Shown in pieces: positions 1 to 64,000 of a stretch of DNA of 64,000 nt (positions within the stretch are counted from its first letter, which is position 1; every line of letters begins with the position of its first letter). Where the stretch lies: contig CAYYUZ010000001.1 of NCBI GenBank assembly GCA_964475005.1, forward strand, positions 19,780-83,779. Direction: 5' to 3'. Source of the stretch: an uncultured Spirochaetales bacterium. GTDB taxonomy: Bacteria > Spirochaetota > Spirochaetia > JABEVK01. The position numbers were made by a program, and so were the translations under genes. The notes beneath the pieces were generated by a model. That model worked only from the letters and a program-made list of their open reading frames with translations, searched no databases and was not told where the DNA came from.

Positions 1-515
1 CCGCCAAAAGAACGCGGCTCGACGCTGCTAACACGGCCCCAGGAGGCAGGGGGAGAAACTGCCTGGATGCCGAAGAATGGCCGTAGGGGAATCTCTTGTC
101 CCCACGGCAGCAAGGCGAGGTTGCGTGTGAGGTCAAAGGGAACGAACAAGAGCCGTTTGGCCGAAAAGTCCGCCGGCAAGGCGCCCTTGAGCGGCCACAG
201 TCCGTTCCAGCCCCAGGGCTGACGGACCTCCACCGACAGAAACCGCACCGAGAGTGTGTCGCCGGGTTCGGCTCCGCGCACTTCGATCGGTCCAGTGAGA
301 ATGTGGGGTCCTGGTCCACCGGTACCGTTCAGGATTTCAGAATGTTCCTTGAGGAGCGGAAAGGGCGAATCGGCAAGATCGGTTCTCGTACCCGACGGCA
401 GGGTGTCGACTTGAACGACATCACCGCTGTCGATGGAAAGGACGGGTTTCAGGGCGGCGTCGAGGAATCCGGTATGGGTGGTGGTCGCCGTGGCTGGCAG
501 AACGTGCTGGGCCAC
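1..515 (-). CDS. acetamidase/formamidase-family amidohydrolase (FmdA/AmdA-like), 5' part only; gene runs off the left edge
   Basis: Minus-strand frame is open from GTG at 515 down to nt 1. The translation (...HILTGPIEVRGAEPGDTLSVRF...) carries the HxLTGPI..GAEPGD signature of the acetamidase/formamidase family. An AAGAGG RBS lies about 8 nt upstream. The listed plus ORF 96..521 is its antisense shadow. Confidence 0.5.
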   Translation of the reverse strand, partial: MAQHVLPATATTTHTGFLDAALKPVLSIDSGDVVQVDTLPSGTRTDLADSPFPLLKEHSEILNGTGGPGPHILTGPIEVRGAEPGDTLSVRFLSVEVRQPWGWNGLWPLKGALPADFSAKRLLFVPFDLTRNLALLPWGQEIPLRPFFGIQAVSPPASWGRVSSVEPRSFG

Positions 516-517
516 GC

Positions 518-919
518 TTAGGCCTCTTTCGGACGGCGGACCACAAAATCCACTTCAACTAAGGCTCCCAGGGCCAGTTCCGCCACGCCTATGGTGGTTC
601 TGGCGGGCAGGTTGTTCGCGGTGAAATACTGGTTGTAAACGGCGTTGAAGGCCGCGTAGTCGCGCTTGAAGTGTGTCAGAAAAATGCGGACAAACGCGAC
701 ATCGGCGAAGACGGCCCCGACCGCATTCAGGACGGACTGCAAGTTGGCAAAGACTTGTCGTGTCTGGCCCTCCGCAGTGTCGGCAAGCGGAGCGTCAGGG
801 TGAAGCGGATCATTGCCTATTTGACCGGTCACGAACACCAACCCCCCGGCCTCGACCGCGTGGCTGTAAGGCGTCACCGGCTTGGGGGCGTCTGCAATGT
901 GATAGTGTTTGAGCGACAT
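518..919 (-). CDS. RidA/YjgF (Rid family) reactive-intermediate deaminase
   Basis: Rid/YjgF-like sequence over the full length (GLVFVTGQIG...VFLTHF). AGGAG RBS 6 nt before ATG at 919; the longer ORF to 946 has no RBS. Confidence 0.8.
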   Translation of the reverse strand: MSLKHYHIADAPKPVTPYSHAVEAGGLVFVTGQIGNDPLHPDAPLADTAEGQTRQVFANLQSVLNAVGAVFADVAFVRIFLTHFKRDYAAFNAVYNQYFTANNLPARTTIGVAELALGALVEVDFVVRRPKEA

Positions 920-969
920 GAAACTCTCCTGGAGGAAGCTGACCAAAAAACTTGGCCAGCCTCAAAACG

Positions 970-1956
970 TTACTTCAGAGCGGCTTCTAGGAAGCTTGTG
1001 TCAATGGCGGCTTGGAATCCGGCGAGGTCAGGAGCGGTTTCGATGGCCTTCTGACCCACCAGGAAGTCCGCAGTGCTCTTCAGAGTGTCCGCGAAGGGAC
1101 CTTTCTGCGCACCGGTTCCCAAGTATTTCACCTGGTCCTGAAGGCTCAGCCAGATGAAGCCCTTGGCCTCCTTGAGGGCCTCGGTCTTGTCGACGCCGAG
1201 TTCGGCGGCCAGAGCGGTTCCCGCCTCGTCTTCGCTGCTCTTGTAGAGGTCGAGGGCCTTCTGCTGAAGCTTGAGGTAGTTGACGACGATCTCGGGGTAC
1301 TTCTTGGCGAACTCCGAGTCGACAAGTTCCACCAGGGCCGTCACCACGCCTTTTTCGGCGAGCTTGCCGCTGTCGGTCAGTTCTTGGCCCTCGCCGGCGT
1401 AGAGTTTGCTTAGTGTCGGTTCCCAAACGTAGGCGGCATCGAGGTCTCCCCGGGTCCAGGCGGCGAAGATGTCTTGAGGCTGCAGGTCGAGGATCTTCAC
1501 GCTGGCGGGGTCGACGCCCTCCTGTTTCAGCGCGCTTAGGAGGCTGTAGTGCGTCGTTGAGGCAAACGGCACACCAACGCGCTTTCCAACGAAGTCTTTG
1601 ATCGAGGCGATCTTGGCCTTGGTCTTTACCGCCAAGGCTTCGCCGGAACCGATGATTTCATCGATGTAGATCAAGCTGACCTTGTTGCCCCGCGAGATGC
1701 CAACAGCCGCCGGAGTGCTACCCAGCAGGCCGAACTGGATGCTGTGCGAGGCGAAGGCCGTGTTGAGGTCTCGACCCGAGTCGAACTGTTTGAAAACAAC
1801 CTTGGCCCCAAGCTGGGCTTCGTACCACCCTTTGTTCTTGGCGATCAATTCGCCGTAGGGGGTGACCTGGTAGCCGATGGTCACCACATCGGGCTTCGAG
1901 GCGCAACTGCCCAGCAGCAGAGCCGCCGAGAGGACGGTCAAAAGTCTTGCAGTCAT
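970..1956 (-). CDS. ABC transporter substrate-binding protein, NMT1/TauA/SsuA-like (sulfonate/taurine family)
   Basis: Signal peptide MTARLLTVLSAALLLGSCAS (lipobox-like). Close paralog of 46573..47580, sharing runs such as KQFDSGRD.NTAFASGS and GSTTHYSLLSALK. RBS GGAGAC before ATG at 1956; the listed ORF start at 2019 lacks an RBS. Confidence 0.8.
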   Translation of the reverse strand: MTARLLTVLSAALLLGSCASKPDVVTIGYQVTPYGELIAKNKGWYEAQLGAKVVFKQFDSGRDLNTAFASHSIQFGLLGSTPAAVGISRGNKVSLIYIDEIIGSGEALAVKTKAKIASIKDFVGKRVGVPFASTTHYSLLSALKQEGVDPASVKILDLQPQDIFAAWTRGDLDAAYVWEPTLSKLYAGEGQELTDSGKLAEKGVVTALVELVDSEFAKKYPEIVVNYLKLQQKALDLYKSSEDEAGTALAAELGVDKTEALKEAKGFIWLSLQDQVKYLGTGAQKGPFADTLKSTADFLVGQKAIETAPDLAGFQAAIDTSFLEAALK

Positions 1957-2051
1957 GAGAGTCTCCTTAAAGATGAGTAATACGATCGATTTAGTAAAAT
2001 ATAAGAGAACCTTCGACATGTCAACCTACTCAGTTGATAAGATGTATTATT

Positions 2052-2969
2052 CTAGAGAACGAACCTCATCCTGTCGCGCCCCACCGTGATTTTGCCCCTG
2101 AAGATCGAATCCATCCCTCGAACATAGTCGTTCTGGGCCTCGGTCGTTTCAGCCGGTCCTGGAATGTGATGGGTGAGCACTAGGTGTGTTACCCCGGCGT
2201 TGCGGGCCTGCTGGGCCGCTTCGAGAGTCGTGCTGTGGTAGCTGGCGGGTTTTGCCAAACCGGCCGTCTGGTCGGGGTGGAGCCGGATCAGTTCGTCGAG
2301 CCACTCCTTGTTGTACGCTTCGTGGATCAAGAGGTCGGCGCCCCGTGCCTGGTCCACCAACGCCCTAACGGGAACCGTGTCTCCGGAAATGACGGCCGAC
2401 TTTCCCTGGTACTCGAACTTGTATCCAACGGCTGGCGTCACGGGCCGATGATCCACCGGAAAGGCTGTGACTCGGAGCCCTTCTCGGTCAAAGACCACGC
2501 CGAAGTCGTTTTCCTGGTATTCGATGTCCGCTCCTTGCTCTGCCGACCGGTTGAACCCGACCCGTAGGGCAATATCGTAGGCAAACGAGGCATATTGCGA
2601 CCCGATGATGGTCCTGGTTCCTGTCGGTCCGTACACTTGGAAGGGCACCTGTCGTCCTTCAAAGACGGATTCGACGGTCACATGGGTTCGCCAACTGGAA
2701 ATGAACAGGTCGAAGAACCCCGAATTGTGGTCGCTGTGATGGTGGGTGAAGAAAACCGTATCGACCCGCTGGGGAGCGATGCCGGCGTCCAGAAGCCTGT
2801 CGACGGTACCGCCTCCGCAGTCGACGACAAAGGTCTTGTTACCCGCTAGGACAGCCACCCCGGCCTTTCCCCTTCCAGGAAACGAGCGCGGCGTGCCTGT
2901 GCCCAGCAAGACTAGGGTCAGGTCTTCAACAAAGGAGGGAAAGGGGTTGTTGAGCGTGGCTAGCTGCAT
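2052..2969 (-). CDS. MBL-fold metallo-hydrolase
   Basis: HHHSDHNSG metallo-beta-lactamase motif (HxHxDH) and downstream His/Asp ligand pattern. AGGAG RBS 5 nt before ATG. Confidence 0.75.
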   Translation of the reverse strand: MQLATLNNPFPSFVEDLTLVLLGTGTPRSFPGRGKAGVAVLAGNKTFVVDCGGGTVDRLLDAGIAPQRVDTVFFTHHHSDHNSGFFDLFISSWRTHVTVESVFEGRQVPFQVYGPTGTRTIIGSQYASFAYDIALRVGFNRSAEQGADIEYQENDFGVVFDREGLRVTAFPVDHRPVTPAVGYKFEYQGKSAVISGDTVPVRALVDQARGADLLIHEAYNKEWLDELIRLHPDQTAGLAKPASYHSTTLEAAQQARNAGVTHLVLTHHIPGPAETTEAQNDYVRGMDSIFRGKITVGRDRMRFVL

Positions 2970-2977
2970 GAATTCTC

Positions 2978-3985
2978 CTATTTCTTTTTCTTAACCTCAG
3001 TCAGGTAAGACAGATCAAGGAACGGGTCTAGTTTGAGGTCGGCCGCGGTGACGCCCCGAAGGTACCCGGCTTCCAAAGAGGCTTGGGCGAAGATCTCCAG
3101 GGAGGAGAGGCTGACTTGATCGGTCAGCGACAGATGATCCAAAGCGGCTTTGACCAAGGGAGGGTCTATGCCTTTTCCCGTCAGCGTCTTGAGCTGGTCG
3201 CTGACCGAGGTCCACGACTTTTCGGGGGAGGCTTTCAGGAAGGCGATGCCCTCAAGGTTGCTCTTGATCACGGCCAAGGCCCAATCACGATGATTTTTGA
3301 GGAAATCATCGGAGGCGACAAGAATGGTCAGCGGGTACTTGCCGTCTTCGGGAGGAATCTTGTCCCAGTCGACAAGCACCGACCCTAGCCCTGCCTCAAC
3401 GATTTGGGTGCCCCAGGGTTCTGGCAGGAGCGCCGCATCAATTTGCTTCTGGCGAAACCCGGTAATGGTGTCGGCCGGAGCGCGGGTTACGATCTGAACT
3501 CCCGAAGCGTCATCGGTGACCTTCAAGCCGAACTGCTTCAGAAGCAGGCGGAGCGAGATCTCGTTGGTGCTGCCTTTGGTCGGGATCGCCACGGTCTTGC
3601 CGTTCAAGTCAGTCACGTTTTTTATCCCGGCCTCAGAGCGGACCACCAAAACGGCTCCCCCATTGTTTGACCCTGAGATCACCCGGAAGTTCTTACTCTT
3701 GAGGTATTGGTTGATCGCAGGACCTGGGCCGACGAAACCAATGTCCAGTTGACCCGACGCCAGCGCGGTGGAAAAGTCTGAACCGTTGTTGAAGGCCGAG
3801 ACCTCGATCTTCACCGCAGGGCCGAGGTTCTTTTGAAGGATGCCCTCCTGCAACGCCACCAAGGCCGGAGCGTGGGTCACATTTTTGAGAAGACCGAAGC
3901 GGACAGTGCCCGCCCCTTCGGCAAAGGCCGAAAGCGATGCAAGGCCCAATAGGCCGACCGCCGCAAAACGCAGTAGTACTTTCAT
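2978..3985 (-). CDS. ABC transporter substrate-binding protein (NitT/TauT family)
   Basis: Signal peptide MKVLLRFAAVGLLGLASLSAFA. Periplasmic-binding-protein architecture. First gene of the SBP-permease-ATPase leftward operon. Confidence 0.75.
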   Translation of the reverse strand: MKVLLRFAAVGLLGLASLSAFAEGAGTVRFGLLKNVTHAPALVALQEGILQKNLGPAVKIEVSAFNNGSDFSTALASGQLDIGFVGPGPAINQYLKSKNFRVISGSNNGGAVLVVRSEAGIKNVTDLNGKTVAIPTKGSTNEISLRLLLKQFGLKVTDDASGVQIVTRAPADTITGFRQKQIDAALLPEPWGTQIVEAGLGSVLVDWDKIPPEDGKYPLTILVASDDFLKNHRDWALAVIKSNLEGIAFLKASPEKSWTSVSDQLKTLTGKGIDPPLVKAALDHLSLTDQVSLSSLEIFAQASLEAGYLRGVTAADLKLDPFLDLSYLTEVKKKK

Positions 3986-4758
3986 ACAAGACTCCTTTTT
4001 CTTTCGGGGCTGAGTCCATACCGGACCAGAACTCGGTTTTCAAGGGACTGGAACAAGAGGTGGTCCATGACCGTTCCGATGACGGCAATCACCAGGACCA
4101 CGCACAAGATCATGGCCGTGTCGCCGATATCACGGCTGTCTTGCAGGGTCTGGCCCAGGCCCAACCCGCGCGACAGCAACTCTCCGGCGGTTAGGGCCCG
4201 CCAGGCGAAAGCCCAGGCGACCCGCACACCGGTCATCAGATGGGGAAACGAACCCGGAAGAACGACTTGAAGGAACAACCTCACACCGGTGCCCGTGCCC
4301 AGCATGCCGGCGGCCCGGGAGTACAGCGGCGGCAAGTTCAGTACGCCCGTCCGGGCGGCCAAAGTCATGGTCCAGGTTGCACCGATCGTGGTGATAAACA
4401 CGACCGCAACGTCGTTGAGCCCGAACCAGATAATGGCGAAAGGCAGCCAGGCAATGCTGGGAACCGTTTGAAGCGCCACGACCAGAAAGCCGAAGGTGTC
4501 GTCCACCCACCGGAATCGCGCAAAGAGAAAGCCCAACAGAGTGCCTAGAACCACAGCCAGGGCGAACGAGAAGAGAATGCGCCCGAGGCTGGCGAGAATG
4601 GCCCCGAGGAGCTTTCCGGTTGTTACACCATCGAGGAAAGCCTGCGCGGTCTGAAGAGCAGAAGGGAATTTCCATCCCCAGCCGAAGATCCTAAATGCCG
4701 CTTCCCAGGCTATCACCAGCAGAAGGAGGAAGGCGGCTCTCCGCCAAGTGGTATTCAA
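3982..4758 (-). CDS. ABC transporter permease (NitT/TauT family, TauC/SsuC-like)
   Basis: Six-TM BPD_transp_1 permease core. The listed ORF (to 5058) overlaps the upstream ATPase by more than 360 nt with a non-membrane-like N-terminus. The true start is probably a TTG near 4758, just inside the ATPase 3' end; the exact start is uncertain. Confidence 0.65.
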   Translation of the reverse strand: MNTTWRRAAFLLLLVIAWEAAFRIFGWGWKFPSALQTAQAFLDGVTTGKLLGAILASLGRILFSFALAVVLGTLLGFLFARFRWVDDTFGFLVVALQTVPSIAWLPFAIIWFGLNDVAVVFITTIGATWTMTLAARTGVLNLPPLYSRAAGMLGTGTGVRLFLQVVLPGSFPHLMTGVRVAWAFAWRALTAGELLSRGLGLGQTLQDSRDIGDTAMILCVVLVIAVIGTVMDHLLFQSLENRVLVRYGLSPERKRSLV

Positions 4759-5536
4759 AATCCAGTTCCTGTTTGAGGACCTTTTCGAGTTCTTCAGCGA
4801 GGTCCTCCATGATGATTTCTTCCAGACCGACAAGGTCCGGATCAGTCGCTCTCCGAGGCCGAGGAGCCGCGACCACAAGGTCACGCTTGATCCTTCCGGG
4901 AAGGGTGCCCATGACGACAACCCGATCCGAAAGTAGAAGCGCTTCGCGGATATTGTGGGTAACGAAGACGACAGTCCTTCCCGACTTGAGCCACAATTCC
5001 TCAAGGTCTTTCTGCAGAACGAACTTGGTTTGTTCATCGAGTGCGGCAAACGGCTCATCCATCAGCAGAATTTCCGGACTTATGACTAGTGCCCGGGCGA
5101 TGGCCGCGCGCTGTTTCATTCCCCCCGAGAGCTCGTGGGGAAAGCGGTCCGCGAACCGGCCCAGATGAACGGCTTGCAGTTGCTCTTGAGCCAGGGCCAC
5201 CCGATGCGATCGTTGAACGCCCCGTTGCTTCAGCCCAAAGGCGACGTTGTCGACAAGTGTCAGCCACGGAAACAGGGCAGGCTCCTGAAAGACCACGACC
5301 CTGTCGGGACCGGGACCGCCGACTTCCTGGCCGTCGATAAGAACAGAACCGGAGTCGGGCCGGTCAAACCCGGCCATGAGGTTGAGCAGAGTGCTCTTGC
5401 CACAACCAGACGGACCGACAAGGGAGACGAAAGTCCCCTTCTCGACCTCCAGGTCGAGATTTTCCAGAGCCAGGAACGGCTTGCGGCGGTTTTGGGAGAA
5501 AGACTTGCTGACACGGTCAACGGCAATTTGGGCCAC
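4691..5536 (-). CDS. ABC transporter ATP-binding protein (NitT/TauT family, SsuB/TauB-like)
   Basis: Walker A GPSGCGKST, signature LSGGMKQR, Walker B LLMDEP. Confidence 0.85.
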   Translation of the reverse strand: MAQIAVDRVSKSFSQNRRKPFLALENLDLEVEKGTFVSLVGPSGCGKSTLLNLMAGFDRPDSGSVLIDGQEVGGPGPDRVVVFQEPALFPWLTLVDNVAFGLKQRGVQRSHRVALAQEQLQAVHLGRFADRFPHELSGGMKQRAAIARALVISPEILLMDEPFAALDEQTKFVLQKDLEELWLKSGRTVVFVTHNIREALLLSDRVVVMGTLPGRIKRDLVVAAPRPRRATDPDLVGLEEIIMEDLAEELEKVLKQELDFEYHLAESRLPPSAGDSLGSGI

Positions 5537-5631
5537 GAGATCGATACTGTACTTAATCGCTCATATAAGTCAAGTATATCTTGCAACAAATGTTTCTTTG
5601 TCACAGGACAAGGTTAATTATCTAAGGTACC
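5537..5631. promoter_or_regulatory. AT-rich divergent control region between ssu/tau-like ATPase operon and ECF transporter operon
   Basis: 95-bp AT-rich gap in an otherwise GC-rich region between divergent starts. Contains TCATATAAGT and GTCAAGTATATC words that recur in other promoter gaps of the island (45707; 24165). Confidence 0.4.
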
Positions 5632-7293
5632 ATGGCACTTATGGTATCCGCACCCGCCTTGTCCGTCCGAGACCTTTCTTTCCAATACCGTCTGGGAACC
5701 CGACCCGCCTTAAGCTCCCTTTCGTTTGATCTGGAGGCGGGCGAAATTCTTCTGGTAGCTGGGGGAAGTGGAAGCGGCAAGTCGACCTTGGCCCGGTGCT
5801 TGAACGGACTGATTCCGAGATCCTACCGCGGCACGGTTGCTGGTTCCATCGTCTACCAAGGCCAAGACGTTTCGGGGCTCAGCCTTTCGCAACTGGCGCT
5901 TCTGGTTGGAACTCTGCAGCAAGACCCCGAAAAGCAAATCGTTGCCAGCCACGTGGCCGAAGAAGTCGCATTTGGGCCTGAGAACTTGGGCTGGCCGCGG
6001 CCGCGCATTCGAGACGCCGTTGAACGCACGTTGGAAGAACTAGGAATCTCTCATCTGCGCGACCGCGAGACCTTTCACCTCTCCGGCGGAGAGAAGCAAA
6101 AGGTCGCCTTAGCGGGGATACTGGCCATGGAACCCAAGGTCCTCCTCCTCGACGAACCGCTGGCGAGTCTGGATCCGAAATCGGGGCGGGAAGCGCTGGC
6201 CTTGATTCGGGCGCAGGCTCTTTCGGGCCGGGCCGTAGCCGTCATCGAACATCGTATCGAGGAGGTCCTGGGACTTTCTCCCCGGAGAGTCCTCCACCTC
6301 GAGGACGGCGTGCAGCGCTTCTGGGGTGGGCTGGACGGATTTCTGGACTCGGTCGACCCTGGGACCATGAAGCTTCCTGTGGAACACCTGCTGAAATTTC
6401 AGGGATACCCAAGTTCTCCGCCTCTTAGTCAGGCCAGTCGGTCAACTCCGGTTGTTGCCGAGTTTGACAACGTTGGGTTCTGGTACACGCCGGGGTTTCC
6501 GGTCCTGAGCCGGATTGGGTTCGCACTTCGGCGCGGGGACAGGATCGCCATCATGGGACCCAACGGGGCCGGGAAGTCCACGCTGATGAAGCATCTGATT
6601 GGGCTCCTTCAGCCCAAAGAAGGGAGGGTGGTGGTGCGCGGCCAAGAAACACGGTCAACGACCGTGGCGCGCCTGGCGGCTGACGTGGGGTACGTCTTTC
6701 AGAATCCCGGCCACATGCTGTTTGCCCCGACGGTGAAAGAGGAGCTGGCCTTTGGGCCGCACAACCTCAAGCACCCTGCCGACCGCGTCGAACGCGCCTG
6801 CGCCCACGCGCTCGACGTGGCGGTGTTATCGGGTACCGAGGAGAGGTCGCCGCTGAGCCTCTCTTTTGGCCGGCAGAAGCGGCTGGGGATCGCCGCCGTG
6901 CTCGCGATGGGGAGCCGAATCCTGGTCCTCGACGAGCCAACCGCCGGTCAGGATTACGCCAGTCAAAGGCGCTTTATGGACGAAGTGAGCCGACTGGAAA
7001 ACTTCGATGCTCTTGTTTTCATCACCCACGACCTTGATCTGGCGCTGACCTACGCCAACCGCGTCCTTCTGGTAGCCGATGGCACCCTGGCCGCCGATGG
7101 AAGCCCCGAGGAGGTCTTGACGCGGCCGGAGCTGTTGGAACGGTGTCATCTGATTCCGACATCGCTCCTGGAACTGAACAAGGCCGCCTTCGCGTTGACG
7201 GGGCGCTTCGGTGGGCCCGACGTCTTTCGTTCCCTCCCCGAGAAAAACAAAAAAGCTATACTTGATAATGACTATAGAATTGGTAGACTTTGA
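5632..7293 (+). CDS. ECF transporter ATPase, fused tandem EcfA1-EcfA2
   Basis: Two complete ABC domains: Walker A GGSGSGKST and GPNGAGKST; signatures LSGGEKQK and LSFGRQKR. Confidence 0.85.
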   Translation: MALMVSAPALSVRDLSFQYRLGTRPALSSLSFDLEAGEILLVAGGSGSGKSTLARCLNGLIPRSYRGTVAGSIVYQGQDVSGLSLSQLALLVGTLQQDPEKQIVASHVAEEVAFGPENLGWPRPRIRDAVERTLEELGISHLRDRETFHLSGGEKQKVALAGILAMEPKVLLLDEPLASLDPKSGREALALIRAQALSGRAVAVIEHRIEEVLGLSPRRVLHLEDGVQRFWGGLDGFLDSVDPGTMKLPVEHLLKFQGYPSSPPLSQASRSTPVVAEFDNVGFWYTPGFPVLSRIGFALRRGDRIAIMGPNGAGKSTLMKHLIGLLQPKEGRVVVRGQETRSTTVARLAADVGYVFQNPGHMLFAPTVKEELAFGPHNLKHPADRVERACAHALDVAVLSGTEERSPLSLSFGRQKRLGIAAVLAMGSRILVLDEPTAGQDYASQRRFMDEVSRLENFDALVFITHDLDLALTYANRVLLVADGTLAADGSPEEVLTRPELLERCHLIPTSLLELNKAAFALTGRFGGPDVFRSLPEKNKKAILDNDYRIGRL

Positions 7294-7333
7294 CAAATCG
7301 GTGTCTGCGGGCATCCGATCAAAGGAGGTTTCC

Positions 7334-8277
7334 ATGAGCAATCCGTCCCTGACCCCCAAGGTGAACAACCCTTGGGTCCAACCCCTGATCCCGCTCCTTG
7401 TGGTGGCGGCGGTCTCTATCGGTCTCTTGTATCTCGGTGGTGTTCTGGCCTACGCCCGGGGTGCCACCGACGACGCGGCTCTGCCCTTGACCCGCTGGGT
7501 CGGCGTTGTGGTTGCAGCGGTGGTCATCCTGTACTTCTTGTATGTCAGTCAGGCAGAAAAGGACGTCTGGGCGTTTGGGACGCGTCAGGTGGTCTACGCG
7601 GCTATCGGTGCGGCGTTGTACGGGGTTCTCTCGTGGCTCACCAATGTGGTCCAACTCCCTTCGATCAGCCTCGTAGCCCTCCGCCCGGCCATCGTCATCC
7701 CAGTCTTCTTCGGGGTGGCGTTCGGGCCCGTGGTCGGGTTCTTTGCGGGCTTCGTCGGAAATATCTTGGGTGACGCGCTCACCGGTTGGGGCGTGTACCC
7801 CCTGTGGGACGTCGGCAACGGCATTCTCGGGTTGGTGGCTGGTCTGGTGCTCGCGTTCAAGGACAGCCGGAGGGCTGTCAACGCGCTCACCATCGTCGTC
7901 GCCGTCGTCGCGATTGCGGCCTCGGTTCTCTTGTGGCTGAACGCCGGCTTTACTGTGAGCGACTTCAGCGGCAAGAAGAACGCCGTTGGGCCCTGTGGTG
8001 GCTTCCCCTTCTCGGGGGAGGCTTGGTCGTGGCCGCTCGTTTTGTCTTCCTCAAGGCTGCCGACCTGGCCGCGGCCGAACTCTGGGGCGCCTTTGGTATC
8101 CTGATTGGCATTGGGTTTGCCGCGTTCGGGGGCATCTTGCAGAACGGCACGACGCCCGGCGCGGCGCTTTTTGGCGAATTCGTGCCAGCGGCAGGATCCA
8201 ATCTGGTGAACTCGGTGATCCTGTTGCCCATTCTGCTGACCGCATGGAACGCCGCGCGGTCACGAACAGGCCGCTAA
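7334..8277 (+). CDS. ECF transporter S (substrate-capture) component-like integral membrane protein; reading frame switches near 7985 (apparent frameshift)
   Basis: AGGAGG RBS then ATG 7334. Highly hydrophobic multi-TM product in frame 1 to about 7985. Frame 1 then becomes non-membrane-like and stops at 8104, while frame 2 (ORF 7786..8277) continues as membrane-protein sequence (ALWWLPLLGGGLVVAARFVFL...) to just before the ecfT RBS and has no own start codon. Confidence 0.55.
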
Positions 8278-8303
8278 GGAGTGAAACGACCTGGAGAATC
8301 CGG

Positions 8304-9140
8304 ATGCTGGTGAGTTGGCCCTACCGAGAACGGGATACCTTCTATCAGAGGCTAGACCCCCGTTCCCGGATCCTTTTTTCGTTTCTGGGCATGCTCAGCC
8401 TGACCCTGTTTCAAGTCTGGGACCTGCGTATCCTGGCTATCTACGGGGCGGCGGGTGGGATTCAACTTCGGCTCTCGCGGGTCACCCTCCGAGAGAGCCG
8501 CACCCTGTGGTCCATCCTGTTGTTTGTCGCAGCGAGTCTGACCCTTCTGACCCTGGTAACCGGCAAGGGCGGCGGTGACTCGTTTGTCGACTCCCACCTT
8601 CTTTGGCAGTCTCCGTGGCTGACGCTGAGCGTGGAGAGGCTGACGTTTGCTGTGTCGCAGTTTGTTCGCATCGGTATCGTCGTGCTGTTGTTTGCGCCCC
8701 TGCCGTACACCCTCCACCCGGCCCGCTACGGGCTTGTCTTCCACAAGTTCGGCGTCGGCGACAAGTTTGCCGTGGCCACCGACTTGGCGTTCCGGTTTGT
8801 TCCCAACCTGGCCCAAGATTTTGAGACGACGATGGAAGCGCAGAAGGCCAGGGGGTACGAGTTGGACCGTGCCGGCGGCCTGTGGCGGGCCCTGCGAAAT
8901 CTGGCACCGCTTCTGGTGCCCGTGACGATCGGCACCATCTTGAAGGGGGAAGACGTCATCGACGCGCTCGACCTTCGCGCCTTTGGTTCGGGGCCTCGGA
9001 CCTGGTACCGTGAGCTACATTTCCGCGCCGTCGATTGGATCGTCAGTATCGTCGCTGTCGGTCAGTTTGTCACCCTGGGCTTGGCTGTCGGGCTCAACAC
9101 CGACGTAGGCCGACTCTGGGTTCCGCCATGGTTTCTTTGA
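8304..9140 (+). CDS. ecfT: ECF transporter transmembrane (T) component EcfT/CbiQ family
   Basis: CbiQ-like TM protein. ATG 8304 in frame with the long ORF; the upstream part of ORF 7986.. is an overlap with the S-component tail. Confidence 0.75.
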   Translation: MLVSWPYRERDTFYQRLDPRSRILFSFLGMLSLTLFQVWDLRILAIYGAAGGIQLRLSRVTLRESRTLWSILLFVAASLTLLTLVTGKGGGDSFVDSHLLWQSPWLTLSVERLTFAVSQFVRIGIVVLLFAPLPYTLHPARYGLVFHKFGVGDKFAVATDLAFRFVPNLAQDFETTMEAQKARGYELDRAGGLWRALRNLAPLLVPVTIGTILKGEDVIDALDLRAFGSGPRTWYRELHFRAVDWIVSIVAVGQFVTLGLAVGLNTDVGRLWVPPWFL

Positions 9141-11435
9141 GTTCTGAGGGGAGTCGATTTCTGTGGTTTCCGGAGGAGAATGGACCCTGACGGGGGGGAG
9201 TTCCCCTAGCCATTTTTCAATCTCGACCAGAACCAGCTGTCCGATGCTCCCTTGAGCGATGTTGGAACTTCCCTCGTCAAGGGTCAGAACGTTCGGGTTT
9301 CCGTGGCGGCAAAGCTTCAGGGAGTCGTCAGGGTCGAACCAGGCCCCGGTCGACAACTGGGCGATCCCCGCCCGAAGCTCGTCGCTGACCAGCAACCCCG
9401 CCAGACACGCGCCGCGATCGTTGTACACCCTCACCACGTCGCCGTTCGTCAGACCTCGCTGGGTCGCGTCTGCGGCGTTGAGCCGAAGCGGCTCCCTCCC
9501 GGCGATTTTCGAGGCCGCGCTGACCACGCCGAAATCAAGCTGGCTATGCAGGCGGGTAGAAGGTTGGTTGGCCACGAGAAGGACTGGGTACAGACGCGCT
9601 CGCGGAGAGTCTAGGGCCTCGCTCCGGGACCGCCAGATCGGGTGGCCCGGTTGCGTTGGATCCTTCCAGCCGGCAATGGTTGGCGAGGTGATTTCGATGA
9701 GACCCGAGCCGGTGGGGAGGGGAGAACGCACGGGATCAGCCACAAAATCAGCCAGCCAGGTGCTCGCGGGCCGTGTCGGCAGGGCCAGCTGCCCGTCGCT
9801 CCAGAAGGTATCGAAGGAGGGAACCACAGCTCCGAGGTTCCTGAGACTTTCCTCCAGTTCCCTGTACAGCGTTCTGAGCCATTGGTCGACCGACAAGCCG
9901 CCTGTGAACGCCGACTCGAGTCCAAACCTGGCCGCCAACCCGGCGAAAATTTGGTGGTCATCTCGGGCTTGGCCGAAAGGTTGCACCGCCTGGTGCATGG
10001 CGATGAGCCTGTCGTCGTTTCGGGCCGCTCCCAGGTCGTTGCGTTCCAGCGAAATTGTGGCGGGGAAGACAATATCGGCGTGCCGGGCGGACGAGGTCCA
10101 GTAGGGGTCCTGCACGATGACGGTATCGGGGCGGGTCCAGGCTTGCCGAAGACGGTTGAGGTCTTGATGATGGTGGAAAGGGTTGCCCCCGGCCCAGTAA
10201 ACCAAGCGGATATCGGGGTAGACGTAGCGGCCGCCGTCGTAAGGAAAGCTCTCTCCCGGATGCAGGAGCAGGTCACTGATGCGCGCCACAGGGATGAAGT
10301 CGGCTACCGGATTGGTTCCTTGGGGAAACGAAGGCAGTCTGACGGCAAGGGGGAGCCGCCCCAAATTCCCGAGTGTTCCCAGGGCAAACGCGAAGCCCTC
10401 CGCAGGGCCAAAGCGGCCCAAGAACGCGGCGACAACGACGGCCAGCCAAATGGGTTGCTCGCCGTCTTGGGCCCTCTGCACCGAGTTGGTGACCGTCAGC
10501 ACAGTGCGGTGAGAGGCCATGGCCCGTGCCAATTCGACGATGGTGTCGGCGGGGATTTCGGTGATTGCGGCGGCCCACGAGGCCGACTTCGACTGGCCGT
10601 CGGACTCCCCGGTCAGATAAGCGGCAAATTCGTCGAACCCCACGGTGTAGCGGTCAACAAAGCCTCGGTTGACGAGTCCTTCTACCAGCAGGGTGTGAGC
10701 CAGCGCTAAGAGAAACGCTGTGTCCGTGTTGGGCCGGATAGCCAGCCATTCGGCCTCGGGAAGGTCGTCGTGGATGGGGCTGACCGAGACCATCCTGGCT
10801 CCTCTGCGAACCGCCGCTTCAATCGCCTTTCCGCCGCGATGCCGGGAGACCCCGCCTACTCCGACCATCTGAGTACGGCGCGGCATGCCGCCGAAAGCCA
10901 CCAACAACTCGGTTTGTTCGGCAATACCGTCCCAGGTCACCGTGTCGGCCGAAAGTTTGGACTCGGGGGCGATGATCCGCCTGAGAATGACTTCTGCCGC
11001 TGCTGAACTGTAGGTGTCACGCGAAAAGGTGTAACCGCCGATCAAGTTCAGAAAACGGTGGAGCTGGCTTTGCGTGTGATGGAATCGGCCCGCGCTGGCC
11101 CAGCCGTACGAGCCTCCGAAGATCGCGGGGTTTCCGTGGGTTGTTCTGACCCGCTCCAGTTCACCCGCCGCCAGGTCGAGAGCCCTGTCCCACTCCACCG
11201 GAACAAAGGGTTGTTTTCCCCGCCGATCGCTCGAACCCGGTCCCTGATCCAGCCATCCCTGACGGATCATCGGCTGGACAATTCTCGTTGCATGCGCCGG
11301 TGCGTCGCCCATACTGCCCAGGATGACCGACGGTTCGGGGTCCTCGGGATCGGCCACGGCCCTGAGGCGACCGGACGGTCCCGAGAAATCGACAGAAAAA
11401 CTGCCCCAATGGGCCGAGTGCGTGCGAGCCTTCAT
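9015..11435 (-). CDS. molybdopterin (bis-MGD) S-/N-oxide reductase, DMSO-reductase family, BisC/TorZ-like, cytoplasmic
   Basis: 806 aa with N-terminal SAHWGSF (BisC-type start). No twin-arginine signal and no N-terminal Cys4 cluster. Mo-bisPGD family blocks throughout. The C-terminal about 55 aa are low-complexity and overlap convergent ecfT by 126 nt. Confidence 0.8.
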   Translation of the reverse strand: MKARTHSAHWGSFSVDFSGPSGRLRAVADPEDPEPSVILGSMGDAPAHATRIVQPMIRQGWLDQGPGSSDRRGKQPFVPVEWDRALDLAAGELERVRTTHGNPAIFGGSYGWASAGRFHHTQSQLHRFLNLIGGYTFSRDTYSSAAAEVILRRIIAPESKLSADTVTWDGIAEQTELLVAFGGMPRRTQMVGVGGVSRHRGGKAIEAAVRRGARMVSVSPIHDDLPEAEWLAIRPNTDTAFLLALAHTLLVEGLVNRGFVDRYTVGFDEFAAYLTGESDGQSKSASWAAAITEIPADTIVELARAMASHRTVLTVTNSVQRAQDGEQPIWLAVVVAAFLGRFGPAEGFAFALGTLGNLGRLPLAVRLPSFPQGTNPVADFIPVARISDLLLHPGESFPYDGGRYVYPDIRLVYWAGGNPFHHHQDLNRLRQAWTRPDTVIVQDPYWTSSARHADIVFPATISLERNDLGAARNDDRLIAMHQAVQPFGQARDDHQIFAGLAARFGLESAFTGGLSVDQWLRTLYRELEESLRNLGAVVPSFDTFWSDGQLALPTRPASTWLADFVADPVRSPLPTGSGLIEITSPTIAGWKDPTQPGHPIWRSRSEALDSPRARLYPVLLVANQPSTRLHSQLDFGVVSAASKIAGREPLRLNAADATQRGLTNGDVVRVYNDRGACLAGLLVSDELRAGIAQLSTGAWFDPDDSLKLCRHGNPNVLTLDEGSSNIAQGSIGQLVLVEIEKWLGELPPVRVHSPPETTEIDSPQNSKKPWRNPESAYVGVEPDSQAQGDKLTDSDDTDDPIDGAEM

Positions 11436-11483
11436 CTTTGGTATCCTATCACCCGAAGGCGGTCCGAGGCCTGAGTTCGGTCC

Positions 11484-12008
11484 TCAGGTATACTGCCGCA
11501 GGTATTCTTGGTCACTGATCAGGTTGCGGTTGCTTTCGACGCGATCGAGGAACACCAGGCCGTCGAGGTGGTCCAGTTCGTGTTGGAAGATCCGGGCAGG
11601 AAAGCCCTCGAGATCCAGAATGAGACTCTCACCGCTCACCGTCAGGTAGCGGACTTTCAAGCTCACGGCACGGGGAACCAGACCCCGAATTCCAGGGATG
11701 CTCAGGCACCCCTCCCACCCCTCTTCCTTTTTTTCCGAAATCCAAACGACCTCGGGATTGACGAGAACCAAGGGTTCCATCAACGGGGCGTGGGGATAGC
11801 GGGAGTTGGGTCGGGACGCAACGACGATGACTCGAAGGGGAACGTAGACTTGCACAGCGGCGATACCGACTCCGCCGGAAGCTTCGAGGGTGACCAGAAG
11901 GTCCTCGGCAAGCGCCGAGAGGGCAGGGTCGGTAAAATCTCGAACCGGAGAGGCCGTTTCTCGAAGCACTGGGTGGCCCAGTTGGGCGATCTGTCTGAGG
12001 ATGGGCAT
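11484..12008 (-). CDS. def: peptide deformylase
   Basis: GCLSIPG, QHELDHLDG (HExxH) motifs. GGAGG RBS before ATG at 12008; the listed longer ORF is an N-terminal artefact. Confidence 0.9.
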   Translation of the reverse strand: MPILRQIAQLGHPVLRETASPVRDFTDPALSALAEDLLVTLEASGGVGIAAVQVYVPLRVIVVASRPNSRYPHAPLMEPLVLVNPEVVWISEKKEEGWEGCLSIPGIRGLVPRAVSLKVRYLTVSGESLILDLEGFPARIFQHELDHLDGLVFLDRVESNRNLISDQEYLRQYT

Positions 12009-12048
12009 GCGAACCTCCACGCATTGTTGATTCTGGGCTACGAGCAGA

Positions 12049-13308
12049 CTACCCTTCGTACTCGATGATGTGGAGACCCGCGTTGTAGTCGGTGCAATAC
12101 AGCAAACCGTTCTTGTCGGCGAACACATCGGCTAGTTGAATCACCGGGGGTCGCCCGGGTCGCCTGTCGACCATTTTGGTGGGAGCCGCGGGAACCAGGG
12201 CTCCTGTTTCGACAGGGTGGAAGGGGTCGGAAAGGTCAAAAGCCCGCACTCCGGCGTTCTGCCAGGTGGCGAAGACGATCCTGTCGCTTTGCCAGCTTCC
12301 GGGCCGGTTCTCGTGCAAGTTGTGCGGTCCAAAATGACCGCCCTTGGTCGCATAGTTGGCTTCCCGTGGCTGGGGAAAGGTCGCTATGGAAATCGGGTTG
12401 GCTGGCTCCCTGATATCAAAGACCCAAGTGTGCTTCTCTCCGTCCTCCTGGTTGTCGAGCACAGCCTCGTCGAGGACGATAAGAAGGTTTCGATCAGGGA
12501 GAGGGAGGGCCGTGTGCGTGCCACCGCCGAACGGCGGCGACCAGTTGTTGTGCGAAATCAGCGTCGGAAGTTCCCGGTCGTTCAAACTCAGAAGCGTCAA
12601 GCCGCCGTCACGCCAACTGGCGTAGGCCGTATCGCCGTGCACGATGGCATGGTGAAGGGCAAAGCGCTTTCCCTCGGGATGGTTGGAAACCTCGCCGCCG
12701 GCCTTGTGCATGCCAGGGAGCCACCACCGGCCCGAGGCTCGGGGCTTGGCGGGGTCGGCCAAGTCGACCACCAGGAAGATGTAGTCGGTGAAGCCGTCCA
12801 GGAGCGCGGAAACGTAGGCCCAGCGGCCGCCCACGTACCAGACGCGGTGGACACCGACTCCTTCGAGAGGAAGAAAGCCCACGGGCCGAGGTTCGGTGGG
12901 CTTCGACAGGTCGTAAATTCCCAAACCGGCGCTCCAGGGTCTGTCGGCGGTCGGACCTCCGGCGGTTCCCGAGGTCTCTCCCACCGACTTGGTGTAGTAG
13001 ACGCGCTCGTCCTGCGAGAAGCTGACATCGGCAAACAGGTCGCGGGCGTGGATCACCAACAGAAGGTTTTCGTGGGTCTGAAGGTGGATGTGCCAGGTAT
13101 TCTTGGGGGCCGGAATGAAGGTCGTGGAACCGGGATTTCTCGGGTCGCGGACGTCCACGATGGAGTAACCCCCCGACCAAGGCTGACCGATGTACGCAAA
13201 ACCACGGTGGACCATGATTTGGAGTCCGTCGCCGCGTCCGCCCTGCTCGCTGTGACCGATGAGTTTCATGTTGCGAGCAAAGTCAGGTTTGGGCAACGGG
13301 CGGCTCAT
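12049..13308 (-). CDS. LVIVD-repeat beta-propeller protein
   Basis: Repeated LLLVIHARD / IFLVVDLAD / LLIVLDEA / LLYCTDYNAGL units typical of LVIVD repeats. AGGAG RBS before ATG 13308. Confidence 0.6.
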   Translation of the reverse strand: MSRPLPKPDFARNMKLIGHSEQGGRGDGLQIMVHRGFAYIGQPWSGGYSIVDVRDPRNPGSTTFIPAPKNTWHIHLQTHENLLLVIHARDLFADVSFSQDERVYYTKSVGETSGTAGGPTADRPWSAGLGIYDLSKPTEPRPVGFLPLEGVGVHRVWYVGGRWAYVSALLDGFTDYIFLVVDLADPAKPRASGRWWLPGMHKAGGEVSNHPEGKRFALHHAIVHGDTAYASWRDGGLTLLSLNDRELPTLISHNNWSPPFGGGTHTALPLPDRNLLIVLDEAVLDNQEDGEKHTWVFDIREPANPISIATFPQPREANYATKGGHFGPHNLHENRPGSWQSDRIVFATWQNAGVRAFDLSDPFHPVETGALVPAAPTKMVDRRPGRPPVIQLADVFADKNGLLYCTDYNAGLHIIEYEG

Positions 13309-13316
13309 GGGGACTC

Positions 13317-13437
13317 CTGAAAAAGGTGAGGAATTCTCACACGGAGATCGTCGAAGGTTCACAGGGGGCGTTGCGGGGGTTACCCCCGCTCGGGGGGTGG
13401 GGCGGTACCAAGTACCGCCCCAGGGGGGTCGCCCCCC
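13317..13437 (-). terminator. cluster of GC-rich hairpins downstream of the 13447..14496 gene (terminator-like)
   Basis: ggggcggtac-caa-gtaccgcccc (13399-13421, 10-bp stem), gggggttaccccc (13375-13387), ggggggtcgcccccc (13423-13437), and gtgag-gaatt-ctcac (13326-13340) followed on the minus strand by CTTTTT. Confidence 0.5.
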
Positions 13438-13446
13438 TCCGAATTG

Positions 13447-14496
13447 TTAGGACTTGCTCTTTGCTTTCAATGTCGCGAACCAGGGGCTGGTGAGGTCGTC
13501 GCTCTGTCCCCAACCGGGGATAATGTCGGCCAGGCCGAGCACGTTGACCGGCTTGCCAGCCTTGTCCAGGTCGACCTTCTTGATGAGGTTGGCCTTGAAC
13601 TCGTAGCTGTCAGGGGTCGTTTCCCCAGCGATCTTCTTGGCAACGACGCGCAGGTTGATCTTGCCGATGAGTTTGGGGTCAACCGCGGCCGTCAGAAGCC
13701 AGGGGCTGTCTTTCTCTTGGATGAGCTGAAGGTCTTGGTTCGAAACGTCGATGGAGTAGACCTTGATCTCGGTGCGACCGTTTTCCTTGAGCGCCTTGTA
13801 GGCGCCCTGGGTAAAGGCGTCCCAGCTGCCCCAGATGGCGTCGATCTGGCCCTTGGGGTACTTGGCCAAAATGGCGCTGACCTTGTTGGCCGTGTCGCCG
13901 GGAACGTCGGAGCTGACGGCGCCGATGCTGGCCAGTTCCTTGATACCGGGGTTGTCGGCCAAGACCTTCTTGTAGACGGTCTGGCGGCGTTCCATCGGGG
14001 GGAACCCGGCTACCCAAAGTTTGACGATGTTGGCTTTGCCTTTGAAGTCGGCGACCAGGGCTCCCAGCGATTGTTCAGCCAGCGATTCGTCGGCCTGGCT
14101 GGTGACGGTCGCTCCGGCGATCTTACCGTTGACGGCGGTGTCGAACGCCGAAACCGCGATGCCGGCCGCGGTGATCTTCTTGACCAGTTCGGTGGAGTAA
14201 GGGTCGCGCCCTTGGCTGAGGATGATCCCATCATACTTCTGGGTAATAGCCTGGTTCACAAAGTCTTGGAACTTGGCGTCATCACCATTGGTCAGGAAGA
14301 CATCGACTTGGAAGCCCAGGGCCTTGCCCTCCTCTTTGACTCCCCCGACGAACTGCGTGGTGTTGTCATCGGACCCCAGGTTGCGGATGACAGCGACCTT
14401 CACAGGTCCTTTGTGCTTGGCAATTTTGTCGGGAACGGATTGAGCGAAGGTGGTCGCGGCGACGATCACCAGAAGGACGGAAAAGAAGCGTTTCAT
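13447..14496 (-). CDS. ABC transporter periplasmic substrate-binding protein (sugar/RbsB-LsrB-like PBP family), orphan
   Basis: Signal peptide MKRFFSVLLVIVAATTFAQS, type-I PBP fold. No adjacent permease or ATPase. GGAGG RBS before ATG 14496. Confidence 0.65.
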   Translation of the reverse strand: MKRFFSVLLVIVAATTFAQSVPDKIAKHKGPVKVAVIRNLGSDDNTTQFVGGVKEEGKALGFQVDVFLTNGDDAKFQDFVNQAITQKYDGIILSQGRDPYSTELVKKITAAGIAVSAFDTAVNGKIAGATVTSQADESLAEQSLGALVADFKGKANIVKLWVAGFPPMERRQTVYKKVLADNPGIKELASIGAVSSDVPGDTANKVSAILAKYPKGQIDAIWGSWDAFTQGAYKALKENGRTEIKVYSIDVSNQDLQLIQEKDSPWLLTAAVDPKLIGKINLRVVAKKIAGETTPDSYEFKANLIKKVDLDKAGKPVNVLGLADIIPGWGQSDDLTSPWFATLKAKSKS

Positions 14497-14622
14497 GGAA
14501 ACCTCCACGGGTGTGAAAACTTTACTCTACTGAGTTGATCGAGTTATATAACATGAAAAATATCATGTCAAGTTGAATAGTCGTGAATTGACAAGAGCCC
14601 TCAAAAGAGCGATCATGTCACC

Positions 14623-15072
14623 ATGAGTAACGTGGTGTTTCACCGAGCCCTAACGGGACAGCGTTGGGACGGCGTGGAGGTACTGGCCTACAAAGAGGCC
14701 GGGACGACCTTCCAGTCCGTGACTAGGCAAGTCCTGTTCGAGGGCGATCCGGCCCTTTGTGTCCAACTCAGATACTTCGAGGTGGGACCCGGCGGTCACA
14801 CGACGCTCGAACGCCACCAGCATGTTCATTTGGTATGGATAAGCCGTGGAAGAGGGAGGGTCTACGTGGGCGGAGAATTCTTCGAGCTTGCCAAGGGAGA
14901 TGTGCTTTCCATTCCAACGCTGACCTGGCATCAATTTCGGGCACCGCTGAATTCCCCCCTAGGGTTTCACTGTCTGGTGGCAGCCGACCGTGACAAACCC
15001 TCGCTACCCAGCGATCAGGACTGGCGGGAGTTGACACAGAGCCGGGAGGCTGCCGCCTTTCTAAGGAGATGA
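14623..15072 (+). CDS. cupin-domain protein
   Basis: Cupin motif region (GGHTTLERHQHVHLVWISRGRGRVYVGGE) with two His-containing beta-barrel motifs. Confidence 0.6.
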   Translation: MSNVVFHRALTGQRWDGVEVLAYKEAGTTFQSVTRQVLFEGDPALCVQLRYFEVGPGGHTTLERHQHVHLVWISRGRGRVYVGGEFFELAKGDVLSIPTLTWHQFRAPLNSPLGFHCLVAADRDKPSLPSDQDWRELTQSREAAAFLRR

Positions 15073-15074
15073 CC

Positions 15075-15254
15075 ATGTTACCCCCCGTGACGGTTTCGGT
15101 TCGGATTCCCGGGGCGCTCTGGCGCCGGTGGATTCGCGTCGAGCCCAAAGTCGGCATTGACCTGCAGTCGCTGATTCCCGCCCTGCTCGAGCTCTATCTG
15201 GACCGGGAAGAGCGAAGCCGCGATGGACTGACCGGTATCGAGTATCAAATATGA
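15075..15254 (+). CDS. small hypothetical protein (59 aa)
   Basis: AAGGAG RBS 7 nt upstream of ATG 15075. Start overlaps the cupin stop; conserved operon position immediately before metY. Confidence 0.35.
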   Translation: MLPPVTVSVRIPGALWRRWIRVEPKVGIDLQSLIPALLELYLDREERSRDGLTGIEYQI

Positions 15255-15264
15255 GGAGTCGTTC

Positions 15265-16563
15265 TTGAGCGAGCCCAAGAATTTCGGTTTTGAGACGAGA
15301 ATGGTCCATGCCGGGCACGTTCCCGACACCCAGCACGGATCGAGGGCGGTTCCGATTCACCAGACCTCGTCGTTTGTTTTTTTTGACGCCGACCACGCCG
15401 CCGAGCTGTTTGACCTCAAGCAGTATGGGCACATCTACAGCCGGATCAGCAACCCGACGGTTGCCGTGCTCGAAGAACGAGCCGCCAGCCTGGAAGGGGC
15501 TACCGGCGCCGTGGCGTTCGCCAGCGGCATGGCGGCGCAACTCGGGGCGTTCCTGACGTTGTTGGAAGCCGGGGATGAAGTTGTCGCCTCCAGTCATCTT
15601 TACGGCGGTACGACCACGCAGTTCACCTACACGTTGAAGCGAACCGGCAACCCGGTGACTTTCGTCGACCCGAACGACCTCGATGCCTGGGAGAAGGCGA
15701 TCACGCCGAAAACCAAAGCCCTCTACGGCGAGACGATCGGCAACCCCCAAGGATCCATTCTCGACTTGGAACGTTTGGCAGCGCTGGCCGCCTCGAAGCG
15801 AATTCCTCTCATCATTGACAACACCCTGGCCACCCCTTGGCTCTGTCGACCCATGGATTGGGGAGCCACCTTGGTCACCCATTCGGCGACGAAGTTTTTG
15901 GGGGGGCATGGGAATTCCTTGGGGGGTCTGCTTTTGGACTCCGGCAAGTTCGATTTCGGCCGCTTCCCGAGCATCGCCGAAGCCTCGCCGCAGTACCACA
16001 ACCTGAAGTTCTTCGACACCTTTGGCCATTACGGCTTCCTGATGAAAGCCCGAGCCGCCACCCTGCGCGATACCGGGGCCGCGCTTTCCCCGACCAACGC
16101 GTTCCTTTTGATTCAAGGCTTGGAAACCCTTTCGCTGAGGATGGAGCGCCATGTTTCCAATGCTCAAGCCGTGGCCCGGTTCCTTGAGGGCCACTCTCGG
16201 GTCGACTGGGTGGCCTATGCCGGTCTGCCCAGTCATCCGCACCATGAACGCGCCAAAAAGTACCTTCCCAAAGGCCCGGGCGCCGTACTGAGTTTCGGAA
16301 TCAAACCGCGCCCTGGGCAAACGGCCCGAGAAGCGGGCAAGGAGTTTATCGGCAGGCTGCAGCTGTTCAGCCACCTGGCCAACATTGGCGACGTGCGCAG
16401 CCTGGTGATTCACCCGGCCTCGACCACCCACGCTCAGCTGAGCGATGAAGAGCTGCGGGCCTCGGGCGTTGGCCCCGAACTCATCCGGCTTTCGGTCGGT
16501 ATCGAAACCTTGGAGGATATCTTATGGGATCTGGACCGGGCCTTTCTTGCGCCATCAACCTGA
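15265..16563 (+). CDS. metY: O-acetylhomoserine sulfhydrylase (aminocarboxypropyltransferase), Cys/Met-metabolism PLP family
   Basis: 432 aa MetY-length protein. PLP-lysine motif SATKFLGGHG, VHAGH..., NPT... blocks. Paralog 1 of 3. Confidence 0.85.
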   Translation: MSEPKNFGFETRMVHAGHVPDTQHGSRAVPIHQTSSFVFFDADHAAELFDLKQYGHIYSRISNPTVAVLEERAASLEGATGAVAFASGMAAQLGAFLTLLEAGDEVVASSHLYGGTTTQFTYTLKRTGNPVTFVDPNDLDAWEKAITPKTKALYGETIGNPQGSILDLERLAALAASKRIPLIIDNTLATPWLCRPMDWGATLVTHSATKFLGGHGNSLGGLLLDSGKFDFGRFPSIAEASPQYHNLKFFDTFGHYGFLMKARAATLRDTGAALSPTNAFLLIQGLETLSLRMERHVSNAQAVARFLEGHSRVDWVAYAGLPSHPHHERAKKYLPKGPGAVLSFGIKPRPGQTAREAGKEFIGRLQLFSHLANIGDVRSLVIHPASTTHAQLSDEELRASGVGPELIRLSVGIETLEDILWDLDRAFLAPST

Positions 16564-17063
16564 ACACCAAACTGACCGCTGAACAAAAGCAGCTCTACCA
16601 GGACCCCGAGGCGATCCGAACGATTTTGAACACCTACCGGCGAATTGCCATTGTTGGCCTGTCCACCGACCGGCAGAAGGCGAGTTACTTCGTGGCCTCG
16701 TACCTGAAAGCCGCAGGCTGGGAAGTGGTCCCCGTCAACCCCAAGGCCGACGAGATCCTAGGCTTGAAGGCCTACCCCGATTTGAAATCCATCCCGGGGA
16801 AGGTGGATCTTGTGGACATCTTCCGGCCTGCCGCCGACGTCGGGCCCCTGGTCGAGGACGCCATCGCCATTGGAGCCAAGGCCGTCTGGCAGCAGTTGAG
16901 GATCATCAATCTCGAGGCTGCACAAGCCGCTCGAATGGCCGGGTTGCTGAGCGTCGTCGACCTTTGCCTGAAGATGGAACACGGTCGCTACGGCGGAGGT
17001 TTGCACGAAGCGGGAATGAATACAGAGCTCGTGACGGCCCGCCGGGAACATCGTTTTCTGTAG
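16524..17063 (+). CDS. CoA-binding domain protein (YccU/YneT-like)
   Basis: IAIVGLS...GWEVVPVNPK CoA-binding Rossmann motif. GGAGGA RBS 6 nt before ATG 16524, overlapping metY end by 40 nt. Confidence 0.7.
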   Translation: MGSGPGLSCAINLNTKLTAEQKQLYQDPEAIRTILNTYRRIAIVGLSTDRQKASYFVASYLKAAGWEVVPVNPKADEILGLKAYPDLKSIPGKVDLVDIFRPAADVGPLVEDAIAIGAKAVWQQLRIINLEAAQAARMAGLLSVVDLCLKMEHGRYGGGLHEAGMNTELVTARREHRFL

Positions 17064-17101
17064 TCCTTGTCTCACGGGCGGTTTGACGTTACAGTTCTTG
17101 T

Positions 17102-17533
17102 GTGAAGCTTTCCACAAGATCCCTCTACGGCCTGCGCCTTTTGTACCAAGTGGCTCGAAACTACGACAATGGCCCACTCCAACTCAAGGAAGTGGCGACA
17201 CGCGAATCGATTTCCGAAAAGTACTTGGGGCAGATCGTCCTGTTGTTGCGTTCTTCGGGAATCCTGGTGTCGGTTCGTGGGAATCAGGGCGGCTATCTTT
17301 TAGCACGCAAACCCTCCAGCATCACCGTTCTCCAGGTGGTCGAGGTTCTTGAGGGAGATTTCCTGGAGAGGCTCGATGACGATTCTCCCATCACCGATCC
17401 CAGCCAGGCCGCGACGCGAGAGGTCTGGCGGCGGCTCGGCCGTTCGGTCCGCGACGTGCTCGGCGCGATCACCCTCGAGGACCTTCTGAGCCTCCCCCAA
17501 AACGACGCCAGTTTTCTCGACTTCGCTATCTAG
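17102..17533 (+). CDS. Rrf2-family transcriptional regulator (IscR/CymR-like)
   Basis: N-terminal MKLSTRSLYGLRLL...LKEVA...ISEKYLGQIV wHTH typical of Rrf2. No C-terminal 3-Cys cluster is evident (CymR-like, not IscR-like). Confidence 0.8.
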   Translation: MKLSTRSLYGLRLLYQVARNYDNGPLQLKEVATRESISEKYLGQIVLLLRSSGILVSVRGNQGGYLLARKPSSITVLQVVEVLEGDFLERLDDDSPITDPSQAATREVWRRLGRSVRDVLGAITLEDLLSLPQNDASFLDFAI

Positions 17534-17566
17534 AACGCCCTCGATCTTTCACTTGATCCCAAGAGA

Positions 17567-17730
17567 AGAAGAGAGACCGGATAACCGGAAGTCAATTCAA
17601 ATTGACCGGATCAGAAGAGTCGAGGCAAGAGCCAGAAATTCAAGCAGAACTTCTCAACGCTTCGCCGTCTGACTTGACCACCTTTCTCGAAATCCGGTTG
17701 ATCCGGCCCATCCTGTTATCCGGTCTCTTC
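17567..17730. repeat. MITE-like inverted-repeat element, copy A (about 165 bp)
   Basis: Left end GAGAGACCGGATAACCGGA (17571-17589) and right end GTTATCCGGTCTC (17715-17727) are reverse complements. Internal CCGGAT/ATCCGG hexamer repeats (TTGACCGGATCAGAAGAG ... ATCCGGTTGATCCGGCC). Second copy with identical ends at 30964-31120. Confidence 0.7.
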
Positions 17731-18606
17731 CTAAATCCGCGCTGCCGGGGAGGCCGAAATCCCCGTCTCCATGGCAACCAGCACGTCGGCCCATTTGGCG
17801 GCCCAGTCCCGAAGCTCCTTCGATTCCAGCGGCGCCGGAATTTTCGATTCCGTGTGACTGGCAATTTTGTTCGCCAGGTTGAAATACACTTGGGCCTGGG
17901 GAGATTCCGGGTAGGCCTCAATGGTCGTCTTGCCCTGCAGTTCGGCCTGGGTGACGGTGACCGATCTAGGAACGTACTCCACCACCTGGGTCTGGGTCTT
18001 TTGCACGAAGTCGTCGATAATGTCGCGCGGGTAGCCCGGCGCCATCGAGTTGGCAATGACGCCGCCCAACAGTGCGCCTCCGGACCGAGAGTATTTGTGG
18101 ATACCCTTGAACAGGTTGTTGGCGGCGTAGATGGCCATGAAATCGGCCGACGAGACTGTGAAGACGTGCTCAGCGATTCCTTCTCGGATAGGCACCGCGA
18201 AGCCTCCGCACACGACGTCACCAAGAACGTCGTAGATCACGACGTCGAGGTCGAGGTCCTCGAACACCTTCTGTTGTTTGAACAGCTGAACGCTGGTGAT
18301 GATTCCTCGTCCCGCGCAGCCCACACCAGGTGCCGGTCCGCCGGCCTCGACGCAGTACACGCCGCCGAAACCTTCGAAGATCACGGAGCGGGCTTTCAGG
18401 TGGGCGTTCTCCTGTAGGGAATCAAGAATGGTGGGAATGTAGTCGCCGCCGCGAAGGGTGTTTGTCGAGTCGGCCTTCGGGTCGCAGCCGAACTGCATGA
18501 CTTTGTAGCCGAGTTTGGCCAGCGCGGCGCTGAGGTTGCTCGTCGTCGTGGACTTGCCGATGCCGCCCTTTCCGTAGATGGCGATTTGCTGAATTTTCTT
18601 AGACAC
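17731..18606 (-). CDS. nitrogenase-like reductase Fe protein, NifH/BchL/CfbC/MarH family (MarH-like)
   Basis: Walker [15 protein letters not shown]. Both [4Fe-4S] ligand cysteines in canonical context ([19 protein letters not shown]; [14 protein letters not shown]). GGAG RBS 8 nt before GTG 18606; start overlaps the nifX-like stop by 8 nt (GTGTCTAA). Confidence 0.85.
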
Positions 18607-18973
18607 GGGGAGTACTCCTTGGGATAAATACGTTTCGATAAAGAGGCGAAGCAGCGACGCGGGCCAAGGCCGGAACGACGGGGTCTTCGGTGGAGAGAAA
18701 GGCGATTCCGCAGGCGGCCAGGCCTTGAACGACGGCCGGCCCCGCGGCGGCGGCCAGAACGAAGCGGCAATCGGAGAACCGTGCGAGGGCCGTTCCCAGA
18801 CCCTCGCCGTGACCTTCCTCGCCGCAGAGCGCGGGCACGGTTCGTTCGCCTTCCCACGCGAAACTTCGGCCATTCCAGAGATAGAGTTCAAACCGAGAGG
18901 CACGGCCGAAATGCCGATCGACGGTTTGGCCACCCTGGCTGGCGACGGCGGCTCGGATGAGGTTTTCAGCCAT
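18599..18973 (-). CDS. NifX/NafY/NifB-C-terminal-domain family protein (FeMo-cofactor-precursor-binding-like)
   Basis: [24 protein letters not shown] matches the Nitro_FeMo-Co domain start (AVAS..G..V..HFG....F.IY). ATG 18973 overlaps the nifB-like stop by 8 nt (ATGGCTGA). Confidence 0.75.
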
Positions 18974-19850
18974 GACTGAAGGTCTCCGCCACAGCCTCAC
19001 CGCCGTAAAGTTCCGCCGAAAGGTCAAGCTGCCCGGGAATGCCGCAGGCGTCGGCGCGGCAATGCCGGCAATGCCGGAACACCGCTAGGTGCTTTTCCGC
19101 GTCTCGGCGGGCGCGGTCGAGGGTCTCTTCGGTGGGAGGGTCCCACGCGGCGAAACGATGCTGAGGAATCAGGGGGATGATGTTAAAAAGCCCGGCTCCC
19201 TCAGCCGCCACCGTCCGGGCAGTCTCTTCCACGTGGTGATCGTTGATACCAGGAATCAGAACCAGATTCACCTTGATCGTGAGGCCGTGCGCGGCGGCTT
19301 CTCGAATGCCGGCTAGTTGCTGCCGAATCAGGACCTTGGCCCCCGCTTGTCCCTTCAAGACCTGGCCATGAAACCTCACACGGTCGACGATTTGGGCCAC
19401 GATGAGAGGGTCGACGCCGTTGACGGTCACGGTCAGTGTTCCCAGTCCCAACTGCAACAGCTCGTCAAGCCGCTCTTGCAGCAGGAGGCCGTTGGTGCTC
19501 AGGCACTTCACCAAATCAGGAAAGCAGGCCTGCACGGCGCGAAAGGTTTTCAGAGCGTGGGGCGTCGAAAGTGTGTCGCCGGGACCGGCGATGCCAACTA
19601 CAGAGATCTCGGGGCAGAGTTCCAAGGCCCGCGCAACAACTTCGGGGGCTTCTTCGGGTGTCACCAGGCGTCCGGTCACTCCGGGGCGGATCTCACTCTT
19701 GTTGAACTCGCGTCGGCAGAAGCCGCAACTAATGTTGCAGGAAGGGCTGACGGGGAGGTGGACCCTGCCACGGGTCAGGTGGGCCGCCGGGCTGAAACAG
19801 GGGTGGAGACGAGCCGGGGAAGAGGCCGAAAAAAGCGGTGGTGACTCCAT
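18966..19850 (-). CDS. NifB-like radical SAM protein (radical-SAM domain only; NifX domain is the separate downstream ORF)
   Basis: [32 protein letters not shown] matches the NifB signature HPCY..A....R.H.PVAP.CNI.C.YC.R, including the CxxxCxxC radical-SAM cluster. AAGGAGG RBS before ATG 19850. Confidence 0.85.
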
Positions 19851-19964
19851 GTTGCCTCCTTGACTACCGAAAAACTAGCATTTGCAATATTTTATGTCAA
19901 TCAACATAGTTAACATTAATAGACTAAATAACTAGCGTTTAAGTAGTATTACTAGGAGGACGTC
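19851..19964. promoter_or_regulatory. AT-rich divergent control region (nifB-like operon <-> metY paralog 2) with palindrome TAGTATTACTA
   Basis: 114-bp AT-rich gap. Perfect 11-bp palindrome at 19943-19953. TTGCAATATTTTATGTCAATCAAC contains -35-like TTGCAA/TGTCAA words. A related AGTAATACT palindrome lies in the nifD-like/metY3 gap. Confidence 0.45.
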
Positions 19965-21275
19965 ATGTCTGTACCCAAGCTCCAGTTTGATACCCTGAAA
20001 GTCAGGGCCGGCTACGACCCCAAAGATCACCAGAACGCGATCGCCGTTCCCATCTACCAGACCGCCTCGTTTGACCTCGGGGATACCGCCCGCGTCGACC
20101 GGTTACTGTCGTTTCAGGAGGCCGGCTGGCTGTACACCCGGATCGGCAATCCTACTGTCGATGTTTTGGAGCGTCGGGTCGCCGCCCTCGATGGCGGCGC
20201 CGCGGCCATCGCGGTCGCCTCGGGCATGGCAGCCATCTCGTACACTTTACTGAATCTGGCCGAAGGGGGAGGAAGGATCTTGACCACCCCTAGGCTCTAT
20301 GGAGGCACCTTTGACGCCTTCCAGAAGGTCCTCGCGCCGCTGGGTATTGGAGTCGATCTCGTCGAAGACTCCGACAAACCCGAATCGTTCCGCAAGGCGC
20401 TCAAGTCAAATACCAAAGCCATCTTGATCGAGTCGATCTCTAACCCCAACGCCACCGTGCTCGACATCGAGGCCATTGCCAAGGTGGCCCACGACTTCGG
20501 CATTCCCCTGGTGGTCGACAATACCTTCGCGACGCCCTATTTGTTCGACGCGTTTGGCCACGGCGCCGACCTTGTTGTTTATTCGGCGACGAAGGCCCTC
20601 AACGGCCACGGCAACACCATCGGTGGCGTGATCGTCGAAAGTGGGAAGTTCAACTATGCCAACGGAAAGTTCCCGCAATTCCAGAAGCCCACCTACCTGC
20701 TTCGCGACCGACCGACCAACGTCGAGCGCAGCTTTCTCGAGGCCTTTCCGGACTTTCCCCTCACGGTGCGCATCCGTCTGAACTATCTGGCCTACCTCGG
20801 TGCTGCGCTTAGTCCTTTCGATGCCTTTCTGATCCTTCAAGGCATCGAGACGCTTTCCGAGAGGGTGGGCAAGCAGGTGGCGAACGCCGAGAGAGTGATC
20901 AAGTTCCTGGAAACTCACCCGCAGGTCGCCTGGGTGAAGCATCCGGCGGCCAAGGGCAATCCCTACGCGGAACTTGCCAAGAAGTACCTTCCCCAAGGTG
21001 CAGGGGGCATCTTCACGTTTGGATTCCGGGGAAGCGACGCTCAGTACAACAAGTTCATCGATTCGCTCAAGGTCTTCAGTTTCCACGCCAATGTCGGGGA
21101 TGCCCGCTCGCTGGTCATCAATTCCCCCAAGACCACGCACGGCGAGCTTCGCCCCGCCGAACAACTGACCGCCGATATCCCGCCGGAAACGATTCGGCTG
21201 TCGATTGGTATCGAGGACCCCCGCGACCTGATCGCCGACCTGCGCCAGGCGTTCAAGGCGGCGCTGAAGGCCTGA
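19965..21275 (+). CDS. metY: O-acetylhomoserine sulfhydrylase-family PLP enzyme (paralog 2)
   Basis: 436 aa; PLP-lysine motif SATKALNGHG; MetY-family blocks throughout. Sits between and opposite to the two nitrogenase-like operons. Confidence 0.8.
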   Translation: MSVPKLQFDTLKVRAGYDPKDHQNAIAVPIYQTASFDLGDTARVDRLLSFQEAGWLYTRIGNPTVDVLERRVAALDGGAAAIAVASGMAAISYTLLNLAEGGGRILTTPRLYGGTFDAFQKVLAPLGIGVDLVEDSDKPESFRKALKSNTKAILIESISNPNATVLDIEAIAKVAHDFGIPLVVDNTFATPYLFDAFGHGADLVVYSATKALNGHGNTIGGVIVESGKFNYANGKFPQFQKPTYLLRDRPTNVERSFLEAFPDFPLTVRIRLNYLAYLGAALSPFDAFLILQGIETLSERVGKQVANAERVIKFLETHPQVAWVKHPAAKGNPYAELAKKYLPQGAGGIFTFGFRGSDAQYNKFIDSLKVFSFHANVGDARSLVINSPKTTHGELRPAEQLTADIPPETIRLSIGIEDPRDLIADLRQAFKAALKA

Positions 21276-21337
21276 GCCGGCGAGCGAAGCGATGCCCGTG
21301 TCGTTCTAGGCGAAGCCCAATCGGCGAGATCCGAGCC

Positions 21338-22651
21338 TTAGTTAAATTGTTGCAGCACCCAGGTATAGATGTCTTCCAGCAGTTTCAGCCCGCCATGGTA
21401 GCCGGCGTAGGTGCCGTGGAGGACCAGCCTTTCCTTCATGGGCACCGACACCGCCAGAAAGTTGCCCTCCAACTCTTGTGCGAGTTTCTTTTCAAAAATG
21501 CTCCCGAGAATCAAGGGTGGGCCGAACCAGTCGGTGTCGCGGATGGCCTGGTGAATGAGATGGCCGTCTGTCGAAAAGACGACCGGAGCCTCGATCCCGT
21601 ACTGAAACTCCTTGAAATAGCCGACGATGCGGTTCCGATGCTCCTCGGGAGTGGCGTCGGTGATGTACTGGGTTTCGGGAACGAGTCCGAAATCGTTGAC
21701 CAAGAACTTGCTGTAGGCCAATGCGTCCGCGGCGTTTGTGACGGTCGAGAAACGGCGGCTCATGGTCCGGTTTTCGAGGAACACGTCGCTGGTCCTCTCG
21801 ATGTGAAAGTAGTATTCCTTTTCGTGGCGGTCGATGACGCGCTCGACGAGTGTCGGTTCGAGCTCGGCAAATTTCCCTACCGTCCTGAGGAAGCGGCTCG
21901 TCTCGAAGGCTCCTACCGGCAAGTTCGGAAGGTGCAGGTAGGGCGTTCCAAAGGCTTCCTCGAGATGAAGAACGTTGCCAAGTCCCACCCAAGGTGAAAC
22001 GAGCAAGTTGAACTCGGCGTTTGGCACACGGTTGAGATTCTCAATGCCACGGTACTCGCCGAAAATCGCGTTGGGGATAAGGCCAACCTCTTCGAGCAAG
22101 GACTCCAGCACGCGGAAGTTGCCGACCCAGAACGGATCGTAGGACGGGATCGGTCCCCAAACGTTGACCAATCCCTTGACCAGCGGTCCCTTGCCGCGGG
22201 GAACCAGATACTGGTCGATCAGCGCATCGACCACCCACTGGTGGCCTTCGAGGTTGTTAGCCTTGAAGCCAGGGGTTTCCACAGCCACGACAGGTTTTCC
22301 CGCGTTCTGAAATTCTTGCACGACCTTTTTGATATCGTCTCCCACAATTTCGGTGGTGCAGCCCGATAGCACCACGTAGAGGTCTCCGTCGACGACCTTG
22401 AGCGCGTTGGAAATGGTTTCGCGCAGCCGGCCTTCTCCGCCGAATACGGTTTCTCGCTCACCGACATTGGTGCAGGGGTAGATCTGCGGGGACAGGTAGC
22501 CGGAGTCGCCGTTGCTTCCCGCAATGCCCCCCGCGAGCTTGGCCGCGCACCCCGGCCCGGCGTGAAGCACGGGAACTCCGCGGTAGAGACCTTGCACGGT
22601 CTGCATGGCGCCCAAGGCGCAGACGTAACGAGGTTGGTCGAGGATCTTCAT
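21338..22651 (-). CDS. nitrogenase-like reductase component-1 beta-type subunit, NifK/NifN/MarK-like
   Basis: Nitrogenase component-1-type oxidoreductase fold. P-cluster-type cysteine contexts (YVCALGA; AGPGCAAK; VVLSGCTTEIVGDDI = CxxxxIGDD motif). ATGA start/stop overlap with the upstream D-like gene. Confidence 0.8.
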   Translation of the reverse strand: MKILDQPRYVCALGAMQTVQGLYRGVPVLHAGPGCAAKLAGGIAGSNGDSGYLSPQIYPCTNVGERETVFGGEGRLRETISNALKVVDGDLYVVLSGCTTEIVGDDIKKVVQEFQNAGKPVVAVETPGFKANNLEGHQWVVDALIDQYLVPRGKGPLVKGLVNVWGPIPSYDPFWVGNFRVLESLLEEVGLIPNAIFGEYRGIENLNRVPNAEFNLLVSPWVGLGNVLHLEEAFGTPYLHLPNLPVGAFETSRFLRTVGKFAELEPTLVERVIDRHEKEYYFHIERTSDVFLENRTMSRRFSTVTNAADALAYSKFLVNDFGLVPETQYITDATPEEHRNRIVGYFKEFQYGIEAPVVFSTDGHLIHQAIRDTDWFGPPLILGSIFEKKLAQELEGNFLAVSVPMKERLVLHGTYAGYHGGLKLLEDIYTWVLQQFN

Positions 22652-24120
22652 GCGGGTTCTCCGGCTTCAAGAAAGTTGTGGTGGGGCTGGGCAAACCACC
22701 AGCCGGTGTAGGGCAGTTTTACGCGGCTGGCGAGGTTCTTGGTGAAACTGCGGTTGGTCACGACGTCGTGGACGGCTGACGCGAACTTGACCAAGCCGTG
22801 GTAGCCGAAGATGGCGTATTCGTCAAAGACGCACAGTGAAGGGATGCCGAGCTTGGTCGCCCAGACCGTCGAGCCGGTGTGGCGGCTAAAGAAGATGTCG
22901 GGCTTCACTGTGTTGAGGATGTTGAGCAGTTCGAAGTTTTGCAGGTCGTTGACCGACAGGGGAAAGTCGTTGGGGGAGTGATCGAGCAGGTACTGGAAGG
23001 ATTCCGGCCTGCGGCCGTCTTCGTACTGCTTGTCGAAGTGCCAAGCGGCTGAGTGAACGATTTCGAGGCCCAGTTCCTGCAATACTCTTGTCGTGTTGAA
23101 GTTGAAGCCTGGGCCCATGCCGACAACGGCGCGTAGACCAGTAAGCTTGGCCCGGAATGCTTCGATCTTGGGCTGCCAGGTCTCCTTTTCCTTTTTCAAG
23201 TACGCGTCGGCGATGTCATCCTTGCCCAAAACCTTGGCCAAGCCCCGGACCCAACTTTCGAAACCCGCCATGCCGTGGGGTTGGAGCGACTTGATGTAGG
23301 GCACCCCGTACTGTTCTTCCAGTCCATGGCCCAGATAGGTTCCCAACGTGGCGCAAGTGCTGACCGTGGCGACCGACTCAGACAATTGGGACAACTGTTC
23401 AATGGTAGTGTTCGACAAGAGGAACAAAGGTTCGACCCCGAAAAGAGCGAACAACGCGGTGATCTCCTTGCGGGCGCTGCCAAAGAAGTTGATCACGTTG
23501 ACGACGTCGCGCTTGACCTTTGGGGGCTGAACGATGGTGCTCAGAATGGCGTGAAAGGCCGCGTCAAAGCCGCTGGCCCAGATCTGCGTCTTGAACCCCT
23601 CGCAAAAGACGGGAGCGACGGGTATCCCCAGTTCCTCCGAGGTCTCGCGGGCGATGCTGGCGAGGTCCTCGCCGATGACGCCACTAACGCACGAGGCGCC
23701 GATGAAGATGGCGCGCGGGTCATAGCGCCTGTGGGTTTCTCTCACCACGTCGCGAAGGTTCTCGGTGGCCCCAAACACGGTGTCGGCCTCGTTCATGTCG
23801 GTGCTCACGTACCCCGAGCGGGAGTTGTCGAGGCCCAATTTCGCGGCCAACTGATCTTTGGAGTTGCTGAGGCTCATGGCGGTCACCGCGCAGCCAGAGG
23901 GGGAGTGGTGGACCACGGCAGCGTCGGTCACAAAGCCCAGCTGACCGAGAGCGCAGGCGGCGTTGCACAGGCTTGCCTGGCTGAAGCATCGCTTGCGGTC
24001 GCCGAAGCCCCCGCCACCGCAAGCCTGACCGAGCCCTTGAAGCGTTCCCTCGTAGCCCGTAATCGAGCCGAGGCGGTTTTCTCGGGTTCCCGTCTCTGTT
24101 CCTTTGCCGTAATCACTCAT
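22648..24120 (-). CDS. nitrogenase-like reductase component-1 alpha-type subunit, NifD/NifE/MarD-like
   Basis: FIGASCVSGVIGEDL (CxxxxIG[DE]D P-cluster motif), FCEGF, and a Cys in the cofactor-ligand region (VSTCATLGTY). AAGGAG RBS 7 nt before ATG 24120. Confidence 0.8.
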   Translation of the reverse strand: MSDYGKGTETGTRENRLGSITGYEGTLQGLGQACGGGGFGDRKRCFSQASLCNAACALGQLGFVTDAAVVHHSPSGCAVTAMSLSNSKDQLAAKLGLDNSRSGYVSTDMNEADTVFGATENLRDVVRETHRRYDPRAIFIGASCVSGVIGEDLASIARETSEELGIPVAPVFCEGFKTQIWASGFDAAFHAILSTIVQPPKVKRDVVNVINFFGSARKEITALFALFGVEPLFLLSNTTIEQLSQLSESVATVSTCATLGTYLGHGLEEQYGVPYIKSLQPHGMAGFESWVRGLAKVLGKDDIADAYLKKEKETWQPKIEAFRAKLTGLRAVVGMGPGFNFNTTRVLQELGLEIVHSAAWHFDKQYEDGRRPESFQYLLDHSPNDFPLSVNDLQNFELLNILNTVKPDIFFSRHTGSTVWATKLGIPSLCVFDEYAIFGYHGLVKFASAVHDVVTNRSFTKNLASRVKLPYTGWWFAQPHHNFLEAGEPA

Positions 24121-24289
24121 CGTGATCTCCTTGTAGGGGTACTTTAGCGAGGTTAACTTTGGTTAGTCAAGTAATACTACTAACATAATAGTGAAAGATT
24201 TTCAAAAACATAACTGAGTCTATTGACAAACATAAACAAACACTACTATCACTAGTCTGTAACTAGTGTTTATGATCAAGGAGTGAGTG
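24121..24289. promoter_or_regulatory. AT-rich divergent control region (nifD/K-like operon <-> metY paralog 3 operon) with palindrome AGTAATACT
   Basis: 169-bp AT-rich gap. AGTAATACTACT at 24169-24180 (odd palindrome AGTA-A-TACT). GTCAAGTAATAC word shared with 5561. Twin ACTAGT palindromes at 24251-24272. Confidence 0.45.
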
Positions 24290-25594
24290 ATGAGCGAGAG
24301 GAAGTTGGCCTTCGATACCCTTCAGGTCCACGCCGGGCAGGTTCCTGACCCGACGACGGGGGCCCGGGCTGTCCCCATCTATCAGACGACCTCGTTCGTC
24401 TACAAGAACTTCGACCACGCCATCGCGCTCAGTACCGTGGCCGAGTTCGGTTTCACCTACACGCGGGTCGTCAATCCCACGGCCGATGTCTTGGAACAGC
24501 GGATCGCGGCCCTGGAAGGCGGCTCCGGCGCTTTGGCGTTGGCCTCCGGTTCGGCGGCAACCACCTACGCCATCCTCAATCTTGCCGGTACCGGCGACCA
24601 CATCGTTTCCGCGCAGACCCTCTACGGCGGCACCTACAACCTGTTCGCCAACACTCTCCCCCGCTACGGGATTACGACCACCTTCGTCGATCCCGACGAA
24701 CCTGAGAATTTTCGGAAGGCCATCCGCATCAACACCAAGGCGGTGTTCATCGAGTCCATCGGCAACCCCGGAATCAACATCATCGACATCGAAAAGGTCG
24801 CCAAGATCGCCCACGAAAACGGTGTCCCTCTCATCGTCGACAACACCTTCGGCACGCCGTACCTGATCCGGCCGTTTGAATACGGTGCCGACGTCATTGT
24901 CCACTCGGCCACTAAGTACATCGGCGGCCACGGAACCACCATTGGAGGCCTTCTGGTCGAAGGGGGAAAATTCGACTGGTCCAAGAGCGGCAAATTCCCC
25001 GGTTTCACCGAAGTGGACAAGAGTTACGGCTTCAGCCACTGGGAGCGCTTCGGCAACTACAACGGCGCGAACATCGCGTTCATCATCAAGGCCCGTTTGC
25101 AACTGCTGCGCGACATCGGCGCGGCGCTGTCCCCTCAGAACGCCTTCCTCCTCCTCCAAGGGCTGGAAAGCTTGTCGCTTCGGGTTCAAAAGCATGTTTC
25201 CAATGCTCAGAAGATCGCCGAGCACCTGGCCAAACATCCGCAGGTCGAGTGGATCGATTACCCTGGGCTGCCAACCAACAAGTACCACGCCGTCGCCAAG
25301 AAGTACTTTCCCCGGGGCGTGGGAGCTATCTTCGCCTTCGGGATTAAGGGCGGGTTTCCCGCGGCCAAGAAATTCATCGAGAGCCTGACGATCTTCTCTT
25401 TTTTGGCCAACGTCGCCGATGCCAAGAGCCTTGTCGTTCATCCGGCTACCGTCACCCACGGTCAGCTCAACGAGCAGCAGCAACGCGAGGCGGGGGTCAA
25501 ACCCGAGCAGATCCGCCTGTCCATCGGTATCGAAGACGCCGAGGACCTGCTCTGGGACCTCGACCAGGCTTTTGAGAAGGCCAAGAAACTCTGA
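24290..25594 (+). CDS. metY: O-acetylhomoserine sulfhydrylase-family PLP enzyme (paralog 3)
   Basis: PLP-lysine motif [19 protein letters not shown] 8 nt before ATG 24290; the listed start at 24287 is a GTG. First gene of a long rightward operon. Confidence 0.85.
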
Positions 25595-25665
25595 AGGAAA
25601 CGGCTGGGAAGGGAGTCGTTGACCGCCGCCCAGCTTAGAAAAAGAAACCATCAAGGAGACAGGAA

Positions 25666-26634
25666 ATGACTAAGAAGATTCTTTCGGTCGTTTGTTCCGT
25701 TCTCGTGGCTTCGGGTGCCTTCGGGCAGAGCACCGAGAAATTCCAGGTAGCCTGGGGCGGAGGAGCTTGCGAGGCTCCTGTGCTGGCGGCCTACTACAAC
25801 GGCTTTTTCAAGCAGGAAGGGCTTGACGTCGAACTGGTCAAAGTTCCCGATTTTGAGTCGGAGAAGACCGCGCTGGCCTCGAACAAGATCAGCGGTGCCG
25901 TCGGCAACTTTGGCTGGTTCAAGGCCATTGAACAGGGCTTCGCCGTCAAGCTGACCGGCGGTATCCACGCGGGTTGTATCAAGTTTGTCACTCCCCAGGG
26001 TTCGGCCATCAAGACCTTGGCCGACGTGAAGGGCAAGACCATCGGTATTGACGCCATTGGTTCGGGCCCCCAGATTGACCTTTCGATCGCCTTGCGAAAC
26101 GCTGGAATCAACCCCAAGACGGAAGTCTCCTGGAGGGCCTATCCTCCCACCGAGCTTTCTGCCGCCGTCAAGAAGAAGGAAATCGACGCGTTCATCGTCT
26201 GGGATCCGTTTGCCGCTTTCGCCGTGCAGGATGAGAAGTACAACACCCTTCTCGACATCGCCAAGGACGAACCTTTCAAGAGCGGCTATTGCTGCTTCGT
26301 CGTTGTCAGCGCGCTCTTGGTGAAGAACGACCCGAAGAAGGCCGCCGCCTACACCAAGGCCATCCTCCGTGGTGCCAAGTGGGTGGGTGAGAACCCCGAC
26401 AAGGCCGCTGCTCTCGAGGTCGACAACAAGTTTGTCCCCGGTGAGAAGCAGCAGATTGCCGACCTGTTGGCCAGCTACTACTGGAGGCCGTCGGTGTCTC
26501 ACGCCAAGGATGTCGCCAAGTACTTCATCACCGAACAGAAGAAGGACGGAATTTTGGAAGCGACGACCAACGAGGCCAAGCTCCTCGACCGCCTGTTTGC
26601 CACCGTCGTCACCGACGCCGAAGTCAATCTCTAG
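25666..26634 (+). CDS. ABC transporter substrate-binding protein, NMT1/NitT/TauT family
   Basis: Signal peptide MTKKILSVVCSVLVASGAFG; NMT1-like PBP. Confidence 0.75.
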   Translation: MTKKILSVVCSVLVASGAFGQSTEKFQVAWGGGACEAPVLAAYYNGFFKQEGLDVELVKVPDFESEKTALASNKISGAVGNFGWFKAIEQGFAVKLTGGIHAGCIKFVTPQGSAIKTLADVKGKTIGIDAIGSGPQIDLSIALRNAGINPKTEVSWRAYPPTELSAAVKKKEIDAFIVWDPFAAFAVQDEKYNTLLDIAKDEPFKSGYCCFVVVSALLVKNDPKKAAAYTKAILRGAKWVGENPDKAAALEVDNKFVPGEKQQIADLLASYYWRPSVSHAKDVAKYFITEQKKDGILEATTNEAKLLDRLFATVVTDAEVNL

Positions 26635-26697
26635 AGCTGATCTCTCCGGTTTGGCAAAAGCCAGACCGGAGAATTTTACCTGCCAAATGAGGAATCC

Positions 26698-27663
26698 ATG
26701 TCGGTCTCTCCGCGATTCAAAGTGCATCCTTTCTTTTGGGGTCCCCCCGTGGCCCTGCTCCTCGACCAAGTTCTGCATTTCTTTCCCGAAGACAACCTGC
26801 AACCGGCTCCGGAAACCGGAGTCTACTCGTTTTTGCTTTGGGTTCTTTTCGGGGCTTACGCGCTCTTTTTGACCGCGTCGGTCTTTCACCAGAGGATCAG
26901 AACGAAACTCCACCACTACACGCCCTTGCTGACGGCCTTTTTTTTGTTTTTTGGTCTCTGGGACACCGTGACGCTCAAGTACGCTCTGATCCCACTACCC
27001 TATTTTCCTGGCCCGGACCGGGTCTTGAGCGTGTTCGTCAACGATGGTGACATCTTTGGTCTTGGCATCTACCACTCTCTGGTTTTGCTGTTCACCGGCT
27101 ACGCGGTCGGCGGCGTTCTTGGCCTGATCACAGGGATTTCGATTGGTTGGAGCCGCCGCCTCTCGTACTGGATCAATCCCGTGTTCAAGTTTGTCGGTCC
27201 TATCCCGGCCACGGCTTGGATTCCAATCGCGATGATCACGTTTCCAACAAGCTTTTCGGCCGGAGTCTTTCTGATCGCCCTGTCGGTCTGGTTTCCCGTA
27301 ACCTTCATGACGAGTTCGGGCATCGCCGGCGTGAAAAACTCCTATTTTGAGGTGGCACGAACCCTCGGCGCCGACAACCGGTTCCTGATCTTCAAAGTCG
27401 CCGTTCCGGCGGCCTTTCCCCTGATCTTCATCGGGTTGTTTATGGGTTTGGGGCTGTCGTTCCTGACGCTCATTGCAGCCGAAACCTTGGGTGTTAAGGG
27501 TGGGCTTGGGTACCTGATTCTCTGGGCGCAAGGCTGGGGTGAGTACTACAAAGTCTACGCCGTGTTGATCACCATCGCTGTGCTGTTCTCGTCGCTCATT
27601 CTGATCTTGTTCAAAATCAAGGACCGTATCCTTATCTGGCAGAAAGGACTCATCAAATGGTAA
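26698..27663 (+). CDS. ABC transporter permease (NitT/TauT family)
   Basis: BPD_transp_1 permease core with extra N-terminal TM segment(s). Confidence 0.75.
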   Translation: MSVSPRFKVHPFFWGPPVALLLDQVLHFFPEDNLQPAPETGVYSFLLWVLFGAYALFLTASVFHQRIRTKLHHYTPLLTAFFLFFGLWDTVTLKYALIPLPYFPGPDRVLSVFVNDGDIFGLGIYHSLVLLFTGYAVGGVLGLITGISIGWSRRLSYWINPVFKFVGPIPATAWIPIAMITFPTSFSAGVFLIALSVWFPVTFMTSSGIAGVKNSYFEVARTLGADNRFLIFKVAVPAAFPLIFIGLFMGLGLSFLTLIAAETLGVKGGLGYLILWAQGWGEYYKVYAVLITIAVLFSSLILILFKIKDRILIWQKGLIKW

Positions 27664-28454
27664 TCCCAGCCGCCGCCTCGGGCCGGATCGAGGTCAAGGC
27701 TGTCAGCCGAACGTTCATCAACCATGAAGGCGACCGAATCCACGCCCTCGACAAGGTCGACCTGACGGTAGAGAGCGGAGAATTTCTTTCCCTTTTGGGA
27801 CCTTCCGGCTGCGGCAAATCGACCCTGCTGAGGCTTGTCGCCGGCCTGGATACCGCCTACGAAGGCTCGATCGCTGTCGACGGTGTTCCCGTTACCAAGC
27901 CTGGAGCGGAACGCGGTCTGGTGTTTCAAGACCCGAACCTGTTCCCTTGGCTCAGCGTCCGCAGGAACATTCAGCTGGGACTCGAGGCGCGTCAGGTTCT
28001 CAAGGAGAAGAAGGACGAGGTCGACGACTACATTCAACTCGTGGGGCTGAAGGGGTTTGAGAAGACCTTTCCCCACCAGCTCTCCGGCGGAATGGCCCAG
28101 CGGGCGGCCATCGCCAGGGCTCTGATCAACCACCCCAAAGTGCTTCTGCTCGACGAACCGTTGGGTGCCCTCGACGCCTTCACCCGCATGGCCATGCAAG
28201 ACGAGATTCTCCGAATTTGGACGGAGCGTCGCACCACAGCAGTTCTGGTGACCCACGACATCGACGAGGCCATTTACATGAGCGACCGCATCGTTATTCT
28301 TTCGCCTCGGCCTGGCCGGATTCAGAAGGTACTCACCATCGATCTGCCCCGGCCCCGCCGCCGCAACGATCCCGAGTTCCTGAAGATCCGTTCCGGCATT
28401 CTGGAGACCCTGCATTTTGCCGAAGAGGAGCCCATCCTTGCCTACAACCTTTGA
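27657..28454 (+). CDS. ABC transporter ATP-binding protein (NitT/TauT family)
   Basis: Walker A GPSGCGKST, signature LSGGMAQR, Walker B LLLDEP. Confidence 0.85.
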   Translation: MVIPAAASGRIEVKAVSRTFINHEGDRIHALDKVDLTVESGEFLSLLGPSGCGKSTLLRLVAGLDTAYEGSIAVDGVPVTKPGAERGLVFQDPNLFPWLSVRRNIQLGLEARQVLKEKKDEVDDYIQLVGLKGFEKTFPHQLSGGMAQRAAIARALINHPKVLLLDEPLGALDAFTRMAMQDEILRIWTERRTTAVLVTHDIDEAIYMSDRIVILSPRPGRIQKVLTIDLPRPRRRNDPEFLKIRSGILETLHFAEEEPILAYNL

Positions 28455-29823
28455 CACAGCCCAGACGACCGGCATCCGGAACTCCATTTTGGAGGTTGTG
28501 GGACAAACTCCGCTGGTCAGGTTGTCGAGGTTAGGACGCGAGCTCAACGTCGATTTGCTGGTCAAAGTCGAGACTGTCAACCCTGGCGGCAGCATTAAGG
28601 ATCGTGTCGCTATTGCCATGGTCGACGCCGCCGAACGCGAAGGACGGCTGAAACCCGGTGGCACCCTCATCGAGGCGACCGCAGGAAATACCGGCGTGGG
28701 ATTGGCGCAACTGGCGGCCGTGCGCGGCTACCGGTGCATTTTTGTTCTGCCGGACAAGATGAGCGAAGACAAGGTCAGCCTGTTGCGCGCCTACGGGGCC
28801 GAGGTGGTCATCACGCCGACCAACGTGGCCCCCGATTCCCCCGAAAGCTACAACGGGGTTGCCGACCGCCTTGCCCGCGAAATTCCGGGTGCTTGGCGGC
28901 CCAACCAGTTTGCCAACGACGACAACCCGAAAGCTCATTACGATTCCACGGGTCCCGAAATCTGGCAGGCCACTGGCGGGCGCATCGACATTCTCGTCGC
29001 AGGCATGGGCACAGGCGGCACCATCTCGGGAACCGGCCGTTTCCTCAAGGAAAAGAACCCCAGCGTGGTCGTTGTCGGTGCCGACATCGAGGGGTCCATC
29101 CTTTCGGGCGACAGTCCCAAGCCGTGGAAGGTCGAAGGCATCGGTGAGGATTTCATCCCCAAGACCTTCGACCGCCAGGTCATCGATGAATTCGTGCGCG
29201 TCAGCGACAAGGAGTCGTTTCTCACCGCCAGGCGACTTGCGCGGGAAGAGGGCATCTTGGCCGGGGGGTCGTCGGGCACAGCGCTGGCGGGAGCCCTCAA
29301 ATACGCCACGCGTCTTCAGGAGCGAAAGACCGTGGTGGTCGTCCTGCCCGACACGGGAAGGAACTATCTGACCAAGCTCTACAGCGACAGGTGGATGCAG
29401 GAGAACCAGTTCCTCGAGTCCGAAAGCACGCGCATCACCCTCCGCAACGCGCTCGAACGGCGGATTTCGTTCCCTCCTCTGATCACCGTCAGCCCTTCCA
29501 CGACCCTTTCCGAAGCGCTCGAAATCATGCAGAAGTACGGCATCAGCCAACTGCCCGTGCTCGACGGCGGCAGGGCGGTCGGAAGCCTGCAAGAGTCCTC
29601 TTTCCTCAAGCTGGTTTGGGATGGCTTAGATTTCCGCAACCAGCAGGTCAACGCCGTCATGGGACAACCGCTTCCCACCCTTGATTGGGGCACCGAGGTC
29701 ACCGAAGCCTACCGTCTGCTCCTTTCGGGGACAAACGCCCTTTTGGTCACACAGGATGGCGTCCCGACTTCGGTCCTCACGAGGATCGATCTGATCGACT
29801 TTCTTTCCAGGAGAACCTCATGA
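28417..29823 (+). CDS. cystathionine beta-synthase (CysK-fold PLP domain + C-terminal CBS-domain pair)
   Basis: N-terminal Trp-synth-beta/CysK fold with PLP-lysine context (GSIKDR) and TAGNTG loop. About 130-aa C-terminal tandem CBS domains. Start overlaps the upstream ATPase by 38 nt, so start is approximate. Confidence 0.75.
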   Translation: MPKRSPSLPTTFDTAQTTGIRNSILEVVGQTPLVRLSRLGRELNVDLLVKVETVNPGGSIKDRVAIAMVDAAEREGRLKPGGTLIEATAGNTGVGLAQLAAVRGYRCIFVLPDKMSEDKVSLLRAYGAEVVITPTNVAPDSPESYNGVADRLAREIPGAWRPNQFANDDNPKAHYDSTGPEIWQATGGRIDILVAGMGTGGTISGTGRFLKEKNPSVVVVGADIEGSILSGDSPKPWKVEGIGEDFIPKTFDRQVIDEFVRVSDKESFLTARRLAREEGILAGGSSGTALAGALKYATRLQERKTVVVVLPDTGRNYLTKLYSDRWMQENQFLESESTRITLRNALERRISFPPLITVSPSTTLSEALEIMQKYGISQLPVLDGGRAVGSLQESSFLKLVWDGLDFRNQQVNAVMGQPLPTLDWGTEVTEAYRLLLSGTNALLVTQDGVPTSVLTRIDLIDFLSRRTS

Positions 29824-30956
29824 CCCTCGACACAAAACTCATTCACGCCGGACAGGAACCCGACCCGGTGACCGGCGCGGTGAACGTGCCCATCAACGTC
29901 AGTTCGACCTTTAAACAGGACGGCATCGGTCAGATGCGTTCAGGTTACGAATATGCCCGTTCGGGCAATCCCACGCGGAACTCGCTCGAAGCGACCCTCG
30001 CCGCCATCGAAAACGGTGGCTTCGCCAAGGCTTTCGCTTCGGGTCTGGCCGCCGAGAACACGTTACTTTCTCTGCTTCACTCCGGCGACGAAGTAGTCGG
30101 CACCAGTGACATCTATGGCGGAACCTACCGCCTGCTGACCAAAGTGTTTCCGCGCTTCGGGGTGACCTTTCGTGCCGTGAACGGACACAACCCGGCTGAT
30201 TTCAAGAAGCAGCTGAGTTCCCGGACACGGCTGATCTGGGTGGAGACTCCCACCAACCCCCTGCTGAATCTGGTCGACATTGCTTCCATCGCCGAGCTGA
30301 AGCCCAAAAACGTTCTGCTGGCCGTTGATAACACCTTCGCTAGCCCCTATTTTCAGACACCGCTAGACCTCGGCGCCGACGTGGTGGTCCACAGCGCCAC
30401 CAAGTACCTCAGCGGTCACAGCGATGTGATCGGCGGAGCCCTGGTCTATAAAGATAAGGCCTTGGACGAGGAGATTCGTTACCTCCACAATGCACAGGGG
30501 GGAATCCTTTCTCCTTTCGATAGTTACCTGATTCAGCGTGGCATCAAGACCCTCGGTGTTCGCATGAAACGGCACGAACAGACCGCGTGGAAGGTCGCCG
30601 AATTTCTTCGTGGTCATTCCAAGGCCGAGAAAGTATTCTTTGCGGGCTTTGAAGATCATCCCGGAGCGGCGGTGGCAAAGAAGCAGATGCGGGGCCAGCC
30701 GGGACTCGTCAGTTTTGTTTTGAAGGGCACCAAGAGCGATGTGAATCGCTTCTTTCAGAGCCTGAAGCTCTTCACCTTCGCCGAAAGCTTGGGCGGGGTC
30801 GAGTCGCTCACCTGCTACCCCTATGAAATGACCCACGGCAGCATTCCCGCCGAGGTCAAGGACAAGATCGGCATCACCGACAGGCTTATCCGTCTGTCGG
30901 TGGGGTTGGAAGACGCCAATGAATTGATCGAGGACTTGAAGTCGGCGCTGAAGTGA
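29820..30956 (+). CDS. cystathionine gamma-lyase / gamma-synthase family PLP enzyme (MetB/MetC/CGL)
   Basis: 378 aa; SATKYLSGHSD PLP-lysine motif. ATGA overlap with CBS stop. The listed longer ORF start (29685) is inside the CBS gene. Confidence 0.8.
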   Translation: MTLDTKLIHAGQEPDPVTGAVNVPINVSSTFKQDGIGQMRSGYEYARSGNPTRNSLEATLAAIENGGFAKAFASGLAAENTLLSLLHSGDEVVGTSDIYGGTYRLLTKVFPRFGVTFRAVNGHNPADFKKQLSSRTRLIWVETPTNPLLNLVDIASIAELKPKNVLLAVDNTFASPYFQTPLDLGADVVVHSATKYLSGHSDVIGGALVYKDKALDEEIRYLHNAQGGILSPFDSYLIQRGIKTLGVRMKRHEQTAWKVAEFLRGHSKAEKVFFAGFEDHPGAAVAKKQMRGQPGLVSFVLKGTKSDVNRFFQSLKLFTFAESLGGVESLTCYPYEMTHGSIPAEVKDKIGITDRLIRLSVGLEDANELIEDLKSALK

Positions 30957-30963
30957 ACAGGTG

Positions 30964-31120
30964 GGACGAGAGACCGGATAACCGGAGGGAAACCCAGATG
31001 AACCGGATCAGAGAGGGAAAAGGCAGTGACCATCGGGATTGTTCTGTCTTTCTCTCAACCGAATTCTCTGGCGCCCCAACATCCGGTTGATCCGGCCTTC
31101 ACGGTTATCCGGTCTCCTTT
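30964..31120. repeat. MITE-like inverted-repeat element, copy B (about 157 bp)
   Basis: GAGAGACCGGATAACCGGA at 30968-30986 and CGGTTATCCGGTCTC at 31102-31116. Internal GAACCGGATCAGAGAGG and ATCCGGTTGATCCGGCC shared with copy A; central about 70 bp diverged. Fills the convergent gap between the CGL and lipoprotein stops. Confidence 0.7.
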
Positions 31121-31128
31121 TCCTCGTC

Positions 31129-31386
31129 CTAGATCTTGGTCTTGTCGGTGGCTTTGGTGTTCGCCAGGGGGAGTTTGCAGCAGTCGGGCGTACTCACGCC
31201 GTCGGTTCCCACAGCTTTGAAATCCGCGAATCCCGAGGTTGGGTCGGGCGCGAGAAGGTTCGCGTTGTCATCGTCGGCGCTCGCCTCGGTGGCGGGAGCT
31301 TTCGCCACGGCTTTCTTGTCGGGACCGCAAGCGACGAGGGCGATGGTCGCGGCCAAAAGGACGATGGGGAGGAGGAAGTGGTTCAT
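31129..31386 (-). CDS. small lipoprotein (85 aa), hypothetical
   Basis: Lipoprotein signal peptide MNHFLLPIVLLAATIALVAC with lipobox LVAC. AAGGAG RBS 6 nt before ATG 31386; Lys/Asp-rich mature part. Confidence 0.6.
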   Translation of the reverse strand: MNHFLLPIVLLAATIALVACGPDKKAVAKAPATEASADDDNANLLAPDPTSGFADFKAVGTDGVSTPDCCKLPLANTKATDKTKI

Positions 31387-31473
31387 GAAACTCTCCTTGA
31401 GGATTCTATTATGAGTAATGCTATCAACTAAATAGTATATGAAATCAGCAGAGTTAATCAAGAAGGAGATTCC

Positions 31474-32940
31474 ATGAAAATTGCAGAAAATGTGTTGGCT
31501 TTGATCGGCCGGACACCGTTGGTTCGCTTGCACAAGTTGATTCCTCCCGGCGGAGCCGATCTGTTAGTGAAGCTGGAGTCGATGAACCCCTATTCGAGCG
31601 TCAAGGATAGGCTGGGCGTTGCCCTGATCGAGGCAGCCGAGCGCGACGGAACTCTGACGCCGGGGGCCACGTTGATCGAGCCGACCAGCGGGAACACCGG
31701 CATCGCGCTTGCCTTTGCCGCGATAGTCAAAGGCTACAAACTCATCCTGGTTATGCCCGAGACCGTCAGCTCCGAGCGCCGCAAGATCGTTGAGGCCCTG
31801 GGAGCTGAAGTCGAGTTGGTCGACGCGGCCGACGGCATGGGGGCGTCCGTCCGCCGAGCCGAGGAATTACGGTCCTCGATTCCTGGTGCTGTCATCCTGG
31901 GACAGTTCGACAATCCGGCGAACCCGGCCGTCCACCGGTCCACAACGGCTCAGGAGATCTGGGACGACACCGACGGCACCGTTGACATTTTTGTCGCCGG
32001 GGTCGGAACCGGCGGAACCGTCACCGGCGTGGGACAAAGGCTCAAAGAACTCAAGCCCAGCATCCAGATCATCGCGGTGGAACCGTGGAAATCGTCGGTC
32101 CTTTCCGGCGGCGTGGCGGCTCCCCACAAGATTCAGGGCATCGGGGCGGGGTTTGTTCCCAGGGTGTACGACCCCGCCGTGGTTGACGAGGTCATCACGG
32201 TCAAGGAGGAGGACGCCGGCTACTTCGCTCGAAGGCTGGCTCGGGAAGAAGGCCTTCTGACGGGGGTCTCTTCGGGGGCCGCGCTCTGGGCCGCGTGGCA
32301 GGTCGCCGCGAGAGGCCAAAATGCTGGAAAGCGGATCGTCGTTCTGTTGCCTGACTCGGGAGAGCGCTACCTTTCCACCTGGCTCTACGACTATATCGAC
32401 ATCCGGAAGGTCGGGATCTCGCGGTCTGAAGCCCCTGTCGGTGCTCTCGATCCGGTGGTTCCTCGAACTGATTATGTTCCCACGGCGCCCCTGTTTGACA
32501 GTGATTCGCAGGCGGTCCGTCAGTCGGTTCACTACTTTCAGAACGGCCTCTACTGCAGCGAGGCCATCCTCAAGGCCTTCAACGACCACTACCACCTGGG
32601 CCTCGACGAGAAAGTGCTGAAGATCGCCACGGGTTTCGGTGCCGGTCTTGGCGCCGCCAAGTGCGCTTGCGGATCGGTTACCGGCGCGGCGATGGTGTTG
32701 TCGGCGGTGGCAGGACGAACTCTGTCGAGCGAGTCCGAAGAGGTCGTGTTTCAGACAACGGCGCTCCTTCACGACCGCTTCAAGGCCAAGTATCGGGCCA
32801 TTTGCTGCCGGGTCCTAACGCGAAACGTCGAGTGGGGCTCGGCGGCGCACAAGACCTACTGCGAGCGCTTGGTGTGGGATGCGGCGGCGCTGGCGGACCA
32901 ATTGCTGAAAGAGCATCTGGCAACCCGATTCAATACTTGA
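31474..32940 (+). CDS. cysteine synthase A-type (O-acetylserine sulfhydrylase) fused to C-terminal C_GCAxxG_C_C-family putative redox domain
   Basis: Residues 1-310 are a complete CysK ([33 protein letters not shown]). Residues about 330-488 contain [12 protein letters not shown] ... [18 protein letters not shown] ... CCRVL ... YCER, matching the Cys pattern that names the C_GCAxxG_C_C family. Confidence 0.75.
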
Positions 32941-32997
32941 CTAATACTATCGGATTGGTAATATTAGAAAGAAAATTGATTTTCCAAGGAGTCCGAC

Positions 32998-34011
32998 ATG
33001 CCGCAATCCGCTCTTCCCATCCTCGACCTCAGTCAGTTCGACGCTGGACCTGATGCCCGGCGCCACTTCTTAGACGACCTCGGCACCGCCGCTCGCGACG
33101 TGGGTTTTTTCTACCTCAAGGGGCATGGTATCAGCCAAGACTTGGGTCAGTCGGTGTTCAAGCTTTCGCGAAGTTTTTTTGACCTTCCTGAAGCCGAAAA
33201 GCTCAAGATCGAGATGGTCCATTCGCCGCACTTTCGCGGCTACACCCGCGTCGGCAAAGAACTGACGCGGGGAAAGCCCGACCGCCGCGAGGAACTCGAC
33301 ATAGGCCGCGAGCTTCCCGTCGTGTCGCCGGTGCCACCCGAGCAGCCTTGGCTCTCCCTGCAGGGTCCCAACCAGTGGCCGCAGGCTCTTCCCGAATTGA
33401 AACCGGCGCTCCTAGAGTGGCAGGATCTGCTGACTGAGATTCTGCTCAAGCTGCTGAAGGCCTTTGCACTGATTCTCGAACAGCCCGAAGGTGCCTTCGA
33501 CGGCCTGGTGGGGCAGACGGCGACCCGCGGATTGAAGATCATCCGCTACCCGGGTGTAGAAGTCGTGGGTGACGACCAAGGCGTGGGGTCTCACAAGGAC
33601 TCCGGCATTCTGACGGCGGTTTACCAGGATGGCGTGGCAGGGTTGCAAGTCGGAACCGACACCGGCTGGGTCACGGCGGAACCCATTCCCGGAACCTTTG
33701 TCATCAATATAGGCGAGTTGCTTGAACTGGCCACCGACGGCTATCTGCGGGCCACGGTTCACCGGGTAGTTTCACCCCCTGCCGGAAAGGAACGGCTTTC
33801 GGTCGCCTACTTTCTCGGTGCCAGACTCGACGCCAAAGTGGAAGTCCTCCCTCTACCGGCACGGCTAAAAGCCTTGGCGCGGGGAGTGGCCGCTGACCCT
33901 CTCAATCCGCTCTTTCACGATGTGGGTCCTAACTACCTCAAGAGCCGATTGCGGTCGCATGTGGACGTCGCCCAGAGGCACTACGCCGACTTGCTGTCTA
34001 CTCAAGTCTAG
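32998..34011 (+). CDS. 2-oxoglutarate/Fe(II)-dependent dioxygenase (isopenicillin-N-synthase/EFE-like family)
   Basis: N-terminal DIOX_N-like region (PILDLSQF) and 2OG-FeII_Oxy core with HxD...H (GSHKDSG ... TVHRVV) and RxS (ERLSVAYF). Confidence 0.75.
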   Translation: MPQSALPILDLSQFDAGPDARRHFLDDLGTAARDVGFFYLKGHGISQDLGQSVFKLSRSFFDLPEAEKLKIEMVHSPHFRGYTRVGKELTRGKPDRREELDIGRELPVVSPVPPEQPWLSLQGPNQWPQALPELKPALLEWQDLLTEILLKLLKAFALILEQPEGAFDGLVGQTATRGLKIIRYPGVEVVGDDQGVGSHKDSGILTAVYQDGVAGLQVGTDTGWVTAEPIPGTFVINIGELLELATDGYLRATVHRVVSPPAGKERLSVAYFLGARLDAKVEVLPLPARLKALARGVAADPLNPLFHDVGPNYLKSRLRSHVDVAQRHYADLLSTQV

Positions 34012-34030
34012 TTTGTCGAAGCGGGGTTCC

Positions 34031-34531
34031 GTGAAAAAGGAAGTGATAGATCTCGACGTGCTGGCCCGAGCCACAGAAAGGTTCCGTGCCGACCCTCAAA
34101 ACAAACCTCGCTTTGACGCGAGGGTCGAATGGCAGGGGGGCTATCGCACCACCAGTCGACTCGGGGCCTTTGCCGGCCCCAACGGCGACGAACCAGTGGA
34201 CTACGCTGGAAGCGGAACTGGTCCGGCGCCCGAGGAGCTTCTGCTTGCGGCAGCGGCCCAATGCCTTTTGGTGGGGATCGCCGGCGCCACCGCGGTGCGG
34301 CGGATTGCGGTCAAGAACCTTGTGGTGAGGGCTTCGGGGCGTGTGAACTTGCCCGCGGCCTTCGGTGTCACCGAGGGCCATCCTGGTTTTGAAACGGTGG
34401 AACTCACCGTAGAAATCGACGCCGAAGCCGAGCGCGGCCTTCTGGAATCGCTGGTACAAGCCGCCCTCGCTAGGGCTCCAGTTCCCGCTTCGCTGGCTCG
34501 ACCGGTCTCGGTAACCGCGAGGCTGGCGTGA
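34031..34531 (+). CDS. OsmC/Ohr-family (peroxiredoxin-like) protein
   Basis: OsmC-like fold with two conserved Cys contexts (LLAAAAQCLLVGI; second Cys region). GTG start at 34031 just after the dioxygenase stop; start approximate. Confidence 0.6.
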   Translation: MKKEVIDLDVLARATERFRADPQNKPRFDARVEWQGGYRTTSRLGAFAGPNGDEPVDYAGSGTGPAPEELLLAAAAQCLLVGIAGATAVRRIAVKNLVVRASGRVNLPAAFGVTEGHPGFETVELTVEIDAEAERGLLESLVQAALARAPVPASLARPVSVTARLA

Positions 34532-35640
34532 AGACCGAGCGGCTTTCGGTTTTGGTCGTCGGGGCCGGACCTGCCGGTTTAGCCGCGGCCCAACAACTCA
34601 GTAGACGGGGCCTCGACCCGACGGTGGTGGAACGCACCTCGGCGGTGGGCGATGTGTGGGCTGGCCACTACGACAGGCTGCGGATCAACACCCTCGCATC
34701 GGTCAGTTTTCTTCCTGGATTGAGGTTTCCCAAGGGCGCAGGGGACTATCCCTCCCGCGACGAGGTGGTCGCCTACCTCAAGCGCTACGCTGAGACGTTC
34801 GTCTCCGATCTTCGAACCGGCGTTGAGGTTGCGGGATTGGAACCCCTGGCCCAGAGGGGAACCTGGCGCGTGACGGGAACGGGAATCGATGCCGAAGTCG
34901 GCGCGGTCGTGCTGGCACTCGGAATGTGTTCCTCGCCCAAGTGGCCCGATTGGCCAGGTCGGGAAACCTTTCGCGGCGAGTTGTTCCACTCCTCGTCGTA
35001 CCGCGAGGCCTCCGCCTACCGAGGAAGACGGGTTTTGGTCGTCGGTGCCGGAAACTCGGGCTTCGATCTGGTGCTCGACTGCCTCGACGCTGGGGCCGAG
35101 GTGTTTCTGTCGGTTCGGACTCCCGCGCATCTGCTGCCTCGGAGGTTTCTTGGCCTCTCGGTCCAGAGGTTCGGTATCGTCACACGATGGCTGCCTGCCT
35201 GGGTTGGTGACGGTTGGGCCGAGTTGGCCCGGCGGCGGTCGGGGTTGACCGAGTCGGCCCTGGGGTTCCCCCAGCCCCATGACTCGGTTTCGGTTCACTA
35301 CAAGAAGACCGGAATTCCTCCGGTCTCCAACCCCGAGGTTCCCCAGGCGCTCCGGACAGGAAGGATCCGGGTCGTTCCAGCGGTGACAGGCTTCGATGGA
35401 CCGGAGGTCCTGCTGGAGGGGGGACGGAGGCTCGCGGCCGACGTCGTTCTCGCCGCGACTGGCTATCATCGTTCCCTCGAGCAACTTGTCGGTCCCTGGC
35501 AAGGAGCTCCCCGTTTGTACAGGCTGGGTTACAGTGACCCGATCACGGGCAACCTGAGGGAAATCCGATTGGAAGCCCGACGCCTCGCCCTGCAGGTGGC
35601 GAGGGATCTCAAACGGTCAACAGCCCGGCATCGAGGATGA
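34528..35640 (+). CDS. flavin-containing monooxygenase (class B FAD/NAD(P)-binding, FMO-like)
   Basis: GXGXXG FAD site VVGAGPAGLAAA, second dinucleotide site VVGAGNSGFDL, FMO-type linker (FRGELFHSS.Y). GTG start overlaps the OsmC stop by 4 nt. Confidence 0.75.
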   Translation: MKTERLSVLVVGAGPAGLAAAQQLSRRGLDPTVVERTSAVGDVWAGHYDRLRINTLASVSFLPGLRFPKGAGDYPSRDEVVAYLKRYAETFVSDLRTGVEVAGLEPLAQRGTWRVTGTGIDAEVGAVVLALGMCSSPKWPDWPGRETFRGELFHSSSYREASAYRGRRVLVVGAGNSGFDLVLDCLDAGAEVFLSVRTPAHLLPRRFLGLSVQRFGIVTRWLPAWVGDGWAELARRRSGLTESALGFPQPHDSVSVHYKKTGIPPVSNPEVPQALRTGRIRVVPAVTGFDGPEVLLEGGRRLAADVVLAATGYHRSLEQLVGPWQGAPRLYRLGYSDPITGNLREIRLEARRLALQVARDLKRSTARHRG

Positions 35641-36415
35641 ACTCCGATCCCGTCATGAACCGTGCTTTGGAAGAAGCCAGGTAAAGGACTGCCTCGACAA
35701 CGTCCTCGGTCTCGATCCAGGGCACGTCGAGAAGGTTACTTGCCGAACGCGTGGCAATTTCGGTGGGAGTCGTTCCTTCCAGAAAGGCCAGACCGTCGTT
35801 CATGGGAGTGTTGACGCCGGTGGGGTGGAGGCTGACAACCCTCACATTGTAGGGGGCCAGTTCCAGCGCCCAGGCTTTGGTGAGGCCTGTGAGACCCCAC
35901 TTGCTGGCGCAGTAGTGAGACAAGCGGCGAAAACCCCGCAGCCCCGCCACCGAGCTGTTGTTGATGATTACCCCGGATTTTTGAGCGATTAGGTGCGGAA
36001 TGACACGGCGGCCCACCAACCACGGTCCTTTGAGGTTGGTATCGAGCATGGCGTCCCATTGGTCTTCGGTCAGTTCGTGGCTCAGTCCGTACGCGCTGAT
36101 TCCAGCGTTGTTGAACAGCACGTCGATACGGCCCCAAGCCGCGATGGTCGCCTCTACCGCAGCCGTGACGACCCTGTCGTCGCGCACGTCGCCGGCAAAA
36201 ACAAGGGCCTCACCACCCGCCTCCTCGAGCTCAATTTTCAGACGAGCCAGTTTTTCCGCGCTCCCCAATTCGTAGCCGGGGTAGCTGAGTCCTCGTTCGA
36301 GATCGAAGGCTGCCACCCGGGCTCCCTGACGCGCAAAGGCCAGTGCCACGGCTCGGCCTTGTCCGTGGGCCGCGCCCGTTAGAAAAAGCACCGTATTGTG
36401 AAAATCCTCAGCCAT
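35609..36415 (-). CDS. SDR-family oxidoreductase (carveol-dehydrogenase-like subgroup with TGAAxGQGR motif)
   Basis: FLTGAAHGQGRAVAL cofactor-binding motif, NNAG, catalytic S...YxxxK (YCASK). Confidence 0.75.
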   Translation of the reverse strand: MAEDFHNTVLFLTGAAHGQGRAVALAFARQGARVAAFDLERGLSYPGYELGSAEKLARLKIELEEAGGEALVFAGDVRDDRVVTAAVEATIAAWGRIDVLFNNAGISAYGLSHELTEDQWDAMLDTNLKGPWLVGRRVIPHLIAQKSGVIINNSSVAGLRGFRRLSHYCASKWGLTGLTKAWALELAPYNVRVVSLHPTGVNTPMNDGLAFLEGTTPTEIATRSASNLLDVPWIETEDVVEAVLYLASSKARFMTGSEFILDAGLLTV

Positions 36416-36953
36416 GGCTTTCTTCGGGCACCCAAGGGCGGAATTTGAGCAAATGGTCGTCAACGTCCACTCGCAAGATGCTGTTGAAGATGTTGGTCGC
36501 GATCATGAGCCCCGCAAAGCCCGTCAGCACGGTCAGTTCCCGCTCGTTGTAGACCGCTTTGAGCCGCTCCAGAAGGTTGAGGGGGAACTGAGCGGCTTGA
36601 AGCGCCGCCGCACGACCAAAGTCGACCAAAAGTTGATCCTGGTCAGACAAAGCCAGAGCGTCCGGGTCTTCCCCGAGATCCTTGAGGTCTTTGCGAAAGT
36701 AGGTCGAGCACAGCAGGCATTCGTTCGCGGTGGAAATAGCGTGGCAAAACAGGATGACGCCTCGCTTGCCCACGATGGCCTCAGCTTCCTCCGCGACCGG
36801 ATACCATTCCTGATAGGCACGGTAGGTGGGCAGGTTGTGGAGCAAGGTCTTCTTCATGTTTGACACGGACCCGGCCTTGAGGACCTGCGCGTCCCAGGCT
36901 TCGCGGGTGGCGGCATCGGCGTGGACGTAGTCAGCGTAGCTGATCGTTCCCAT
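36408..36953 (-). CDS. carboxymuconolactone decarboxylase / AhpD-like (peroxidase-related) family protein
   Basis: CMD-domain with CxxC-like context (ECLLCSTY; FCHAISTANEC) typical of AhpD-like proteins. Confidence 0.6.
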   Translation of the reverse strand: MGTISYADYVHADAATREAWDAQVLKAGSVSNMKKTLLHNLPTYRAYQEWYPVAEEAEAIVGKRGVILFCHAISTANECLLCSTYFRKDLKDLGEDPDALALSDQDQLLVDFGRAAALQAAQFPLNLLERLKAVYNERELTVLTGFAGLMIATNIFNSILRVDVDDHLLKFRPWVPEESHG

Positions 36954-37053
36954 GGAGCTCTCCTCTTAATGACTATCGAAGTAGTAGGACATATATACTA
37001 AAATGTCAATCATCTATATTGACATTAGAAACAATGTTGAATACGGTGTGCCT
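36954..37053 (+). promoter_or_regulatory. AT-rich promoter region of metNIQ-like operon
   Basis: TATATTGACA (-35-like TTGACA) at about 37013-37022; the same 10-mer occurs upstream of the porin gene (about 42193-42202). TAGTA-N9-TACTA inverted repeat at about 36981-36999. Confidence 0.4.
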
Positions 37054-37833
37054 ATGATCGAAGTCCGTGGTCTCTCCAAAACCTTCTTCTCTCCCCAAGG
37101 TCCGGTGCTGGCCCTTCGTGACGTGAACCTTTCGATCAAGCCGGGGGAGATTTTTGGGATCGTAGGATTCTCCGGAGCCGGAAAATCGACCCTTTTGCGA
37201 TGCTTGAACCGTCTGGAGACTCCCGAAAGCGGCGTGATCGTCGTCGACTCCCACATCGTGGGAACGCTCGATGAGAGGGCCCTTGCCCGCTTTCGCCGCC
37301 GCGTCGGCATGATCTTTCAGCAGTTCAACCTTTTTGACAGCAGGACGGTCTCGGGAAACGTCGCCTTTCCGTTGGAGTGCGCCGGAGTCGCCGCGCGGCG
37401 TGTTCAATCGCGCGTGGACGAACTGCTCGATCTGGTGGGACTTTCAGACAAAGCTCGATCCTATCCGGGGCAGCTCTCCGGCGGACAAAAGCAGCGCGTC
37501 GGTATCGCGCGCGCCCTGGCCAACGATCCTGTGGTGCTCTTGTGCGACGAGGCAACCTCGGCGCTCGATCCCCAGACCACGATGTCCACGCTTGACCTTT
37601 TGGGCCGCCTGAATAAGTCGCTTGGATTGACGCTGGTGTTGGTGACCCACGAACTCGACCTTGTCGGAGCGTTTTGCGACCGCATGGCCGTAATGGACGC
37701 CGGAAGAATTGTGGAAGTCGGCACGGTGCGCAAGATCTTTAACGATCCCCAAAGCTCGACGGCGAGAAGTTTTGTCGGTATCACGCGCAGTCTGCAAGAA
37801 GGTCAGCTTTACCGCGACGGAGCCGGTGTATGA
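37054..37833 (+). CDS. metN: methionine-type ABC transporter ATP-binding protein (MetN-like, lacking C-terminal NIL domain)
   Basis: Walker A GFSGAGKST, signature LSGGQKQR, Walker B LLCDEATSALD. About 259 aa, so no regulatory C2/NIL domain. Start at ATG 37054 (MIEVRGLSK) preferred over 37003. Confidence 0.7.
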   Translation: MIEVRGLSKTFFSPQGPVLALRDVNLSIKPGEIFGIVGFSGAGKSTLLRCLNRLETPESGVIVVDSHIVGTLDERALARFRRRVGMIFQQFNLFDSRTVSGNVAFPLECAGVAARRVQSRVDELLDLVGLSDKARSYPGQLSGGQKQRVGIARALANDPVVLLCDEATSALDPQTTMSTLDLLGRLNKSLGLTLVLVTHELDLVGAFCDRMAVMDAGRIVEVGTVRKIFNDPQSSTARSFVGITRSLQEGQLYRDGAGV

Positions 37834-38498
37834 CCAGTGACTTGTTTGATCTCTTGGTTCAGGCTCTGGGTGAAACCCTGTACATGACCGCACTTTCAAG
37901 TGTGATCGGATTGGCGCTCGGGTTGCCGCTGGGAATCGTCTTGACCGTGACCGGACGCGGGCACCTGGCCGCCTCCCCCTGGTGGAACAAAGGTTTGGGC
38001 CTTGTCATCAATCTGACGAGGTCCTTTCCCTCGATCATTCTCATCATTGTGGCGCTTCCGTTGTCCCGGTTTTTGGTGGGAACGACTCTGGGAGCCACGG
38101 CTGCCTTGGTTCCTCTAAGCCTGAGCGCCGCTCCGTTTTTGGCCCGCATCATCGAAGGCGCTCTCAAAGAAGTCGACAAAGGAAAGATCGAAGCCGCACT
38201 GGCCGGTGGTGCGCGGCGCGGGCAGGCCGTCCTGAGAATCCTTCTGCCCGAGGCCCTGCCGTCCTTGATCCGCGGAATCACGCTCTCGGTCATTTCGATC
38301 TTGGGACTGACCGCCATTGCCGGCGCCATCGGTTCCGGCGGGCTGGGAAGTTTGGCCATTCGGTTCGGCTACATGCGCTTTCGCGACGACGTCATGGTCG
38401 CCACCGTCATCGTGTTGGTGGTCCTTGTTCAGGGAATTCAAACGTCGGGAGATCTCATCGCCCGGCACATTAGCAAAAGGAGGCACGTGTATGAATGA
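37830..38498 (+). CDS. metI: methionine-type ABC transporter permease (MetI-like)
   Basis: 5-TM BPD_transp_1 permease of MetI size (222 aa); ATGA overlap with the metN stop. Confidence 0.75.
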   Translation: MTSDLFDLLVQALGETLYMTALSSVIGLALGLPLGIVLTVTGRGHLAASPWWNKGLGLVINLTRSFPSIILIIVALPLSRFLVGTTLGATAALVPLSLSAAPFLARIIEGALKEVDKGKIEAALAGGARRGQAVLRILLPEALPSLIRGITLSVISILGLTAIAGAIGSGGLGSLAIRFGYMRFRDDVMVATVIVLVVLVQGIQTSGDLIARHISKRRHVYE

Positions 38499-38599
38499 CC
38501 GGCGTTGTTGTCGGGCGCGGCCGCTCTGATCCGCCCGCCCACCAGGGGTTCTGGTGTTCTAAAGACTACTAAAACCATGTTTTCAATAGGAGATAACTC

Positions 38600-39379
38600 A
38601 TGAAGAAGCTCATTGTCGCCGTGTTGCTGGCCGCTCTGGTCAGCCTGCCCTCGTTTGCCGATTCCATCTTGAAAGTCGGCTCCGCCGTCACTCCCCATAG
38701 CGAAATTTTGACGTTTGTCAAAGACAAACTCAAGGCGCAAGGTATCGACCTCCAGGTCGTCATCCTCGACGACGAGGGCCAGCTCAACCCCGCCCTCGCA
38801 GAAAAGCAGATCGACGCCAACTACTTTCAGCACGTTCCCTACCTGGAATCGGTCTCCAAAGAGAAGGGTTACAAGTTCGTCAACGCCGGCAACATCCACG
38901 TCGAACCGATCGGGTTTTATTCCTTGAAGTGGAAGAACAAGGCCGATTTGAAGACCGGCGCCAAGATCGGCATTCCGAACAACCCCTCCAATGAGTACCG
39001 CGCCTTGGTTCTCCTCGAAACCCAAGGGCTGATCAAGCTGAAGAAGGGCATCGCCAACTTCAGCGCCACCCCCAAGGACATCGCCGAGAACCCGAAGAAG
39101 TTCGAGTTCATTGAGGTCGATGCGGCCCAATTGCCTCGCTCGCTTCCCGACCTCGATGGCGCGGTGATCAACACCAACATCGTGCTTGAGGCCAAGCTTG
39201 ACCCGAATTCGGCGCTCTTCCGCGAAGACGCTCGTTCACCCTACGCTAACATCATCACGGTGCGCGCTGGAGACGAGAAGCGGCCCGAAATCGTTAAGCT
39301 CGTGAAGGTCCTTCAGAGCAAGGAAGTAGCCGCTTTCATCAAGACCAAGTACGGCGTGGCGGTCGTTCCGGCGTTCTAA
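38600..39379 (+). CDS. metQ: MetQ/NlpA-family methionine-binding lipoprotein
   Basis: Signal peptide MKKLIVAVLLAALVSLPSFA; NlpA-family blocks (NYFQH.PYL, IGIPNNPSNE, ANIITVR). Confidence 0.8.
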   Translation: MKKLIVAVLLAALVSLPSFADSILKVGSAVTPHSEILTFVKDKLKAQGIDLQVVILDDEGQLNPALAEKQIDANYFQHVPYLESVSKEKGYKFVNAGNIHVEPIGFYSLKWKNKADLKTGAKIGIPNNPSNEYRALVLLETQGLIKLKKGIANFSATPKDIAENPKKFEFIEVDAAQLPRSLPDLDGAVINTNIVLEAKLDPNSALFREDARSPYANIITVRAGDEKRPEIVKLVKVLQSKEVAAFIKTKYGVAVVPAF

Positions 39380-39388
39380 TCAGGCAAA

Positions 39389-39415
39389 ACGGGGCTGGAC
39401 CTCCGTTCAGCCCCT
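39389..39415. terminator. bidirectional rho-independent terminator between convergent metQ and rhodanese genes
   Basis: GGGGCTG...CAGCCCC stem (39391-39397 / 39408-39414) flanked by AAAAC upstream and TTCCTTT downstream, giving a U-run on both strands. Confidence 0.55.
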
Positions 39416-39419
39416 TCCT

Positions 39420-41195
39420 TTATTCGACCCCGATACGCGAAACAGGAAAATCGTCCTGTTTGCTCCATTCATTCCACGAGCCTTCGTAGTTGAGCGGTTT
39501 GTCGTAGGCCAAGGCGTCGAGGATAAGCGTGTAGACCGCCGCCCGAAACCCACCCTCGCAATAGGCATAGACCGTTTGGTTTCTCGTCAGCCCCTTGGAT
39601 TCGAGCAGTGCCAGCAGTTGTTCCGGATTCTTGAGGACTTGAACGGGACGACCTTCCTGAAAACTGCTGGGAACGACTCGGCCCGAGGAGTCACGAAAAT
39701 CGGTATAGAGTGAGTCGTACTCGACCAGGATGGCTCGGGGAATATGGCCCGCGCGGGCCCCGAAGGACGGATCAAGGAGTGTGGTTCCCTCGTATTCTTC
39801 CTTGGTTCGAATGTCGGCTATGGTCACTTCTCCGGGCGAATCGAGAACTTGCAAGAGTTGATCCTTGGTAGCGAGCAACCGAGCGAAGGCCGCAGGAGGA
39901 TACGAGGCAAGGGCCCTGACGGGAAGTCTGGGCACGGTTTCGAGGGCACGACCGTCCACATCTTTCCATTTGTCGATGCCGCCATCGATAATCCAGGCGC
40001 TCTCGTGTCCCAAGGACCGGAGCATCCAAGGAAATCGCCCGGCGTACGAACTGGTGTCGTAGTCATAGGCAACCACCCATGAGGATGGCCTGATTCCTGC
40101 GCTCGTCAGCAGTTCTGCAAAATGTTCCGGTTGAGGAAGGCTGTATTTGATCACCTTGCCGTCGGGCTGAGTCCTCGTTGAATAATACTGATTCCTTGGA
40201 ATGTTGATTGCTCCGGGAATATGGCCCTGGCTGTACTCCTCGGGGCTACGCACATCAATCAAAACCAGGCGCGGATCACTGAGATGGGCCGCCAGCCAAT
40301 CGGTGGAAACAAAGGCACCGAAGGTTCGTGTATCCTTGAGCTTTGTTGAGGGTATTCCCGCCTCCAACGGCGTGTCGTCACGGTTTCCCCATTCTTCCCA
40401 GGACCCATCGTAGTTTCTGACGTTGGTCACCCCGGCGCGTTGAAGCGACAGCAAGGCGTGCGCCGCTCTGACTCCCGACTGGCAGTAGGTAATGACCTCG
40501 GTTTCAGGATTGATCCCGAGCGTTGCCAATTCCTGGGCTATAGACGTAGGGCTTCGCAGGGTCAGTCCATCGTCTTCCAGGCTTCGAGACCATTCCCACC
40601 AAACGGAATTGGGAATCCTGCCGGCGCGTTTGGCGCGTCTATCCGTACCCAGAAACTCTGCCTCTGAGCGCGTATCGAGTAGCACCGTTGCCGAGGCCTT
40701 GCCTTGCACGTCGGCCAGGGTGGCATACCATTTGCGTTCTCGTGGCAAGGTGAGCTTTGTCGGCTTTGGTGAATCGCCCGACCCTTGGTTGACGGGAAGA
40801 CCGGCCGACTTCCAAGTGGCTAGCCCTCCTTCGAGTAGGGCAACACTTTGCCATCCGGCAACACTCAGCGCCCAGGCCAAACGTGCCGCGTAGAGACCGT
40901 TGCCGGCATCGTAGACCAACGCCGGACGCGCCGGATCGAAACCTTGTCCTTCGAGAGCCTGGGCCAAAGCCGCCATTGCTGGAAGCATTCCCTGAACTCC
41001 TTCCACCTCGGTCCACACAAGGTTCTTCTCGACATGCTGAGCCCCAGGGAGGTGTCCAAGCTCGAAATCGGTGAGCAGGCGCCCGTAATCGAAGACTTGA
41101 AAAGGCTGGGACCAACGTCCGTCTTGCCAGACGTCCCGAGCCCCAAGAAACACCGCGAGACCTTCGTAATTTAGATTCGTTATCAACTTGACCAT
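39420..41195 (-). CDS. multi-domain rhodanese (four tandem rhodanese modules; thiosulfate/3-mercaptopyruvate sulfurtransferase-like)
   Basis: Active-site CQSGVRAA and CEGGFRAA (CxxGxR) loops in modules 2 and 4; SseA/TST-like tandem architecture duplicated. Start ATG 41195 preferred, but RBS spacing is poor; start uncertain. Confidence 0.75.
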   Translation of the reverse strand: MVKLITNLNYEGLAVFLGARDVWQDGRWSQPFQVFDYGRLLTDFELGHLPGAQHVEKNLVWTEVEGVQGMLPAMAALAQALEGQGFDPARPALVYDAGNGLYAARLAWALSVAGWQSVALLEGGLATWKSAGLPVNQGSGDSPKPTKLTLPRERKWYATLADVQGKASATVLLDTRSEAEFLGTDRRAKRAGRIPNSVWWEWSRSLEDDGLTLRSPTSIAQELATLGINPETEVITYCQSGVRAAHALLSLQRAGVTNVRNYDGSWEEWGNRDDTPLEAGIPSTKLKDTRTFGAFVSTDWLAAHLSDPRLVLIDVRSPEEYSQGHIPGAINIPRNQYYSTRTQPDGKVIKYSLPQPEHFAELLTSAGIRPSSWVVAYDYDTSSYAGRFPWMLRSLGHESAWIIDGGIDKWKDVDGRALETVPRLPVRALASYPPAAFARLLATKDQLLQVLDSPGEVTIADIRTKEEYEGTTLLDPSFGARAGHIPRAILVEYDSLYTDFRDSSGRVVPSSFQEGRPVQVLKNPEQLLALLESKGLTRNQTVYAYCEGGFRAAVYTLILDALAYDKPLNYEGSWNEWSKQDDFPVSRIGVE

Positions 41196-41247
41196 CCTCC
41201 CGGGCAAGACGTAGTCTCTTATCTATACTTTGTCAATAGGATTACTC

Positions 41248-42144
41248 ATGAACAAGGAAATTCTCTATCCGACCGTTCTTGATCTCGTCGGCAAGACTCC
41301 ACTCGTGCGCCTGCAGAATTTGGGCACCAGGAGGAATCTGCTGCTCGCCAAGCTTGAGGGAAACAACCCCGCTGGTTCGGTGAAAGACCGGCCAGCTCTG
41401 AGCATGATTTCCCGAGCCGAAGCTGCCGGGAGAATCCGACCCGGGGACCGCCTCTTAGAGGCCACCAGCGGCAACACCGGCATCGCGTTGGCGATGGTGG
41501 CCGCGCTCAAGGGCTACCGCATCACGCTCTTTATGCCGGAAAGCGCCAGTCTGGAACGCCGACAGACCATGACCGCCTACGGCGCCGAGCTTGAGCTCAC
41601 CCCTAAGGAACTGAGTATGGAGGGCGCCATCGATCGAGCCAGAGAATGGGAGGCCTCGGGGCGCGGGGTGATCCTTGACCAGTTTGCCAACCCAGACAAT
41701 CCCCGCGCGCATTTTGAGACAACCGGACCCGAGATTTGGGATCAAACGGCGGGGAGCATCACTCATTTTGTGGCCTCGACGGGGACCACCGGGACCTTGA
41801 TGGGAACCGGGAGAGCTTTGAAACAACGGAACCCCGACGTTCAGATTGTCGGTGCCGTTCCCGCCGAGGGGGCGTGCATCCCAGGCATTCGAAAGTGGTC
41901 TGAAGCCTACCAGCCAAAGATCTACCACGCGGAAGAACTTGATAGGAGCATCGTGGTCGCGCAAAAGGATGCCGAAGAAACCATGAAGCTTGCTGGACGA
42001 AAGGAAGGTCTTCTCATTGGGCCTTCCTCGGGCGGAAACCTGTGGGCAACACTCCAACTGGATGCTGAACTCAGCGGGGCAGTGATCGTGTGGGTCGTTT
42101 GCGACCGCGGTGACCGGTATCTATCGACAGGCGTCTTTTCCTAG
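41248..42144 (+). CDS. cysM: cysteine synthase B (thiosulfate/sulfide-utilising O-acetylserine sulfhydrylase)
   Basis: Near-colinear with CysM: [45 protein letters not shown]-terminal CDRGDRYLSTGVF. AGGA RBS before ATG 41248. Confidence 0.85.
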   Translation: MNKEILYPTVLDLVGKTPLVRLQNLGTRRNLLLAKLEGNNPAGSVKDRPALSMISRAEAAGRIRPGDRLLEATSGNTGIALAMVAALKGYRITLFMPESASLERRQTMTAYGAELELTPKELSMEGAIDRAREWEASGRGVILDQFANPDNPRAHFETTGPEIWDQTAGSITHFVASTGTTGTLMGTGRALKQRNPDVQIVGAVPAEGACIPGIRKWSEAYQPKIYHAEELDRSIVVAQKDAEETMKLAGRKEGLLIGPSSGGNLWATLQLDAELSGAVIVWVVCDRGDRYLSTGVFS

Positions 42145-42280
42145 TCTTGTGAGAGGAGTGCTCTGGACTCCCTTTTATTCTACTATTTTAATCAGGTATA
42201 TTGACACATTCAAAAATATAGTCTAGTGAGTAAGTCAACAACGAGAGCGCGCACAAGCGTTCTTATCAAAGGAGATTTCC
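42145..42280 (+). promoter_or_regulatory. AT-rich promoter region upstream of porin gene
   Basis: TATATTGACA at about 42193-42202 (-35-like), preceded by an AT tract; AAAGGAG RBS before GTG 42281. Confidence 0.35.
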
Positions 42281-43375
42281 GTGAAGAAGACTTTGTTGAC
42301 TTTCCTGCTTGTCGGCCTCGTGGCTGCAGGCTTTGCCCAATCGGCTCCGGCCCCCCAGAATCAGATCGACGCCGGCGCCGGGTTCTACTACACCGACCCG
42401 ACAGGTGTGTACAGCAATTTCTTGGCGAGCAAGACCAACGGACAAACAGCCAAGTACTCGCCGACGCTGAACTGGAACGGCAAGTACACCTACACGTTGC
42501 CGTTGGATAGTGCCGATACTCTGAAGTTCGCCCTGGCCGACGATGGCTGGTTCGGGCTCTATTCCGGGTCGAGCAACACCGCCGTGGGATCCGGACAAAA
42601 CGCCGGTAAAATCACACCGGCGGCCGAATACCTGGGTTACGGCGCCGACGTGACGCTCTCTCTCCCAATCTACTACTTGTCTCCTGCCGACGTCGGGGGC
42701 TACAACACTCTGAAGTACGCCTACAAGGAAGCCGGCTACCTGCCGATCGGGCCCGCCACTTCGACTGGCAACTATCCTTTGAGTTCGAATTCCGTCGTGG
42801 CAGCCACGAACCTGAACGCCGTTTACAAATACAGTTTCGACAAAACGACTTGGGTCTCGGGAGGATTTTCGACTCTCCTGGCCTTGAATCCGACACCGTG
42901 GCTGACCTCGTTCCTGCCCAAGGTTTCTGGCGGCGCCTACGGTGTGCAGCTCGATGTTCAGTTCGACGACTACAACGCCTACAACAACGGCGGCGACGCG
43001 GCTTACTACGACCTGTACTTGGAGCCCAAGCTGACTTACGACCTCGGCTTCCTCCAACTGGTTCCCAATCTGAAGCCCTACGTCTCCTCGCGCCTGTCGC
43101 TAGCGACAAGCAACCCAGTTTATACAGTCAAAGGTTCTGCCCAGCCGTTCCACGACTCGTTTATCCAGCCGGGATTGGCCTACTCGTACACGTTCCCCCA
43201 GATTGGCACCTTTGGGATCGACGCGGGATGGAGGTTTGCCAAGTTTGACAACGTCGGCAGCTTCAACGCTGCCGGAACTGGGTATTCCAACAATGTGGTT
43301 ACCAACAGTAACAAGAATGACGTCGTTCCTTATTCCGACCTCCGGATTGCCCTAAGTTACACCTACAAGTTCTGA
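42281..43375 (+). CDS. outer-membrane beta-barrel protein (putative porin)
   Basis: Signal peptide MKKTLLTFLLVGLVAAGFAQ. Alternating amphipathic strands rich in Y/G/T. C-terminal YTYKF ending in Phe (OMP sorting signal). Confidence 0.65.
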   Translation: MKKTLLTFLLVGLVAAGFAQSAPAPQNQIDAGAGFYYTDPTGVYSNFLASKTNGQTAKYSPTLNWNGKYTYTLPLDSADTLKFALADDGWFGLYSGSSNTAVGSGQNAGKITPAAEYLGYGADVTLSLPIYYLSPADVGGYNTLKYAYKEAGYLPIGPATSTGNYPLSSNSVVAATNLNAVYKYSFDKTTWVSGGFSTLLALNPTPWLTSFLPKVSGGAYGVQLDVQFDDYNAYNNGGDAAYYDLYLEPKLTYDLGFLQLVPNLKPYVSSRLSLATSNPVYTVKGSAQPFHDSFIQPGLAYSYTFPQIGTFGIDAGWRFAKFDNVGSFNAAGTGYSNNVVTNSNKNDVVPYSDLRIALSYTYKF

Positions 43376-43464
43376 GCCCATCCTCACCCTCGAACTCCCC
43401 TGTCTTGACGTTCCTTCTCGGGCAGGGTAGATTCATAGGCATAATCTTAACTAAGGGGATTGAC

Positions 43465-44229
43465 ATGAAAAAGTATCTGATTTTTGCGGCGGTGTTGCTG
43501 CTGGCTGGCGGGCTTTTCGCCCAAGACAAGGACCTCGAGGCCATCAAGAAGGCCGGTGTCTGGAAGGTTGGCACCGAGGGCACTTACCCACCGTTCACGT
43601 TTCACGACGCTTCGGGCAAGCTCGTCGGTTTCGACGTGGAGATCGCCCAGGAGGTCGGCAAAAAGCTCGGCGTGAAAACCGAATTCGTCGAAGGAAAGTG
43701 GGACGGGCTGATCGCCGGCGTCGATGTGCGACGCTACGACGCCGTGGTGAACGAAGTCACCATCACCGAGGCCCGGAAGGCCAAGTACGACTTCAGCGAC
43801 TCCTACATCGTTTCGAAAGCGGTTCTAATCGTCAAGGCCGACAACTCGACCATTCACTCCTTTGCCGACGTGAAGGGCAAGAAACTTGGCCAGTCGCTCA
43901 CCAGCAACTTTGGCAAGCTGGCCAAGGACAACGGCGCCGAAGTCGTGGCGGTCGACGGCTTCAACCAATCGATCGACCTTTTGCTTTCGGGCCGTATCGA
44001 CGGAACCTTCAACGACAGCCTTTCCTACTATGACTTTGCCAAGCAGAAGCCCGACGCCAAGCTCAAGATCGCTGCCAGCCAGTCCGATGTGGACGCTCAA
44101 GGGATTCTTGTCCGCAAGGGCGAGTCCAAACTCCTGTCAGCGCTGAACAAGGCGTTGGCCGACCTCAAGGCCGACGGCACCTACGCCAAGATCAGTCAGA
44201 AGTATTTCGGCGCCGACGTCTCGAAGTAA
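43465..44229 (+). CDS. amino-acid ABC transporter substrate-binding protein (family 3 SBP; cystine/TcyA-FliY-like)
   Basis: Signal peptide MKKYLIFAAVLLLAGGLFAQ; SBP_bac_3 blocks (GTEGTYPPF, GFDVEIA). Confidence 0.7.
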   Translation: MKKYLIFAAVLLLAGGLFAQDKDLEAIKKAGVWKVGTEGTYPPFTFHDASGKLVGFDVEIAQEVGKKLGVKTEFVEGKWDGLIAGVDVRRYDAVVNEVTITEARKAKYDFSDSYIVSKAVLIVKADNSTIHSFADVKGKKLGQSLTSNFGKLAKDNGAEVVAVDGFNQSIDLLLSGRIDGTFNDSLSYYDFAKQKPDAKLKIAASQSDVDAQGILVRKGESKLLSALNKALADLKADGTYAKISQKYFGADVSK

Positions 44230-44247
44230 GTTTAGGAAAGCCACACC

Positions 44248-44928
44248 ATGCCCCACTGGTTGGAGATCCTTCGGGACGCCTTCCTGCCGCTGTTGGCCGC
44301 CGGCGCGGCTTTCACCATTCCCCTCGCGCTGCTATCATTTGTCATCGGACTGGTTCTAGGACTGTTAACCGCGCTGGGTCGGGCCTTTGGTCCGGCTCCG
44401 TTTTCGCTCCTGGCCCGTTTCTACGTTTGGATCATCCGAGGAACGCCTCTTTTGGTCCAACTCTTTCTGATTTTCTATGGTCTGCCCGCGGTCGGCATCG
44501 TGATCGATGCCTTTCCTGCCGCGCTGATCGGGTTCTCGCTCAACATGGGCGCCTACACGAGCGAGATCATCCGCGCGGCCATCGCCTCGGTGCCTCAGGG
44601 GCAGTGGGAGGCCAGTTTTTCTGTCGGGATGACCTGGAGCCAGGCGTTGCGCCGGACGATTCTGCCGCAGGCGGCGAGGGTCGCGACGCCTCCTCTGGCC
44701 AACAGCTTCATCTCGTTGGTCAAAGACACCTCGCTCGCGGCCGCGATCACGGTCACCGAAATGTTCCAAACGGCGCAGCGCATCGCCGCCGCCAACTACG
44801 AACCGCTGATCCTCTACAGCGAGGCCGCCGTTCTTTATCTGGCCTTCTGTTCCGTGCTTTCGGCCCTGCAAAACCGGCTTGAAACCCGGCTGGGTAGGCA
44901 CTTGAGTCCGCTTGAGGTGGTGCGATGA
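44248..44928 (+). CDS. amino-acid ABC transporter permease (His/Glu/Gln/Arg/opine family; TcyB-like)
   Basis: HEQRo-permease motifs (IIRGTPLLVQLF..., EAA-loop region SEIIRAAIASVP). Confidence 0.75.
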   Translation: MPHWLEILRDAFLPLLAAGAAFTIPLALLSFVIGLVLGLLTALGRAFGPAPFSLLARFYVWIIRGTPLLVQLFLIFYGLPAVGIVIDAFPAALIGFSLNMGAYTSEIIRAAIASVPQGQWEASFSVGMTWSQALRRTILPQAARVATPPLANSFISLVKDTSLAAAITVTEMFQTAQRIAAANYEPLILYSEAAVLYLAFCSVLSALQNRLETRLGRHLSPLEVVR

Positions 44929-45668
44929 TCCGCCTGACAGGAATCGAAAAAGCGTTTGGTTCTACGGTCGTCCTTCACGGCGTCGATCTCGAAGTGAAAG
45001 AGGGAACCGTGACCGCGCTGATCGGCCCCTCGGGAGGCGGCAAGAGCACGCTCTTGCGCTGCGTGAATCTGCTCGAAAGGCCGCGCGCCGGCCGCCTCGA
45101 ACTGGGCGACCTGACGGTCGTGTTTCACGGCGACCATCCAGTCGCCCGCGAACAGCTCCATGAGGTCCGGCAGAGAACCGGCACGGTCTTTCAGGCGTTC
45201 CACCTGTTTCCCCACCGGACAGCCCTGGGCAACGTCATTGAAGGCCTGCTGACGGTGCAGAAAAGGCCCCGTCAAGAAGCCGAAGCTCGGGGGAGGGCGC
45301 TCCTCGACCGGGTTGGGCTTTTGGCGAAACAAGACGCCTATCCTGGGCAACTCTCAGGCGGCCAACAGCAACGAGTCGCCATTGCCCGGGCCTTGGCGGG
45401 CAATCCCCGCGTGCTTCTTTGTGACGAACCGACTTCGGCTCTCGACCCCGAATTGGCCCGCGAAGTCGTCGAGGTGCTCACCTCGCTGGCCCGCGACGGC
45501 ATCACCATGATTGTCGCCACCCACGACTTGAGGCTGGCTGCCAACGTTGCTGGGCAAGTGGCTTTCCTGGAATCGGGTCGGGTTGTCGAGTTGGGAACCT
45601 CCGAGCAAGTTCTCCGGAACCCCATGATTTCGCGCACTCGCGAATTCGTTTCCTCTATTTCACATTAA
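44925..45668 (+). CDS. amino-acid ABC transporter ATP-binding protein (TcyC/GlnQ-like)
   Basis: Walker A GPSGGGKST, signature LSGGQQQR, Walker B LLCDEPTSALD; ATGA overlap with the permease stop. Confidence 0.85.
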   Translation: MIRLTGIEKAFGSTVVLHGVDLEVKEGTVTALIGPSGGGKSTLLRCVNLLERPRAGRLELGDLTVVFHGDHPVAREQLHEVRQRTGTVFQAFHLFPHRTALGNVIEGLLTVQKRPRQEAEARGRALLDRVGLLAKQDAYPGQLSGGQQQRVAIARALAGNPRVLLCDEPTSALDPELAREVVEVLTSLARDGITMIVATHDLRLAANVAGQVAFLESGRVVELGTSEQVLRNPMISRTREFVSSISH

Positions 45669-45747
45669 ATCACACGAGATAGTTGACAATCGCAATCGAC
45701 TTTAATATCCTACTAAAACGATCATATAAGTAGTTCGTGAGGAAGGG

Positions 45748-46551
45748 TTGATTTTGGCGTATCGCGTTCCCCGAGTTCGACTCGAAACCGTTCTCACCTT
45801 CGTTACCGTAATTGTGTTGCTGGCGGCGTGGTTTGTGATCACCGCAGAGGGTTGGGTCACCGACGTGTTGGTGCCCTCTCCCAAGAAAGTGTGGGACTCG
45901 TTTCTGGTGATTCTGCGCGACGGCTACAAAGATCACAGCCTGGCGGCCCACCTTGGCGACAGCCTTTACCGCATCCTGGGGTCGTTTGCCCTGGTGGTCG
46001 TCACGGCCATCCCCTTGGGGCTCTGGAGCGGAACCAACTCCAAAGTGCGAGCCATCGTCGAGCCGTTGGTCGAGTTTTATCGCCCGTTACCACCACTGGC
46101 CTACTACACCCTGTTGGTTCTCTGGTTGGGTATTGAAGACACCTCAAAGATGGCGCTGCTGTACCTGGCGGCGTTTGCGCCGGTCTACGTTGCCTGCGCC
46201 ACCGCCGTCGGGAAAGTCCGTCCTTCTTGGATTCAATGCGCCCGAACTTTGGGTGCCAACCGCAGACAGGTGTTCTTCCGGGTCATTTTTCGCGCCTGCC
46301 TCCCGGATATTTTCACAGGACTTCGCACGGCCCTTGGCGTTTCGTACACGACCTTGGTTGCGGCTGAAATGGTAGCGGCGGTGTCGGGAATCGGTTGGAT
46401 GGTGCTCGACGCCAGCCGGTTTCTCCGCAGCGACGTGATCTTCGTCGGCATCATCCTGATGGGGATCACAGGAATCCTTCTCGATCAGGGTGTGCGGGTC
46501 ATCGAACGCCGGGTTCTCCCCTGGCGAGAAACTTTACCAAAGGCTTCATAA
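45748..46551 (+). CDS. ABC transporter permease (NitT/TauT family, TauC/SsuC-like), paralog set 2
   Basis: BPD_transp_1 core; TTG start with GAGGAAGGG RBS. Upstream AT-rich gap contains TCATATAAGT, shared with 5556. Confidence 0.7.
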   Translation: MILAYRVPRVRLETVLTFVTVIVLLAAWFVITAEGWVTDVLVPSPKKVWDSFLVILRDGYKDHSLAAHLGDSLYRILGSFALVVVTAIPLGLWSGTNSKVRAIVEPLVEFYRPLPPLAYYTLLVLWLGIEDTSKMALLYLAAFAPVYVACATAVGKVRPSWIQCARTLGANRRQVFFRVIFRACLPDIFTGLRTALGVSYTTLVAAEMVAAVSGIGWMVLDASRFLRSDVIFVGIILMGITGILLDQGVRVIERRVLPWRETLPKAS

Positions 46552-46572
46552 GTTCTTAAAAAGGAGGAAGAT

Positions 46573-47580
46573 ATGAAGATTCTGCATATTCTGGCAGTCG
46601 CCGCGGCGCTGTCTGTTTTGGGGGTGGTCAGCCTGACCGCCGAAAGCAAACCCGACGCGATCACCATTGGGTTTCAGGTGATTCCCAATGATGAGATTTT
46701 GGCCAAGGCCCAGGGGTGGTACGAGAAGGAACTCGGCGTGAAGGTCAACTTCAAGCAGTTTGATTCCGGCCGCGACGTGAACACCGCCTTCGCCTCGGGC
46801 AGCCTCGACTTTGGCTTGGCGGGAAGCACCCCGACCGCTGTCGGTATTTCCCGCGGTTTGTCCTACCAGGTGTTTTGGATTCACGATGTCATTGGCGCCG
46901 CTGAGTCGCTGGCCGTCAAGAACAAGGCCAACATCAACACCTTGGCCGACCTCAAGGGCAAAAAGGTCGCCGTTCCCTTTGGTTCGACCACCCACTATAG
47001 CCTGCTGAGCGCGCTCAAACTCGAAGGCATCAAGGCTTCCGACGTGACCATTCTTGACCTGCAGCCGCCGGACATCTACGCCGCTTGGCAACGAGGTGAC
47101 ATCGACGCGGCCTACGTCTGGCAACCCACGCTTGGCAAGCTCTTGGCCGACGGCAAGATCATCACCGACAGCGCCGTTCTGGCATCGAAGGGCATTGTGA
47201 CCGCCGACATCGGTTTGGTGAGCATCGCCTTTGCCAAGAAGTATCCGGCGTTGGTGACCAAGTACGTGAAACTTCAGGAGAAGGCCTACCAGCTGTTCAA
47301 CTCGACTCCTACTCCAGCTTCTGAAGCCATCGGCAAGGCCATAGGCACCGACGGACCGGAGGCCTTGAAGGAAGCCAAAGAACTGGTTTGGCTCCCCCTG
47401 AAGACCCAGATCTCGCCGGCCTATTTGGGCAGCTCGTCGAAAAAGGGTGATCTGGCCAAGACCTTGAAGGCCACGGCTGACTTCTTGGTCGAACAGAAGA
47501 CCATCGACAGCGCGCCTGCCTTGTCGGTCTTTGAAGCCGCCGTCAATCCCAAGTTTGCCGAGGATGCCGCCAAGTCATGA
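46573..47580 (+). CDS. ABC transporter substrate-binding protein, NMT1/TauA/SsuA-like, paralog of 970..1956
   Basis: Signal peptide MKILHILAVAAALSVLGVVSLTA; long identical runs to the 970..1956 product. Confidence 0.8.
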   Translation: MKILHILAVAAALSVLGVVSLTAESKPDAITIGFQVIPNDEILAKAQGWYEKELGVKVNFKQFDSGRDVNTAFASGSLDFGLAGSTPTAVGISRGLSYQVFWIHDVIGAAESLAVKNKANINTLADLKGKKVAVPFGSTTHYSLLSALKLEGIKASDVTILDLQPPDIYAAWQRGDIDAAYVWQPTLGKLLADGKIITDSAVLASKGIVTADIGLVSIAFAKKYPALVTKYVKLQEKAYQLFNSTPTPASEAIGKAIGTDGPEALKEAKELVWLPLKTQISPAYLGSSSKKGDLAKTLKATADFLVEQKTIDSAPALSVFEAAVNPKFAEDAAKS

Positions 47581-48356
47581 AGCACACCATCGCCCTTCAA
47601 CAGGTTTCACAGAGCTATTCGAAGGGCGATGGCTCCGTGGTCCAAGCGTTGCTCAACGTCGACCTGACCATTTCTGGGTCGGAGTTCGTTTCGTTTTTGG
47701 GCCCGAGTGGCTGCGGGAAGTCAACTTTATTGAGGCTGATCGCGGGGTTGGAGGCGGCCCAATCCGGGCGTCTCCTGCTGGGTGAAGATCCCATCACCGG
47801 CCCGGATCAGCGCCGGGGGCTTGTTTTTCAAGATCCCAACCTCTTCCCGTGGCTTTCTGTCTGGGAAAATATCGAGTTTGGACCCCGGCTGAGGTCGTCG
47901 CGGCCGGATCGGTCACGCGTGGCCGAATTGATTCGTCTTGTCGGTCTCGAAGGCTTTGAGAAATCCTATCCTCATCAGCTTTCGGGAGGCATGGCTCAGC
48001 GGGCCGCGCTGGCTCGAACCCTGATCAACGACCCCGAAGTGCTGTTGCTCGATGAGCCGCTGGGAGCCCTCGACAGCTTCACCCGCATGTCGATGCAAGA
48101 GGAACTCTTGCGGGTGTGGGAAACGGCCGGTACGACCATGATCATGGTCACCCACGATATCGATGAGGCCATCTTTCTGAGCGACCGCATTGCCGTGTTT
48201 TCTTCGCGGCCAGGCCGTATTCAAACCGTCATTCCGGTTCCTCTGAGCCGCCCGAGGCTGCGTAACAGCCCAGAATTTATTCAAATCCGCTCCCGAATTC
48301 TGGAGCTTTTCCATTTCGCCCACTCGTTGGGTGACCCCGAGGAGCCCTTCCTCTGA
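47577..48356 (+). CDS. ABC transporter ATP-binding protein (TauB/SsuB-like)
   Basis: Walker A GPSGCGKST, signature LSGGMAQR, Walker B LLLDEP. Confidence 0.85.
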   Translation: MKHTIALQQVSQSYSKGDGSVVQALLNVDLTISGSEFVSFLGPSGCGKSTLLRLIAGLEAAQSGRLLLGEDPITGPDQRRGLVFQDPNLFPWLSVWENIEFGPRLRSSRPDRSRVAELIRLVGLEGFEKSYPHQLSGGMAQRAALARTLINDPEVLLLDEPLGALDSFTRMSMQEELLRVWETAGTTMIMVTHDIDEAIFLSDRIAVFSSRPGRIQTVIPVPLSRPRLRNSPEFIQIRSRILELFHFAHSLGDPEEPFL

Positions 48357-48378
48357 AATCGCCAACAAGGAGTCTTTC

Positions 48379-49425
48379 ATGAGCGCGACCACTGTCCATC
48401 TTCATCCCGAATCTCTGGGGATCACGATCGAGGATGGAACCTCGTTCGAATTTCATTACCTGTGGCTTCGCCATCACTGCGACTCCAGCCGCCATCCTCA
48501 GACGGGAGAGCGGACTCTCGACCCCGTCGAAATCGACCCCGCCATCGAGCCCGTATCCGCCCTCATCGAGGGGGAGGGGGAGAACGAGAACCTGGTCCTG
48601 ACTTGGCCCGAGGGTTTGACCAGCCGGTTTCTAGTCTCGCGTTTGAAGGACCAACCTTACGCGGTGAACCTCAAGGCCGTCGATATTCCTCCTCCCGATC
48701 CGGCTCGCTTGACCTGGAACGACGCCTTCAGTGCAAATGCAATTCTCCGGCGCGTCAAAAATGAGGGTGCGGTTCTCGTCCGTGGTTGGGGCGAGGACAC
48801 CGAAGCTCTCATAGGTCTGTTCGAACAGGCTAACCTCAAGGTTCGGGAAACCCATTTTGGCCGGATCGAAGATCTGAAGACCGACAACACAACCAACAAG
48901 AACACCGACCAACTGGGCTACACCAACAGTGCTGTCGATTTGCATTCGGATCAAACCTACCTCGAAGATCCACCACCGTATCAGCTCCTCCAATCCATCC
49001 GCACGGCCGACTCGGGCGGCGAAAGCTTACTGACTAATGGCCGGGCCTTAGTCGACTATATCAAGGCCACCTCACGACAGGACTATGAGTTGCTGACTAC
49101 GGTACCAGTAGTGTTTCACCGGGTGCAAAAGAACTTTGAGAAGAAACTTTCGACTCCTTTGGTGATCGAAGAGCCCGATGGCCGCGTCCTGATTCGTTTG
49201 AGCTACTTCACCTTGGCTCCCTTTGCTTATCCGTTTGATCTGACACGCGATTGGTACCGCGCCTACACCCGGTTCACCTCGCTGGCCAGAGGAAGGCACT
49301 TCCAATATCGATTCCTTCTTCAGCCTGGGGATTTTGTCCTTTACGACAATCTGAGGATGCTTCACGGTCGCACGGCGTTCAGTGGTCCTCGCTGGGTCCG
49401 GGGAATCTACTTTGATGAGTCGTAA
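48379..49425 (+). CDS. TauD/TfdA-family 2OG/Fe(II) dioxygenase with N-terminal gamma-butyrobetaine-hydroxylase-like (DUF971) domain
   Basis: N-terminal FHYLWLRHHCDSSRHPQTGER (GBBH N-domain-like), TauD core with HxD (DLHSDQTY) and distal His (MLHGRTAF). AAGGAG RBS 7 nt before ATG 48379. Confidence 0.7.
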   Translation: MSATTVHLHPESLGITIEDGTSFEFHYLWLRHHCDSSRHPQTGERTLDPVEIDPAIEPVSALIEGEGENENLVLTWPEGLTSRFLVSRLKDQPYAVNLKAVDIPPPDPARLTWNDAFSANAILRRVKNEGAVLVRGWGEDTEALIGLFEQANLKVRETHFGRIEDLKTDNTTNKNTDQLGYTNSAVDLHSDQTYLEDPPPYQLLQSIRTADSGGESLLTNGRALVDYIKATSRQDYELLTTVPVVFHRVQKNFEKKLSTPLVIEEPDGRVLIRLSYFTLAPFAYPFDLTRDWYRAYTRFTSLARGRHFQYRFLLQPGDFVLYDNLRMLHGRTAFSGPRWVRGIYFDES

Positions 49426-49558
49426 ATTGATGCCTGGCCAAGTCATAGAGTTTTGGAAGTTTGTTGGTACCTATTGACCAAAACTCTCAACTATCCTAAT
49501 CTGAACCATAATGTCGAGTAACACGGTTGACATGGTTGTGTATCGTAAGGAGGATTCC

Positions 49559-49834
49559 ATGAAAGTTTCACTCGTCGGCGGCCTGGACCGTTTGGAACCT
49601 CACTATCGGAACGAGGCCAAAAAGGCCGGACACGAACTAAGAGTGTTCCTGCAGTACGAGTCAGGCATGGAATCCAAACTCCGCTCCACCGAGGCGCTCG
49701 TTCTCTTTACCTCTATGGTCAGTCACAGCGCCCGGAACCTCGCTCTGCAAACCGCCAAGTCTGGTGGAATGACTATTGTCCAGTCCCACAGTTCAGGGGT
49801 GGCCGCATTTCGGGAGTGCTTGGCGGGTCTGTGA
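49559..49834 (+). CDS. DUF2325-like small protein
   Basis: AAGGAGG RBS 6 nt before ATG 49559. Sequence pattern (VSLVGGLDRLEPHY ... LVLFTSMVSHSA) resembles DUF2325. Whether it belongs to the element is unclear. Confidence 0.45.
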   Translation: MKVSLVGGLDRLEPHYRNEAKKAGHELRVFLQYESGMESKLRSTEALVLFTSMVSHSARNLALQTAKSGGMTIVQSHSSGVAAFRECLAGL

Positions 49835-50031
49835 TTGGTTTGGGTATTATGTATCCTAAGAGTCACATCAGGAACCACAGTCCCCAGACCTGGATCAGAA
49901 GCAGACCATGTTAAGTTTGACTCGGTGCCGATCTCTGTTCACTTCTCATCAATAGCGCCTCAGTAGTTCTTCCTTCCAGGGTCCCTTGTATCTTTACACC
50001 CTGAAACGGTCGGTCGGTAACGACCATCGTT

Positions 50032-50937
50032 CTACTTGCCCGTTGCCTGGAAGGTCTTCCCCTCGCGCCTGATACGGCCCTCCTGAAGAAGCTGCCGGAG
50101 GTGGTCTTTGGCCTGCGTCTCGGTGAGGTCAAGCAGGTGGGCGACGGTACGGCGACCCAGAAGCCGAGGACGACCAGGGTGATCGAGGGCAGCGGATAGG
50201 TAGTCATCGGCTTGGATGGGGAGCCTTCGGGATTGCTGAGGAGACTCGCGCTCCGTGCGACAGCGACCGGGATGCTTCCGAAGGGATGCCATCACCAAGA
50301 CAGAAACCTCCGTGAGAACAGCCACAATCAGGACAACGACGGTCTGAAGACCCTGACGGTTCAGGCCAAGGAAACTGGCGACTCGGCCCAAGGGACCGGA
50401 GTCACTACCTTGAAGGCTACGGTTGCGGATGGTGTCGAGGTCACGCCGGATGTCATTCTGGGACTGCCTCAGAACACCCATCGCCTCGGTGAGGTTCCGG
50501 GCGGCTGTTGTGAAATCCGGCGGGAGCTGTGCAAACCGGGCTTCCAACAGGTGCATCTGCCGGTCGAGCTGATCCAAGGTCTTGAGGTCTTGCAGGTGGG
50601 CAGGGTCCCGACTCAAGAGGTTCTGGGATCGAAGCTCGTCGGACAGGCTGATCGACCAAAGGGCCATTCCCAAGGCACTGAAGAGTGTAAGTCCCACCAG
50701 GAGGACGGAAAGTATCCGGTAGAGGCCTCCTTGAAGCCAGGTACGGATCTTGGTGGCTTCCAAGGCACCGGCCCAGAACACGCCTGCCCAAAGAGCCACA
50801 GGGCTCGAACCAGCCAGTTCAATGAAAAGGGCAACCGTCATTGTCCCCGAGATTCCCCAGAGCGTGCCGGCGACGACAGTCGGGAAGGTGATCTTCCGAG
50901 CTAACGTTTCCAAGGCCCCTCTAGTCGGCGATGCCAC
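50032..50937 (-). CDS. membrane protein with 4 N-terminal TM helices and C-terminal winged-helix-like region, hypothetical
   Basis: Hydrophobic N-terminal 110 aa; C-terminal basic segment (TVAHLLDLTETQAKDHLRQLLQEGRIRREG) resembles a wHTH. Confidence 0.4.
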   Translation of the reverse strand: MASPTRGALETLARKITFPTVVAGTLWGISGTMTVALFIELAGSSPVALWAGVFWAGALEATKIRTWLQGGLYRILSVLLVGLTLFSALGMALWSISLSDELRSQNLLSRDPAHLQDLKTLDQLDRQMHLLEARFAQLPPDFTTAARNLTEAMGVLRQSQNDIRRDLDTIRNRSLQGSDSGPLGRVASFLGLNRQGLQTVVVLIVAVLTEVSVLVMASLRKHPGRCRTERESPQQSRRLPIQADDYLSAALDHPGRPRLLGRRTVAHLLDLTETQAKDHLRQLLQEGRIRREGKTFQATGK

Positions 50938-51907
50938 GATACCTCTCCCGCAGGTACTGCCGCCACGGGATCAGGTCAGGGAAATGGCGTTCAACAGGGT
51001 TCTTCAGCAGATCCTCGATGGCGATCGTGACAAAGGAGTCCTGATCTTTGATCAGTGTTCTCCAGACCTCGTAGGTGTCTTCCCCGAACAGTCGGAGTCG
51101 CGGTGAGGTAACATAGCGGAGGGCCCGGTTAGCCCGTGCGTAGACCTGAACGACCCTGACGTAATCGTAGGGTTCCTCCTTCTGGACGAGTATCTCCTGG
51201 GCTAAGAGTTGTTGGCGCAGCATCTGGTAGTGCGGTTCGTAGAGGAATGCGTCCAGGGAGTGACACCGGTCCAGATTCATCGGCGAGTGATCGGCAAAGA
51301 AGAAGGGTGCGTAGGTCTCAGCCCGGTCTGTACCATCGGAACGGAACCGCAGAAACGTAGAACTATACGTTTCGGTCCATTTTTGTTCTAAAAGCACCAA
51401 TATCTTTCTTCCATCGGTCGCCTGATACTGGAGGGCCACGTCGATGCTGGTGTTTCCCGCACCTCTCATTCGGGTACCTCTGATATGCCCCTTCTCGCCC
51501 AAGTAGTTCACGGCGCCTATCCATTCAAACTCGACGTACCGGCCCGAAGGAAAGGAAACGAAGCCTGCGATGTCCGGGATGAACGGAAGGAGATAGGCCT
51601 TGAGAACCTCGGGTTGCTGCTCGAAGATGGCAAAGATGTTGATGGCCATGACCTGAGAACTGCAAAGGTGGTTGCTCGGCATCCCTGGGAGGGCCGATCC
51701 GTGAAAGACAATGCGTTCCCGGCTGAAGGTCTCGATGATCTCGGATCGGATACCGGGGTATAGGTTATGGTGCGCCCAATCGATCGGAAGGCAAACTGCA
51801 TGCAAACGGGACCCGTAGAGCCCCGGTTCCTTGGCCTTCTTGGGAAGTGACTTGGTCAGGAGCTTCCATGTGATCTGTCGCTTGGATTCTCCGCTGAGGT
51901 AGGACAT
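50921..51907 (-). CDS. hypothetical protein, possible PD-(D/E)xK-type nuclease
   Basis: 328 aa, no clear family. D...(E)xK-like context (DGRKILVLLEQKW) after a beta-strand-rich region. Overlaps the downstream membrane-protein gene by 17 nt. Confidence 0.3.
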   Translation of the reverse strand: MSYLSGESKRQITWKLLTKSLPKKAKEPGLYGSRLHAVCLPIDWAHHNLYPGIRSEIIETFSRERIVFHGSALPGMPSNHLCSSQVMAINIFAIFEQQPEVLKAYLLPFIPDIAGFVSFPSGRYVEFEWIGAVNYLGEKGHIRGTRMRGAGNTSIDVALQYQATDGRKILVLLEQKWTETYSSTFLRFRSDGTDRAETYAPFFFADHSPMNLDRCHSLDAFLYEPHYQMLRQQLLAQEILVQKEEPYDYVRVVQVYARANRALRYVTSPRLRLFGEDTYEVWRTLIKDQDSFVTIAIEDLLKNPVERHFPDLIPWRQYLRERYRGIAD

Positions 51908-51919
51908 TGGGTTGGTCTC

Positions 51920-52351
51920 CTAGAAAGAGGAACGGGGTTGGGGCATCTCACCGGACTCTCGGAAGCTGTGGAAGCCGGTTCGTCCGATGATGAGATGGTC
52001 AAGGACTTCGATGCCCAGAAGGGAACCGGCACTGACCAATCGCTGGGTCGCCTCTCGATCTTCTCGGGATGGTTCGAGAGAACCCGAGGGATGGTTGTGG
52101 ACCAAGATCAGGGAGGCCGCGTGGTCCTTGATGGCTTTCAGAAAGACCTCTCGGGGGTGGATCAACGTCCGGTTGAGCAAGCCGATGGTGACGATGTGGA
52201 CCCGGATGATGGTCTGGGCTCCGTTCAGGGTGACCGCAAGGAAATGCTCGGCCTTCTTGGTGGCGAACCGTTTGAGAGCCGGGTAGAGGTCCGCAGGACT
52301 GGTAACCTTGATGTCGGGGGCATGGCGTTCACAGATAAGGTCGAAAGTCAT
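51920..52351 (-). CDS. RadC-like JAB/MPN-domain protein
   Basis: JAMM-type motif HNHPSG preceded by conserved E; size and position typical of mobile-element RadC. Confidence 0.75.
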   Translation of the reverse strand: MTFDLICERHAPDIKVTSPADLYPALKRFATKKAEHFLAVTLNGAQTIIRVHIVTIGLLNRTLIHPREVFLKAIKDHAASLILVHNHPSGSLEPSREDREATQRLVSAGSLLGIEVLDHLIIGRTGFHSFRESGEMPQPRSSF

Positions 52352-52362
52352 GATGGGGCTCC

Positions 52363-53220
52363 TCAGAAGACGGGGTCAGAATGGTTGGGCGAGACGGAGG
52401 CAGCGTTCTTGATCGTCTTCTCCACGTAACCGAGCATTCGCTTCTGGGCGTCAGGGCCTCCGGCACTCTCAAACCTCCCAGTGACCCACGCGCGATGCTT
52501 CTCGTTGAAGAGAGCGGGATGGGCCGTCATCAGGGACTCAATCTTGGAACGGGCAGACTCCGGAGTCGTCGGTCCTGGTAGAGAGACTGAGCCTCGGGCG
52601 GGAGGAGTGGGAGGTGCCGTGACCCGGATTGGGGCGGGCTGGGGCGCTGGTTGGGTGGCAACGGGAGGCTGAACGGAATCCAGACCCAATTCGGTGGGAT
52701 CGTAGGGCAATCCGCCCAAAGCCTCTGAGAACGCCATGCGGAACGCCTGGACGATGGCCACCTTCTTGAGCTGAAACCTGGGCTGTTTCTGCCAGAAGCT
52801 AGGAAGCGAGCCGTCGGTGTTCCGGGGAACGACCTCCTCGAAGAAGCTCTCGTGAACTACCGGGTGGTCCCAGCCATGGCGGTGAATCTCGACGACAGCT
52901 TTGAGGTCGGGGCCGGAACCTTCGATCCGGGCGGTCCAACCGTCCAGGAGTCCGGTGTGCTCTGCACGCTTGATGTAGACCTCGTACCCGACTACCAGGA
53001 GGAATCGGGAGCCATTGTGGCCTGGGATGGCATGGATTTCGCGGCGGAACGGGTCCAAGGAGAACGTGTGGGCGACCTCGATGAACTGAAGTCGTTCGGG
53101 TTCAGTCAACTCGGCAGCGAGGCCCTGGGCCGTGATGAAGTCGAGAATACGTTGACGAGGGACTTCGGGAAGGGGTACTGGCTCGAGGTGGTCAGGGGGG
53201 ATGTGGGACATGGTTTTCAA
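52363..53220 (-). CDS. RecT-family single-strand annealing recombinase
   Basis: LLVVGYEVYIKRAEHTG and FWQKQPRFQLKKVAIVQAFRMAF parallel the RecT blocks LIIGYRGMIDLARRSG and W.EMAKKTAIRRLFK; Pro/Ala-rich C-terminal tail. Confidence 0.6.
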   Translation of the reverse strand: MKTMSHIPPDHLEPVPLPEVPRQRILDFITAQGLAAELTEPERLQFIEVAHTFSLDPFRREIHAIPGHNGSRFLLVVGYEVYIKRAEHTGLLDGWTARIEGSGPDLKAVVEIHRHGWDHPVVHESFFEEVVPRNTDGSLPSFWQKQPRFQLKKVAIVQAFRMAFSEALGGLPYDPTELGLDSVQPPVATQPAPQPAPIRVTAPPTPPARGSVSLPGPTTPESARSKIESLMTAHPALFNEKHRAWVTGRFESAGGPDAQKRMLGYVEKTIKNAASVSPNHSDPVF

Positions 53221-53355
53221 GCTCCTTTGATAGATATAAGTAGAAGCTCATAAGTCTTTGCGGCAGATAATCTTGGGAATCCATGCAACGAGCTGGTGAA
53301 ACAATAAGAAAGCCCACCGGCTAGGGTGGGCTTATGCGGGAAAAAGTAAGGAAGA

Positions 53356-53718
53356 TCAGGAGATGGCCAGGGCGGGTTCGCGGGCGGGTGTGGCGGCTGG
53401 AGTGTCGAACTTGGACTTGAACTCGATGGCCTCGGCGACGAGGTGGGTAGTTGTCCCCTGGATGGTGGTCTCCTGGGAGAGCCGACCGACGGCACGAAGA
53501 CCCCTTCCGGGGACGAGCATGGAACGAGAACTTTCCGCCGTCCGTCCGAATACTCTGACGGGGAACACCAGTTCCTGGGTGGTTTGGGTGTCTTGAGTCC
53601 GCAAATGGCGGACCGAAAGGATATCGAAGCTGACAAAGAGCGTCCCATCGGCTTGTTTGCCAGTGACGGGATCGGCGATGACGGTTCCTTCGAGAAGAAC
53701 CGAGTTAAGACTGTTCAT
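53356..53718 (-). CDS. single-stranded DNA-binding protein (SSB-like OB-fold, no acidic tail)
   Basis: MNSLNSVLLEGTVIADPV start typical of SSB (MxxxNxVxLxGxLxxDPE); OB-fold length. Confidence 0.55.
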   Translation of the reverse strand: MNSLNSVLLEGTVIADPVTGKQADGTLFVSFDILSVRHLRTQDTQTTQELVFPVRVFGRTAESSRSMLVPGRGLRAVGRLSQETTIQGTTTHLVAEAIEFKSKFDTPAATPAREPALAIS

Positions 53719-53863
53719 GGAGGCCTCCTATCTAGGAATAGACAGTCAGTGGGGCCTTCATGAACGCGATGTGATCCAGGGGGCGTCGAGGGGTCAGGAG
53801 ATCAGGCCTAACCAGTTTGAGGCACAGCGGTTCTAATTATTCATTGCGGAGCCGGTAACCCCC

Positions 53864-54880
53864 TCACGGCAGGACGAGTTCCTTGATTGGCTCCTTCAGT
53901 CTGTTGAAATCGGCCGCGCTTATTGGAAAGGTCGCCCCAAGGGCGTTTGCACCTAGAATACCAGAGTAGAGGTATAGGATTTTCCAGATAGAATCATAGC
54001 GTGCGAACTCGAAGGATGCTCCGTAAGTCACGCCATTCAAGTCGAGCAGGGCTGCCCCATCGAGAATCTCTTGACAGCCGTAGACTTTTGCCTGGGTTTC
54101 CCAGGTGGACTTGAGTTGGCTGTCCGGGCGTGGTCTTAGGATCGTGATTTCCCTAACCTTTAAGGCCCTAAGATTGGCAGAATCCGTGTCCTTGACGAAG
54201 GCCTTTACCCGCTTGGAGTCATCAACAGTGACATTCCCTGTATTGAGCAGTGCCTTCACATCCTCATTCGTGTTTGCTGAGAAACTGTAGCAGAAGAACT
54301 TAATCTGTCGGGCCAGCTCCGCCAGCCTATCGAAGTGATCGACCTGTATGTAGAGATCCGAAGACGCAGGTGGTGGTCTTTTCATAAGTAGACCGAGCCT
54401 CAGAGTGTCGGCCTCGAAGTTGAATCCGTGCACATATTCATCAACGGCGCAGACTTTTAGTGCAGAGTCCATTCTGCCTTCCGCGATTGCCGACACGAAA
54501 GCATTGACGACGTCTTCTATTGGTTTCTGGCTGTCGCTGGAGGTAGAGACAGATTTCTTGTATTCGATATTCCCTGCACCCATGAGTCCACCACCGGGGC
54601 CATCGAGGGTATTCGAATCCACGATATGATAGCCGAGATCTCCCCGATCGCTTTTTATGAAAATGTAGTCTCCCTTCCGTTCATACGTCGTCGTATAGGC
54701 TGAGGGGAGGACGGGGCTATAAATCTTGGCGACATTACCAGGAAGAATCTCTATGGCGGAATAAAGCGATGTCCCCCCTGCATCGTAGCGCCCTAGCAGA
54801 TCCGAGCTACCAGGGCTACAACCGGCTGAAAGAATAGCGACAAGGATAAAACCAACGAAGAACAAAGCACGACGTTTCAT
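53864..54880 (-). CDS. lipoprotein, hypothetical
   Basis: Signal peptide MKRRALFFVGFILVAILSAGCS with lipobox LSAGC; lower-GC codon usage (element cargo). Confidence 0.6.
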   Translation of the reverse strand: MKRRALFFVGFILVAILSAGCSPGSSDLLGRYDAGGTSLYSAIEILPGNVAKIYSPVLPSAYTTTYERKGDYIFIKSDRGDLGYHIVDSNTLDGPGGGLMGAGNIEYKKSVSTSSDSQKPIEDVVNAFVSAIAEGRMDSALKVCAVDEYVHGFNFEADTLRLGLLMKRPPPASSDLYIQVDHFDRLAELARQIKFFCYSFSANTNEDVKALLNTGNVTVDDSKRVKAFVKDTDSANLRALKVREITILRPRPDSQLKSTWETQAKVYGCQEILDGAALLDLNGVTYGASFEFARYDSIWKILYLYSGILGANALGATFPISAADFNRLKEPIKELVLP

Positions 54881-54956
54881 GGGAACTCCTTAGGAAGAGA
54901 TTTAGGTCATGGTAGGCCCAGTGGACACCAAAAGTTGGCGATGATGCCCCACCGAC

Positions 54957-55649
54957 TCACTCGAAGAACGAGTAGATCAGCGCGGAGGTCTGCTTTTTGC
55001 CCGTGAGCTTATCGACTGGAGCGGGGATGTAGAGTATTCCTGGCCGAGCGAATTCCCCTTCAATTTGGTACTGCTTGTCACCTTTGAGCATGGTGATCGG
55101 ACCAAGGCTCGCCGAGAAGCCGCCATACACAAATGAGAAGATGCAGGACTGTCCCTTTCGCGTGAGGCCGAAGTATTGACCGATGGGGATGTTGGCCGCG
55201 CCCGTGTCTTGCTTGATATAAGCAGCGTAGAAGTTGAGAGCGGGACCGATGGTCGCGAATACCTGGCGAGTGTCGAGGTAGTCGAGCATGTCGGGTTCAG
55301 TGTTCTTGACGAGGAGATTCGTCTTGAAACCGGAATCAAGAATAATTATTGAAACATTGTCAGCATCATCGGCGTAAGACACCACGGTAACTTTTGTCCC
55401 CGATAGAAAGTCGGAGATGTCTTGAAGCTTACCGGTACTCTTGAGCGCCCTTATGAAAATACTCTTGTCTGAAAGCGCCGTTCCGAGTTCGCCTTCAAGG
55501 CTGGTCTTCATGACAATGGTAAACTTTGACAGAAGCGCGTCATCTGAGGGTGTGGCGGGAACGGCGGGCGCAGATGACGAGTCTTGGGCCGAAATGTAGA
55601 CAGTGCCGAGCAGGAATATGCTGAGGATGCAGGCAAGAATGCGATGCAT
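54957..55649 (-). CDS. secreted hypothetical protein
   Basis: AAGGAG RBS 7 nt before ATG 55649 (MHRILACILSIFLLGTVYISAQD signal peptide). Confidence 0.55.
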   Translation of the reverse strand: MHRILACILSIFLLGTVYISAQDSSSAPAVPATPSDDALLSKFTIVMKTSLEGELGTALSDKSIFIRALKSTGKLQDISDFLSGTKVTVVSYADDADNVSIIILDSGFKTNLLVKNTEPDMLDYLDTRQVFATIGPALNFYAAYIKQDTGAANIPIGQYFGLTRKGQSCIFSFVYGGFSASLGPITMLKGDKQYQIEGEFARPGILYIPAPVDKLTGKKQTSALIYSFFE

Positions 55650-56248
55650 AGTTTTCTCCTTCAAGTAAGATTTGGGGCATGTTAAGCCTAGTAAGTGCCA
55701 AAAGATGGCAATGATGGGCCGCCTATTGAATCAATAGAGAGAGAATGGGGAGAAAGGAACGAGATCTAGGCAAACTCTGTGCAAAGATCCTCGCGCTGGC
55801 CCTCTTGGCGCGCTTGGGAACGAACGTCCTTTCTCTTGGACGGAGAGCCCCACTTGGGCTGGTCGTGACCACTTCAGCCACGGAAGAAGGCAGGGTGTAC
55901 GGACCTGCGCCTCATTCTGGTCAAGAAAGCGATCAATCAAAAGTTAATCGAGAGTAGGGACGCGGGAAGCTGCGATACTTGTTTGGACCTGACCGATGGC
56001 TATGAAGACCATCTGCCAAGGCCAGTCCCGAACCTCGTAGGTGTCGAATGCGGGCTTGACCACCGCGGAATCCCTCATGAACAGCAAGGACATAGACTCC
56101 GAGTGCATTGTGAACAGGGAAAAAAAGAGGGGCACAGATGCGGGGGAGTGAAGCATCTGTGCCCCATGCGAGAGAGTCTTAGGATGCCGTGCTATTTCCC
56201 AGGGTGTAGACCACATCGGATAGCATAGCCAATCTGCTGGAGGAGTTT

Positions 56249-56758
56249 CTACTCTGATTCATTGGAATCGGGTGAAACCGTGAGGCCCAAAGTTGGGACC
56301 ACAGAGCCCATCCCCTGACAGGCGGGTTGAATGCTCTCCCCCAGAAGCGCACGAATCTTCGCCGCTTCTTCATCATCTTCGACGGTGTCGAGCATGATGA
56401 GTTCGGCAACGAATCCGAGGAAATACTTGAGCAGAGCAAGAGTCCGATTAGCGTCGAGCCTGAAAGAAAAGACATAGGCAAACACGAACGGAAATTGGGT
56501 GTAGTCCACACGTCCCTTTAAGTGGTAGGTGCTCAGGGAACACGCAAGTTCCTCGGCCCAATCGAAATGGGATTCTGGAAGCAGCGCATCCTTCAGCTGA
56601 GGCCACTTGGCGTGTCTATCTTTGCACCACGCGCGAAGATCAGTGAGATCCTCTATCCAAGGACGACCCGATGGGATCTCCCCGGAATCGTCATCTTCTC
56701 CAGGCTCTACCAGAACTTGGTCTGGAAGTTCAGCCTGGGAATCATCATCATCTGACAT
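56249..56758 (-). CDS. acidic hypothetical protein
   Basis: 169 aa with strongly acidic N-terminus (MSDDDDSQAELPDQVLVEPGEDDDSGE); no recognisable domain. Confidence 0.45.
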   Translation of the reverse strand: MSDDDDSQAELPDQVLVEPGEDDDSGEIPSGRPWIEDLTDLRAWCKDRHAKWPQLKDALLPESHFDWAEELACSLSTYHLKGRVDYTQFPFVFAYVFSFRLDANRTLALLKYFLGFVAELIMLDTVEDDEEAAKIRALLGESIQPACQGMGSVVPTLGLTVSPDSNESE

Positions 56759-56827
56759 GTTGTCCCCCTTTGTTCTTGCGAACGTTCACTCCCTTGGAAG
56801 CTAAAGCGGGCGATCAAAATGTGTGAG

Positions 56828-57877
56828 TCAGGCCTTCCCGGTGTAGATGGCGGCGAGGTTGAGGGCTTCGTCGCGGACGGCGTCTCTGAGTGATGACGGG
56901 GAAAGAACTACGGCGGCGGAGCCGAACGACAGGACCCATCGGATGAGGTCGCGGGTACCCGAGGTAGTGAGCGTGAGCGTGATGGAGCCGTCCGGGTGGT
57001 CTTCGATGGTCTGATTCCTGGACCAGCGGCGATGCCGGACGTAGGGGGCGACGGCAGAAAGGAAGCGGATCGTGGCCGTGATTGGGTCGTCGAAGTCAAG
57101 ATTGAAAGTAGCGGCCAGAAGTGCTTCAGCGTTGAAGTCAGGCGGGGTTGCAAACACGGTGCCGAGGAGCCTGGCAGTTCGGATGCGCTCAAAGTCCATG
57201 GCGCGAATGAGGTCTGACTTGGCCATCCGAACGATGAGGTAGAGACCTCCCTGGTGTTCGAGAAGTCTCAGAGGATGGACTGAGAAGGTCTTCGGGGACT
57301 GGCGGGTGGCCGCGAGGTAACTAATCTGGAGAACCCTGCATTGCGCGAGACCGGCAAAGAGAACGTCAAGAACAGCTTCGTGGCCCTTGAGGCAAGAGGA
57401 GCCGGTTGGCGAACAAGTGAACAGCGTAGGAATCGACGGGACGGGCAGAATGGTACCTGGTGGCGAAGGAATGAGCACTGCAAGTTTCAATCTAAGAGAA
57501 GCGAGGTCTTGTTCGATCTCTGAGTCTGTGAAGACTGCGTCGTGGGCTAGGAGTAAGAACAGGGCTAGGCACTCACGGGTAGTCAGCGAGAGCTGGGGGA
57601 CGAGCATGTTTGGGAGTTTGCGGACGTAGTGCTCGGCGAGGTGGTGGCGGGTTTCGCCTCCAAAGGCGGGCCGGTCGTCGGTCAGCGGGAAGTTGAGACT
57701 GGCGAGGGTTGTCAGCAACCGGAAAACGGAACGGGAGGACATGGAGAGGCTGGACGCAAGTTCCCTATTGGAAGCGCCTTGGGGACGGGCCAAGAGATCG
57801 ACGGCCCGGAGAATCTTCGAGATGTTGCGGCCGTAGGACGAGCTGGCCAGTGGGAGCCTCCGAAAACAGTGCACTGC
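56828..57877 (-). CDS. WYL-domain transcriptional regulator (HTH + WYL + C-terminal WCX-like), start uncertain
   Basis: HTH region (ISKILRAVDLLARPQGASNRELASSLSMSSRSVFRLL), central WYL-like segment, C-terminal FATPPDFNAEALLAATFNL typical of YafY/WYL regulators. The listed ORF start (58141) adds an implausible N-terminus; GTG near 57877 or a nearby start is more likely. Confidence 0.5.
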   Translation of the reverse strand, partial: AVHCFRRLPLASSSYGRNISKILRAVDLLARPQGASNRELASSLSMSSRSVFRLLTTLASLNFPLTDDRPAFGGETRHHLAEHYVRKLPNMLVPQLSLTTRECLALFLLLAHDAVFTDSEIEQDLASLRLKLAVLIPSPPGTILPVPSIPTLFTCSPTGSSCLKGHEAVLDVLFAGLAQCRVLQISYLAATRQSPKTFSVHPLRLLEHQGGLYLIVRMAKSDLIRAMDFERIRTARLLGTVFATPPDFNAEALLAATFNLDFDDPITATIRFLSAVAPYVRHRRWSRNQTIEDHPDGSITLTLTTSGTRDLIRWVLSFGSAAVVLSPSSLRDAVRDEALNLAAIYTGKA

Positions 57878-58153
57878 CAGCGTGAACGGTCGGTATGACG
57901 AAACGCGGCGGTGTTGTAGCGGCAGTAGGCTCCCGTTGCCTGGTGAGGAACTCCAGGCAACGGAATGGATCGGGAAGTCGGCTTGGTGGAAGTGGCTGAA
58001 TCTGAGTCTGTTTGGCTTGAAGCAAGTGCAAGCGAGTACTATATAACTACCCAGTATATCTTTACTTGGCCGAAGGGCACCTCGGTGTAGAAGAAAATGG
58101 CCCAGAGACGAGGGTGCCAGTGGGCCGTGTCGTAGGAACAAGAAGATGAGGGC

Positions 58154-58630
58154 TCAGTCCTCGTCGGGGAGCATGATGGTCACACAGGGGCCACCTGGGT
58201 CGTCGGGGCCGCAGACGGCCTTGAGCTTGACTGGGGCAGGTGGAAGACCCGGTTTGAGCACGAACAAGACATCAAAGAAGAGCATGTGGGTAGGCGGGTT
58301 GACTGTGATGGTATGCCGAAGGACGGAGAGGACGTCCCATAGGCGGCCACGAAAGGACTGGCCTTCATCGATGAGGTCGGTGGAAGGATCGAGGTAGGTG
58401 CTGAAGAGCGCGGCGGTGACCGCGATGGGCCAACGGAAGCCTGCCTCGCGGGCCAGGTCGGAAACGTCGATCAGGGTGCCATCGGCGAAGGCGTCGGCCC
58501 GCGAGTAGCAGAATATGACGGGTCCGAAGAGGTCGGTCGGGTCGTCCGGTGAAGAAGGCATAGGGATAGCGGGGCCGGGTGCGAAATGCGGTGGCCTCTT
58601 AACCTCTAGGGGCATGGGAGTCTCCTTCAA
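58154..58630 (-). CDS. hypothetical protein
   Basis: Intact 158-aa ORF tightly coupled (4-nt overlap) to the upstream ORF 58627..59247; no recognised motif. Confidence 0.4.
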   Translation of the reverse strand: MKETPMPLEVKRPPHFAPGPAIPMPSSPDDPTDLFGPVIFCYSRADAFADGTLIDVSDLAREAGFRWPIAVTAALFSTYLDPSTDLIDEGQSFRGRLWDVLSVLRHTITVNPPTHMLFFDVLFVLKPGLPPAPVKLKAVCGPDDPGGPCVTIMLPDED

Positions 58631-59247
58631 TTGGTAGCTCGCACGAAAAGCTGGTCGGAACCCATGGCGGCGGTGACACCAGGCACGGGCGTGTTGTCAC
58701 GGAGCACAAGCGTCCGGAGAGTGGACTTGGAAAGCTCTGTGCGCGTGACCAGGGCGTTAGGGGCGTTCTCGGTGGCCCAGGCCATGGCGGCGTCGGGGTC
58801 GTCGATGGACAATTGATCAGGCGACCGACGAAGTGAGATTGTGCCCGACGGCAAAAGCAAAGACCTGGAGCGGCGCTGTTTGGCGATCTCGGCTTCGGCA
58901 AACGGACGCAAGCTAGCCATCAGGAAGATAATGGATTCGAGGTCAGCGGAAGACGCTTTGTCGAGCCAGCTGTCAACCTGGGCGTGCAACCGAGACGCAA
59001 AGTCAGACCGGGCGTCGAGCCTGGACTGGGCCGCGAGGATGCTGCCAACACACCAGTCGGCCTTGGGCATTGAGTCGACTGAGAACGGTGGAGCCGGGGC
59101 AGGCTCGGAGTCATCGACAGGAATGCTGTGTAGGGCGGGCATCGAAAAGTCTGGATAGAGGACTTCTGTTGCCGACGGAAGATCGAGCTGTGCGGACTTG
59201 AGCGCCTGCGCGGAATCGGGCGTAACGAGATCGAGGACTGCTTGCAT
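58627..59247 (-). CDS. hypothetical protein
   Basis: 206-aa ORF, first gene of a leftward operon leaving the 59248-59479 divergent region. Confidence 0.4.
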   Translation of the reverse strand: MQAVLDLVTPDSAQALKSAQLDLPSATEVLYPDFSMPALHSIPVDDSEPAPAPPFSVDSMPKADWCVGSILAAQSRLDARSDFASRLHAQVDSWLDKASSADLESIIFLMASLRPFAEAEIAKQRRSRSLLLPSGTISLRRSPDQLSIDDPDAAMAWATENAPNALVTRTELSKSTLRTLVLRDNTPVPGVTAAMGSDQLFVRATN

Positions 59248-59479
59248 TTGGGCCTCCAGTACGGGTGATGGTGGGCAACGTATTAGGCGACGTCGAGCGC
59301 TACCAAAAACAGTAGGCTTCGGCGTTCAGACCGCGCAGACACTTGAAGCGACAAGCGGGATAATGTCGGGGCCGGGAGGCTGCAACCTTCATCGAAATTA
59401 GCAAAGTTTAGCCACGGCGCCAGAATGGCTTGCCATGTTGACTTGGAATTGTTATCCCCCAATGGCATAGGGGGAGAAG

Positions 59480-60583
59480 ATGGCGCTTGAGACGACGAAA
59501 ACGCTTGATATTGGCTCGGCGCTCGGGCGCCTAAGGGACGTCCAAAGCGGGCCGTCGATCTACTTCAAACCCTTTGAAAAGTACATCCCAACGATCCCGA
59601 GAGGAACGCTTGTGACGGTCGGCGGTTATGTCGGAAGTTTCAAGACTACTTTCGGTTACAATTTTGCGTATACGAATGCGGTATACGGCGGATGGAACAG
59701 TCTGGTGCTTTCACTCGAGATGTTGCGCGATGAGATCTACATCAAGACAACTGTTCGGCACGGGTTGCATCCAAAGTTCTATGGCCACGAGGAAATAAGA
59801 TATTCCCAGCTGAAGGCTGGAACCCTGAGTAGCAACGCTGAGGGGTTCTACAGAAATACCTTGGTCCCTGACTTTCAGAATACGTTGGAAAGTTACGGTG
59901 GAAGGACCTTCGAGAAAGGCCAAGTCTGTGTAGTTGATCCCGAGCAATTGAGGCAGATCAGCGCGGGATCGGTCGACGAACTCTTAGGGTATATCTTGCA
60001 CCGAGTAGACGCGGATATGCCGGGCGGTCTCGACATCGTTGTCGTGGATTATGTGCAGCTCCTTGCATCGAATCTCCCGGTGAAAGACTTCGAGGACAAC
60101 TTCCGAAATACGAAAATCGTCGCGCGGTATATGAAGGATCTAGCACTCGGGTTCCAATCGCAGAAATGGACACGGAGGCCGGGGCTTACCGTAGTGCTGC
60201 TGTCACAGCTGTCACGGGCGGCATACCAAAGCGCCTATGAAACAATATACAAGGCCAAGAAGAAAGGGCCCGAGCGGTATAGGAACATCTACAACGTCAC
60301 GGCGTTCGCGGAGTCGACTGAACTTGAACGGGCGTCAGATATCTGTTTGACACTGTATTCCGACGATGGCCTAAAGCATGGGCAGGGTGCGACTGTGGTC
60401 GCGCAACTCTTGAAGAATCGCCAGGGCGAAAGGAACGAGGCTGGCGAAGAAATGCTCGCGTTGCCTGACCTGTGTTACATCGGCGACTTGAACGTGCAGT
60501 CAGTTGATCCTTTTCTGGAGCGCCTTCTGACAATCGAAGCGATCGAAGATGTTCAGAGAATGTTGAACAGCTCGCGAACCTAA
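59480..60583 (+). CDS. DnaB-like replicative helicase C-terminal (RecA-fold) domain protein with deviant Walker A
   Basis: Walker-B region DIVVVDYVQLL matches DnaB (IDYLQLM). P-loop position reads GGYVGSFKTT (SFKT instead of GKT). GGGGGAG RBS before ATG. Confidence 0.5.
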   Translation: MALETTKTLDIGSALGRLRDVQSGPSIYFKPFEKYIPTIPRGTLVTVGGYVGSFKTTFGYNFAYTNAVYGGWNSLVLSLEMLRDEIYIKTTVRHGLHPKFYGHEEIRYSQLKAGTLSSNAEGFYRNTLVPDFQNTLESYGGRTFEKGQVCVVDPEQLRQISAGSVDELLGYILHRVDADMPGGLDIVVVDYVQLLASNLPVKDFEDNFRNTKIVARYMKDLALGFQSQKWTRRPGLTVVLLSQLSRAAYQSAYETIYKAKKKGPERYRNIYNVTAFAESTELERASDICLTLYSDDGLKHGQGATVVAQLLKNRQGERNEAGEEMLALPDLCYIGDLNVQSVDPFLERLLTIEAIEDVQRMLNSSRT

Positions 60584-60604
60584 GGAAAAGCTCGAGGCGG
60601 GAGC

Positions 60605-61159
60605 ATGCACGAAGTCAAAAGAGAAAGTAGCAGTCTGGATCAGCGGACCCGGCTGGTGGAGTACCTGGAGCCAGTAGCAGCACTGTTGCGAGAAGGCAGG
60701 GCGAGCGACGTTGGTGAAGGGCTTGAAGATCGAGCGGTACAGGCGGTGATTGCAAGACTTGAAAACCGGCGGGCCGTGTGCGAGCTGCTCATGAGGGCGT
60801 GGTACCCGTATCGAATGCAAGTCGTCGCCGTAGAAGAGCTGAACGCGATCGCGGCCGGGCATGACCGGAGCGCCTGGAACATCGAAATAGCGGTGGAGGA
60901 CGGCGAGTATTTCATTGTTGATTTGAGCAGCGTGAATACCTCGCGGGCGAGGTCGGGGTTCGGTGAGTACGACGATGCCGCGCTCGTGCGGTTCGTCGAA
61001 ACGAACATGGAATATGAGGGGAGTAAGGTCCTCGTCGTCATCGACCGGCGGGTGAAAGTGGTTGAAGGGGCGTTCCCAAGATTCTGTGAGTTCATGCGCA
61101 AGCACGGGATCGAAGTGTTCGACAAAGGGAAATATGGACGGCTCGGAGGTAAGGAATGA
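60605..61159 (+). CDS. hypothetical protein
   Basis: 184-aa ORF between the helicase and primase-polymerase genes; ATGA overlap with the next gene. Confidence 0.4.
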   Translation: MHEVKRESSSLDQRTRLVEYLEPVAALLREGRASDVGEGLEDRAVQAVIARLENRRAVCELLMRAWYPYRMQVVAVEELNAIAAGHDRSAWNIEIAVEDGEYFIVDLSSVNTSRARSGFGEYDDAALVRFVETNMEYEGSKVLVVIDRRVKVVEGAFPRFCEFMRKHGIEVFDKGKYGRLGGKE

Positions 61160-62547
61160 CGGCAGCCGAAGAATTCATCGAGGTGTTCCGGCCCCATACC
61201 GGACGTTACGTGGAGAAGGAACCTGTGAAGGGGTACAGGCTCAGACGAGCGGAGCTGAAGCCGGAGATCATCGAGGCCCACATGAACGGCAAGCGCGTGA
61301 TCTCGTTCTTGGCGAGGGTGACACGGAATGTTGTCGGCATGGACATTGATGACCACCAGCGCGGCGGCTGGGTAGGCGGGGTGCCAACGGTGATGTTGAG
61401 GGCACGGTATCACGAGGTCGTTCGGCTCATGCGAATGCAGGCAAGCGGGGTGTTCCGGTCGGACCATGGGGTCCACGCATATTGGCTGCTCGAAAAGAAT
61501 GTGCCCGATAAGACAATGCGCGAGGTCCTGAAGGAAAGGTTCGGGGAACTGCTGACGGATGAAGACATGAGAATTGCCGAGGTCCTGCCGACCAACAGCG
61601 CCGGGCTGAAGATTCCCAGGCCGGAGCGGTATCTCAACAACGATCTGACGCCGGGGGCTTTTCCTGGGTTTAGGGCGCTAGCGGTGTACCCGGTCCGGGC
61701 GATCTTCGGAGACGAGTTGGAGCCTGAAACCTTGCGATATCGGCGGGTGTGCCGCAGAGCCACTACAGAAGGAACGCCAACGAAGAAGAGGGGGGAGAGT
61801 GCAACGCCGGCAGGGAATGAGAAAGGCTCGGCGAAAGTGAAGCCCCTGGAGGCGGTCACGATAGCCGATGTCGAGAAGCTTGAGCACGAGTGCGGGCCAT
61901 TCAGGAACGGCCACGGGAATCCGCAGTACCTAAGGCTAGTGCGGATGTATCGGCGGGCAGGGATAAGTCAGGGCGAGGCCGTGGACCGCTTGAAAAAGAT
62001 ACTGGCGAGGAGCCCTGGCTATGTTGGGGATGTCAGAACTGGAGTAGAGGCCCGCGTGGCGGCGTCGTATCGGAAGCTGACGGGACCGGTCGAGGGGATC
62101 GGGCTAGAGAGTGCGGCGTTGCGGAGAGACTGGCACGCGATGGCGTTTGTCACCATGGTAGTAGACGACCTGGGCATGAAAAACGCGCAAGAGCGGGCGG
62201 CGGCCGAGCGGTTCCTGCTAAAGCTCTGGGCCTGGAAGGAGTACCTCGACGGTAAGATCAAAAGCCCCGAGGAGGCGTGGGCCTGGGACTTCCAGAATCC
62301 GAGGTTTAGAAAGCTAATGGCCGAGGGGTATTACCCGGTGCCGTCGAGGCTCCTGAGGGGCTGGCGGCACGACTACAACAAGATGACCAACGGGCTGAAG
62401 GCGATCGGGGTGATTGTGGAAAGCCCGTACCACTATTCAACGGACATCGGTTACTGCAAGCACTACACGTTGAACCTCAAGCGGATGCAAAGGGTAGGAA
62501 GCGGACTCGGAATGACTGGGACGTTGACAATAACAAGGGCCGAGTAG
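61156..62547 (+). CDS. primase-polymerase (archaeo-eukaryotic primase superfamily, bifunctional DNA primase/polymerase-like)
   Basis: AEP motif I VVGMDIDDH (hhhDhD) and motif II SDHGVHAYWLL (sGxGxHxYh); large C-terminal extension. Confidence 0.55.
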   Translation: MTAAEEFIEVFRPHTGRYVEKEPVKGYRLRRAELKPEIIEAHMNGKRVISFLARVTRNVVGMDIDDHQRGGWVGGVPTVMLRARYHEVVRLMRMQASGVFRSDHGVHAYWLLEKNVPDKTMREVLKERFGELLTDEDMRIAEVLPTNSAGLKIPRPERYLNNDLTPGAFPGFRALAVYPVRAIFGDELEPETLRYRRVCRRATTEGTPTKKRGESATPAGNEKGSAKVKPLEAVTIADVEKLEHECGPFRNGHGNPQYLRLVRMYRRAGISQGEAVDRLKKILARSPGYVGDVRTGVEARVAASYRKLTGPVEGIGLESAALRRDWHAMAFVTMVVDDLGMKNAQERAAAERFLLKLWAWKEYLDGKIKSPEEAWAWDFQNPRFRKLMAEGYYPVPSRLLRGWRHDYNKMTNGLKAIGVIVESPYHYSTDIGYCKHYTLNLKRMQRVGSGLGMTGTLTITRAE

Positions 62548-62564
62548 GCCGGGAGGAGTAGGAG

Positions 62565-62996
62565 ATGAAGACGGTCAAGAAGATGCCCTTGCTGTTCAGC
62601 AGGGACGAGGTGCGCGGGATTGGGCTGGCGATCAAGAAGTACGGTGAACACATGAGCGACATCCGAAGTGGGAGGATTCCAAACCCGGAAATAGAGGATG
62701 ACGAGATTGAGGAAATGCTGGCGAGTGGCGAGGCGCATATTACCGACGAGGCGCTGCTGAAAGACGTAGGCAAACGAATTGATGGGATGAAGGACCCGCG
62801 GAGCGTGAACCTCGTGTTCTTTAGCCGGGCCGAGTTCGACGAGATCCATATCGCACTCGCTTGCGCGCTTAGCTGGAGCCACGACCTGGTCATGAGAGGC
62901 AGGGAGTCTCCGACGCTGGAGGAAGCACGCGAACACGACCTGTTCTTGGCGCTGGCTGTTCGGTTCGAAAGTATCTGCAGTGAGAACGTGAAGTGA
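62565..62996 (+). CDS. hypothetical protein
   Basis: 143-aa acidic ORF downstream of the primase-polymerase gene. Confidence 0.35.
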   Translation: MKTVKKMPLLFSRDEVRGIGLAIKKYGEHMSDIRSGRIPNPEIEDDEIEEMLASGEAHITDEALLKDVGKRIDGMKDPRSVNLVFFSRAEFDEIHIALACALSWSHDLVMRGRESPTLEEAREHDLFLALAVRFESICSENVK

Positions 62997-63231
62997 CTGG
63001 TAATGCGGCTTGGCCGGTAGGAACTCGGGCAAGCCTCGACCAGAAGATTCGCCCTTGGCTGCCGATCATCTTGAAGAGGACGATGATCGCCAACCAGGGG
63101 TTACTCATCTAGTCGGGAAAGATAGATATAGAGAGATAAAAGGAGCGCTAGAGGGTTACTCTCCCCCTATAATAATGTGTCCTGACTTGCAAATCGGGTG
63201 GGAAGAAGTCTGCAATCCCGGTGTGATTGAA

Positions 63232-63504
63232 TCAGCCACGATTGCCATGTGCAAAACGGGCAAGGTACTGTCGAAGTTCGGCCTCACAGAAGCGATAATG
63301 TCCTCCTGGTCGTCGGTAATAGGGGGGCTTGTCGGCTTGAGCAACACTGCTATTCTCCAGAAGCTTGTAGAGAGAGTTCTTGCCCATTCCAAGGACTGAA
63401 GCGGCTTCCCGTAACCCCAGTTGGGGCACCCAATCAGGAAGCTCATATTCAAGATGATCGCGACCGACAGCCATTTGTTCCTCCGAAGAAGTGATGAGGA
63501 ACAA
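63232..63504 (-). CDS. excisionase/AlpA-like helix-turn-helix DNA-binding protein
   Basis: HTH segment LREAASVLGMGKNSLYKLLE followed by RRPGGHYRF...EAELRQYL; located directly downstream of the integrase gene on the same strand. Confidence 0.5.
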   Translation of the reverse strand: MFLITSSEEQMAVGRDHLEYELPDWVPQLGLREAASVLGMGKNSLYKLLENSSVAQADKPPYYRRPGGHYRFCEAELRQYLARFAHGNRG

Positions 63505-63663
63505 CCAAAAGTATTAATACTTGGCGACGGTAATGGATTTAATAGAGATAATGGACGGCAGTTGAATGGAAAAAATTGTGATTTCCAAGAAATCCCCGTA
63601 CAATCATCATCTTCGTAGCCAGATCAGCGGTTGATTTCAACGACGAATAATGGTTTTGGATAA

Positions 63664-64000
63664 CTAGGCCTTTGCCCGGTTGGGGACTGTGGCGTTCAGC
63701 TTGGCGCGGGCTTCGGAGAAGTCAACGTTCGTTGCGTGGGTGTACCGGGCGACGACCTTGTCAGAAGATTGACCGCTCATTGCTTTGAGGACGTGTTCGG
63801 GGATTCCCTCGCCTTGGCACATCGAAACGAAACCATGACGCAGGGAGTGAAACACTATTGTCCGGGCCTCTCGGTCAATGTCTGAAATCCCAATATCCCG
63901 TAGGAGCCTATTGAACCCATGCCGGATTCCAGCGGCGGTCATCGGGGTGTCAAAAGTCCTTTGGTTTGGGAGAACGAAACCAGTGGCCGGGAACAGTTCT
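63664..64000 (-). CDS. tyrosine recombinase / phage integrase, C-terminal catalytic part (gene continues beyond window end)
   Basis: HSLRHGF (HxLRH box II) and VARYTH (catalytic Tyr). The minus-strand frame remains open upstream of M at 63942 through nt 64000 (…LFPATGFVLPNQRTFDTP-M…). Confidence 0.75.
   Translation of the reverse strand, partial: ELFPATGFVLPNQRTFDTPMTAAGIRHGFNRLLRDIGISDIDREARTIVFHSLRHGFVSMCQGEGIPEHVLKAMSGQSSDKVVARYTHATNVDFSEARAKLNATVPNRAKA

Follow-up and report, generated by a model that had tools for sequence, protein, structure and literature searches.

About three chances in four, in our estimate, favour reading the first 49.4 kb of the window (the whole 64,000-nt stretch of DNA analysed here), with ~2.1 kb beyond its left edge, as a chromosomal sulfur-starvation gene cluster of ~51.5 kb in an outer-membrane-bearing host. 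The closest known system, alike in kind to the whole block, is the 36-kb 'thiol cluster' of R. rubrum, which is induced by sulfate limitation and co-induced as a unit (PMC13474568); sulfur-regulated Mar clusters are flanked by metNIQ and O-acetylhomoserine sulfhydrylase genes (PMC13474568; bioRxiv 10.64898/2026.08.20.746119). In the block described here, the cleavage of carbon-sulfur bonds in the absence of oxygen is probably the task of a NifH/D/K-like enzyme. The host, an uncultured bacterium, is known from wetland and peat metagenomes.

Gene content and proposed sulfur flow

Families were assigned with Pfam and NCBIfam, and precomputed Pfam labels were taken from metagenome contigs 99.9-100% identical to the window. 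The first-pass annotation had described a contiguous organosulfur block of ~49 kb, and every family it named was recovered in place. Between 518 and 49425, 31 of 49 genes belong to families of sulfur-compound transport or metabolism, 14 are linked to sulfur by operon context alone, and four have no visible link (a peptide deformylase, a Peripla_BP_4 and beta-propeller pair, and an 85-aa lipoprotein). Taking a generous background rate of 5%, the binomial tail for at least 28 sulfur genes among 50 is ~1e-23, thus the density of such genes is not due to chance. In homology searches, transporters and PLP enzymes alike fell into sulfur families, which supports the suggested sulfur-scavenging module and removes the objection that they might belong to non-sulfur families. 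The block has neither a homoserine O-acetyltransferase gene nor one for sulfite reductase.

Organosulfur compounds would cross the outer membrane through a beta-barrel channel encoded in the block (42281-43375, +; fold supported, found only in its own lineage), and the inner membrane through three Ssu/Tau-type ABC systems with four binding proteins, MetNIQ, a cystine-type ABC system and an ECF transporter. Set 1 (970-5536, all on the minus strand) comprises a taurine/sulfonate-type binding protein (970-2019), an SsuA-family sulfonate binding protein passing the NCBIfam cut-off (2978-3985), a permease (3982-4716) and an ATPase (4691-5536), together with a metallo-beta-lactamase-fold hydrolase (2052-2969) that has an HxHxDH motif and is RNase Z-like, well under the family cut-off. 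Its taurine-type binding protein shares 56% identity with that at 46573-47580 in set 4 (45748-48356, +; permease, taurine/SsuA-type binding protein, ATPase), which is followed by a TauD-family gene, so that both Ssu/Tau-type sets have the partners proposed for them. The third, NMT1-type set is likewise present (set 2; 25666-28454, +), with an NMT1_2 binding protein that is weakly SsuA-like, a permease and an ATPase, as are the methionine importer (MetN, MetI and MetQ-like; 37003-39379, +), the polar amino-acid set of cystine type (binding protein, permease, ATPase; 43465-45668, +) and the ECF transporter, made up of a fused A-A' ATPase (5641-7293, +), an S component (7334-8104, +) and a CbiQ-family T component (8304-9140, +). 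The supposed orphan binding protein (13447-14508, −) is indeed a binding protein, and the sulfur role given to it was dropped: it is a sugar-type periplasmic Peripla_BP_4 protein whose conserved partner in other genomes, as here, is the gene of an LVIVD-repeat, 7-bladed beta-propeller (12049-13308, −; conserved, phosphotriesterase-like fold), and neither protein carries evidence of sulfur function.

Once inside, sulfur would be fixed by three O-acetylhomoserine sulfhydrylases, which would form methionine or homocysteine from the thiol or sulfide. The three predicted metY paralogs, MetY1 (15265-16563, +), MetY2 (19965-21275, +) and MetY3 (24290-25594, +), have pairwise identities of 42-51%. Homocysteine could pass to cysteine via cystathionine beta-synthase (28438-29823, +; TIGR01137 cut-off passed) and a PLP enzyme of cystathionine gamma-lyase/synthase type (29820-30956, +), a pair (28438-30956) that had also been called correctly. 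Cysteine would further be formed through CysK, here fused to a C_GCAxxG_C_C domain (31474-32940, +), through CysM, a cysteine synthase B passing its cut-off (41248-42144, +), and through the adjoining four-domain rhodanese sulfurtransferase (39420-41195, −; four Pfam stretches). The expected BisC and RidA families were both found. The BisC-family protein (9015-11435, −), a cytoplasmic molybdopterin S/N-oxide reductase in which a signal peptide region is absent, would reduce S-oxides, methionine sulfoxide among them, and might also turn DMSO into DMS; RidA, a Rid-family enamine/imine deaminase (518-919, −), would clear reactive enamines.

Oxygen-dependent or hydrolytic routes may be provided by the TauD-family Fe/2OG dioxygenase (48379-49425, +), a 2OG-Fe(II) oxygenase with DIOX_N and 2OG-FeII_Oxy domains (32998-34011, +), a flavin-containing monooxygenase-like protein, weakly ArsO-like (34528-35640, +), the metallo-beta-lactamase-fold hydrolase and the arylsulfotransferase beyond the left edge. 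The TauD family assignment stood and was refined to the gamma-butyrobetaine-hydroxylase-like branch, its N-terminal domain being GBBH-like. Other products are a Cupin_2 protein (14623-15072, +), a CoA_binding_2 protein (16524-17063, +), an OsmC-family protein (33959-34531, +), a short-chain dehydrogenase/reductase (35609-36415, −) and a 181-aa protein with a CxxC motif and no family match (36408-36953, −); the peptide deformylase (11484-12008, −) and the predicted 85-aa lipoprotein (31129-31386, −) have no demonstrable sulfur link.

A Mar-like reductase at the functional centre

An embedded nitrogenase-like reductase had been noted; its presence holds, and in our reading its genes are no foreign insert: they form a Mar-like C-S reductase system on which the block is functionally centred. 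The NifB-, NifX-, NifH- and NifD/K-like genes match the methylthio-alkane reductase of R. rubrum (PDB 9FMG) far better than nitrogenase. The best solved-structure matches of the MarH-like Fe protein (17731-18606, −; P-loop and both [4Fe-4S] cysteines), the MarD-like subunit (22648-24120, −) and the MarK-like subunit (21338-22651, −) are R. rubrum MarH (E = 7e-148), MarD (E = 5e-96) and MarK (E = 2e-102), against only ~1e-29 for the match of the D and K subunits to NifD. The set of metal-cluster ligands is complete: the P-cluster cysteines (D66, D91 and D158; a further three in K) are kept, and C270 and H429 are retained as ligands of the L-cluster. MarB (18966-19850, −) is a stand-alone NifB-type radical SAM cofactor maturase (E = 7e-81 to stand-alone NifB), and between marB and marH lies a translationally coupled gene for a NifX-like cofactor-binding protein (18599-18973, −; PF02579), which overlaps marB at its stop and marH at its start, by 8 nt in both cases, and is absent from public gene calls. 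In the mechanism that we propose, MarH would pass electrons to MarDK using ATP, MarDK would carry a P-cluster and an L-type [Fe8S9C] cluster, the latter built by MarB and the NifX-like carrier, and the cleavage product would be a thiol, most likely methanethiol. Both mar operons each face an O-acetylhomoserine sulfhydrylase paralog across a common promoter region, marB being divergent from metY2 and marD from metY3.

The enzyme belongs to a branch of its own, its MarD falling in a clade separate from that of R. rubrum and bearing a distinct active-site signature. Identity to the characterised enzyme is 35-36% for MarD and 42% for MarK, below that of R. palustris NflDK3 (52-56%). NflDK3 is reportedly inactive on the volatile sulfur compounds tried. 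Compared with active Mar1 and Mar2, the conserved H194, S196 and F374 are replaced by I, A and W, and the channel residues M70, C73, Y98 and I101 by C, G, L and S. Members of the clade include Geotalea, Clostridia and Bacteroidales.

A tentative but real possibility is that the block is a sulfur island in which the nitrogenase-like enzyme, rather than being a methylthio-alkane reductase, acts on another class of imported organosulfur compound, for instance polar thioethers or sulfonates delivered by the neighbouring NMT1-type ABC system, and feeds thiol or sulfide to the MetY paralogs. The low identity of MarD (35%) favours this, as does the clade-wide signature C70, I/V194, A196 and W374, common to 12 sequences from Bacillota, Bacteroidales, Geotalea-like and other genomes; most Group IV clades are still uncharacterised (2026 Chem Rev review). 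The loci of seven relatives, each covering ~10 kb on either side of nflD, point the same way, since five of them have parts of an ABC importer alongside, and volatile compounds like DMS would have no need of one, and since the Bacteroidales loci contain tandem NflD paralogs. Against it, Mar is the best solved relative by a wide margin, the cluster ligands are identical, and the tight pairing with O-acetylhomoserine sulfhydrylase follows the logic of Mar.

Putative common control of the operons

An Rrf2-family regulator had been placed in the block and was confirmed beside the marH operon (17102-17533, +). The protein is cysteine-free and, among NCBIfam models, fits CymR best, at 113 bits, under the 195-bit cut-off. 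A 20-bp palindrome, ACTAA-N10-TTAGT, is repeated in promoter regions of the block and in one orthologous locus (L014), where matrix scores of 17.6 and 16.6 were found upstream of the metY-mar and CBS operons. The motif reached a log-likelihood of 57.2 versus 32.9 ± 2.7 in shuffles, with a model that in part absorbs -35 TTGACA boxes; four matches with at most one mismatch were found versus 0.31 expected, for a consensus chosen post hoc from the data. All matrix hits of at least 10.5 bits fall inside the island and in 5′ regions, two of them outside the training set.

The top hit in the window, AGTAATACGATCGATTTAGT (1976-1995), is outside the training set. Further candidate operators lie in the divergent promoter region of the set 1 ATPase gene and the ECF operon (5551-5570), between marB and metY2, overlapping a TTGAC box (19891-19910), between marD and metY3, with a perfect 7-5-7 palindrome CACTAGTCTGTAACTAGTG (24213-24268), upstream of the CysK-fusion gene (31414-31433), between that gene and the 2OG-Fe oxygenase gene (32940-32959), in the divergent region of rhodanese and cysM (41227-41246), and upstream of ABC set 4 (45712-45731), where 17 of 21 bases equal the site at 5550. 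We propose that the CymR-like Rrf2 protein binds these palindromes as a repressor, which would be released from the shared promoter regions when sulfur is scarce. No riboswitch was detected at the gathering threshold or at E ≤ 0.5, and the seven relatives' loci showed no Rrf2 gene.

That independent operons merely stand side by side, with no common control or role, is unlikely. The block does split into 14 or more transcription units, which run on both strands, and some embedded genes lack a sulfur link. Moreover, when synteny of the whole 49 kb was checked in the seven loci, it was not found; what recurs are modules, nflDK with MetY (6 of 7), ABC importer parts (5 of 7), and sometimes CBS/CGL (3 of 7) or MetNIQ. 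Set against this are the sulfur density, far beyond chance, the palindromic motif in most promoter regions and in the orthologous locus, and the precedent of the co-induced R. rubrum cluster (PMC13474568).

Boundaries of the cluster

The left boundary was placed at the arylsulfotransferase gene ~2.1 kb beyond the window, and the right boundary at 49.4 kb, directly adjoined by a phage-like module. This abutting mobile module (RadC, RecT, SSB, a Mu Gam-like protein and a DnaB-like helicase) might suggest a horizontally acquired mobile genomic island, as might the nearest MarD homologs, which are found in unrelated phyla at 69-75% identity. Such an origin is improbable, given that GC is uniform (0.54-0.63) across block and flanks, that the window yielded no tRNA gene, that neither an integrase nor terminal direct repeats were found, and that contigs assembled from several samples match the window at 99.9-100% identity wherever the two overlap, all those reaching a junction having the same flanks. 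We therefore use 'island' for a metabolic gene cluster, its sense as a mobile genomic island not being supported.

Nitrogen fixation, or an energy metabolism of dissimilatory organosulfur respiration in place of assimilation, is highly implausible even though MarH passes the NCBIfam nifH cut-off and the other two subunits, D and K, are labelled nitrogenase component 1 in Pfam, for NifE/N are absent, D and K match Mar (roughly 1e-96 and 1e-102) rather than NifD (~1e-29), there are no dsr, sulfite reductase or glycyl-radical isethionate/taurine lyase genes, and cysteine and methionine biosynthetic enzymes predominate in the block.

Two genes overlooked in the first-pass annotation, those of the NifX-like protein and the outer-membrane channel, were added to the gene list. 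In a further correction, 1-515 (−) covers the 5′ portion, 171 codons long, of an FmdA_AmdA formamidase/acetamidase gene in the RidA operon, with the arylsulfotransferase gene next, past the window edge.

Gene content of the block

Because the sequence has 54-63% GC and carries many spurious ORFs, the gene map of the window was drawn from codon-position GC, from Pfam and NCBIfam scans, and from public metagenome contigs with their gene calls and precomputed Pfam annotation. These contigs, obtained from several samples of wetland and rhizosphere, match the window at 99.9-100% identity. Every family that the first-pass annotation had named in support of a contiguous organosulfur-assimilation island of about 49 kb was found at its place by Pfam, NCBIfam and the public gene calls. 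The further statement that nearly all genes between 518 and 49425 serve sulfur metabolism holds for 31 of the 49 genes, which belong to families of sulfur transport or metabolism; 14 others are connected by operon context alone, and it fails for four (a peptide deformylase, a Peripla_BP_4 binding protein, a beta-propeller protein and an 85-aa lipoprotein), which have no sulfur link. With the background set at 5%, the binomial tail for at least 28 sulfur genes in 50 is ~1e-23. The island as observed was thus confirmed, and its interpretation is supported with refinements, the block being a sulfur gene cluster of the kind known as the thiol cluster or methylthio-alkane reductase (Mar) neighbourhood.

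Family scans place the mar genes, the methionine importers and O-acetylhomoserine sulfhydrylase (MetY) in one contiguous region of the window. Pairwise identity is 42-51% among the MetY copies, 56% between the two taurine-type binding proteins and 59% between ATPases 2 and 4; the paralogs of the block are old and not recent duplicates. No homoserine O-acetyltransferase family was found by Pfam or NCBIfam among the genes of 1-49.4 kb, and no sulfite reductase is present in the block. The MetN-like ATPase (37003-37833, 276 aa) lacks the C-terminal regulatory (NIL) domain, which mediates methionine feedback in Escherichia coli MetN, since it aligns to only positions 1-247 of the 343-position MetN model. 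The genes of the ECF T-component and the BisC-type enzyme are convergent and their called 3′ ends overlap by 126 nt (9015-9140), so one of these ends may be miscalled.

The nitrogenase-like genes and their cluster ligands

The nitrogenase-like (NFL) genes lie in two operons on the minus strand, marB-nifX-marH (18966-19850, 18599-18973 and 17731-18606) and marD-marK (22648-24120 and 21338-22651), each divergent from an O-acetylhomoserine sulfhydrylase gene; metY2 faces marB and metY3 faces marD, and the metY3 operon runs on into an NMT1-type ABC importer and then CBS and CGL. The best solved relatives of the encoded proteins are MarH, MarD and MarK of Rhodospirillum rubrum (PDB 9FMG, 9D9U; E = 7e-148, 5e-96 and 2e-102, respectively), and 9FMG was confirmed as the methylthio-alkane reductase complex. 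An N2-fixing nitrogenase is very unlikely, since NifE/N scaffold genes are absent from the block and true NifD matches the window D protein with E of only ~1e-29, compared with 5e-96 for MarD.

The metal-cluster ligands are kept throughout. The Fe protein passes the TIGR01287 cut-off and has the P-loop and the two [4Fe-4S] cysteines, with the VVCGGF motif among them. P-cluster cysteines are retained in D at positions 66, 91 and 158 and in K within the RYVC, GPGC and SGC motifs, which align to MarK, and both MarD ligands of the [Fe8S9C] cluster, Cys270 and His429, are kept by the window protein and by each of the 11 clade relatives that were compared. MarB is a 294-aa stand-alone NifB-type radical SAM maturase without a NifX domain (E = 7e-81 to 7bi7). 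MarB and marH are separated by a same-strand NifX/Nitro_FeMo-Co gene of 124 codons (18599-18973; 42.9 bits, cut-off 26.3), which overlaps each of its neighbours by 8 nt; growth of Rhodopseudomonas palustris on DMS requires a NifX homolog. The public metagenome annotation instead calls an 84-aa plus-strand ORF at 18725-18979, where the true gene is most likely the NifX-like minus-strand ORF.

Divergence from characterised methylthio-alkane reductases

Identity to the R. rubrum proteins is 35-36% for MarD and 42% for MarK. R. palustris NflDK3, although 52-56% identical to Mar1, was inactive on the volatile sulfur compounds tested. Eleven relatives, taken from other genomes, share 45-75% identity with the window MarD and only 33-35% with R. 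rubrum MarD, and named members of the clade include Geotalea toluenoxydans (71% to the window MarD), Syntrophobotulus glycolicus (56%), Clostridium species and Bacteroidales symbionts. A signature of C70, I/V194, W195, A196, F199, W374 and H375 is common to the window MarD and these 11 relatives, whereas active Mar, Mar1 and Mar2 enzymes have M70, H194, W195, S196, F199, F374 and H375. With I194, W195, A196, F199, W374 and H375, the window MarD does not match the active-site set H194/W195/S196/F199/F374/H375 of the active enzymes. The comparison rests on characterised Mar enzymes, and we therefore call the system Mar-like, with neither a substrate nor a place among Groups IV-C to IV-F assigned.

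This uncharacterised NFL clade at the centre of the block is its most interesting element. It ranges over Geotalea, Syntrophobotulus, Clostridia, Bacteroidales and peat metagenome-assembled genomes, and its D/K genes are almost always wired to O-acetylhomoserine sulfhydrylase and an ABC importer. A tentative reading, to which we give about one chance in three, is that the D/K pair stands for a clade of nitrogenase-family C-S reductases, widespread and uncharacterised, whose substrate is an organosulfur compound of a new kind, imported and non-volatile. If so, anaerobes would possess an undescribed, oxygen-independent sulfur route.

Neighbourhoods of the clade in other genomes

As far as the 10-kb flanks of seven NFL-clade loci (each ≤21.5 kb) show, the full 49 kb is not kept as a syntenic block among relatives and only modules are shared. 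The modules recur across phyla and the gene order does not. Neighbours of nflDK in these loci include MetY (6/7), Ssu-type ABC parts (5/7), CBS/CGL (3/7) and MetNIQ (2/7).

Several local arrangements were also seen. In the Bacteroidales loci (L015, 9869-14145; L016, 10001-15919), NflD is present as two or three tandem paralogs with 64-84% mutual identity and a single NflK comes after them, which suggests that alternative D subunits share one K subunit. In G. toluenoxydans (L034, 7081-11470), a NifX-like gene and a gene of URO-D, a family of corrinoid methyltransferases, stand ahead of the metY-nflD-nflK operon, and the URO-D gene hints at possible methyl-group handling beside the NFL clade. 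A NosD/NosF/NosY/NosL-like cluster flanks the block on the left (L026/L027, left of the window), and one of the same kind lies beside the NFL genes of another peat genome (L035, 18063-21229). The recurrence may reflect conserved synteny, or else a functional tie to the trafficking of copper or sulfur.

A recurrent palindrome and a candidate regulator

Riboswitch control through SAM or T-box elements was rejected, since no Rfam family matched in the window at the gathering threshold or even at E ≤ 0.5, and a consensus promoter scan added little. The seven divergent intergenic regions of the block are short and AT-rich, with TTGACA boxes and strong AAGGAG ribosome sites. A palindrome-constrained EM search of 12 promoter regions gave the motif ACTAAnTCnATnGAnTTAGT, whose log-likelihood is 57.2 compared with 32.9 ± 2.7 (maximum 39.3) in 25 shuffles, part of the model being fed by -35 boxes. 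When the matrix was scanned over the whole window, all 13 hits of at least 10.5 bits fell in 5′ regions within the block, and the phage-like flank of 14.5 kb had none. Two of the hits, the best one (1976) and that at 7265, lie outside the training set. For ACTAA-N10-TTAGT with at most one mismatch, a consensus picked after seeing the data, 4 matches were observed and 0.31 expected. The matrix also has hits in L014, a relative's locus from a genome of 43% GC with proteins of 62-82% identity: one immediately 5′ of the metY-mar operon, scoring 17.6, and one 5′ of CBS, scoring 16.6. The 20-bp palindrome was used in place of a shorter operator core, TAAWRCKATCR, which with one mismatch gave 8 matches where 4.9 were expected and was not significant. 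A perfect ACTAA-N10-TTAGT at 49033-49052 lies within the coding region of the TauD-family gene, and may be there by chance because its centre is GC-rich.

The palindrome recurring in promoter regions of the block is a candidate operator, and the Rrf2 regulator encoded beside marH is the natural candidate for its binding protein. The regulator passes the rrf2 superfamily model; its best NCBIfam equivalog is CymR at 112.9 bits, below the cut-off of 195. Its sequence has zero cysteines and hence no Fe-S cysteines.

Borders of the block and the host

To the left, the operon of the first transporter set continues with RidA, then a formamidase/acetamidase, of which window 1-515 holds the first 171 codons, and then an arylsulfotransferase, after which the NosD/F/Y/L-like copper cluster begins; the block therefore starts ~2.1 kb outside the window. 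Its right end is the TauD-family gene at 49425, followed by a DUF2325 gene and then, at 50032-64000, a module encoding RadC, RecT, SSB, a WYL/WCX regulator, a Mu Gam-like protein, a DnaB-like helicase and a PD-(D/E)XK nuclease. This module has strongly positive GC skew and is of a phage-like or mobile replication/recombination type. It directly abuts the block, and all contigs from other samples that reach the junction run on into it. That the block itself is a mobile genomic island is not supported, because the window has no tRNA gene, no integrase was found, and neither att repeats nor a compositional break is present at the borders.

The gene after cysM encodes an outer-membrane channel of 364 aa with a signal peptide and the C-terminal residues YTYKF; FadL, OmpG and porins are the structural matches of its predicted fold (pLDDT 77). 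Only 30 homologs were found, one of them labelled Spirochaetia (37% identical), and paralogs of the channel adjoin pstSCAB-phoU in a contig where a lipid A acyltransferase is encoded as well. The channel and this contig indicate that the host has an outer membrane.

Comparison with known sulfur systems

The kind of system is already known, since R. rubrum has a 36-kb 'thiol cluster' induced >50-fold by sulfate limitation and Group IV NFL genes are generally associated with sulfur genes (2026 Chem Rev review, PMC13474568). The R. rubrum thiol cluster with marBHDK (PMC13474568; 9FMG, PMC12552129) and the window are both contiguous over tens of kb, join a NifB/H/D/K-like C-S reductase to methionine ABC importers and O-acetylhomoserine sulfhydrylase, and have the same metal-cluster ligands and the same presumed logic, in which thiol release leads directly to methionine synthesis. 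They differ in host phylum, in active-site and channel residues, and in D/K proteins that are only 35-42% identical. In the window, mar is divided between two operons each facing a metY paralog, the candidate regulator is a cysteine-free Rrf2 protein instead of LysR-type SalR, PadR-type MarS was not found, and homoserine O-acetyltransferase is missing, whereas CBS/CGL, BisC, the ECF transporter, oxygenases and the outer-membrane channel are additional.

The Mar2/NflDK3 region of R. palustris, RPA2344-2364, which is all induced by sulfate limitation (bioRxiv 10.64898/2026.08.20.746119), also has split NFL H/B and D/K loci and mixes NFL genes with metY, metC, a NifX homolog and sulfonate/methionine transporters. 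Its gene order and regulators are different, and R. palustris has three D/K sets, 52-65% identical to each other and to Mar, whereas the window has one, of a more distant clade.

In Bacillus subtilis, the CymR regulon includes cystine and sulfonate importers, CBS/CGL-type enzymes and cysK. The CymR regulon of B. subtilis and Staphylococcus aureus (PMC2869319) and the window share a cluster-less Rrf2 protein, a repressor in the case of CymR and proposed to be one here, and a target set of one kind (cystine ABC importer, ssu importer, CBS/CGL reverse transsulfuration and cysK). However, the Bacillus targets are scattered on the chromosome and the window genes are contiguous, the window regulator falls below the CymR model cut-off, and the window host has an outer membrane.

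Isethionate reductase, IsrBHDK of Group IV-F (PMC13474568), is likewise nitrogenase-like, provides an anaerobic route to organosulfur and is associated with genes of sulfur starvation. Unlike the window proteins, which keep all of them, it lacks the nitrogenase P-cluster and cofactor ligands, and the sulfite that it frees (PMC13474568) would need a sulfite reductase, of which the window block has none. The block is a variant of the known thiol cluster or Mar neighbourhood.

Proposed route of sulfur assimilation

Soil and wetland sulfur is mostly organic. To our knowledge, nearly all characterised desulfurising enzymes depend on oxygen, and the one anoxic route discovered recently is that of nitrogenase-like C-S reductases, whose tested examples are all proteobacterial. 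Beyond the directly observed families, cluster ligands, operon layout, and recurrence of motif and modules, we propose the following route. Substrates would enter through the outer-membrane channel and six importers. Without oxygen, the Mar-like enzyme would cleave the C-S bond and free a thiol, most likely methanethiol, whereas under oxic conditions cleavage would fall to the TauD-family enzyme (its HxD...H triad is present), a 2OG-Fe oxygenase, a flavin monooxygenase, an MBL hydrolase and the arylsulfotransferase. S-oxides would be reduced by the cytoplasmic BisC-type enzyme, the sulfur would be fixed by the MetY paralogs, CysK, CysM and the four-domain rhodanese, and CBS/CGL would convert homocysteine to cysteine. 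The Rrf2 protein would repress the gene set until sulfur becomes short. Strong induction by limiting sulfate, as in the thiol cluster, would be expected, and the promoter motif shared within the block supports it indirectly.

The block sets an NFL system beside likely importers, thiol-fixing enzymes, cofactor maturases, a candidate regulator and candidate operators. It gives a concrete list of candidate substrates, partners and binding sites for a clade whose cultured carriers include G. toluenoxydans, S. glycolicus DSM 8271 and Clostridium sp. KNHs205. The presence of both oxygen-sensitive and oxygen-dependent routes fits a habitat of fluctuating redox.

A repeated element and the propeller module

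An element of ~165 nt occurs in two copies (17565-17730 and 30960-31120), both at convergent gene ends, with conserved terminal inverted repeats (GAGACCGGATAACCGG ... CCGGTTATCCGGTCTC) and a variable centre. It folds at -59 kcal/mol (z = -4.75), matches no Rfam family and looks like a REP or MITE-type element.

The 419-aa LVIVD beta-propeller protein was considered as a methanethiol oxidase of the SBP56 family on a weak Pfam hint (E = 0.033), and this was rejected; its predicted fold is nearest to a beta-propeller phosphotriesterase, and its gene context in Pectobacterium and Mesorhizobium contains no sulfur genes. Its gene is paired with that of the Peripla_BP_4 binding protein in a conserved module of two genes (12049-14508, minus strand; also in L030 and L031, other fetched loci), which has no cognate permease or ATPase here. 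Proteins of Pectobacterium, Mesorhizobium and Burkholderiaceae are ~70% identical to the propeller, whose nearest structural match by predicted fold is the Sphingobium TCM1 phosphotriesterase (5HRM).

Follow-up and report, generated by a model that had tools for sequence, protein, structure and literature searches.

Three genes of the MetY (O-acetylhomoserine sulfhydrylase) family, here Y1, Y2 and Y3, lie among nitrogenase-like genes in the window, the 64-kb stretch of DNA that was analyzed (Table 1). As a preliminary description had stated, all three are full-length, intact open reading frames, and the SATK lysine motif can be read in each (HSATKFLGGHG in Y1, YSATKALNGHG in Y2 and an 11-residue counterpart in Y3). 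They share the fold and length class of T. maritima MetY (TmMetY; PDB 7KB0/7KB1), and the equivalents of its catalytic residues K210, Y58, R60, Y113 and R405 are kept in all. Y1 and Y3 score above the TIGR01326 cutoff of 495.1 bits and Y2 scores below it. The GC3 of the three genes (0.74–0.80) resembles that of the adjoining genes. Their settings were also described correctly: Y1 stands upstream of an Rrf2 regulator, with a CoA-binding gene coming first; Y2 separates the NifB/NifH-like operon from the NifD/NifK-like one and is read in the opposite direction to both; and Y3 diverges from D/K and heads an operon for a binding protein, permease, ATPase, cystathionine β-synthase (CBS) and cystathionine γ-lyase-like enzyme. 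The earlier gene list needed two corrections. The NifH-like gene, given there as a 400-aa ORF, encodes 291 residues and is called at that length on identical metagenome contigs too. A NifX-like gene had been missed and is likewise absent from the gene calls on identical contigs that span it (L001, L002 and L004). It was found by tblastn with the NifX-like proteins of related loci, and it shares 8 nt with the end of marB and another 8 nt with the beginning of marH.

Table 1. Positions of the MetY-family genes and neighboring features in the window
Feature	Position	Strand	Basis
Cupin, Rru_A2000 homologue	14623–15072	+	PF07883; first gene of Y1 operon
Y1, MetY family	15265–16563	+	PF01053, 432 aa; TIGR01326 584.6 bits
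CoA_binding_2 protein	16524–17063	+	PF13380, E 9.6e-37
Rrf2-family regulator, CymR-like	17102–17533	+	PF02082
NifH/MarH-like Fe protein	17731–18606	-	291 aa; TIGR01287 398.5 bits
NifX/NafY-like cofactor-binding protein	18599–18973	-	124 aa; PF02579, E 8.9e-11; start codon mapping
NifB/MarB-like radical SAM cofactor maturase	18966–19850	-	TIGR01290 250.6 bits; PF04055
AT-rich divergent promoter region, marB/Y2	19851–19964	.	Three ACTAG motifs; sequence, GC islands
Y2, MetY-like	19965–21275	+	PF01053, 436 aa; TIGR01326 485.8 bits
NifK/MarK-like subunit	21338–22651	-	PF00148
NifD/MarD-like catalytic subunit	22648–24120	-	Best solved structure R. rubrum MarD
AT-rich divergent promoter region, marD/Y3	24121–24289	.	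TTGACA box and palindrome
Y3, canonical MetY	24290–25594	+	PF01053, 434–435 aa; TIGR01326 625.9 bits
SsuA-like binding protein, permease, ATPase (sulfonate/taurine-type ABC importer)	25666–28454	+	PF09084/PF13379, PF00528, PF00005
Cystathionine β-synthase	28438–29823	+	TIGR01137 544.6 bits (above cutoff, 510.25)
Cystathionine γ-lyase/synthase-family enzyme	29820–30956	+	PRK07811 496 bits (under cutoff, 513)
CysK fused to C_GCAxxG_C_C domain	31474–32940	+	TIGR01139 416 bits (cutoff 351); PF09719

Sequence comparison supports a Mar-type assignment for the nitrogenase-like enzyme. The catalytic subunit D matches R. rubrum MarD (9d9u_A/9fmg_A) at 325 bits, compared with 134 bits or less for any nitrogenase or NifE, and the best solved structure for K is R. 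rubrum MarK (9d9u_C/9fmg, 346 bits). D keeps Cys66, Cys91, Cys158 and Cys270 together with the Arg428-His429 hallmark, K keeps Cys32, Cys56 and Cys121, and all six P-cluster cysteines are present across the pair. D is 71% identical to a Geotalea D protein that follows a Y2 orthologue. Its identity to RrMarD is 35%, and the members of its closest large relative group (50–57% identical; Clostridia, Treponema and Bacteroidales) are mostly paired with CysK-type enzymes, so the product of the reductase may not be methanethiol.

Global protein identity is 42.7% for Y1–Y2, 51.2% for Y1–Y3 and 51.9% for Y2–Y3. At the DNA level, the best common 77-nt stretch is just 64–70% identical, indicating that there was no recent duplication or gene conversion and bearing out the earlier view of clearly diverged copies. 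The "triplication" proposed alongside it does not hold. Each copy is 65–92% identical to orthologues from other phyla, compared with 43–52% to the other two, which identifies them as ancient paralogues. In a neighbor-joining tree (single outgroup, five solved MetY structures included), they fall into three separate clades with bootstrap values of 98–100%. Each clade has its own conserved neighborhood, spanning phyla. Their clustering is not a matter of chance, since only one of 42 control MetY loci (≥8 kb) holds two MetY-family genes and none holds three. This comparative context points to a division of labor among the three; the active site points to specialization for Y2 only. The suggestion that the copies serve different thiols is partly supported.

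The cupin upstream of Y1 has Rru_A2000 (3jzv_A, E = 1.5e-43) as its best solved structure and is 45–54% identical to the cupins adjoining Y1 orthologues in loci L172–L174. In R. rubrum, Rru_A2000 is a 1-methylthio-xylulose-5-P methylsulfurylase that releases methanethiol (PMC4958253). Y1 has a TTG start codon with a GAGGAG ribosome-binding site, and its stop is overlapped by 40 nt by the CoA-binding gene, whose product is 58–66% identical to its partners in L006 and L172–L174. Members of the Y1 clade (bootstrap 100) travel as a cupin–MetY–CoA-binding protein trio; the orthologues, 74–80% identical, sit in loci that continue with a RuBisCO-like protein, with or without MtnA. This layout was seen in all three unbiased picks from the clade, MtnA being present in two. 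In Propionispora, the trio is directly upstream of true marDK (81%-identical MarD orthologue). Pairing of MetY with a CoA-binding protein is common in control metagenome loci too, and neither a RuBisCO-like protein nor MtnA was found in the whole window to feed the cupin. Y1 retains Arg270 and has Thr at position 118 (TmMetY numbering). On gene context, methanethiol is best supported for Y1, by way of the adjoining cupin and not of the reductase, the source previously suggested. Y1, with the cupin and the translationally coupled CoA-binding protein, would trap methanethiol from methylthio-sugar (MTA) salvage and condense it with O-acetylhomoserine, giving methionine directly.

Y2, apparently monocistronic in the window, belongs to a clade (bootstrap 98–100) that branches as the sister group of every canonical MetY in the sample, the five solved structures among them. 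D/K genes adjoin the Y2-clade gene in five of six unbiased picks and in none of the 42 control loci (Fisher p = 3.5e-6), although the sample with independent context is small (n = 6). They lie within 3 kb in Heliobacillus, Propionispora, Paenibacillus, Geotalea and Thermoanaerobacterium; in Methylomusa, none is closer than 10 kb. Judged by this conserved adjacency, Y2 is probably the copy tied to the reductase. Arg270, described as the determinant (wall) of bisulfide specificity in TmMetY, is absent from all 118 Y2-clade proteins, whereas about 99% of canonical enzymes have it (Y1-type 119/119, Y3-type 119/119, control 74/75, solved MetY 5/5). Compared with TmMetY, the clade has Ala/Asn/Ile-Tyr for Arg270-Asp271, Asp for Asn118, Glu for Gln388 and Arg for His14, with Ala at position 270 in Y2 itself. 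In the TmMetY structure, Arg270 and Asn118 belong to the second-substrate site. Y2 appears to represent a subfamily with an altered active site, usually adjoining Mar-like reductases, of which no description was found in the literature searched.

We propose that Y2 is the partner of the D/K enzyme and would trap the volatile thiol released by the reductase; should that enzyme act as Mar does, the thiol would be methanethiol. The remodeled nucleophile pocket (Arg270-Asp271 to Ala-Tyr, Asn118 to Asp, Gln388 to Glu) should be better suited to a neutral alkyl thiol than to anionic bisulfide. Canonical Arg270-bearing MetY enzymes of Corynebacterium and yeast are reported to use methanethiol; loss of Arg270 is therefore not needed for this substrate and may signal something else. 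The R. rubrum sulfhydrylases have also been reported to use methanethiol (PMC4958253).

Y3 groups with TmMetY, 8sf5 and 8wko, retains both Arg270 and Asn118, and matches PRK08248 "homocysteine synthase" with 638 bits (under the cutoff of 726). The order of its operon recurs in L175 (79% identity) and in L012; the SsuA-like binding protein matches SsuA_fam below the cutoff. By sequence, Y3 seems to be a homocysteine synthase of the ordinary, bisulfide type, predicted to be co-transcribed with the sulfonate-type importer, CBS and the γ-lyase-like gene. The last two enzymes would convert homocysteine to cysteine by reverse transsulfuration.

The best NCBIfam match of the Rrf2 protein is CymR (112.9 bits, under the cutoff of 195), making it a candidate local sulfur regulator; the related loci L005, L010 and L175 also carry Rrf2 genes. 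A perfect palindrome, CACTAGT-N5-ACTAGTG, occupies positions 24250–24268, just 5' of the Y3 ribosome-binding site. The three MetY genes have AT-rich promoter islands that resemble one another and hence suggest common control. The CymR-like protein may co-regulate them, and sulfate limitation may induce the island.

In the reading that we favor (probability roughly 0.55), three anciently separate MetY enzymes are gathered in one sulfur-starvation island round a Mar-type reductase, each trapping sulfur for a different module. The island would cover about 1–49.5 kb of the window, built round marB-nifX-marH and marD-marK, with each MetY (an O-acetylhomoserine γ-replacement enzyme) as the sulfur-trapping step of its own module. 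What the sequences show is gene content, clade membership, conserved neighborhoods, cofactor ligands and active-site changes; the individual substrates are inferred. Also present are MetNIQ, CysM, four SsuA-type systems, TauD, a four-domain rhodanese protein and a BisC-type S-oxide reductase; a homoserine O-acetyltransferase was not found in the window. Geotalea, Firmicutes and assorted metagenome-assembled genomes supply the closest named relatives of the window genes.

The full catalytic set in all three proteins would also suit redundant isozymes that run O-acetylhomoserine with sulfide, accept methanethiol as a secondary substrate and are set apart only by how they are regulated, how strongly they are expressed or their kinetics. 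Their shared location would then reflect accretion of sulfur genes within one starvation regulon. Methanethiol use is credited to canonical MetY-type enzymes, the R. rubrum cluster has two sulfhydrylases with no published division of labor, and the similar promoter islands suggest common control. We nevertheless consider redundancy unlikely: the paralogues are ancient and not recent back-ups, each has a different, phylum-spanning neighborhood, and the Y2 clade is substituted throughout at the second-substrate positions Arg270 and Asn118.

These same substitutions raise the question of whether Y2 is a sulfhydrylase in vivo at all. The opened pocket could serve a cystathionine γ-synthase-like condensation with cysteine or a large thiol, use of O-succinyl- or O-phospho-homoserine, or γ-elimination (as a methionine or homocysteine γ-lyase) that yields methanethiol or H2S for cysteine synthesis. 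MetB has Asn at the Arg270 equivalent, giving room for O-succinylhomoserine and cysteine, and 12 of the 118 Y2-clade proteins have Asn there; Y2 falls under the TIGR01326 cutoff, and clade members are annotated in some sources as "mdeA" or methionine γ-lyase. Set against this, Y2 keeps the MetY length and MetY-specific insertion (436 aa compared with 378 aa for the γ-lyase-like protein) and is nearer to solved sulfhydrylases (∼420 bits) than to γ-lyases (∼270 bits). A lyase with a catabolic role would be an odd companion for a sulfur-acquisition reductase, and dedicated genes for CBS and a cystathionine γ-lyase-like enzyme are present in the island already. We regard a different reaction as distinctly unlikely. 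Wolinella MetY reportedly takes sulfur from the protein thiocarboxylate HcyS-COSH, and loss of Arg270 in Y2 would admit the C-terminal tail of such a carrier. In Propionispora and Thermoanaerobacterium, ThiS–ThiF–JAB–sulfite reductase–TusA sets do occur 1.6–4 kb downstream of the Y2 orthologue, but the Thermoanaerobacterium set has its own MetY-family gene encoding Arg270. No such sets occur at the Heliobacillus, Paenibacillus and Geotalea Y2 loci and no ThiS, ThiF or JAB homologue was found in the window, which makes this source most improbable.

The layout adds one more case to a known type, given that clustering of sulfhydrylase and Mar genes has been published for R. rubrum and R. palustris. 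The R. rubrum "thiol cluster" (∼36 kb round Rru_A0772–A0796) contains marBHDK, a second nflDK pair, sulfhydrylases Rru_A0774 and Rru_A0784, cystathionine γ-synthase A0786 and MetNIQ homologues. Its published logic is the condensation of methanethiol with O-acetylhomoserine to methionine under sulfate limitation, the reaction that the preliminary description had also named. Rru_A0774, assayed in vitro with O-acetyl- and O-succinylhomoserine, was assigned the methanethiol-coupling step (PMC4958253). As in the window, a C-S reductase stands amid several O-acetylhomoserine sulfhydrylase paralogues, a cystathionine γ-synthase/lyase-family gene and methionine transporters. The window differs in having three sulfhydrylase genes instead of two; in its split, opposed marBH and marDK with a MetY gene between them; in its CymR-like Rrf2 gene, with no LysR-type SalR among the genes scanned; and in its Rru_A2000-type cupin, which lies outside the thiol cluster in R. 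rubrum. The R. palustris Mar2/NflDK3 loci (RPA2347–2364), up under sulfate limitation (bioRxiv 10.64898/2026.08.20.746119), likewise have marBH apart from marDK, a NifX homologue adjoining marBH, and metY (RPA2349) and metC adjoining marD2; a sulfhydrylase and a methionine transporter adjoin NflDK3. There the BH and DK operons are 4.5 kb apart, in contrast to the single MetY gene in the window, and the phylum-level background is different.

The MTA-isoprenoid shunt of R. rubrum comprises MtnA, the RuBisCO-like protein Rru_A1998, cupin Rru_A2000 and a sulfhydrylase. The clear Rru_A2000 homologue directly before Y1, and the company of Y1 orthologues elsewhere (cupin, RuBisCO-like protein and MtnA), recall this pathway. 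Unlike the shunt genes, the trio is less than 1 kb from nitrogenase-like genes in the window, where the Rrf2 gene separates it from convergent marH, and in Propionispora. Non-selenium type I mlp clusters combine nitrogenase-like genes with MetY, a methylsulfurylase cupin and other sulfur genes (PMC10418091, Fig. 7). Geotalea has URO-D-type methyltransferase genes next to Y2-D-K, Heliobacillus has them within 5 kb of it, and L172 has them near cupin-Y1; unlike the mlp clusters, the annotated window region has no URO-D/Mlp-type methyltransferase gene.

The CysK fusion represents a second kind of PLP sulfhydrylase, one found with nitrogenase-like clusters across many genomes. Homologues 39–60% identical to it were present in 40 of 80 D-centered loci. 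Where the order CysK-fusion–B–H–CysK–D–K recurs, the fusion that precedes NifB shares 55–60% identity with that of the window.

As the preliminary description had claimed, the window encodes three full-length proteins of the MetY (O-acetylhomoserine sulfhydrylase) family, Y1, Y2 and Y3, at the positions it gave (see the table) and with the lysine motifs it quoted. All three match PF01053 from end to end (E 1e-115 to 1e-138). At 432, 436 and 434 aa, respectively, they have the length used here to recognize MetY (~420–440 aa, with an insertion absent from cystathionine γ-synthase, γ-lyase and methionine γ-lyase), versus 378 aa for the adjoining cystathionine γ-lyase-like protein. Y3 aligns end to end with Thermotoga maritima MetY (TmMetY, the numbering reference), residues 5–434 of Y2 match solved sulfhydrylases, and Y1 was placed against TmMetY by multiple alignments only. 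All three proteins, and at least 99% of the members of each clade, keep the Schiff-base lysine (Lys210) and the substrate-anchoring Tyr58, Arg60, Tyr113 and Arg405. TIGR01326 ("OAH/OAS sulfhydrylase") is within the top two NCBIfam matches for each protein, scoring 584.6 bits for Y1, 485.8 for Y2 and 625.9 for Y3; the cutoff is 495.1, which leaves Y2 just under it. Equivalog cutoffs are reached by none of the three.

The copies are diverged, again as described, with protein identities of 42.7% (Y1–Y2), 51.2% (Y1–Y3) and 51.9% (Y2–Y3). Recent duplication and pseudogenes were ruled out, because the best stretch of shared DNA is only 77 nt long at 64–70% identity and the reading frames and catalytic residues are intact. 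GC3 is 0.74–0.80, similar to that of adjoining genes. Relatives in other phyla are 72–92% (Y1), 63–91% (Y2) and 68–84% (Y3) identical. A neighbor-joining tree of 69 sequences (100 bootstraps) used the window's cystathionine γ-lyase-like protein as outgroup; it contains five solved MetY enzymes (7kb0, 8sf5, 8wko, 4kam and 2ctz). The Y2 clade (support 98–100%) branches as sister to the rest of the MetY sequences, which group together with 99% support and comprise the five solved enzymes; Y1 belongs to a clade with 100% support and a long stem, and Y3 clusters with TmMetY, 8sf5 and 8wko. The deep branching order is provisional, given the simple method and single outgroup. These are three old clades rather than the "triplication" of the preliminary description, and every copy resembles proteins of other phyla far more than it resembles the other two. 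Its idea of specialization survives in part, recast as three old clades that are each wired to a different sulfur source, and an annotation of "three metY genes" should not be merged into one function.

The gene set of a methylthio-alkane reductase (Mar, of nitrogenase-like Group IV-C; H, D/K and B, without NifEN) is complete in the window, within which no NifE/N pair was found. The interval that separates marB from marH, seemingly a gap of 359 nt, is filled by a nifX-like gene that shares 8 nt with either neighbor; the preliminary description, with its 400-aa NifH ORF, had overlooked it. Gene calls for three identical metagenome contigs (L001, L002 and L004) also miss this gene and place a plus-strand ORF there instead. 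The top solved structures are Rhodospirillum rubrum MarD for D (325 bits) and MarK for K (346 bits). The best nitrogenase or NifE match to the window's D scores at most 134 bits, and MarK is the only chain that matches the window's K at E ≤ 1e-60. All six P-cluster cysteines (MarD Cys66, 91 and 158; MarK Cys32, 56 and 121) align to cysteines in the window's D/K, and the [Fe8S9C]-cluster ligands Cys270 and His429, together with Arg428, are kept in D (FFSRHTG). [quoted passage not shown] Among 120 D homologues compared, Arg428 is found in 95 and His429 in 101, the remainder being gaps at those columns. The window's D is 35% identical to R. rubrum MarD, versus 81% for Propionispora D1; it is 66–75% identical to the D proteins of Geotalea and the L008–L013 genomes, and 50–57% identical to those of many Clostridia, Bacteroidales and Treponema. 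By these sequence comparisons, it appears to belong to a subclade separate from R. rubrum MarD. Exact copies of the window's proteins are found only on metagenome contigs (ENA ERZ27245620 and others, Logan SRR8543846, JGI 3300031240), and the D homologues nearest to the window's come from metagenome-assembled genomes with discordant taxon labels (Acetivibrio, Geobacter, Kineosporiaceae and Marinamargulisbacteria), on which no conclusion is based.

Features of the sulfur cluster and of comparison loci (L-numbers); positions are those of the window unless a locus is named
Feature	Position	Strand	Remark
Y1	15265-16563	+	
Y2	19965-21275	+	
Y3	24290-25594	+	
NifH-like Fe protein (marH)	17731-18606	-	
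NifX-like	18599-18973	-	124 aa, PF02579 E 9e-11
NifB-like radical SAM maturase (marB)	18966-19850	-	
NifK-like (marK)	21338-22651	-	
NifD-like (marD)	22648-24120	-	
CoA_binding_2 (PF13380)	16524-17063		beside Y1-like MetY also at L099, L108, L113, L125, L129, L130, L132, L137, L138, L140, L141, L156, L158, L160, L162
CysK-C_GCAxxG_C_C fusion	31474-32940		homologues within the range L023-L087 and at L096, L116, L119, L127, L131, L143, L151, L159, L161, L164, L166, L167
MetNIQ	37003-39379		
BisC-family S/N-oxide reductase	9015-11435	-	TIGR00509 836 bits, under cutoff
AT-rich promoter island	14511-14600		
AT-rich promoter island	19851-19970		
AT-rich promoter island	24131-24290		
AT-rich promoter island	31381-31490		
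AT-rich promoter island	36951-37060		
AT-rich promoter island	42161-42240		
Perfect palindrome	24250-24268		CACTAGT-N5-ACTAGTG, just 5' of Y3
Two-copy element, ~155 nt	17568-17732	+	directly 3' of Rrf2 gene
Two-copy element, ~155 nt	30965-31121	+	directly 3' of cystathionine γ-lyase-like gene
Mobile-element-like block	50032-63942		last 14 kb of the window
URO-D-family gene (Geotalea)	L169 8851-9939		directly upstream of Y2-D-K
URO-D-family gene (Heliobacillus)	L005 4338-5372		~4.6 kb upstream of Y2, beside second D/K pair
URO-D-family gene (Y1-orthologue locus)	L172 7937-9025		near cupin-Y1
Nitrogenase-like/MetY cluster abutting ThiS-ThiF-JAB-sulfite reductase-TusA set (Propionispora, GCA_900141835.1)	L006 1-15545		
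Nitrogenase-like/MetY cluster abutting ThiS-ThiF-JAB-sulfite reductase-TusA set (Thermoanaerobacterium)	L170 14555-18374		

Six members of the Y2 clade were picked by name or for a long contig, with their gene context unseen beforehand, and nitrogenase-like D/K genes lie within 3 kb of Y2 in five of them. The gene orders are Y2-D-K (Heliobacillus mobilis), D-K-Y2 (Propionispora), NifX-Y2-D-K (Paenibacillus), NifX-UROD-Y2-D-K (Geotalea toluenoxydans) and NifB-NifX-NUDIX-D-K-MetNIQ-Y2 (Thermoanaerobacterium); D/K genes are absent within 10 kb of Y2 in Methylomusa. The same genes were found at none of 42 control loci of at least 8 kb carrying ordinary MetY in a metagenome scan (Fisher p = 3.5e-6 versus the Y2 picks). 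That scan was aimed at the Y2 clade, and its generic back-translated patterns recovered mostly ordinary MetY (41–68% identity), which provided the controls. The Geotalea proteins share 71% (D) and 74% (K) identity with those of the window, which makes Y2-D-K the conserved core of this reductase subclade. Members of the Y2 clade come from Firmicutes, Desulfuromonadota, Bacteroidales and other groups. Two different D/K pairs occur in Propionispora, and a separate MetY type goes with each; one pair is 81% identical to R. rubrum MarD. Sets of ThiS, ThiF, JAB, sulfite reductase and TusA genes, the protein-thiocarboxylate route to homocysteine, abut nitrogenase-like/MetY clusters in Propionispora and Thermoanaerobacterium.

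In TmMetY, Arg270' walls off the active site, disfavoring O-succinylhomoserine and enforcing bisulfide over larger nucleophiles, and Asn118 occupies the position of the cysteine-binding arginine in MetB (PMC8191291). Position 270 was surveyed in an alignment of 443 sequences, which is unambiguous there because it is anchored by the conserved GAALSP motif. Arginine is present in every Y1-type (119/119), Y3-type (119/119) and solved (5/5) protein and in 74 of 75 control MetY, and in none of the 118 Y2-clade members, where the residue is Ala (88), Asn (12), Ile (6), Val (3), Ser (2) or another (7). The window's own Y1 and Y3 have Arg, and Y2 has Ala. Three further changes, Asp271 to Tyr, Asn118 to Asp and Gln388 to Glu, occur in 118/118 members of the Y2 clade and His14 to Arg in 113; Asp104-Glu105 is replaced by Gly-Arg. 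As Y2 lacks the Arg270 wall, we call it MetY-like rather than a bona fide bisulfide-type sulfhydrylase. Retention of Lys210 and the four substrate-anchoring residues suggests that it is probably an active γ-replacement enzyme with an altered second-substrate pocket. Loss of the cationic wall and gain of the tyrosine would favor a neutral alkyl thiol.

The farthest-reaching interpretation, to which we assign a probability of only about 0.3, is that the Y2 subfamily is a dedicated alkyl-thiol γ-synthase for nitrogenase-like reductases. It would convert the volatile product of the adjacent C–S reductase directly to methionine or another S-alkyl-homocysteine and discriminate against bisulfide, and the rebuilt nucleophile pocket (no Arg270; Tyr271, Asp118, Glu388 and Arg14) would underlie this preference. 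If this is true, Y2, D and K would together form a conserved "cleave and trap" unit of two enzymes, and the thiol used by Y2 would reveal the substrate class of this reductase subclade. No description of the subfamily (D/K-linked, lacking Arg270 and scoring under the curated cutoff) was found in the literature searched. That Y1, Y2 and Y3 are instead redundant isozymes is improbable, as it fits poorly with their three different conserved neighborhoods and with the pocket of Y2. Y2 could possibly be a cystathionine γ-synthase-like enzyme or a lyase, since position 270 is Asn both in MetB (PMC8191291) and in 12 of the 118 clade members; yet the MetY architecture is kept, and solved sulfhydrylases are nearer to Y2 than lyases are. 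A protein thiocarboxylate is unlikely as its sulfur donor and was rejected, as the window holds no ThiS, ThiF or JAB and the HcyS-linked Thermoanaerobacterium MetY keeps Arg270.

In anoxic soils and sediments, nitrogenase-like C–S reductases give off methane, ethylene and methanethiol, and for most of their subclades we know of no established substrate. If each reductase type has a dedicated trapping enzyme, the thiol preference of the trap, determined by a simple PLP-enzyme assay, would report the product of the metalloenzyme. The Y2 clade, without Arg270, is also a natural test of the proposal from the TmMetY structure that one arginine sets the second-substrate specificity of MetY and MetB.

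Upstream of Y1, at a distance of 192 nt, lies a cupin gene whose product has the methanethiol-releasing R. rubrum methylsulfurylase Rru_A2000 (3jzv_A) as its top solved-structure match (E 1.5e-43). The last 40 nt of Y1 are shared with a CoA_binding_2 gene. Three Y1-clade members, picked solely for long contigs (L172–L174), all have cupin, Y1, CoA-binding and RuBisCO-like protein genes clustered together, with MtnA in two of the three. The order cupin-Y1-CoA-binding-RuBisCO-like protein runs on one strand in two; in L174 the cupin and RuBisCO-like genes are divergent, upstream of Y1. The module proteins are 45–80% identical to those of the window. In Propionispora the cupin-Y1-CoA-binding trio is directly upstream of the D/K pair whose D is 81% identical to R. 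rubrum MarD. Searches with the RuBisCO-like protein and MtnA of these loci (tblastn) gave no match within the 64-kb window, and both may be encoded elsewhere in the genome. We infer that Y1 works with the cupin and captures methanethiol. The CoA_binding_2 gene is a very frequent immediate neighbor, often overlapping, of Y1-like MetY on unrelated metagenome contigs, and the pairing persists even without a cupin or nitrogenase-like gene. One idea is that it supplies CoA thiol or senses acetyl-CoA in MetY function.

Y3 keeps all canonical residues and heads an operon that continues with an SsuA-like binding protein, a permease, an ATPase, CBS (which scores above its curated cutoff) and the cystathionine γ-lyase-like gene. 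The same order surrounds a 79%-identical orthologue in L175, followed there by a NifX-like gene, a small ORF without a family match, the homoserine O-acetyltransferase MetX and MetW. In L012, an 81%-identical orthologue lies upstream of H-B-D-K, with cystathionine γ-lyase-like, CBS and ABC-transporter genes downstream on the opposite strand. The Y3 module likely makes homocysteine, which is then turned into cysteine by reverse transsulfuration, a pathway that is required when sulfur enters as methionine.

In known systems, MarBHDK cleaves dimethyl sulfide (DMS), methylthioethanol and related compounds to methanethiol, which an O-acetylhomoserine sulfhydrylase couples to O-acetylhomoserine, yielding methionine. 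The mar genes of R. rubrum belong to a "thiol cluster" of 36 kb, induced by sulfate limitation, with the sulfhydrylases Rru_A0774 and Rru_A0784, a cystathionine γ-synthase and MetNIQ homologues; in vitro assays of Rru_A0774 used O-acetyl- and O-succinylhomoserine as substrates, and the methanethiol-coupling step is assigned to it (PMC4958253). R. palustris has marBH2 and marDK2 apart, metY and metC adjoining marD2, a NifX homologue beside marBH2 and NflDK3 beside another sulfhydrylase (bioRxiv 10.64898/2026.08.20.746119). Clusters with nitrogenase-like genes, MetY and a cupin methylsulfurylase were drawn in a 2023 preprint (PMC10418091). MetY genes interleaved with nitrogenase-like ones have therefore been described before, and the layout here repeats the pattern published for purple bacteria, with a reductase subclade and a regulator type that differ from theirs. 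Like the R. rubrum cluster, the window combines Mar genes, multiple sulfhydrylases (three MetY), a cystathionine γ-lyase-like gene and MetNIQ; CBS, CysM, four SsuA-type systems and TauD also lie within the same ~49 kb. It differs from R. rubrum in the reductase, with D only 35% identical to MarD, and in regulation: R. rubrum has the LysR-type SalR, whereas no LysR-type protein was found among the window genes scanned and a CymR-like Rrf2 regulator lies in the cluster; a SalR could still be encoded outside the window. The Rru_A2000-type cupin beside a sulfhydrylase (Y1) recalls the MTA-isoprenoid shunt, although the RuBisCO-like MTRu-1P isomerase and MtnA are absent from the 64-kb window. URO-D-family (MtaA/Mlp-like methyltransferase) genes, as in published "type I mlp" clusters, occur at the Heliobacillus and Geotalea loci and at L172; none was found in the window.

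A D-centered scan covered 185,579 species genomes, of which the best 80 loci were kept. MetY-family genes flank D in 11 of these 80 (three in L009 and two in each of two loci), and CysK-type enzymes stand in place of MetY in 40. Homologues of the window's CysK-C_GCAxxG_C_C fusion are found in 40 of the best 80 loci; the typical order, with examples among Lachnospiraceae, Clostridia and Treponema, is CysK-fusion - NifB - NifH - CysK - D - K. Most genomes thus seem to partner the reductase with a serine-type sulfhydrylase and not with MetY; as a general rule, such a reductase appears to come with a PLP sulfhydrylase, be it of the homoserine or the serine type. The fusion also adjoins ordinary MetY, often with an Rrf2 gene, on many gut and environmental contigs.

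The cluster is part of a sulfur-scavenging island (~1–49.5 kb of the window) with four SsuA-type ABC systems, MetNIQ and a cystine-type ABC system; a BisC-family S-oxide reductase, an FMO-like monooxygenase, a four-domain rhodanese protein and TauD; and, beside MetY, CysM, CBS, the cystathionine γ-lyase-like protein and the CysK-C_GCAxxG fusion. The BisC-family molybdopterin enzyme is cytoplasmic and might turn DMSO into the Mar substrate DMS, or convert methionine sulfoxide to methionine. Rfam at gathering thresholds returned nothing across the window, and no riboswitch or T-box was found for any MetY copy. The sulfur operons have promoter regions that stand out as sharp AT-rich islands (<36% GC versus a 59% GC background); these precede the cupin-Y1 operon, marB/Y2, marD/Y3, the CysK fusion and metN, and carry TTGACA boxes and ACTAG-type motifs. 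The local regulator is of the Rrf2 family, with CymR as top match (under cutoff), and the ACTAG-type motifs and the palindrome 5' of Y3 may be its operators. From these features co-regulation of the island operons is plausible. Loose ACTAG/TTGACA-type likeness among promoters and a single perfect palindrome are insufficient to define a shared regulon motif.

Adjoining the island is a mobile-element-like block that encodes a PD-(D/E)XK nuclease, RadC, RecT, SSB, a WYL-domain regulator and a DnaB-like helicase. GC skew shifts strongly from ~50 kb; coding-strand bias is an alternative cause of part of this shift. A tRNA-linked island boundary was rejected, there being zero tRNA genes in the window. 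In a two-copy element of ~155 nt the ends are nested inverted repeats that are conserved (GAGACCGGATAACCGG...ACCGGATCAGA // ATCCGGTTGATCCGGCC...GTTATCCGGTCTC), whereas the center is divergent. Each copy follows the last gene of a plus-strand operon and folds as a single long hairpin (z = -4.8 and -5.0); the element could be REP/MITE-like, or a large terminator or stabilizer.

Follow-up and report, generated by a model that had tools for sequence, protein, structure and literature searches.

Here, we describe two non-coding elements, copies A and B, which are members of a small, previously undescribed family of hairpin-forming interspersed repeats that is present in several related uncultured organisms. 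Both copies are located in the window, that is, the whole 64,000-nucleotide stretch of DNA analysed here, which is part of a 102.5-kb contig from an uncultured organism; within it, they lie 13.4 kb apart, inside metabolic operons. Each element consists of two inverted arms, built from short CCGGAT boxes, that enclose a core differing from locus to locus, and it is the arms, rather than the core, that are the conserved part of the element. Comparison of filled and empty sites shows that such elements have inserted and persisted at gene ends and in an intercistronic spacer.

Anatomy of the two copies

Direct reading of both sequences confirmed the inverted ends and the repeated octamer on which the preliminary description of this DNA was built, as well as a second copy with the same ends and a different centre, found at 30968-31116 (Table 1). 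The perfect inverted repeat of copy A spans 13 nt, GAGACCGGATAAC at 17573-17585 being matched exactly by its reverse complement, GTTATCCGGTCTC, at 17715-17727; the octamer GACCGGAT occurs at 17575 and 17604, and the complement-type hexamer ATCCGG at 17692, 17701 and 17718. At a length of 17 nt, the inverted repeat contains one mismatch in A and two in B, and overall the terminal inverted repeats are perfect over 13-16 nt and imperfect, with one 3-4-nt indel, over ~36-45 nt. This arrangement stands out clearly from the background of the window: the 17-mer, with up to three mismatches, has four matches against 0.28 expected, a count reached in none of 100 shuffles, and tandem CCGGAT boxes occur nine times against 1.1 in shuffles, with seven of the nine falling within copies A and B. 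Moreover, a repeat search of the window identified A and B as its sole non-coding repeats, the other repeat families being paralogous genes.

Alignment of the arms, with the right arms reverse-complemented, resolves both types into an array of ~36 nt, aaGAGA-CCGGAT-AA-CCGGAT-GGG-CCGGAT-CAA-CCGGAT, i.e., four units with a CCGGAT core at a spacing of 8-9 nt, and the two arms of an element are imperfect inverted repeats of each other. Thus, instead of the four equally spaced half-sites initially proposed, there are about four units per arm, with an insertion in the left one. The right arm holds the array form, its third unit being decayed in A (to ATCCTG) and in B (to TTCACGG) and intact in the metagenome copies described below. 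The left arm departs from the right one by an insertion of 3-4 nt and by a different unit 3 (YYCRAGAT); in copy A, it comprises four units of 8-9 nt, the third of the type YYCRAAT/CAGAT. This asymmetry is common to A, B and the orthologous metagenome copies L132 and L274. Together, the inverted arrays and the arm asymmetry indicate that the element is a long, imperfect composite inverted-repeat pair around a locus-specific core.

Between A and B, the left block of 45-48 nt is 81% identical and the right block of 36 nt, with the layout ATCCGGTTGATCCGGCC, N6, GTTATCCGGTCTC, is 86% identical; CCGGATCA follows CCGGATAACCGG at a distance of 17 nt in each copy, and the centres of 76 nt (A) and 68 nt (B) bear no similarity to each other. 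Across the family, the arms measure ~36-45 bp and the cores, different at each locus, 40-76 bp. Each element also carries two GATC sites, one per arm and placed symmetrically (CCGGATCA and TGATCCGG; 17606-17613, 17698-17705, 31003-31010 and 31087-31094). A protein-coding reading was rejected because the ORFs that cross the elements differ between the copies, and no crossing ORF is common to A and B; given that such spurious ORFs run through the repeats, gene callers could be misled.

Table 1. Coordinates of copies A and B, their parts and the neighbouring features in the window
Feature	Coordinates	Strand	Remarks
Copy A, whole element	17571-17727	+	Non-coding, in a convergent gap
Copy A, left arm	17571..17615	+	GAGAGACCGGATAACCGGA, 16-nt spacer (17590-17605), CCGGATCAGA
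Copy A, locus-specific core, 76 nt	17616..17691	+	z = +0.40 on folding
Copy A, right arm	17692..17727	+	ATCCGGTTG ATCCGGCCC ATCCTGTT ATCCGGTCTC; nhmmer E = 1.2e-13
Copy B, whole element	30968-31116	+	Same ends as copy A
Copy B, left arm	30968..31012	+	81% identical to the left arm of A
Copy B, locus-specific core, 68 nt	31013..31080	+	z = +0.19 on folding
Copy B, right arm	31081..31116	+	nhmmer E = 3.5e-11; 86% identical to A
Rrf2-family regulator gene	17102..17533	+	Stop 37 nt ahead of copy A
NifH-like gene, 291 aa as called	17731..18606	-	Stop codon 17731-17733
Cystathionine gamma-lyase/synthase-type gene (CGL; Cys/Met-PLP enzyme), 378 aa	29820..30956	+	Stop 11 nt before copy B
Small putative lipoprotein gene, 85 aa from MNHFLL...LVAC	31129..31386	-	Stop 12 nt after copy B
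Empty site, 10-nt spacer between the 59-aa ORF and OAHS gene	15255..15264	+	Filled by a 121-nt family member in L132 and L274

Genomic context

As first described, both copies occupy convergent gaps, A between the stop codons of the Rrf2 and NifH-like genes and B between those at 30956 and 31129, and are 3′ of every neighbouring gene. The Rrf2 gene is the last in an operon that encodes, in order, a cupin protein, the product of a 59-aa ORF, O-acetylhomoserine sulfhydrylase (OAHS), a CoA-binding protein and the Rrf2 regulator, and copy A ends 3 nt short of the stop codon of the convergent NifH-like gene. Upstream of copy B are a gene for a CBS-domain PALP enzyme and then the cystathionine gamma-lyase-type gene; on its other side, the small putative lipoprotein, whose signal peptide and lipobox are read from the translation, has no Pfam match. 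Given that nearly all genes in the 1-50 kb part of the window are involved in sulfur acquisition and Cys/Met metabolism, the sulfur neighbourhood of A and B says little.

This sulfur island contains several NMT1/NlpA-type ABC importers, TauD, a protein with four rhodanese domains (39420-41207), three OAHS paralogues (15265, 19965 and about 24287), CBS plus CGL, and PALP cysteine synthases, one of them fused to a C_GCAxxG_C_C domain (31474-32940). Set among the OAHS paralogues is a nitrogenase-like group of genes (17731-24120) that comprises, on the minus strand, the NifH-like gene (17731-18606), a radical SAM gene (18966-19850) and two Oxidored_nitro genes (21338-22651 and 22648-24120), together with one OAHS gene on the plus strand (19965-21275); this set may resemble sulfur-salvage clusters of the methylthio-alkane-reductase type. 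At the distal boundary of the island, a stretch of 600 nt without a large ORF (49426-50031) includes a short ORF starting ATGAAAGTTTCACTCGTC, possibly a DUF2325-type small gene known in relatives. From there on (50032-64000 and, beyond the window, L260), the DNA belongs to a prophage-like or integrative element with REase-ARP/PDDEXK, RadC, RecT, SSB, WYL, Mu Gam and DnaB_C genes, with HTH_17 and Phage_integrase genes immediately past the end of the window; the GC skew turns strongly positive from about 50 kb.

The 59-aa ORF (15075-15254), in the interval between the cupin and OAHS genes, is conserved in all relatives (L132, L274, L258 and L259), and searches of Pfam and PDB with its product returned no match. 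The product resembles a ribbon-helix-helix protein when inspected by eye, but its candidacy as a regulator of this type that binds the boxes is unsupported; the single-sequence AlphaFold model is beta-beta-alpha in layout, with a pLDDT of 66.

Family members in related organisms

Contrary to the possibility, raised at the outset, that only these two copies exist, further ones were found in JGI and Logan metagenome contigs of related organisms. A scan of JGI metagenomes with the right-arm pattern recovered at least four family loci, representing at least three independent sites, and one chance match within a coding region (L130), which was rejected as a family member. Because the JGI contigs containing copy A were absent from the scan output, these family counts are lower bounds. 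Copy A itself is near-unchanged in 13 short contigs from other samples, with one G/A SNP, which is in the core.

The metagenome copies differ considerably in their state of preservation. L132 is a full copy of 121 nt, and L274 is its orthologue at the same site. L131 and L134 are the same locus, a near-solo right arm in an 87-nt convergent gap flanked by a DUF4287 gene and a glycosyltransferase-like gene, where a single box remains on the left side and overlaps the stop codon. L133 consists of two tandem units of 222-223 nt; in each, a core separates a degenerate left arm from an intact right one, and an additional degenerate motif that resembles an arm is also present. In this contig (1-1356), the extra motif is CCATCCGAYTTCATCCGTCCTATCCGAAAC, and a similar one, CGGATGAGGTCGGATGG, stands in inverted orientation at the far end, which suggests that the organism may have a second, related box family with an ATCCG core. 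At all four loci with both flanks readable (A, B, L131/L134 and L132/L274), the element is in a spacer downstream of an ORF, three of these spacers being convergent gaps and one intra-operonic; for L133, only the downstream gene is seen.

In the source genome, two copies were found in what we estimate to be ~80 kb of sequence (the window and its extensions L260, L261 and L265). An nhmmer search of 222 kb of lineage loci with the arm profile yielded nothing beyond the known copies, and 73 kb of contigs from relatives (L258, L259, L267 and L268) contained none. The left-arm pattern had more than 119 matches in the genome collection; among 129 pattern matches examined across all loci, none of those listed from this collection had a matching right arm. 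In viral contigs, the specific patterns produced no matches and the 15-mer matches proved to be PVDPVD-type coding repeats; BLAST searches of plasmids and phages returned chance or coding-repeat matches only, and a full-text literature search for the arm sequences retrieved no papers. The nearest named homologues are spread over several phyla, namely, Chloroflexota, Holophaga/Acidobacteriota and Spirochaetota.

Filled and empty sites

L132 and L274 carry the element within the operon, where it separates the 59-aa ORF from the OAHS gene, with all genes in the same direction; it begins 6 nt past the stop codon of the 59-aa ORF and is positioned 29 nt upstream of the OAHS start codon. The cupin protein of L132 is 68% identical to that of the window. 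At the same 59-aa ORF/OAHS junction, the window has a spacer of 10 nt, and those of L258 and L259 are 13 and 21 nt long, respectively. The sites of A and B likewise have empty counterparts: no element follows an Rrf2 gene with 90% protein identity in a relative, and a CGL gene with 85% protein identity in a relative is followed, instead of an element, by a classical bidirectional terminator (A-tract, stem, T-tract). The filled and empty sites, together with the absence from relatives, imply that the element is gained or lost locus by locus.

The suggestion that the elements behave like MITEs stands insofar as they are interspersed, non-coding repeats bounded by terminal inverted repeats, with filled and empty sites, and fails on the target-site duplication and the shared core. 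Duplicated flanking nucleotides were sought at all copies and none were recognised, in that no shared direct repeat of 2 nt or more flanks A, B, L132, L274, L133a/b or L131 at any plausible boundary; such a duplication could have been erased by age. Pfam scans of the major ORFs of the window, and the gene calls of the related loci, revealed no transposase, either DDE or Y1, and an autonomous element with the same ends was found neither in the window and related loci nor in plasmids, phages or viral contigs.

Conservation of the arms

The orthologous pair, L132 and L274, allows the rate of change of the element to be set against that of its surroundings. The arms are 94% identical (74/79) and the core is 81% identical (34/42), compared to 60% (373/617) for the third codon positions of the flanking genes (Fisher test against third positions, p = 2e-10 for the arms and p = 0.008 for the core) and about 71% for the spacer upstream of the cupin gene. 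Given these differences, the arms appear to be under purifying selection in place, as judged from a single orthologous pair. Recent recombination was rejected as the cause of this conservation: the identity of third positions beside the element is just 0.60-0.70 (70% in the first 40 OAHS codons and 60% in the last 20 codons of the 59-aa ORF), and such low synonymous identity is incompatible with a recent recombination tract. Among the five arm substitutions that separate L132 from L274, two break predicted pairs and none is compensated; on this comparison, the conserved feature is the arm sequence, beyond mere pairing ability.

Predicted folding and transcription signals

The long imperfect hairpin that had been envisaged was examined by fold prediction: as RNA, the complete elements give much stronger folds than their shuffled sequences (z = -4.5, -5.4 and -5.1), the cores alone folding no better than shuffles (z = +0.4 for A and +0.2 for B). 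A single arm, as ssDNA, forms two 4-bp CCGG mini-hairpins only; a resemblance to ANTAR-type dual hairpins, prompted by these, was rejected because the loop sizes do not fit. RNAalifold analysis of four copies gave an unfavourable covariation term of +1.25, and the three pairs changed on both sides come from the misaligned L133 row and from the unrelated cores. A search of the whole window against Rfam returned no match at the gathering threshold and only far-sub-threshold chance matches at E <= 10.

In gaps A and B, there is no terminator-like site in or at the elements, nor is there a promoter-like (sigma-70-like) site within or beside them, cores included. Intrinsic termination is not to be expected, given that the hairpin lacks a trailing U-tract. 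Two convergent gaps, 39380-39419 of the window and 11138-11232 of L267, contain classical bidirectional terminators of the intrinsic type, with an A-run, a GC stem and a T-run, so that the lineage uses classical terminators where the repeat element is absent.

Origin and possible roles

We attach about even confidence to the reading that copies A and B are lineage-restricted, low-copy palindromic repeats, REPIN/BIME-like or MITE-like, with arms that are predicted protein sites and with a hairpin formed in co-transcribed mRNA. The arms would then be recognised by a single sequence-specific protein, which may be a host factor or the enzyme that originally dispersed the family. The element would be transcribed together with the upstream gene, and its two arms would pair in the mRNA into an interrupted helix of about 27 bp. 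This helix might serve as a 3′-end or intercistronic barrier, placed in gaps without a classical terminator, that protects the transcript from exonucleases or attenuates read-through. Several observations count against this reading. Target-site duplications are not visible at any copy, and no transposase was found among the major ORFs of the window or in the related loci; the copy number looks low; the unrelated cores are unlike the product of one MITE burst; and the hairpin is not followed by a U-tract. Furthermore, hairpin function alone leaves the conservation of the arm sequence, beyond complementarity, unexplained, and the estimate of selection comes from one orthologous pair.

Alternatively, although this seems rather unlikely, the elements could act at the DNA level, as arrays of eight CCGGAT boxes, four per arm and 8-9 bp apart, bound cooperatively by a predicted host protein and functioning as a transcription roadblock or insulator between converging or adjacent units, or regulating the sulfur amino-acid operons at A, B and L132/L274. 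The arm sequence is indeed conserved in paralogues and orthologues without compensatory evolution, the arms of the single orthologous pair appear to be under purifying selection, and three of the five independent loci (A, B and L132/L274) are in Cys/Met operons; the tandem spacing of 8-9 bp, moreover, is presumably akin to that of ribbon-helix-helix repressor arrays (MetJ and Omega). However, the tandem boxes are found inside elements only and never at promoters in the window, and A and B are 3′ of all neighbouring genes; the boxes of the operator array initially suggested are nonetheless real. The association of A and B with sulfur genes carries little weight, given that the window is mostly occupied by such genes over 1-50 kb, and L131/L134 and L133 are outside sulfur loci. 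No candidate binder was found either, the model of the 59-aa ORF product being weak and not beta-alpha-alpha.

A structured cis-acting RNA or a small RNA, with helices P1 and P2, an asymmetric internal loop as the conserved motif and a variable apical domain, is distinctly less probable; the motif would possibly be bound by a protein recognising the repeated CCGGAU units. The strong predicted folds of the whole elements are in line with the structured RNA of the preliminary description, as are the arm asymmetry kept in A, B, L132 and L274 (the 3-4-nt insertion and the distinct unit 3), the orientation with respect to the co-directional gene upstream, which is known at four loci and is the same at all of them, and the location of the L132/L274 copy 29 nt upstream of the OAHS start. 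Against this reading, Rfam offers no match even at E <= 10, the covariation term is unfavourable (+1.25), the five arm substitutions between orthologues include two that break pairs and none that is compensated, and the decay of unit 3 in the right arms of A and B is not accompanied by a matching change in the left arms. In addition, the cores show no excess structure, and no promoter-like site is found in or beside the element.

A bolder proposal, to which we likewise assign a low probability, is that the arms, rather than being transposon relics, are cis sites of a dedicated, predicted trans-acting protein, possibly a domesticated transposase or an oligomeric repressor-like binder. If true, this protein would set up barriers or insulators that act on transcription in both directions, at the boundaries of operons and within operons of the sulfur amino-acid island, as a sequence-specific, protein-dependent terminator or insulator system under purifying selection.

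Still a little less credible is the view that the elements are inert leftovers of an ordinary MITE or of a pair of IS ends that have no host function and survive only at harmless sites. Such an origin would be compatible with the sub-repeats inside the terminal inverted repeats, an arrangement found at some transposon ends, with the patchy occurrence among relatives, with the location in gaps where insertion does no harm, and with decayed units or degenerate and solo arms. Nevertheless, between the orthologues the element has changed far less than synonymous sites or another spacer of the same contigs, target-site duplications are not visible and the cores are unrelated between copies.

Finally, an inverton, in which a site-specific recombinase flips the core between the inverted arms at several loci, would account for an element size of 120-160 bp, for the conservation of the inverted repeats and for centres that differ from locus to locus, in what we assume to be the manner of multi-locus invertons, but is highly improbable: copy A has the same orientation in 13 of 13 independent assemblies, L132 and L274 are identically oriented, the cores contain no sigma-70-like promoter, there is no adjacent recombinase gene, and A and B lie between convergent gene ends, with no obvious target for a switchable promoter.

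The repeats mark operon boundaries in a large sulfur-assimilation island with a nitrogenase-like gene set. REPs, REPINs and MITEs are mostly known from cultured Proteobacteria, and their host-level roles are still debated. The present family is from an uncultured lineage, its arms are unusual in being arrays of 6-nt boxes rather than a single palindrome, and its cores are locus-specific. The box-array arms and locus-specific cores, along with the slow evolution of the arms of one copy in place, argue for sequence-specific recognition by a protein and for a host-level function, which makes the family a manageable model for studying why such elements persist.

Comparison with known repeat systems

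The closest parallels are with the REP, REPIN and BIME elements (Bertels & Rainey 2011, PMC3116915; Di Nocera et al. 2013, PMC3733652). As characterised in these two papers, REPINs share with the present family the inverted conserved units, the less conserved spacer and the predicted hairpin in ssDNA or mRNA. Also shared are the extragenic location, mostly downstream of ORFs and between convergent or unidirectional genes, the occurrence as singlets and as tandem clusters (here, L131 and L133) and the persistence at an orthologous site (here, L132/L274) (PMC3116915, PMC3733652). However, a REP unit is defined as an imperfect palindrome of 20-40 bp with a GTAG or CGTC tag at one end (PMC3733652), whereas the arm consensus AAGAGACCGGATAACCGGATGGGCCGGATCAACCGGAT has neither tag, and the arm is an array of 36-45 bp made of four direct CCGGAT units, not a single 20-40-bp palindrome. 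REPINs, moreover, number tens to hundreds per genome and have a cognate RAYT gene; here, the copy number appears low, with two copies in the ~80 kb of the genome that were inspected, in which no RAYT or Y1 transposase was found.

Di Nocera et al. also describe families of terminal inverted repeats that flank TIRYT genes (‘TIRtrons’) and are moderately abundant and unrelated to REPs (PMC3733652). Like the elements described here, the TIRtrons of that account involve long terminal inverted repeats that occur as singles, dimers and clusters, the TIRtrons being spread over several phyla including Acidobacteria; unlike in some of them, the motif GGGGWSAS is absent here (PMC3733652). A TIRYT gene is not known from the present lineage. 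Any link to the TIRYT-flanking families would be one of analogy only.

The Correia (Neisseria), ERIC and RUP elements are non-coding sequences of 100-160 bp with terminal inverted repeats that reside in intergenic regions, are co-transcribed, and form long hairpins affecting mRNA processing or stability; they have a conserved internal sequence and usually a target-site duplication (TA in the case of Correia). Terminal inverted repeats are present in our elements as well, but the cores compared (A, B, L132, L131 and L133) have nothing in common, and a target-site duplication cannot be seen. These bacterial MITEs are reviewed in Delihas 2011 (PMC3184786).

The AAC/GTT ends also prompted a comparison with attC sites, with which the elements have in common conserved, imperfect inverted ends (..AAC / GTT..), a variable centre and a position at the 3′ ends of ORFs. 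This identity was rejected on account of the core sites, given that GGATAAC departs from RYYYAAC, and GTTATCC from GTTRRRY, at two positions each. Moreover, there is no cassette array and no intI, and the flanks are conserved metabolic operons. Intrinsic terminators differ in having a short GC-rich stem and a T-run, which the elements lack. Thus, with the REP tag, GGGGWSAS, the single palindrome, two features of MITEs (the target-site duplication and the shared core) and the attC core sites all wanting, the family is best viewed as a variant within the known kind of palindromic repeats, with an arm design of its own.
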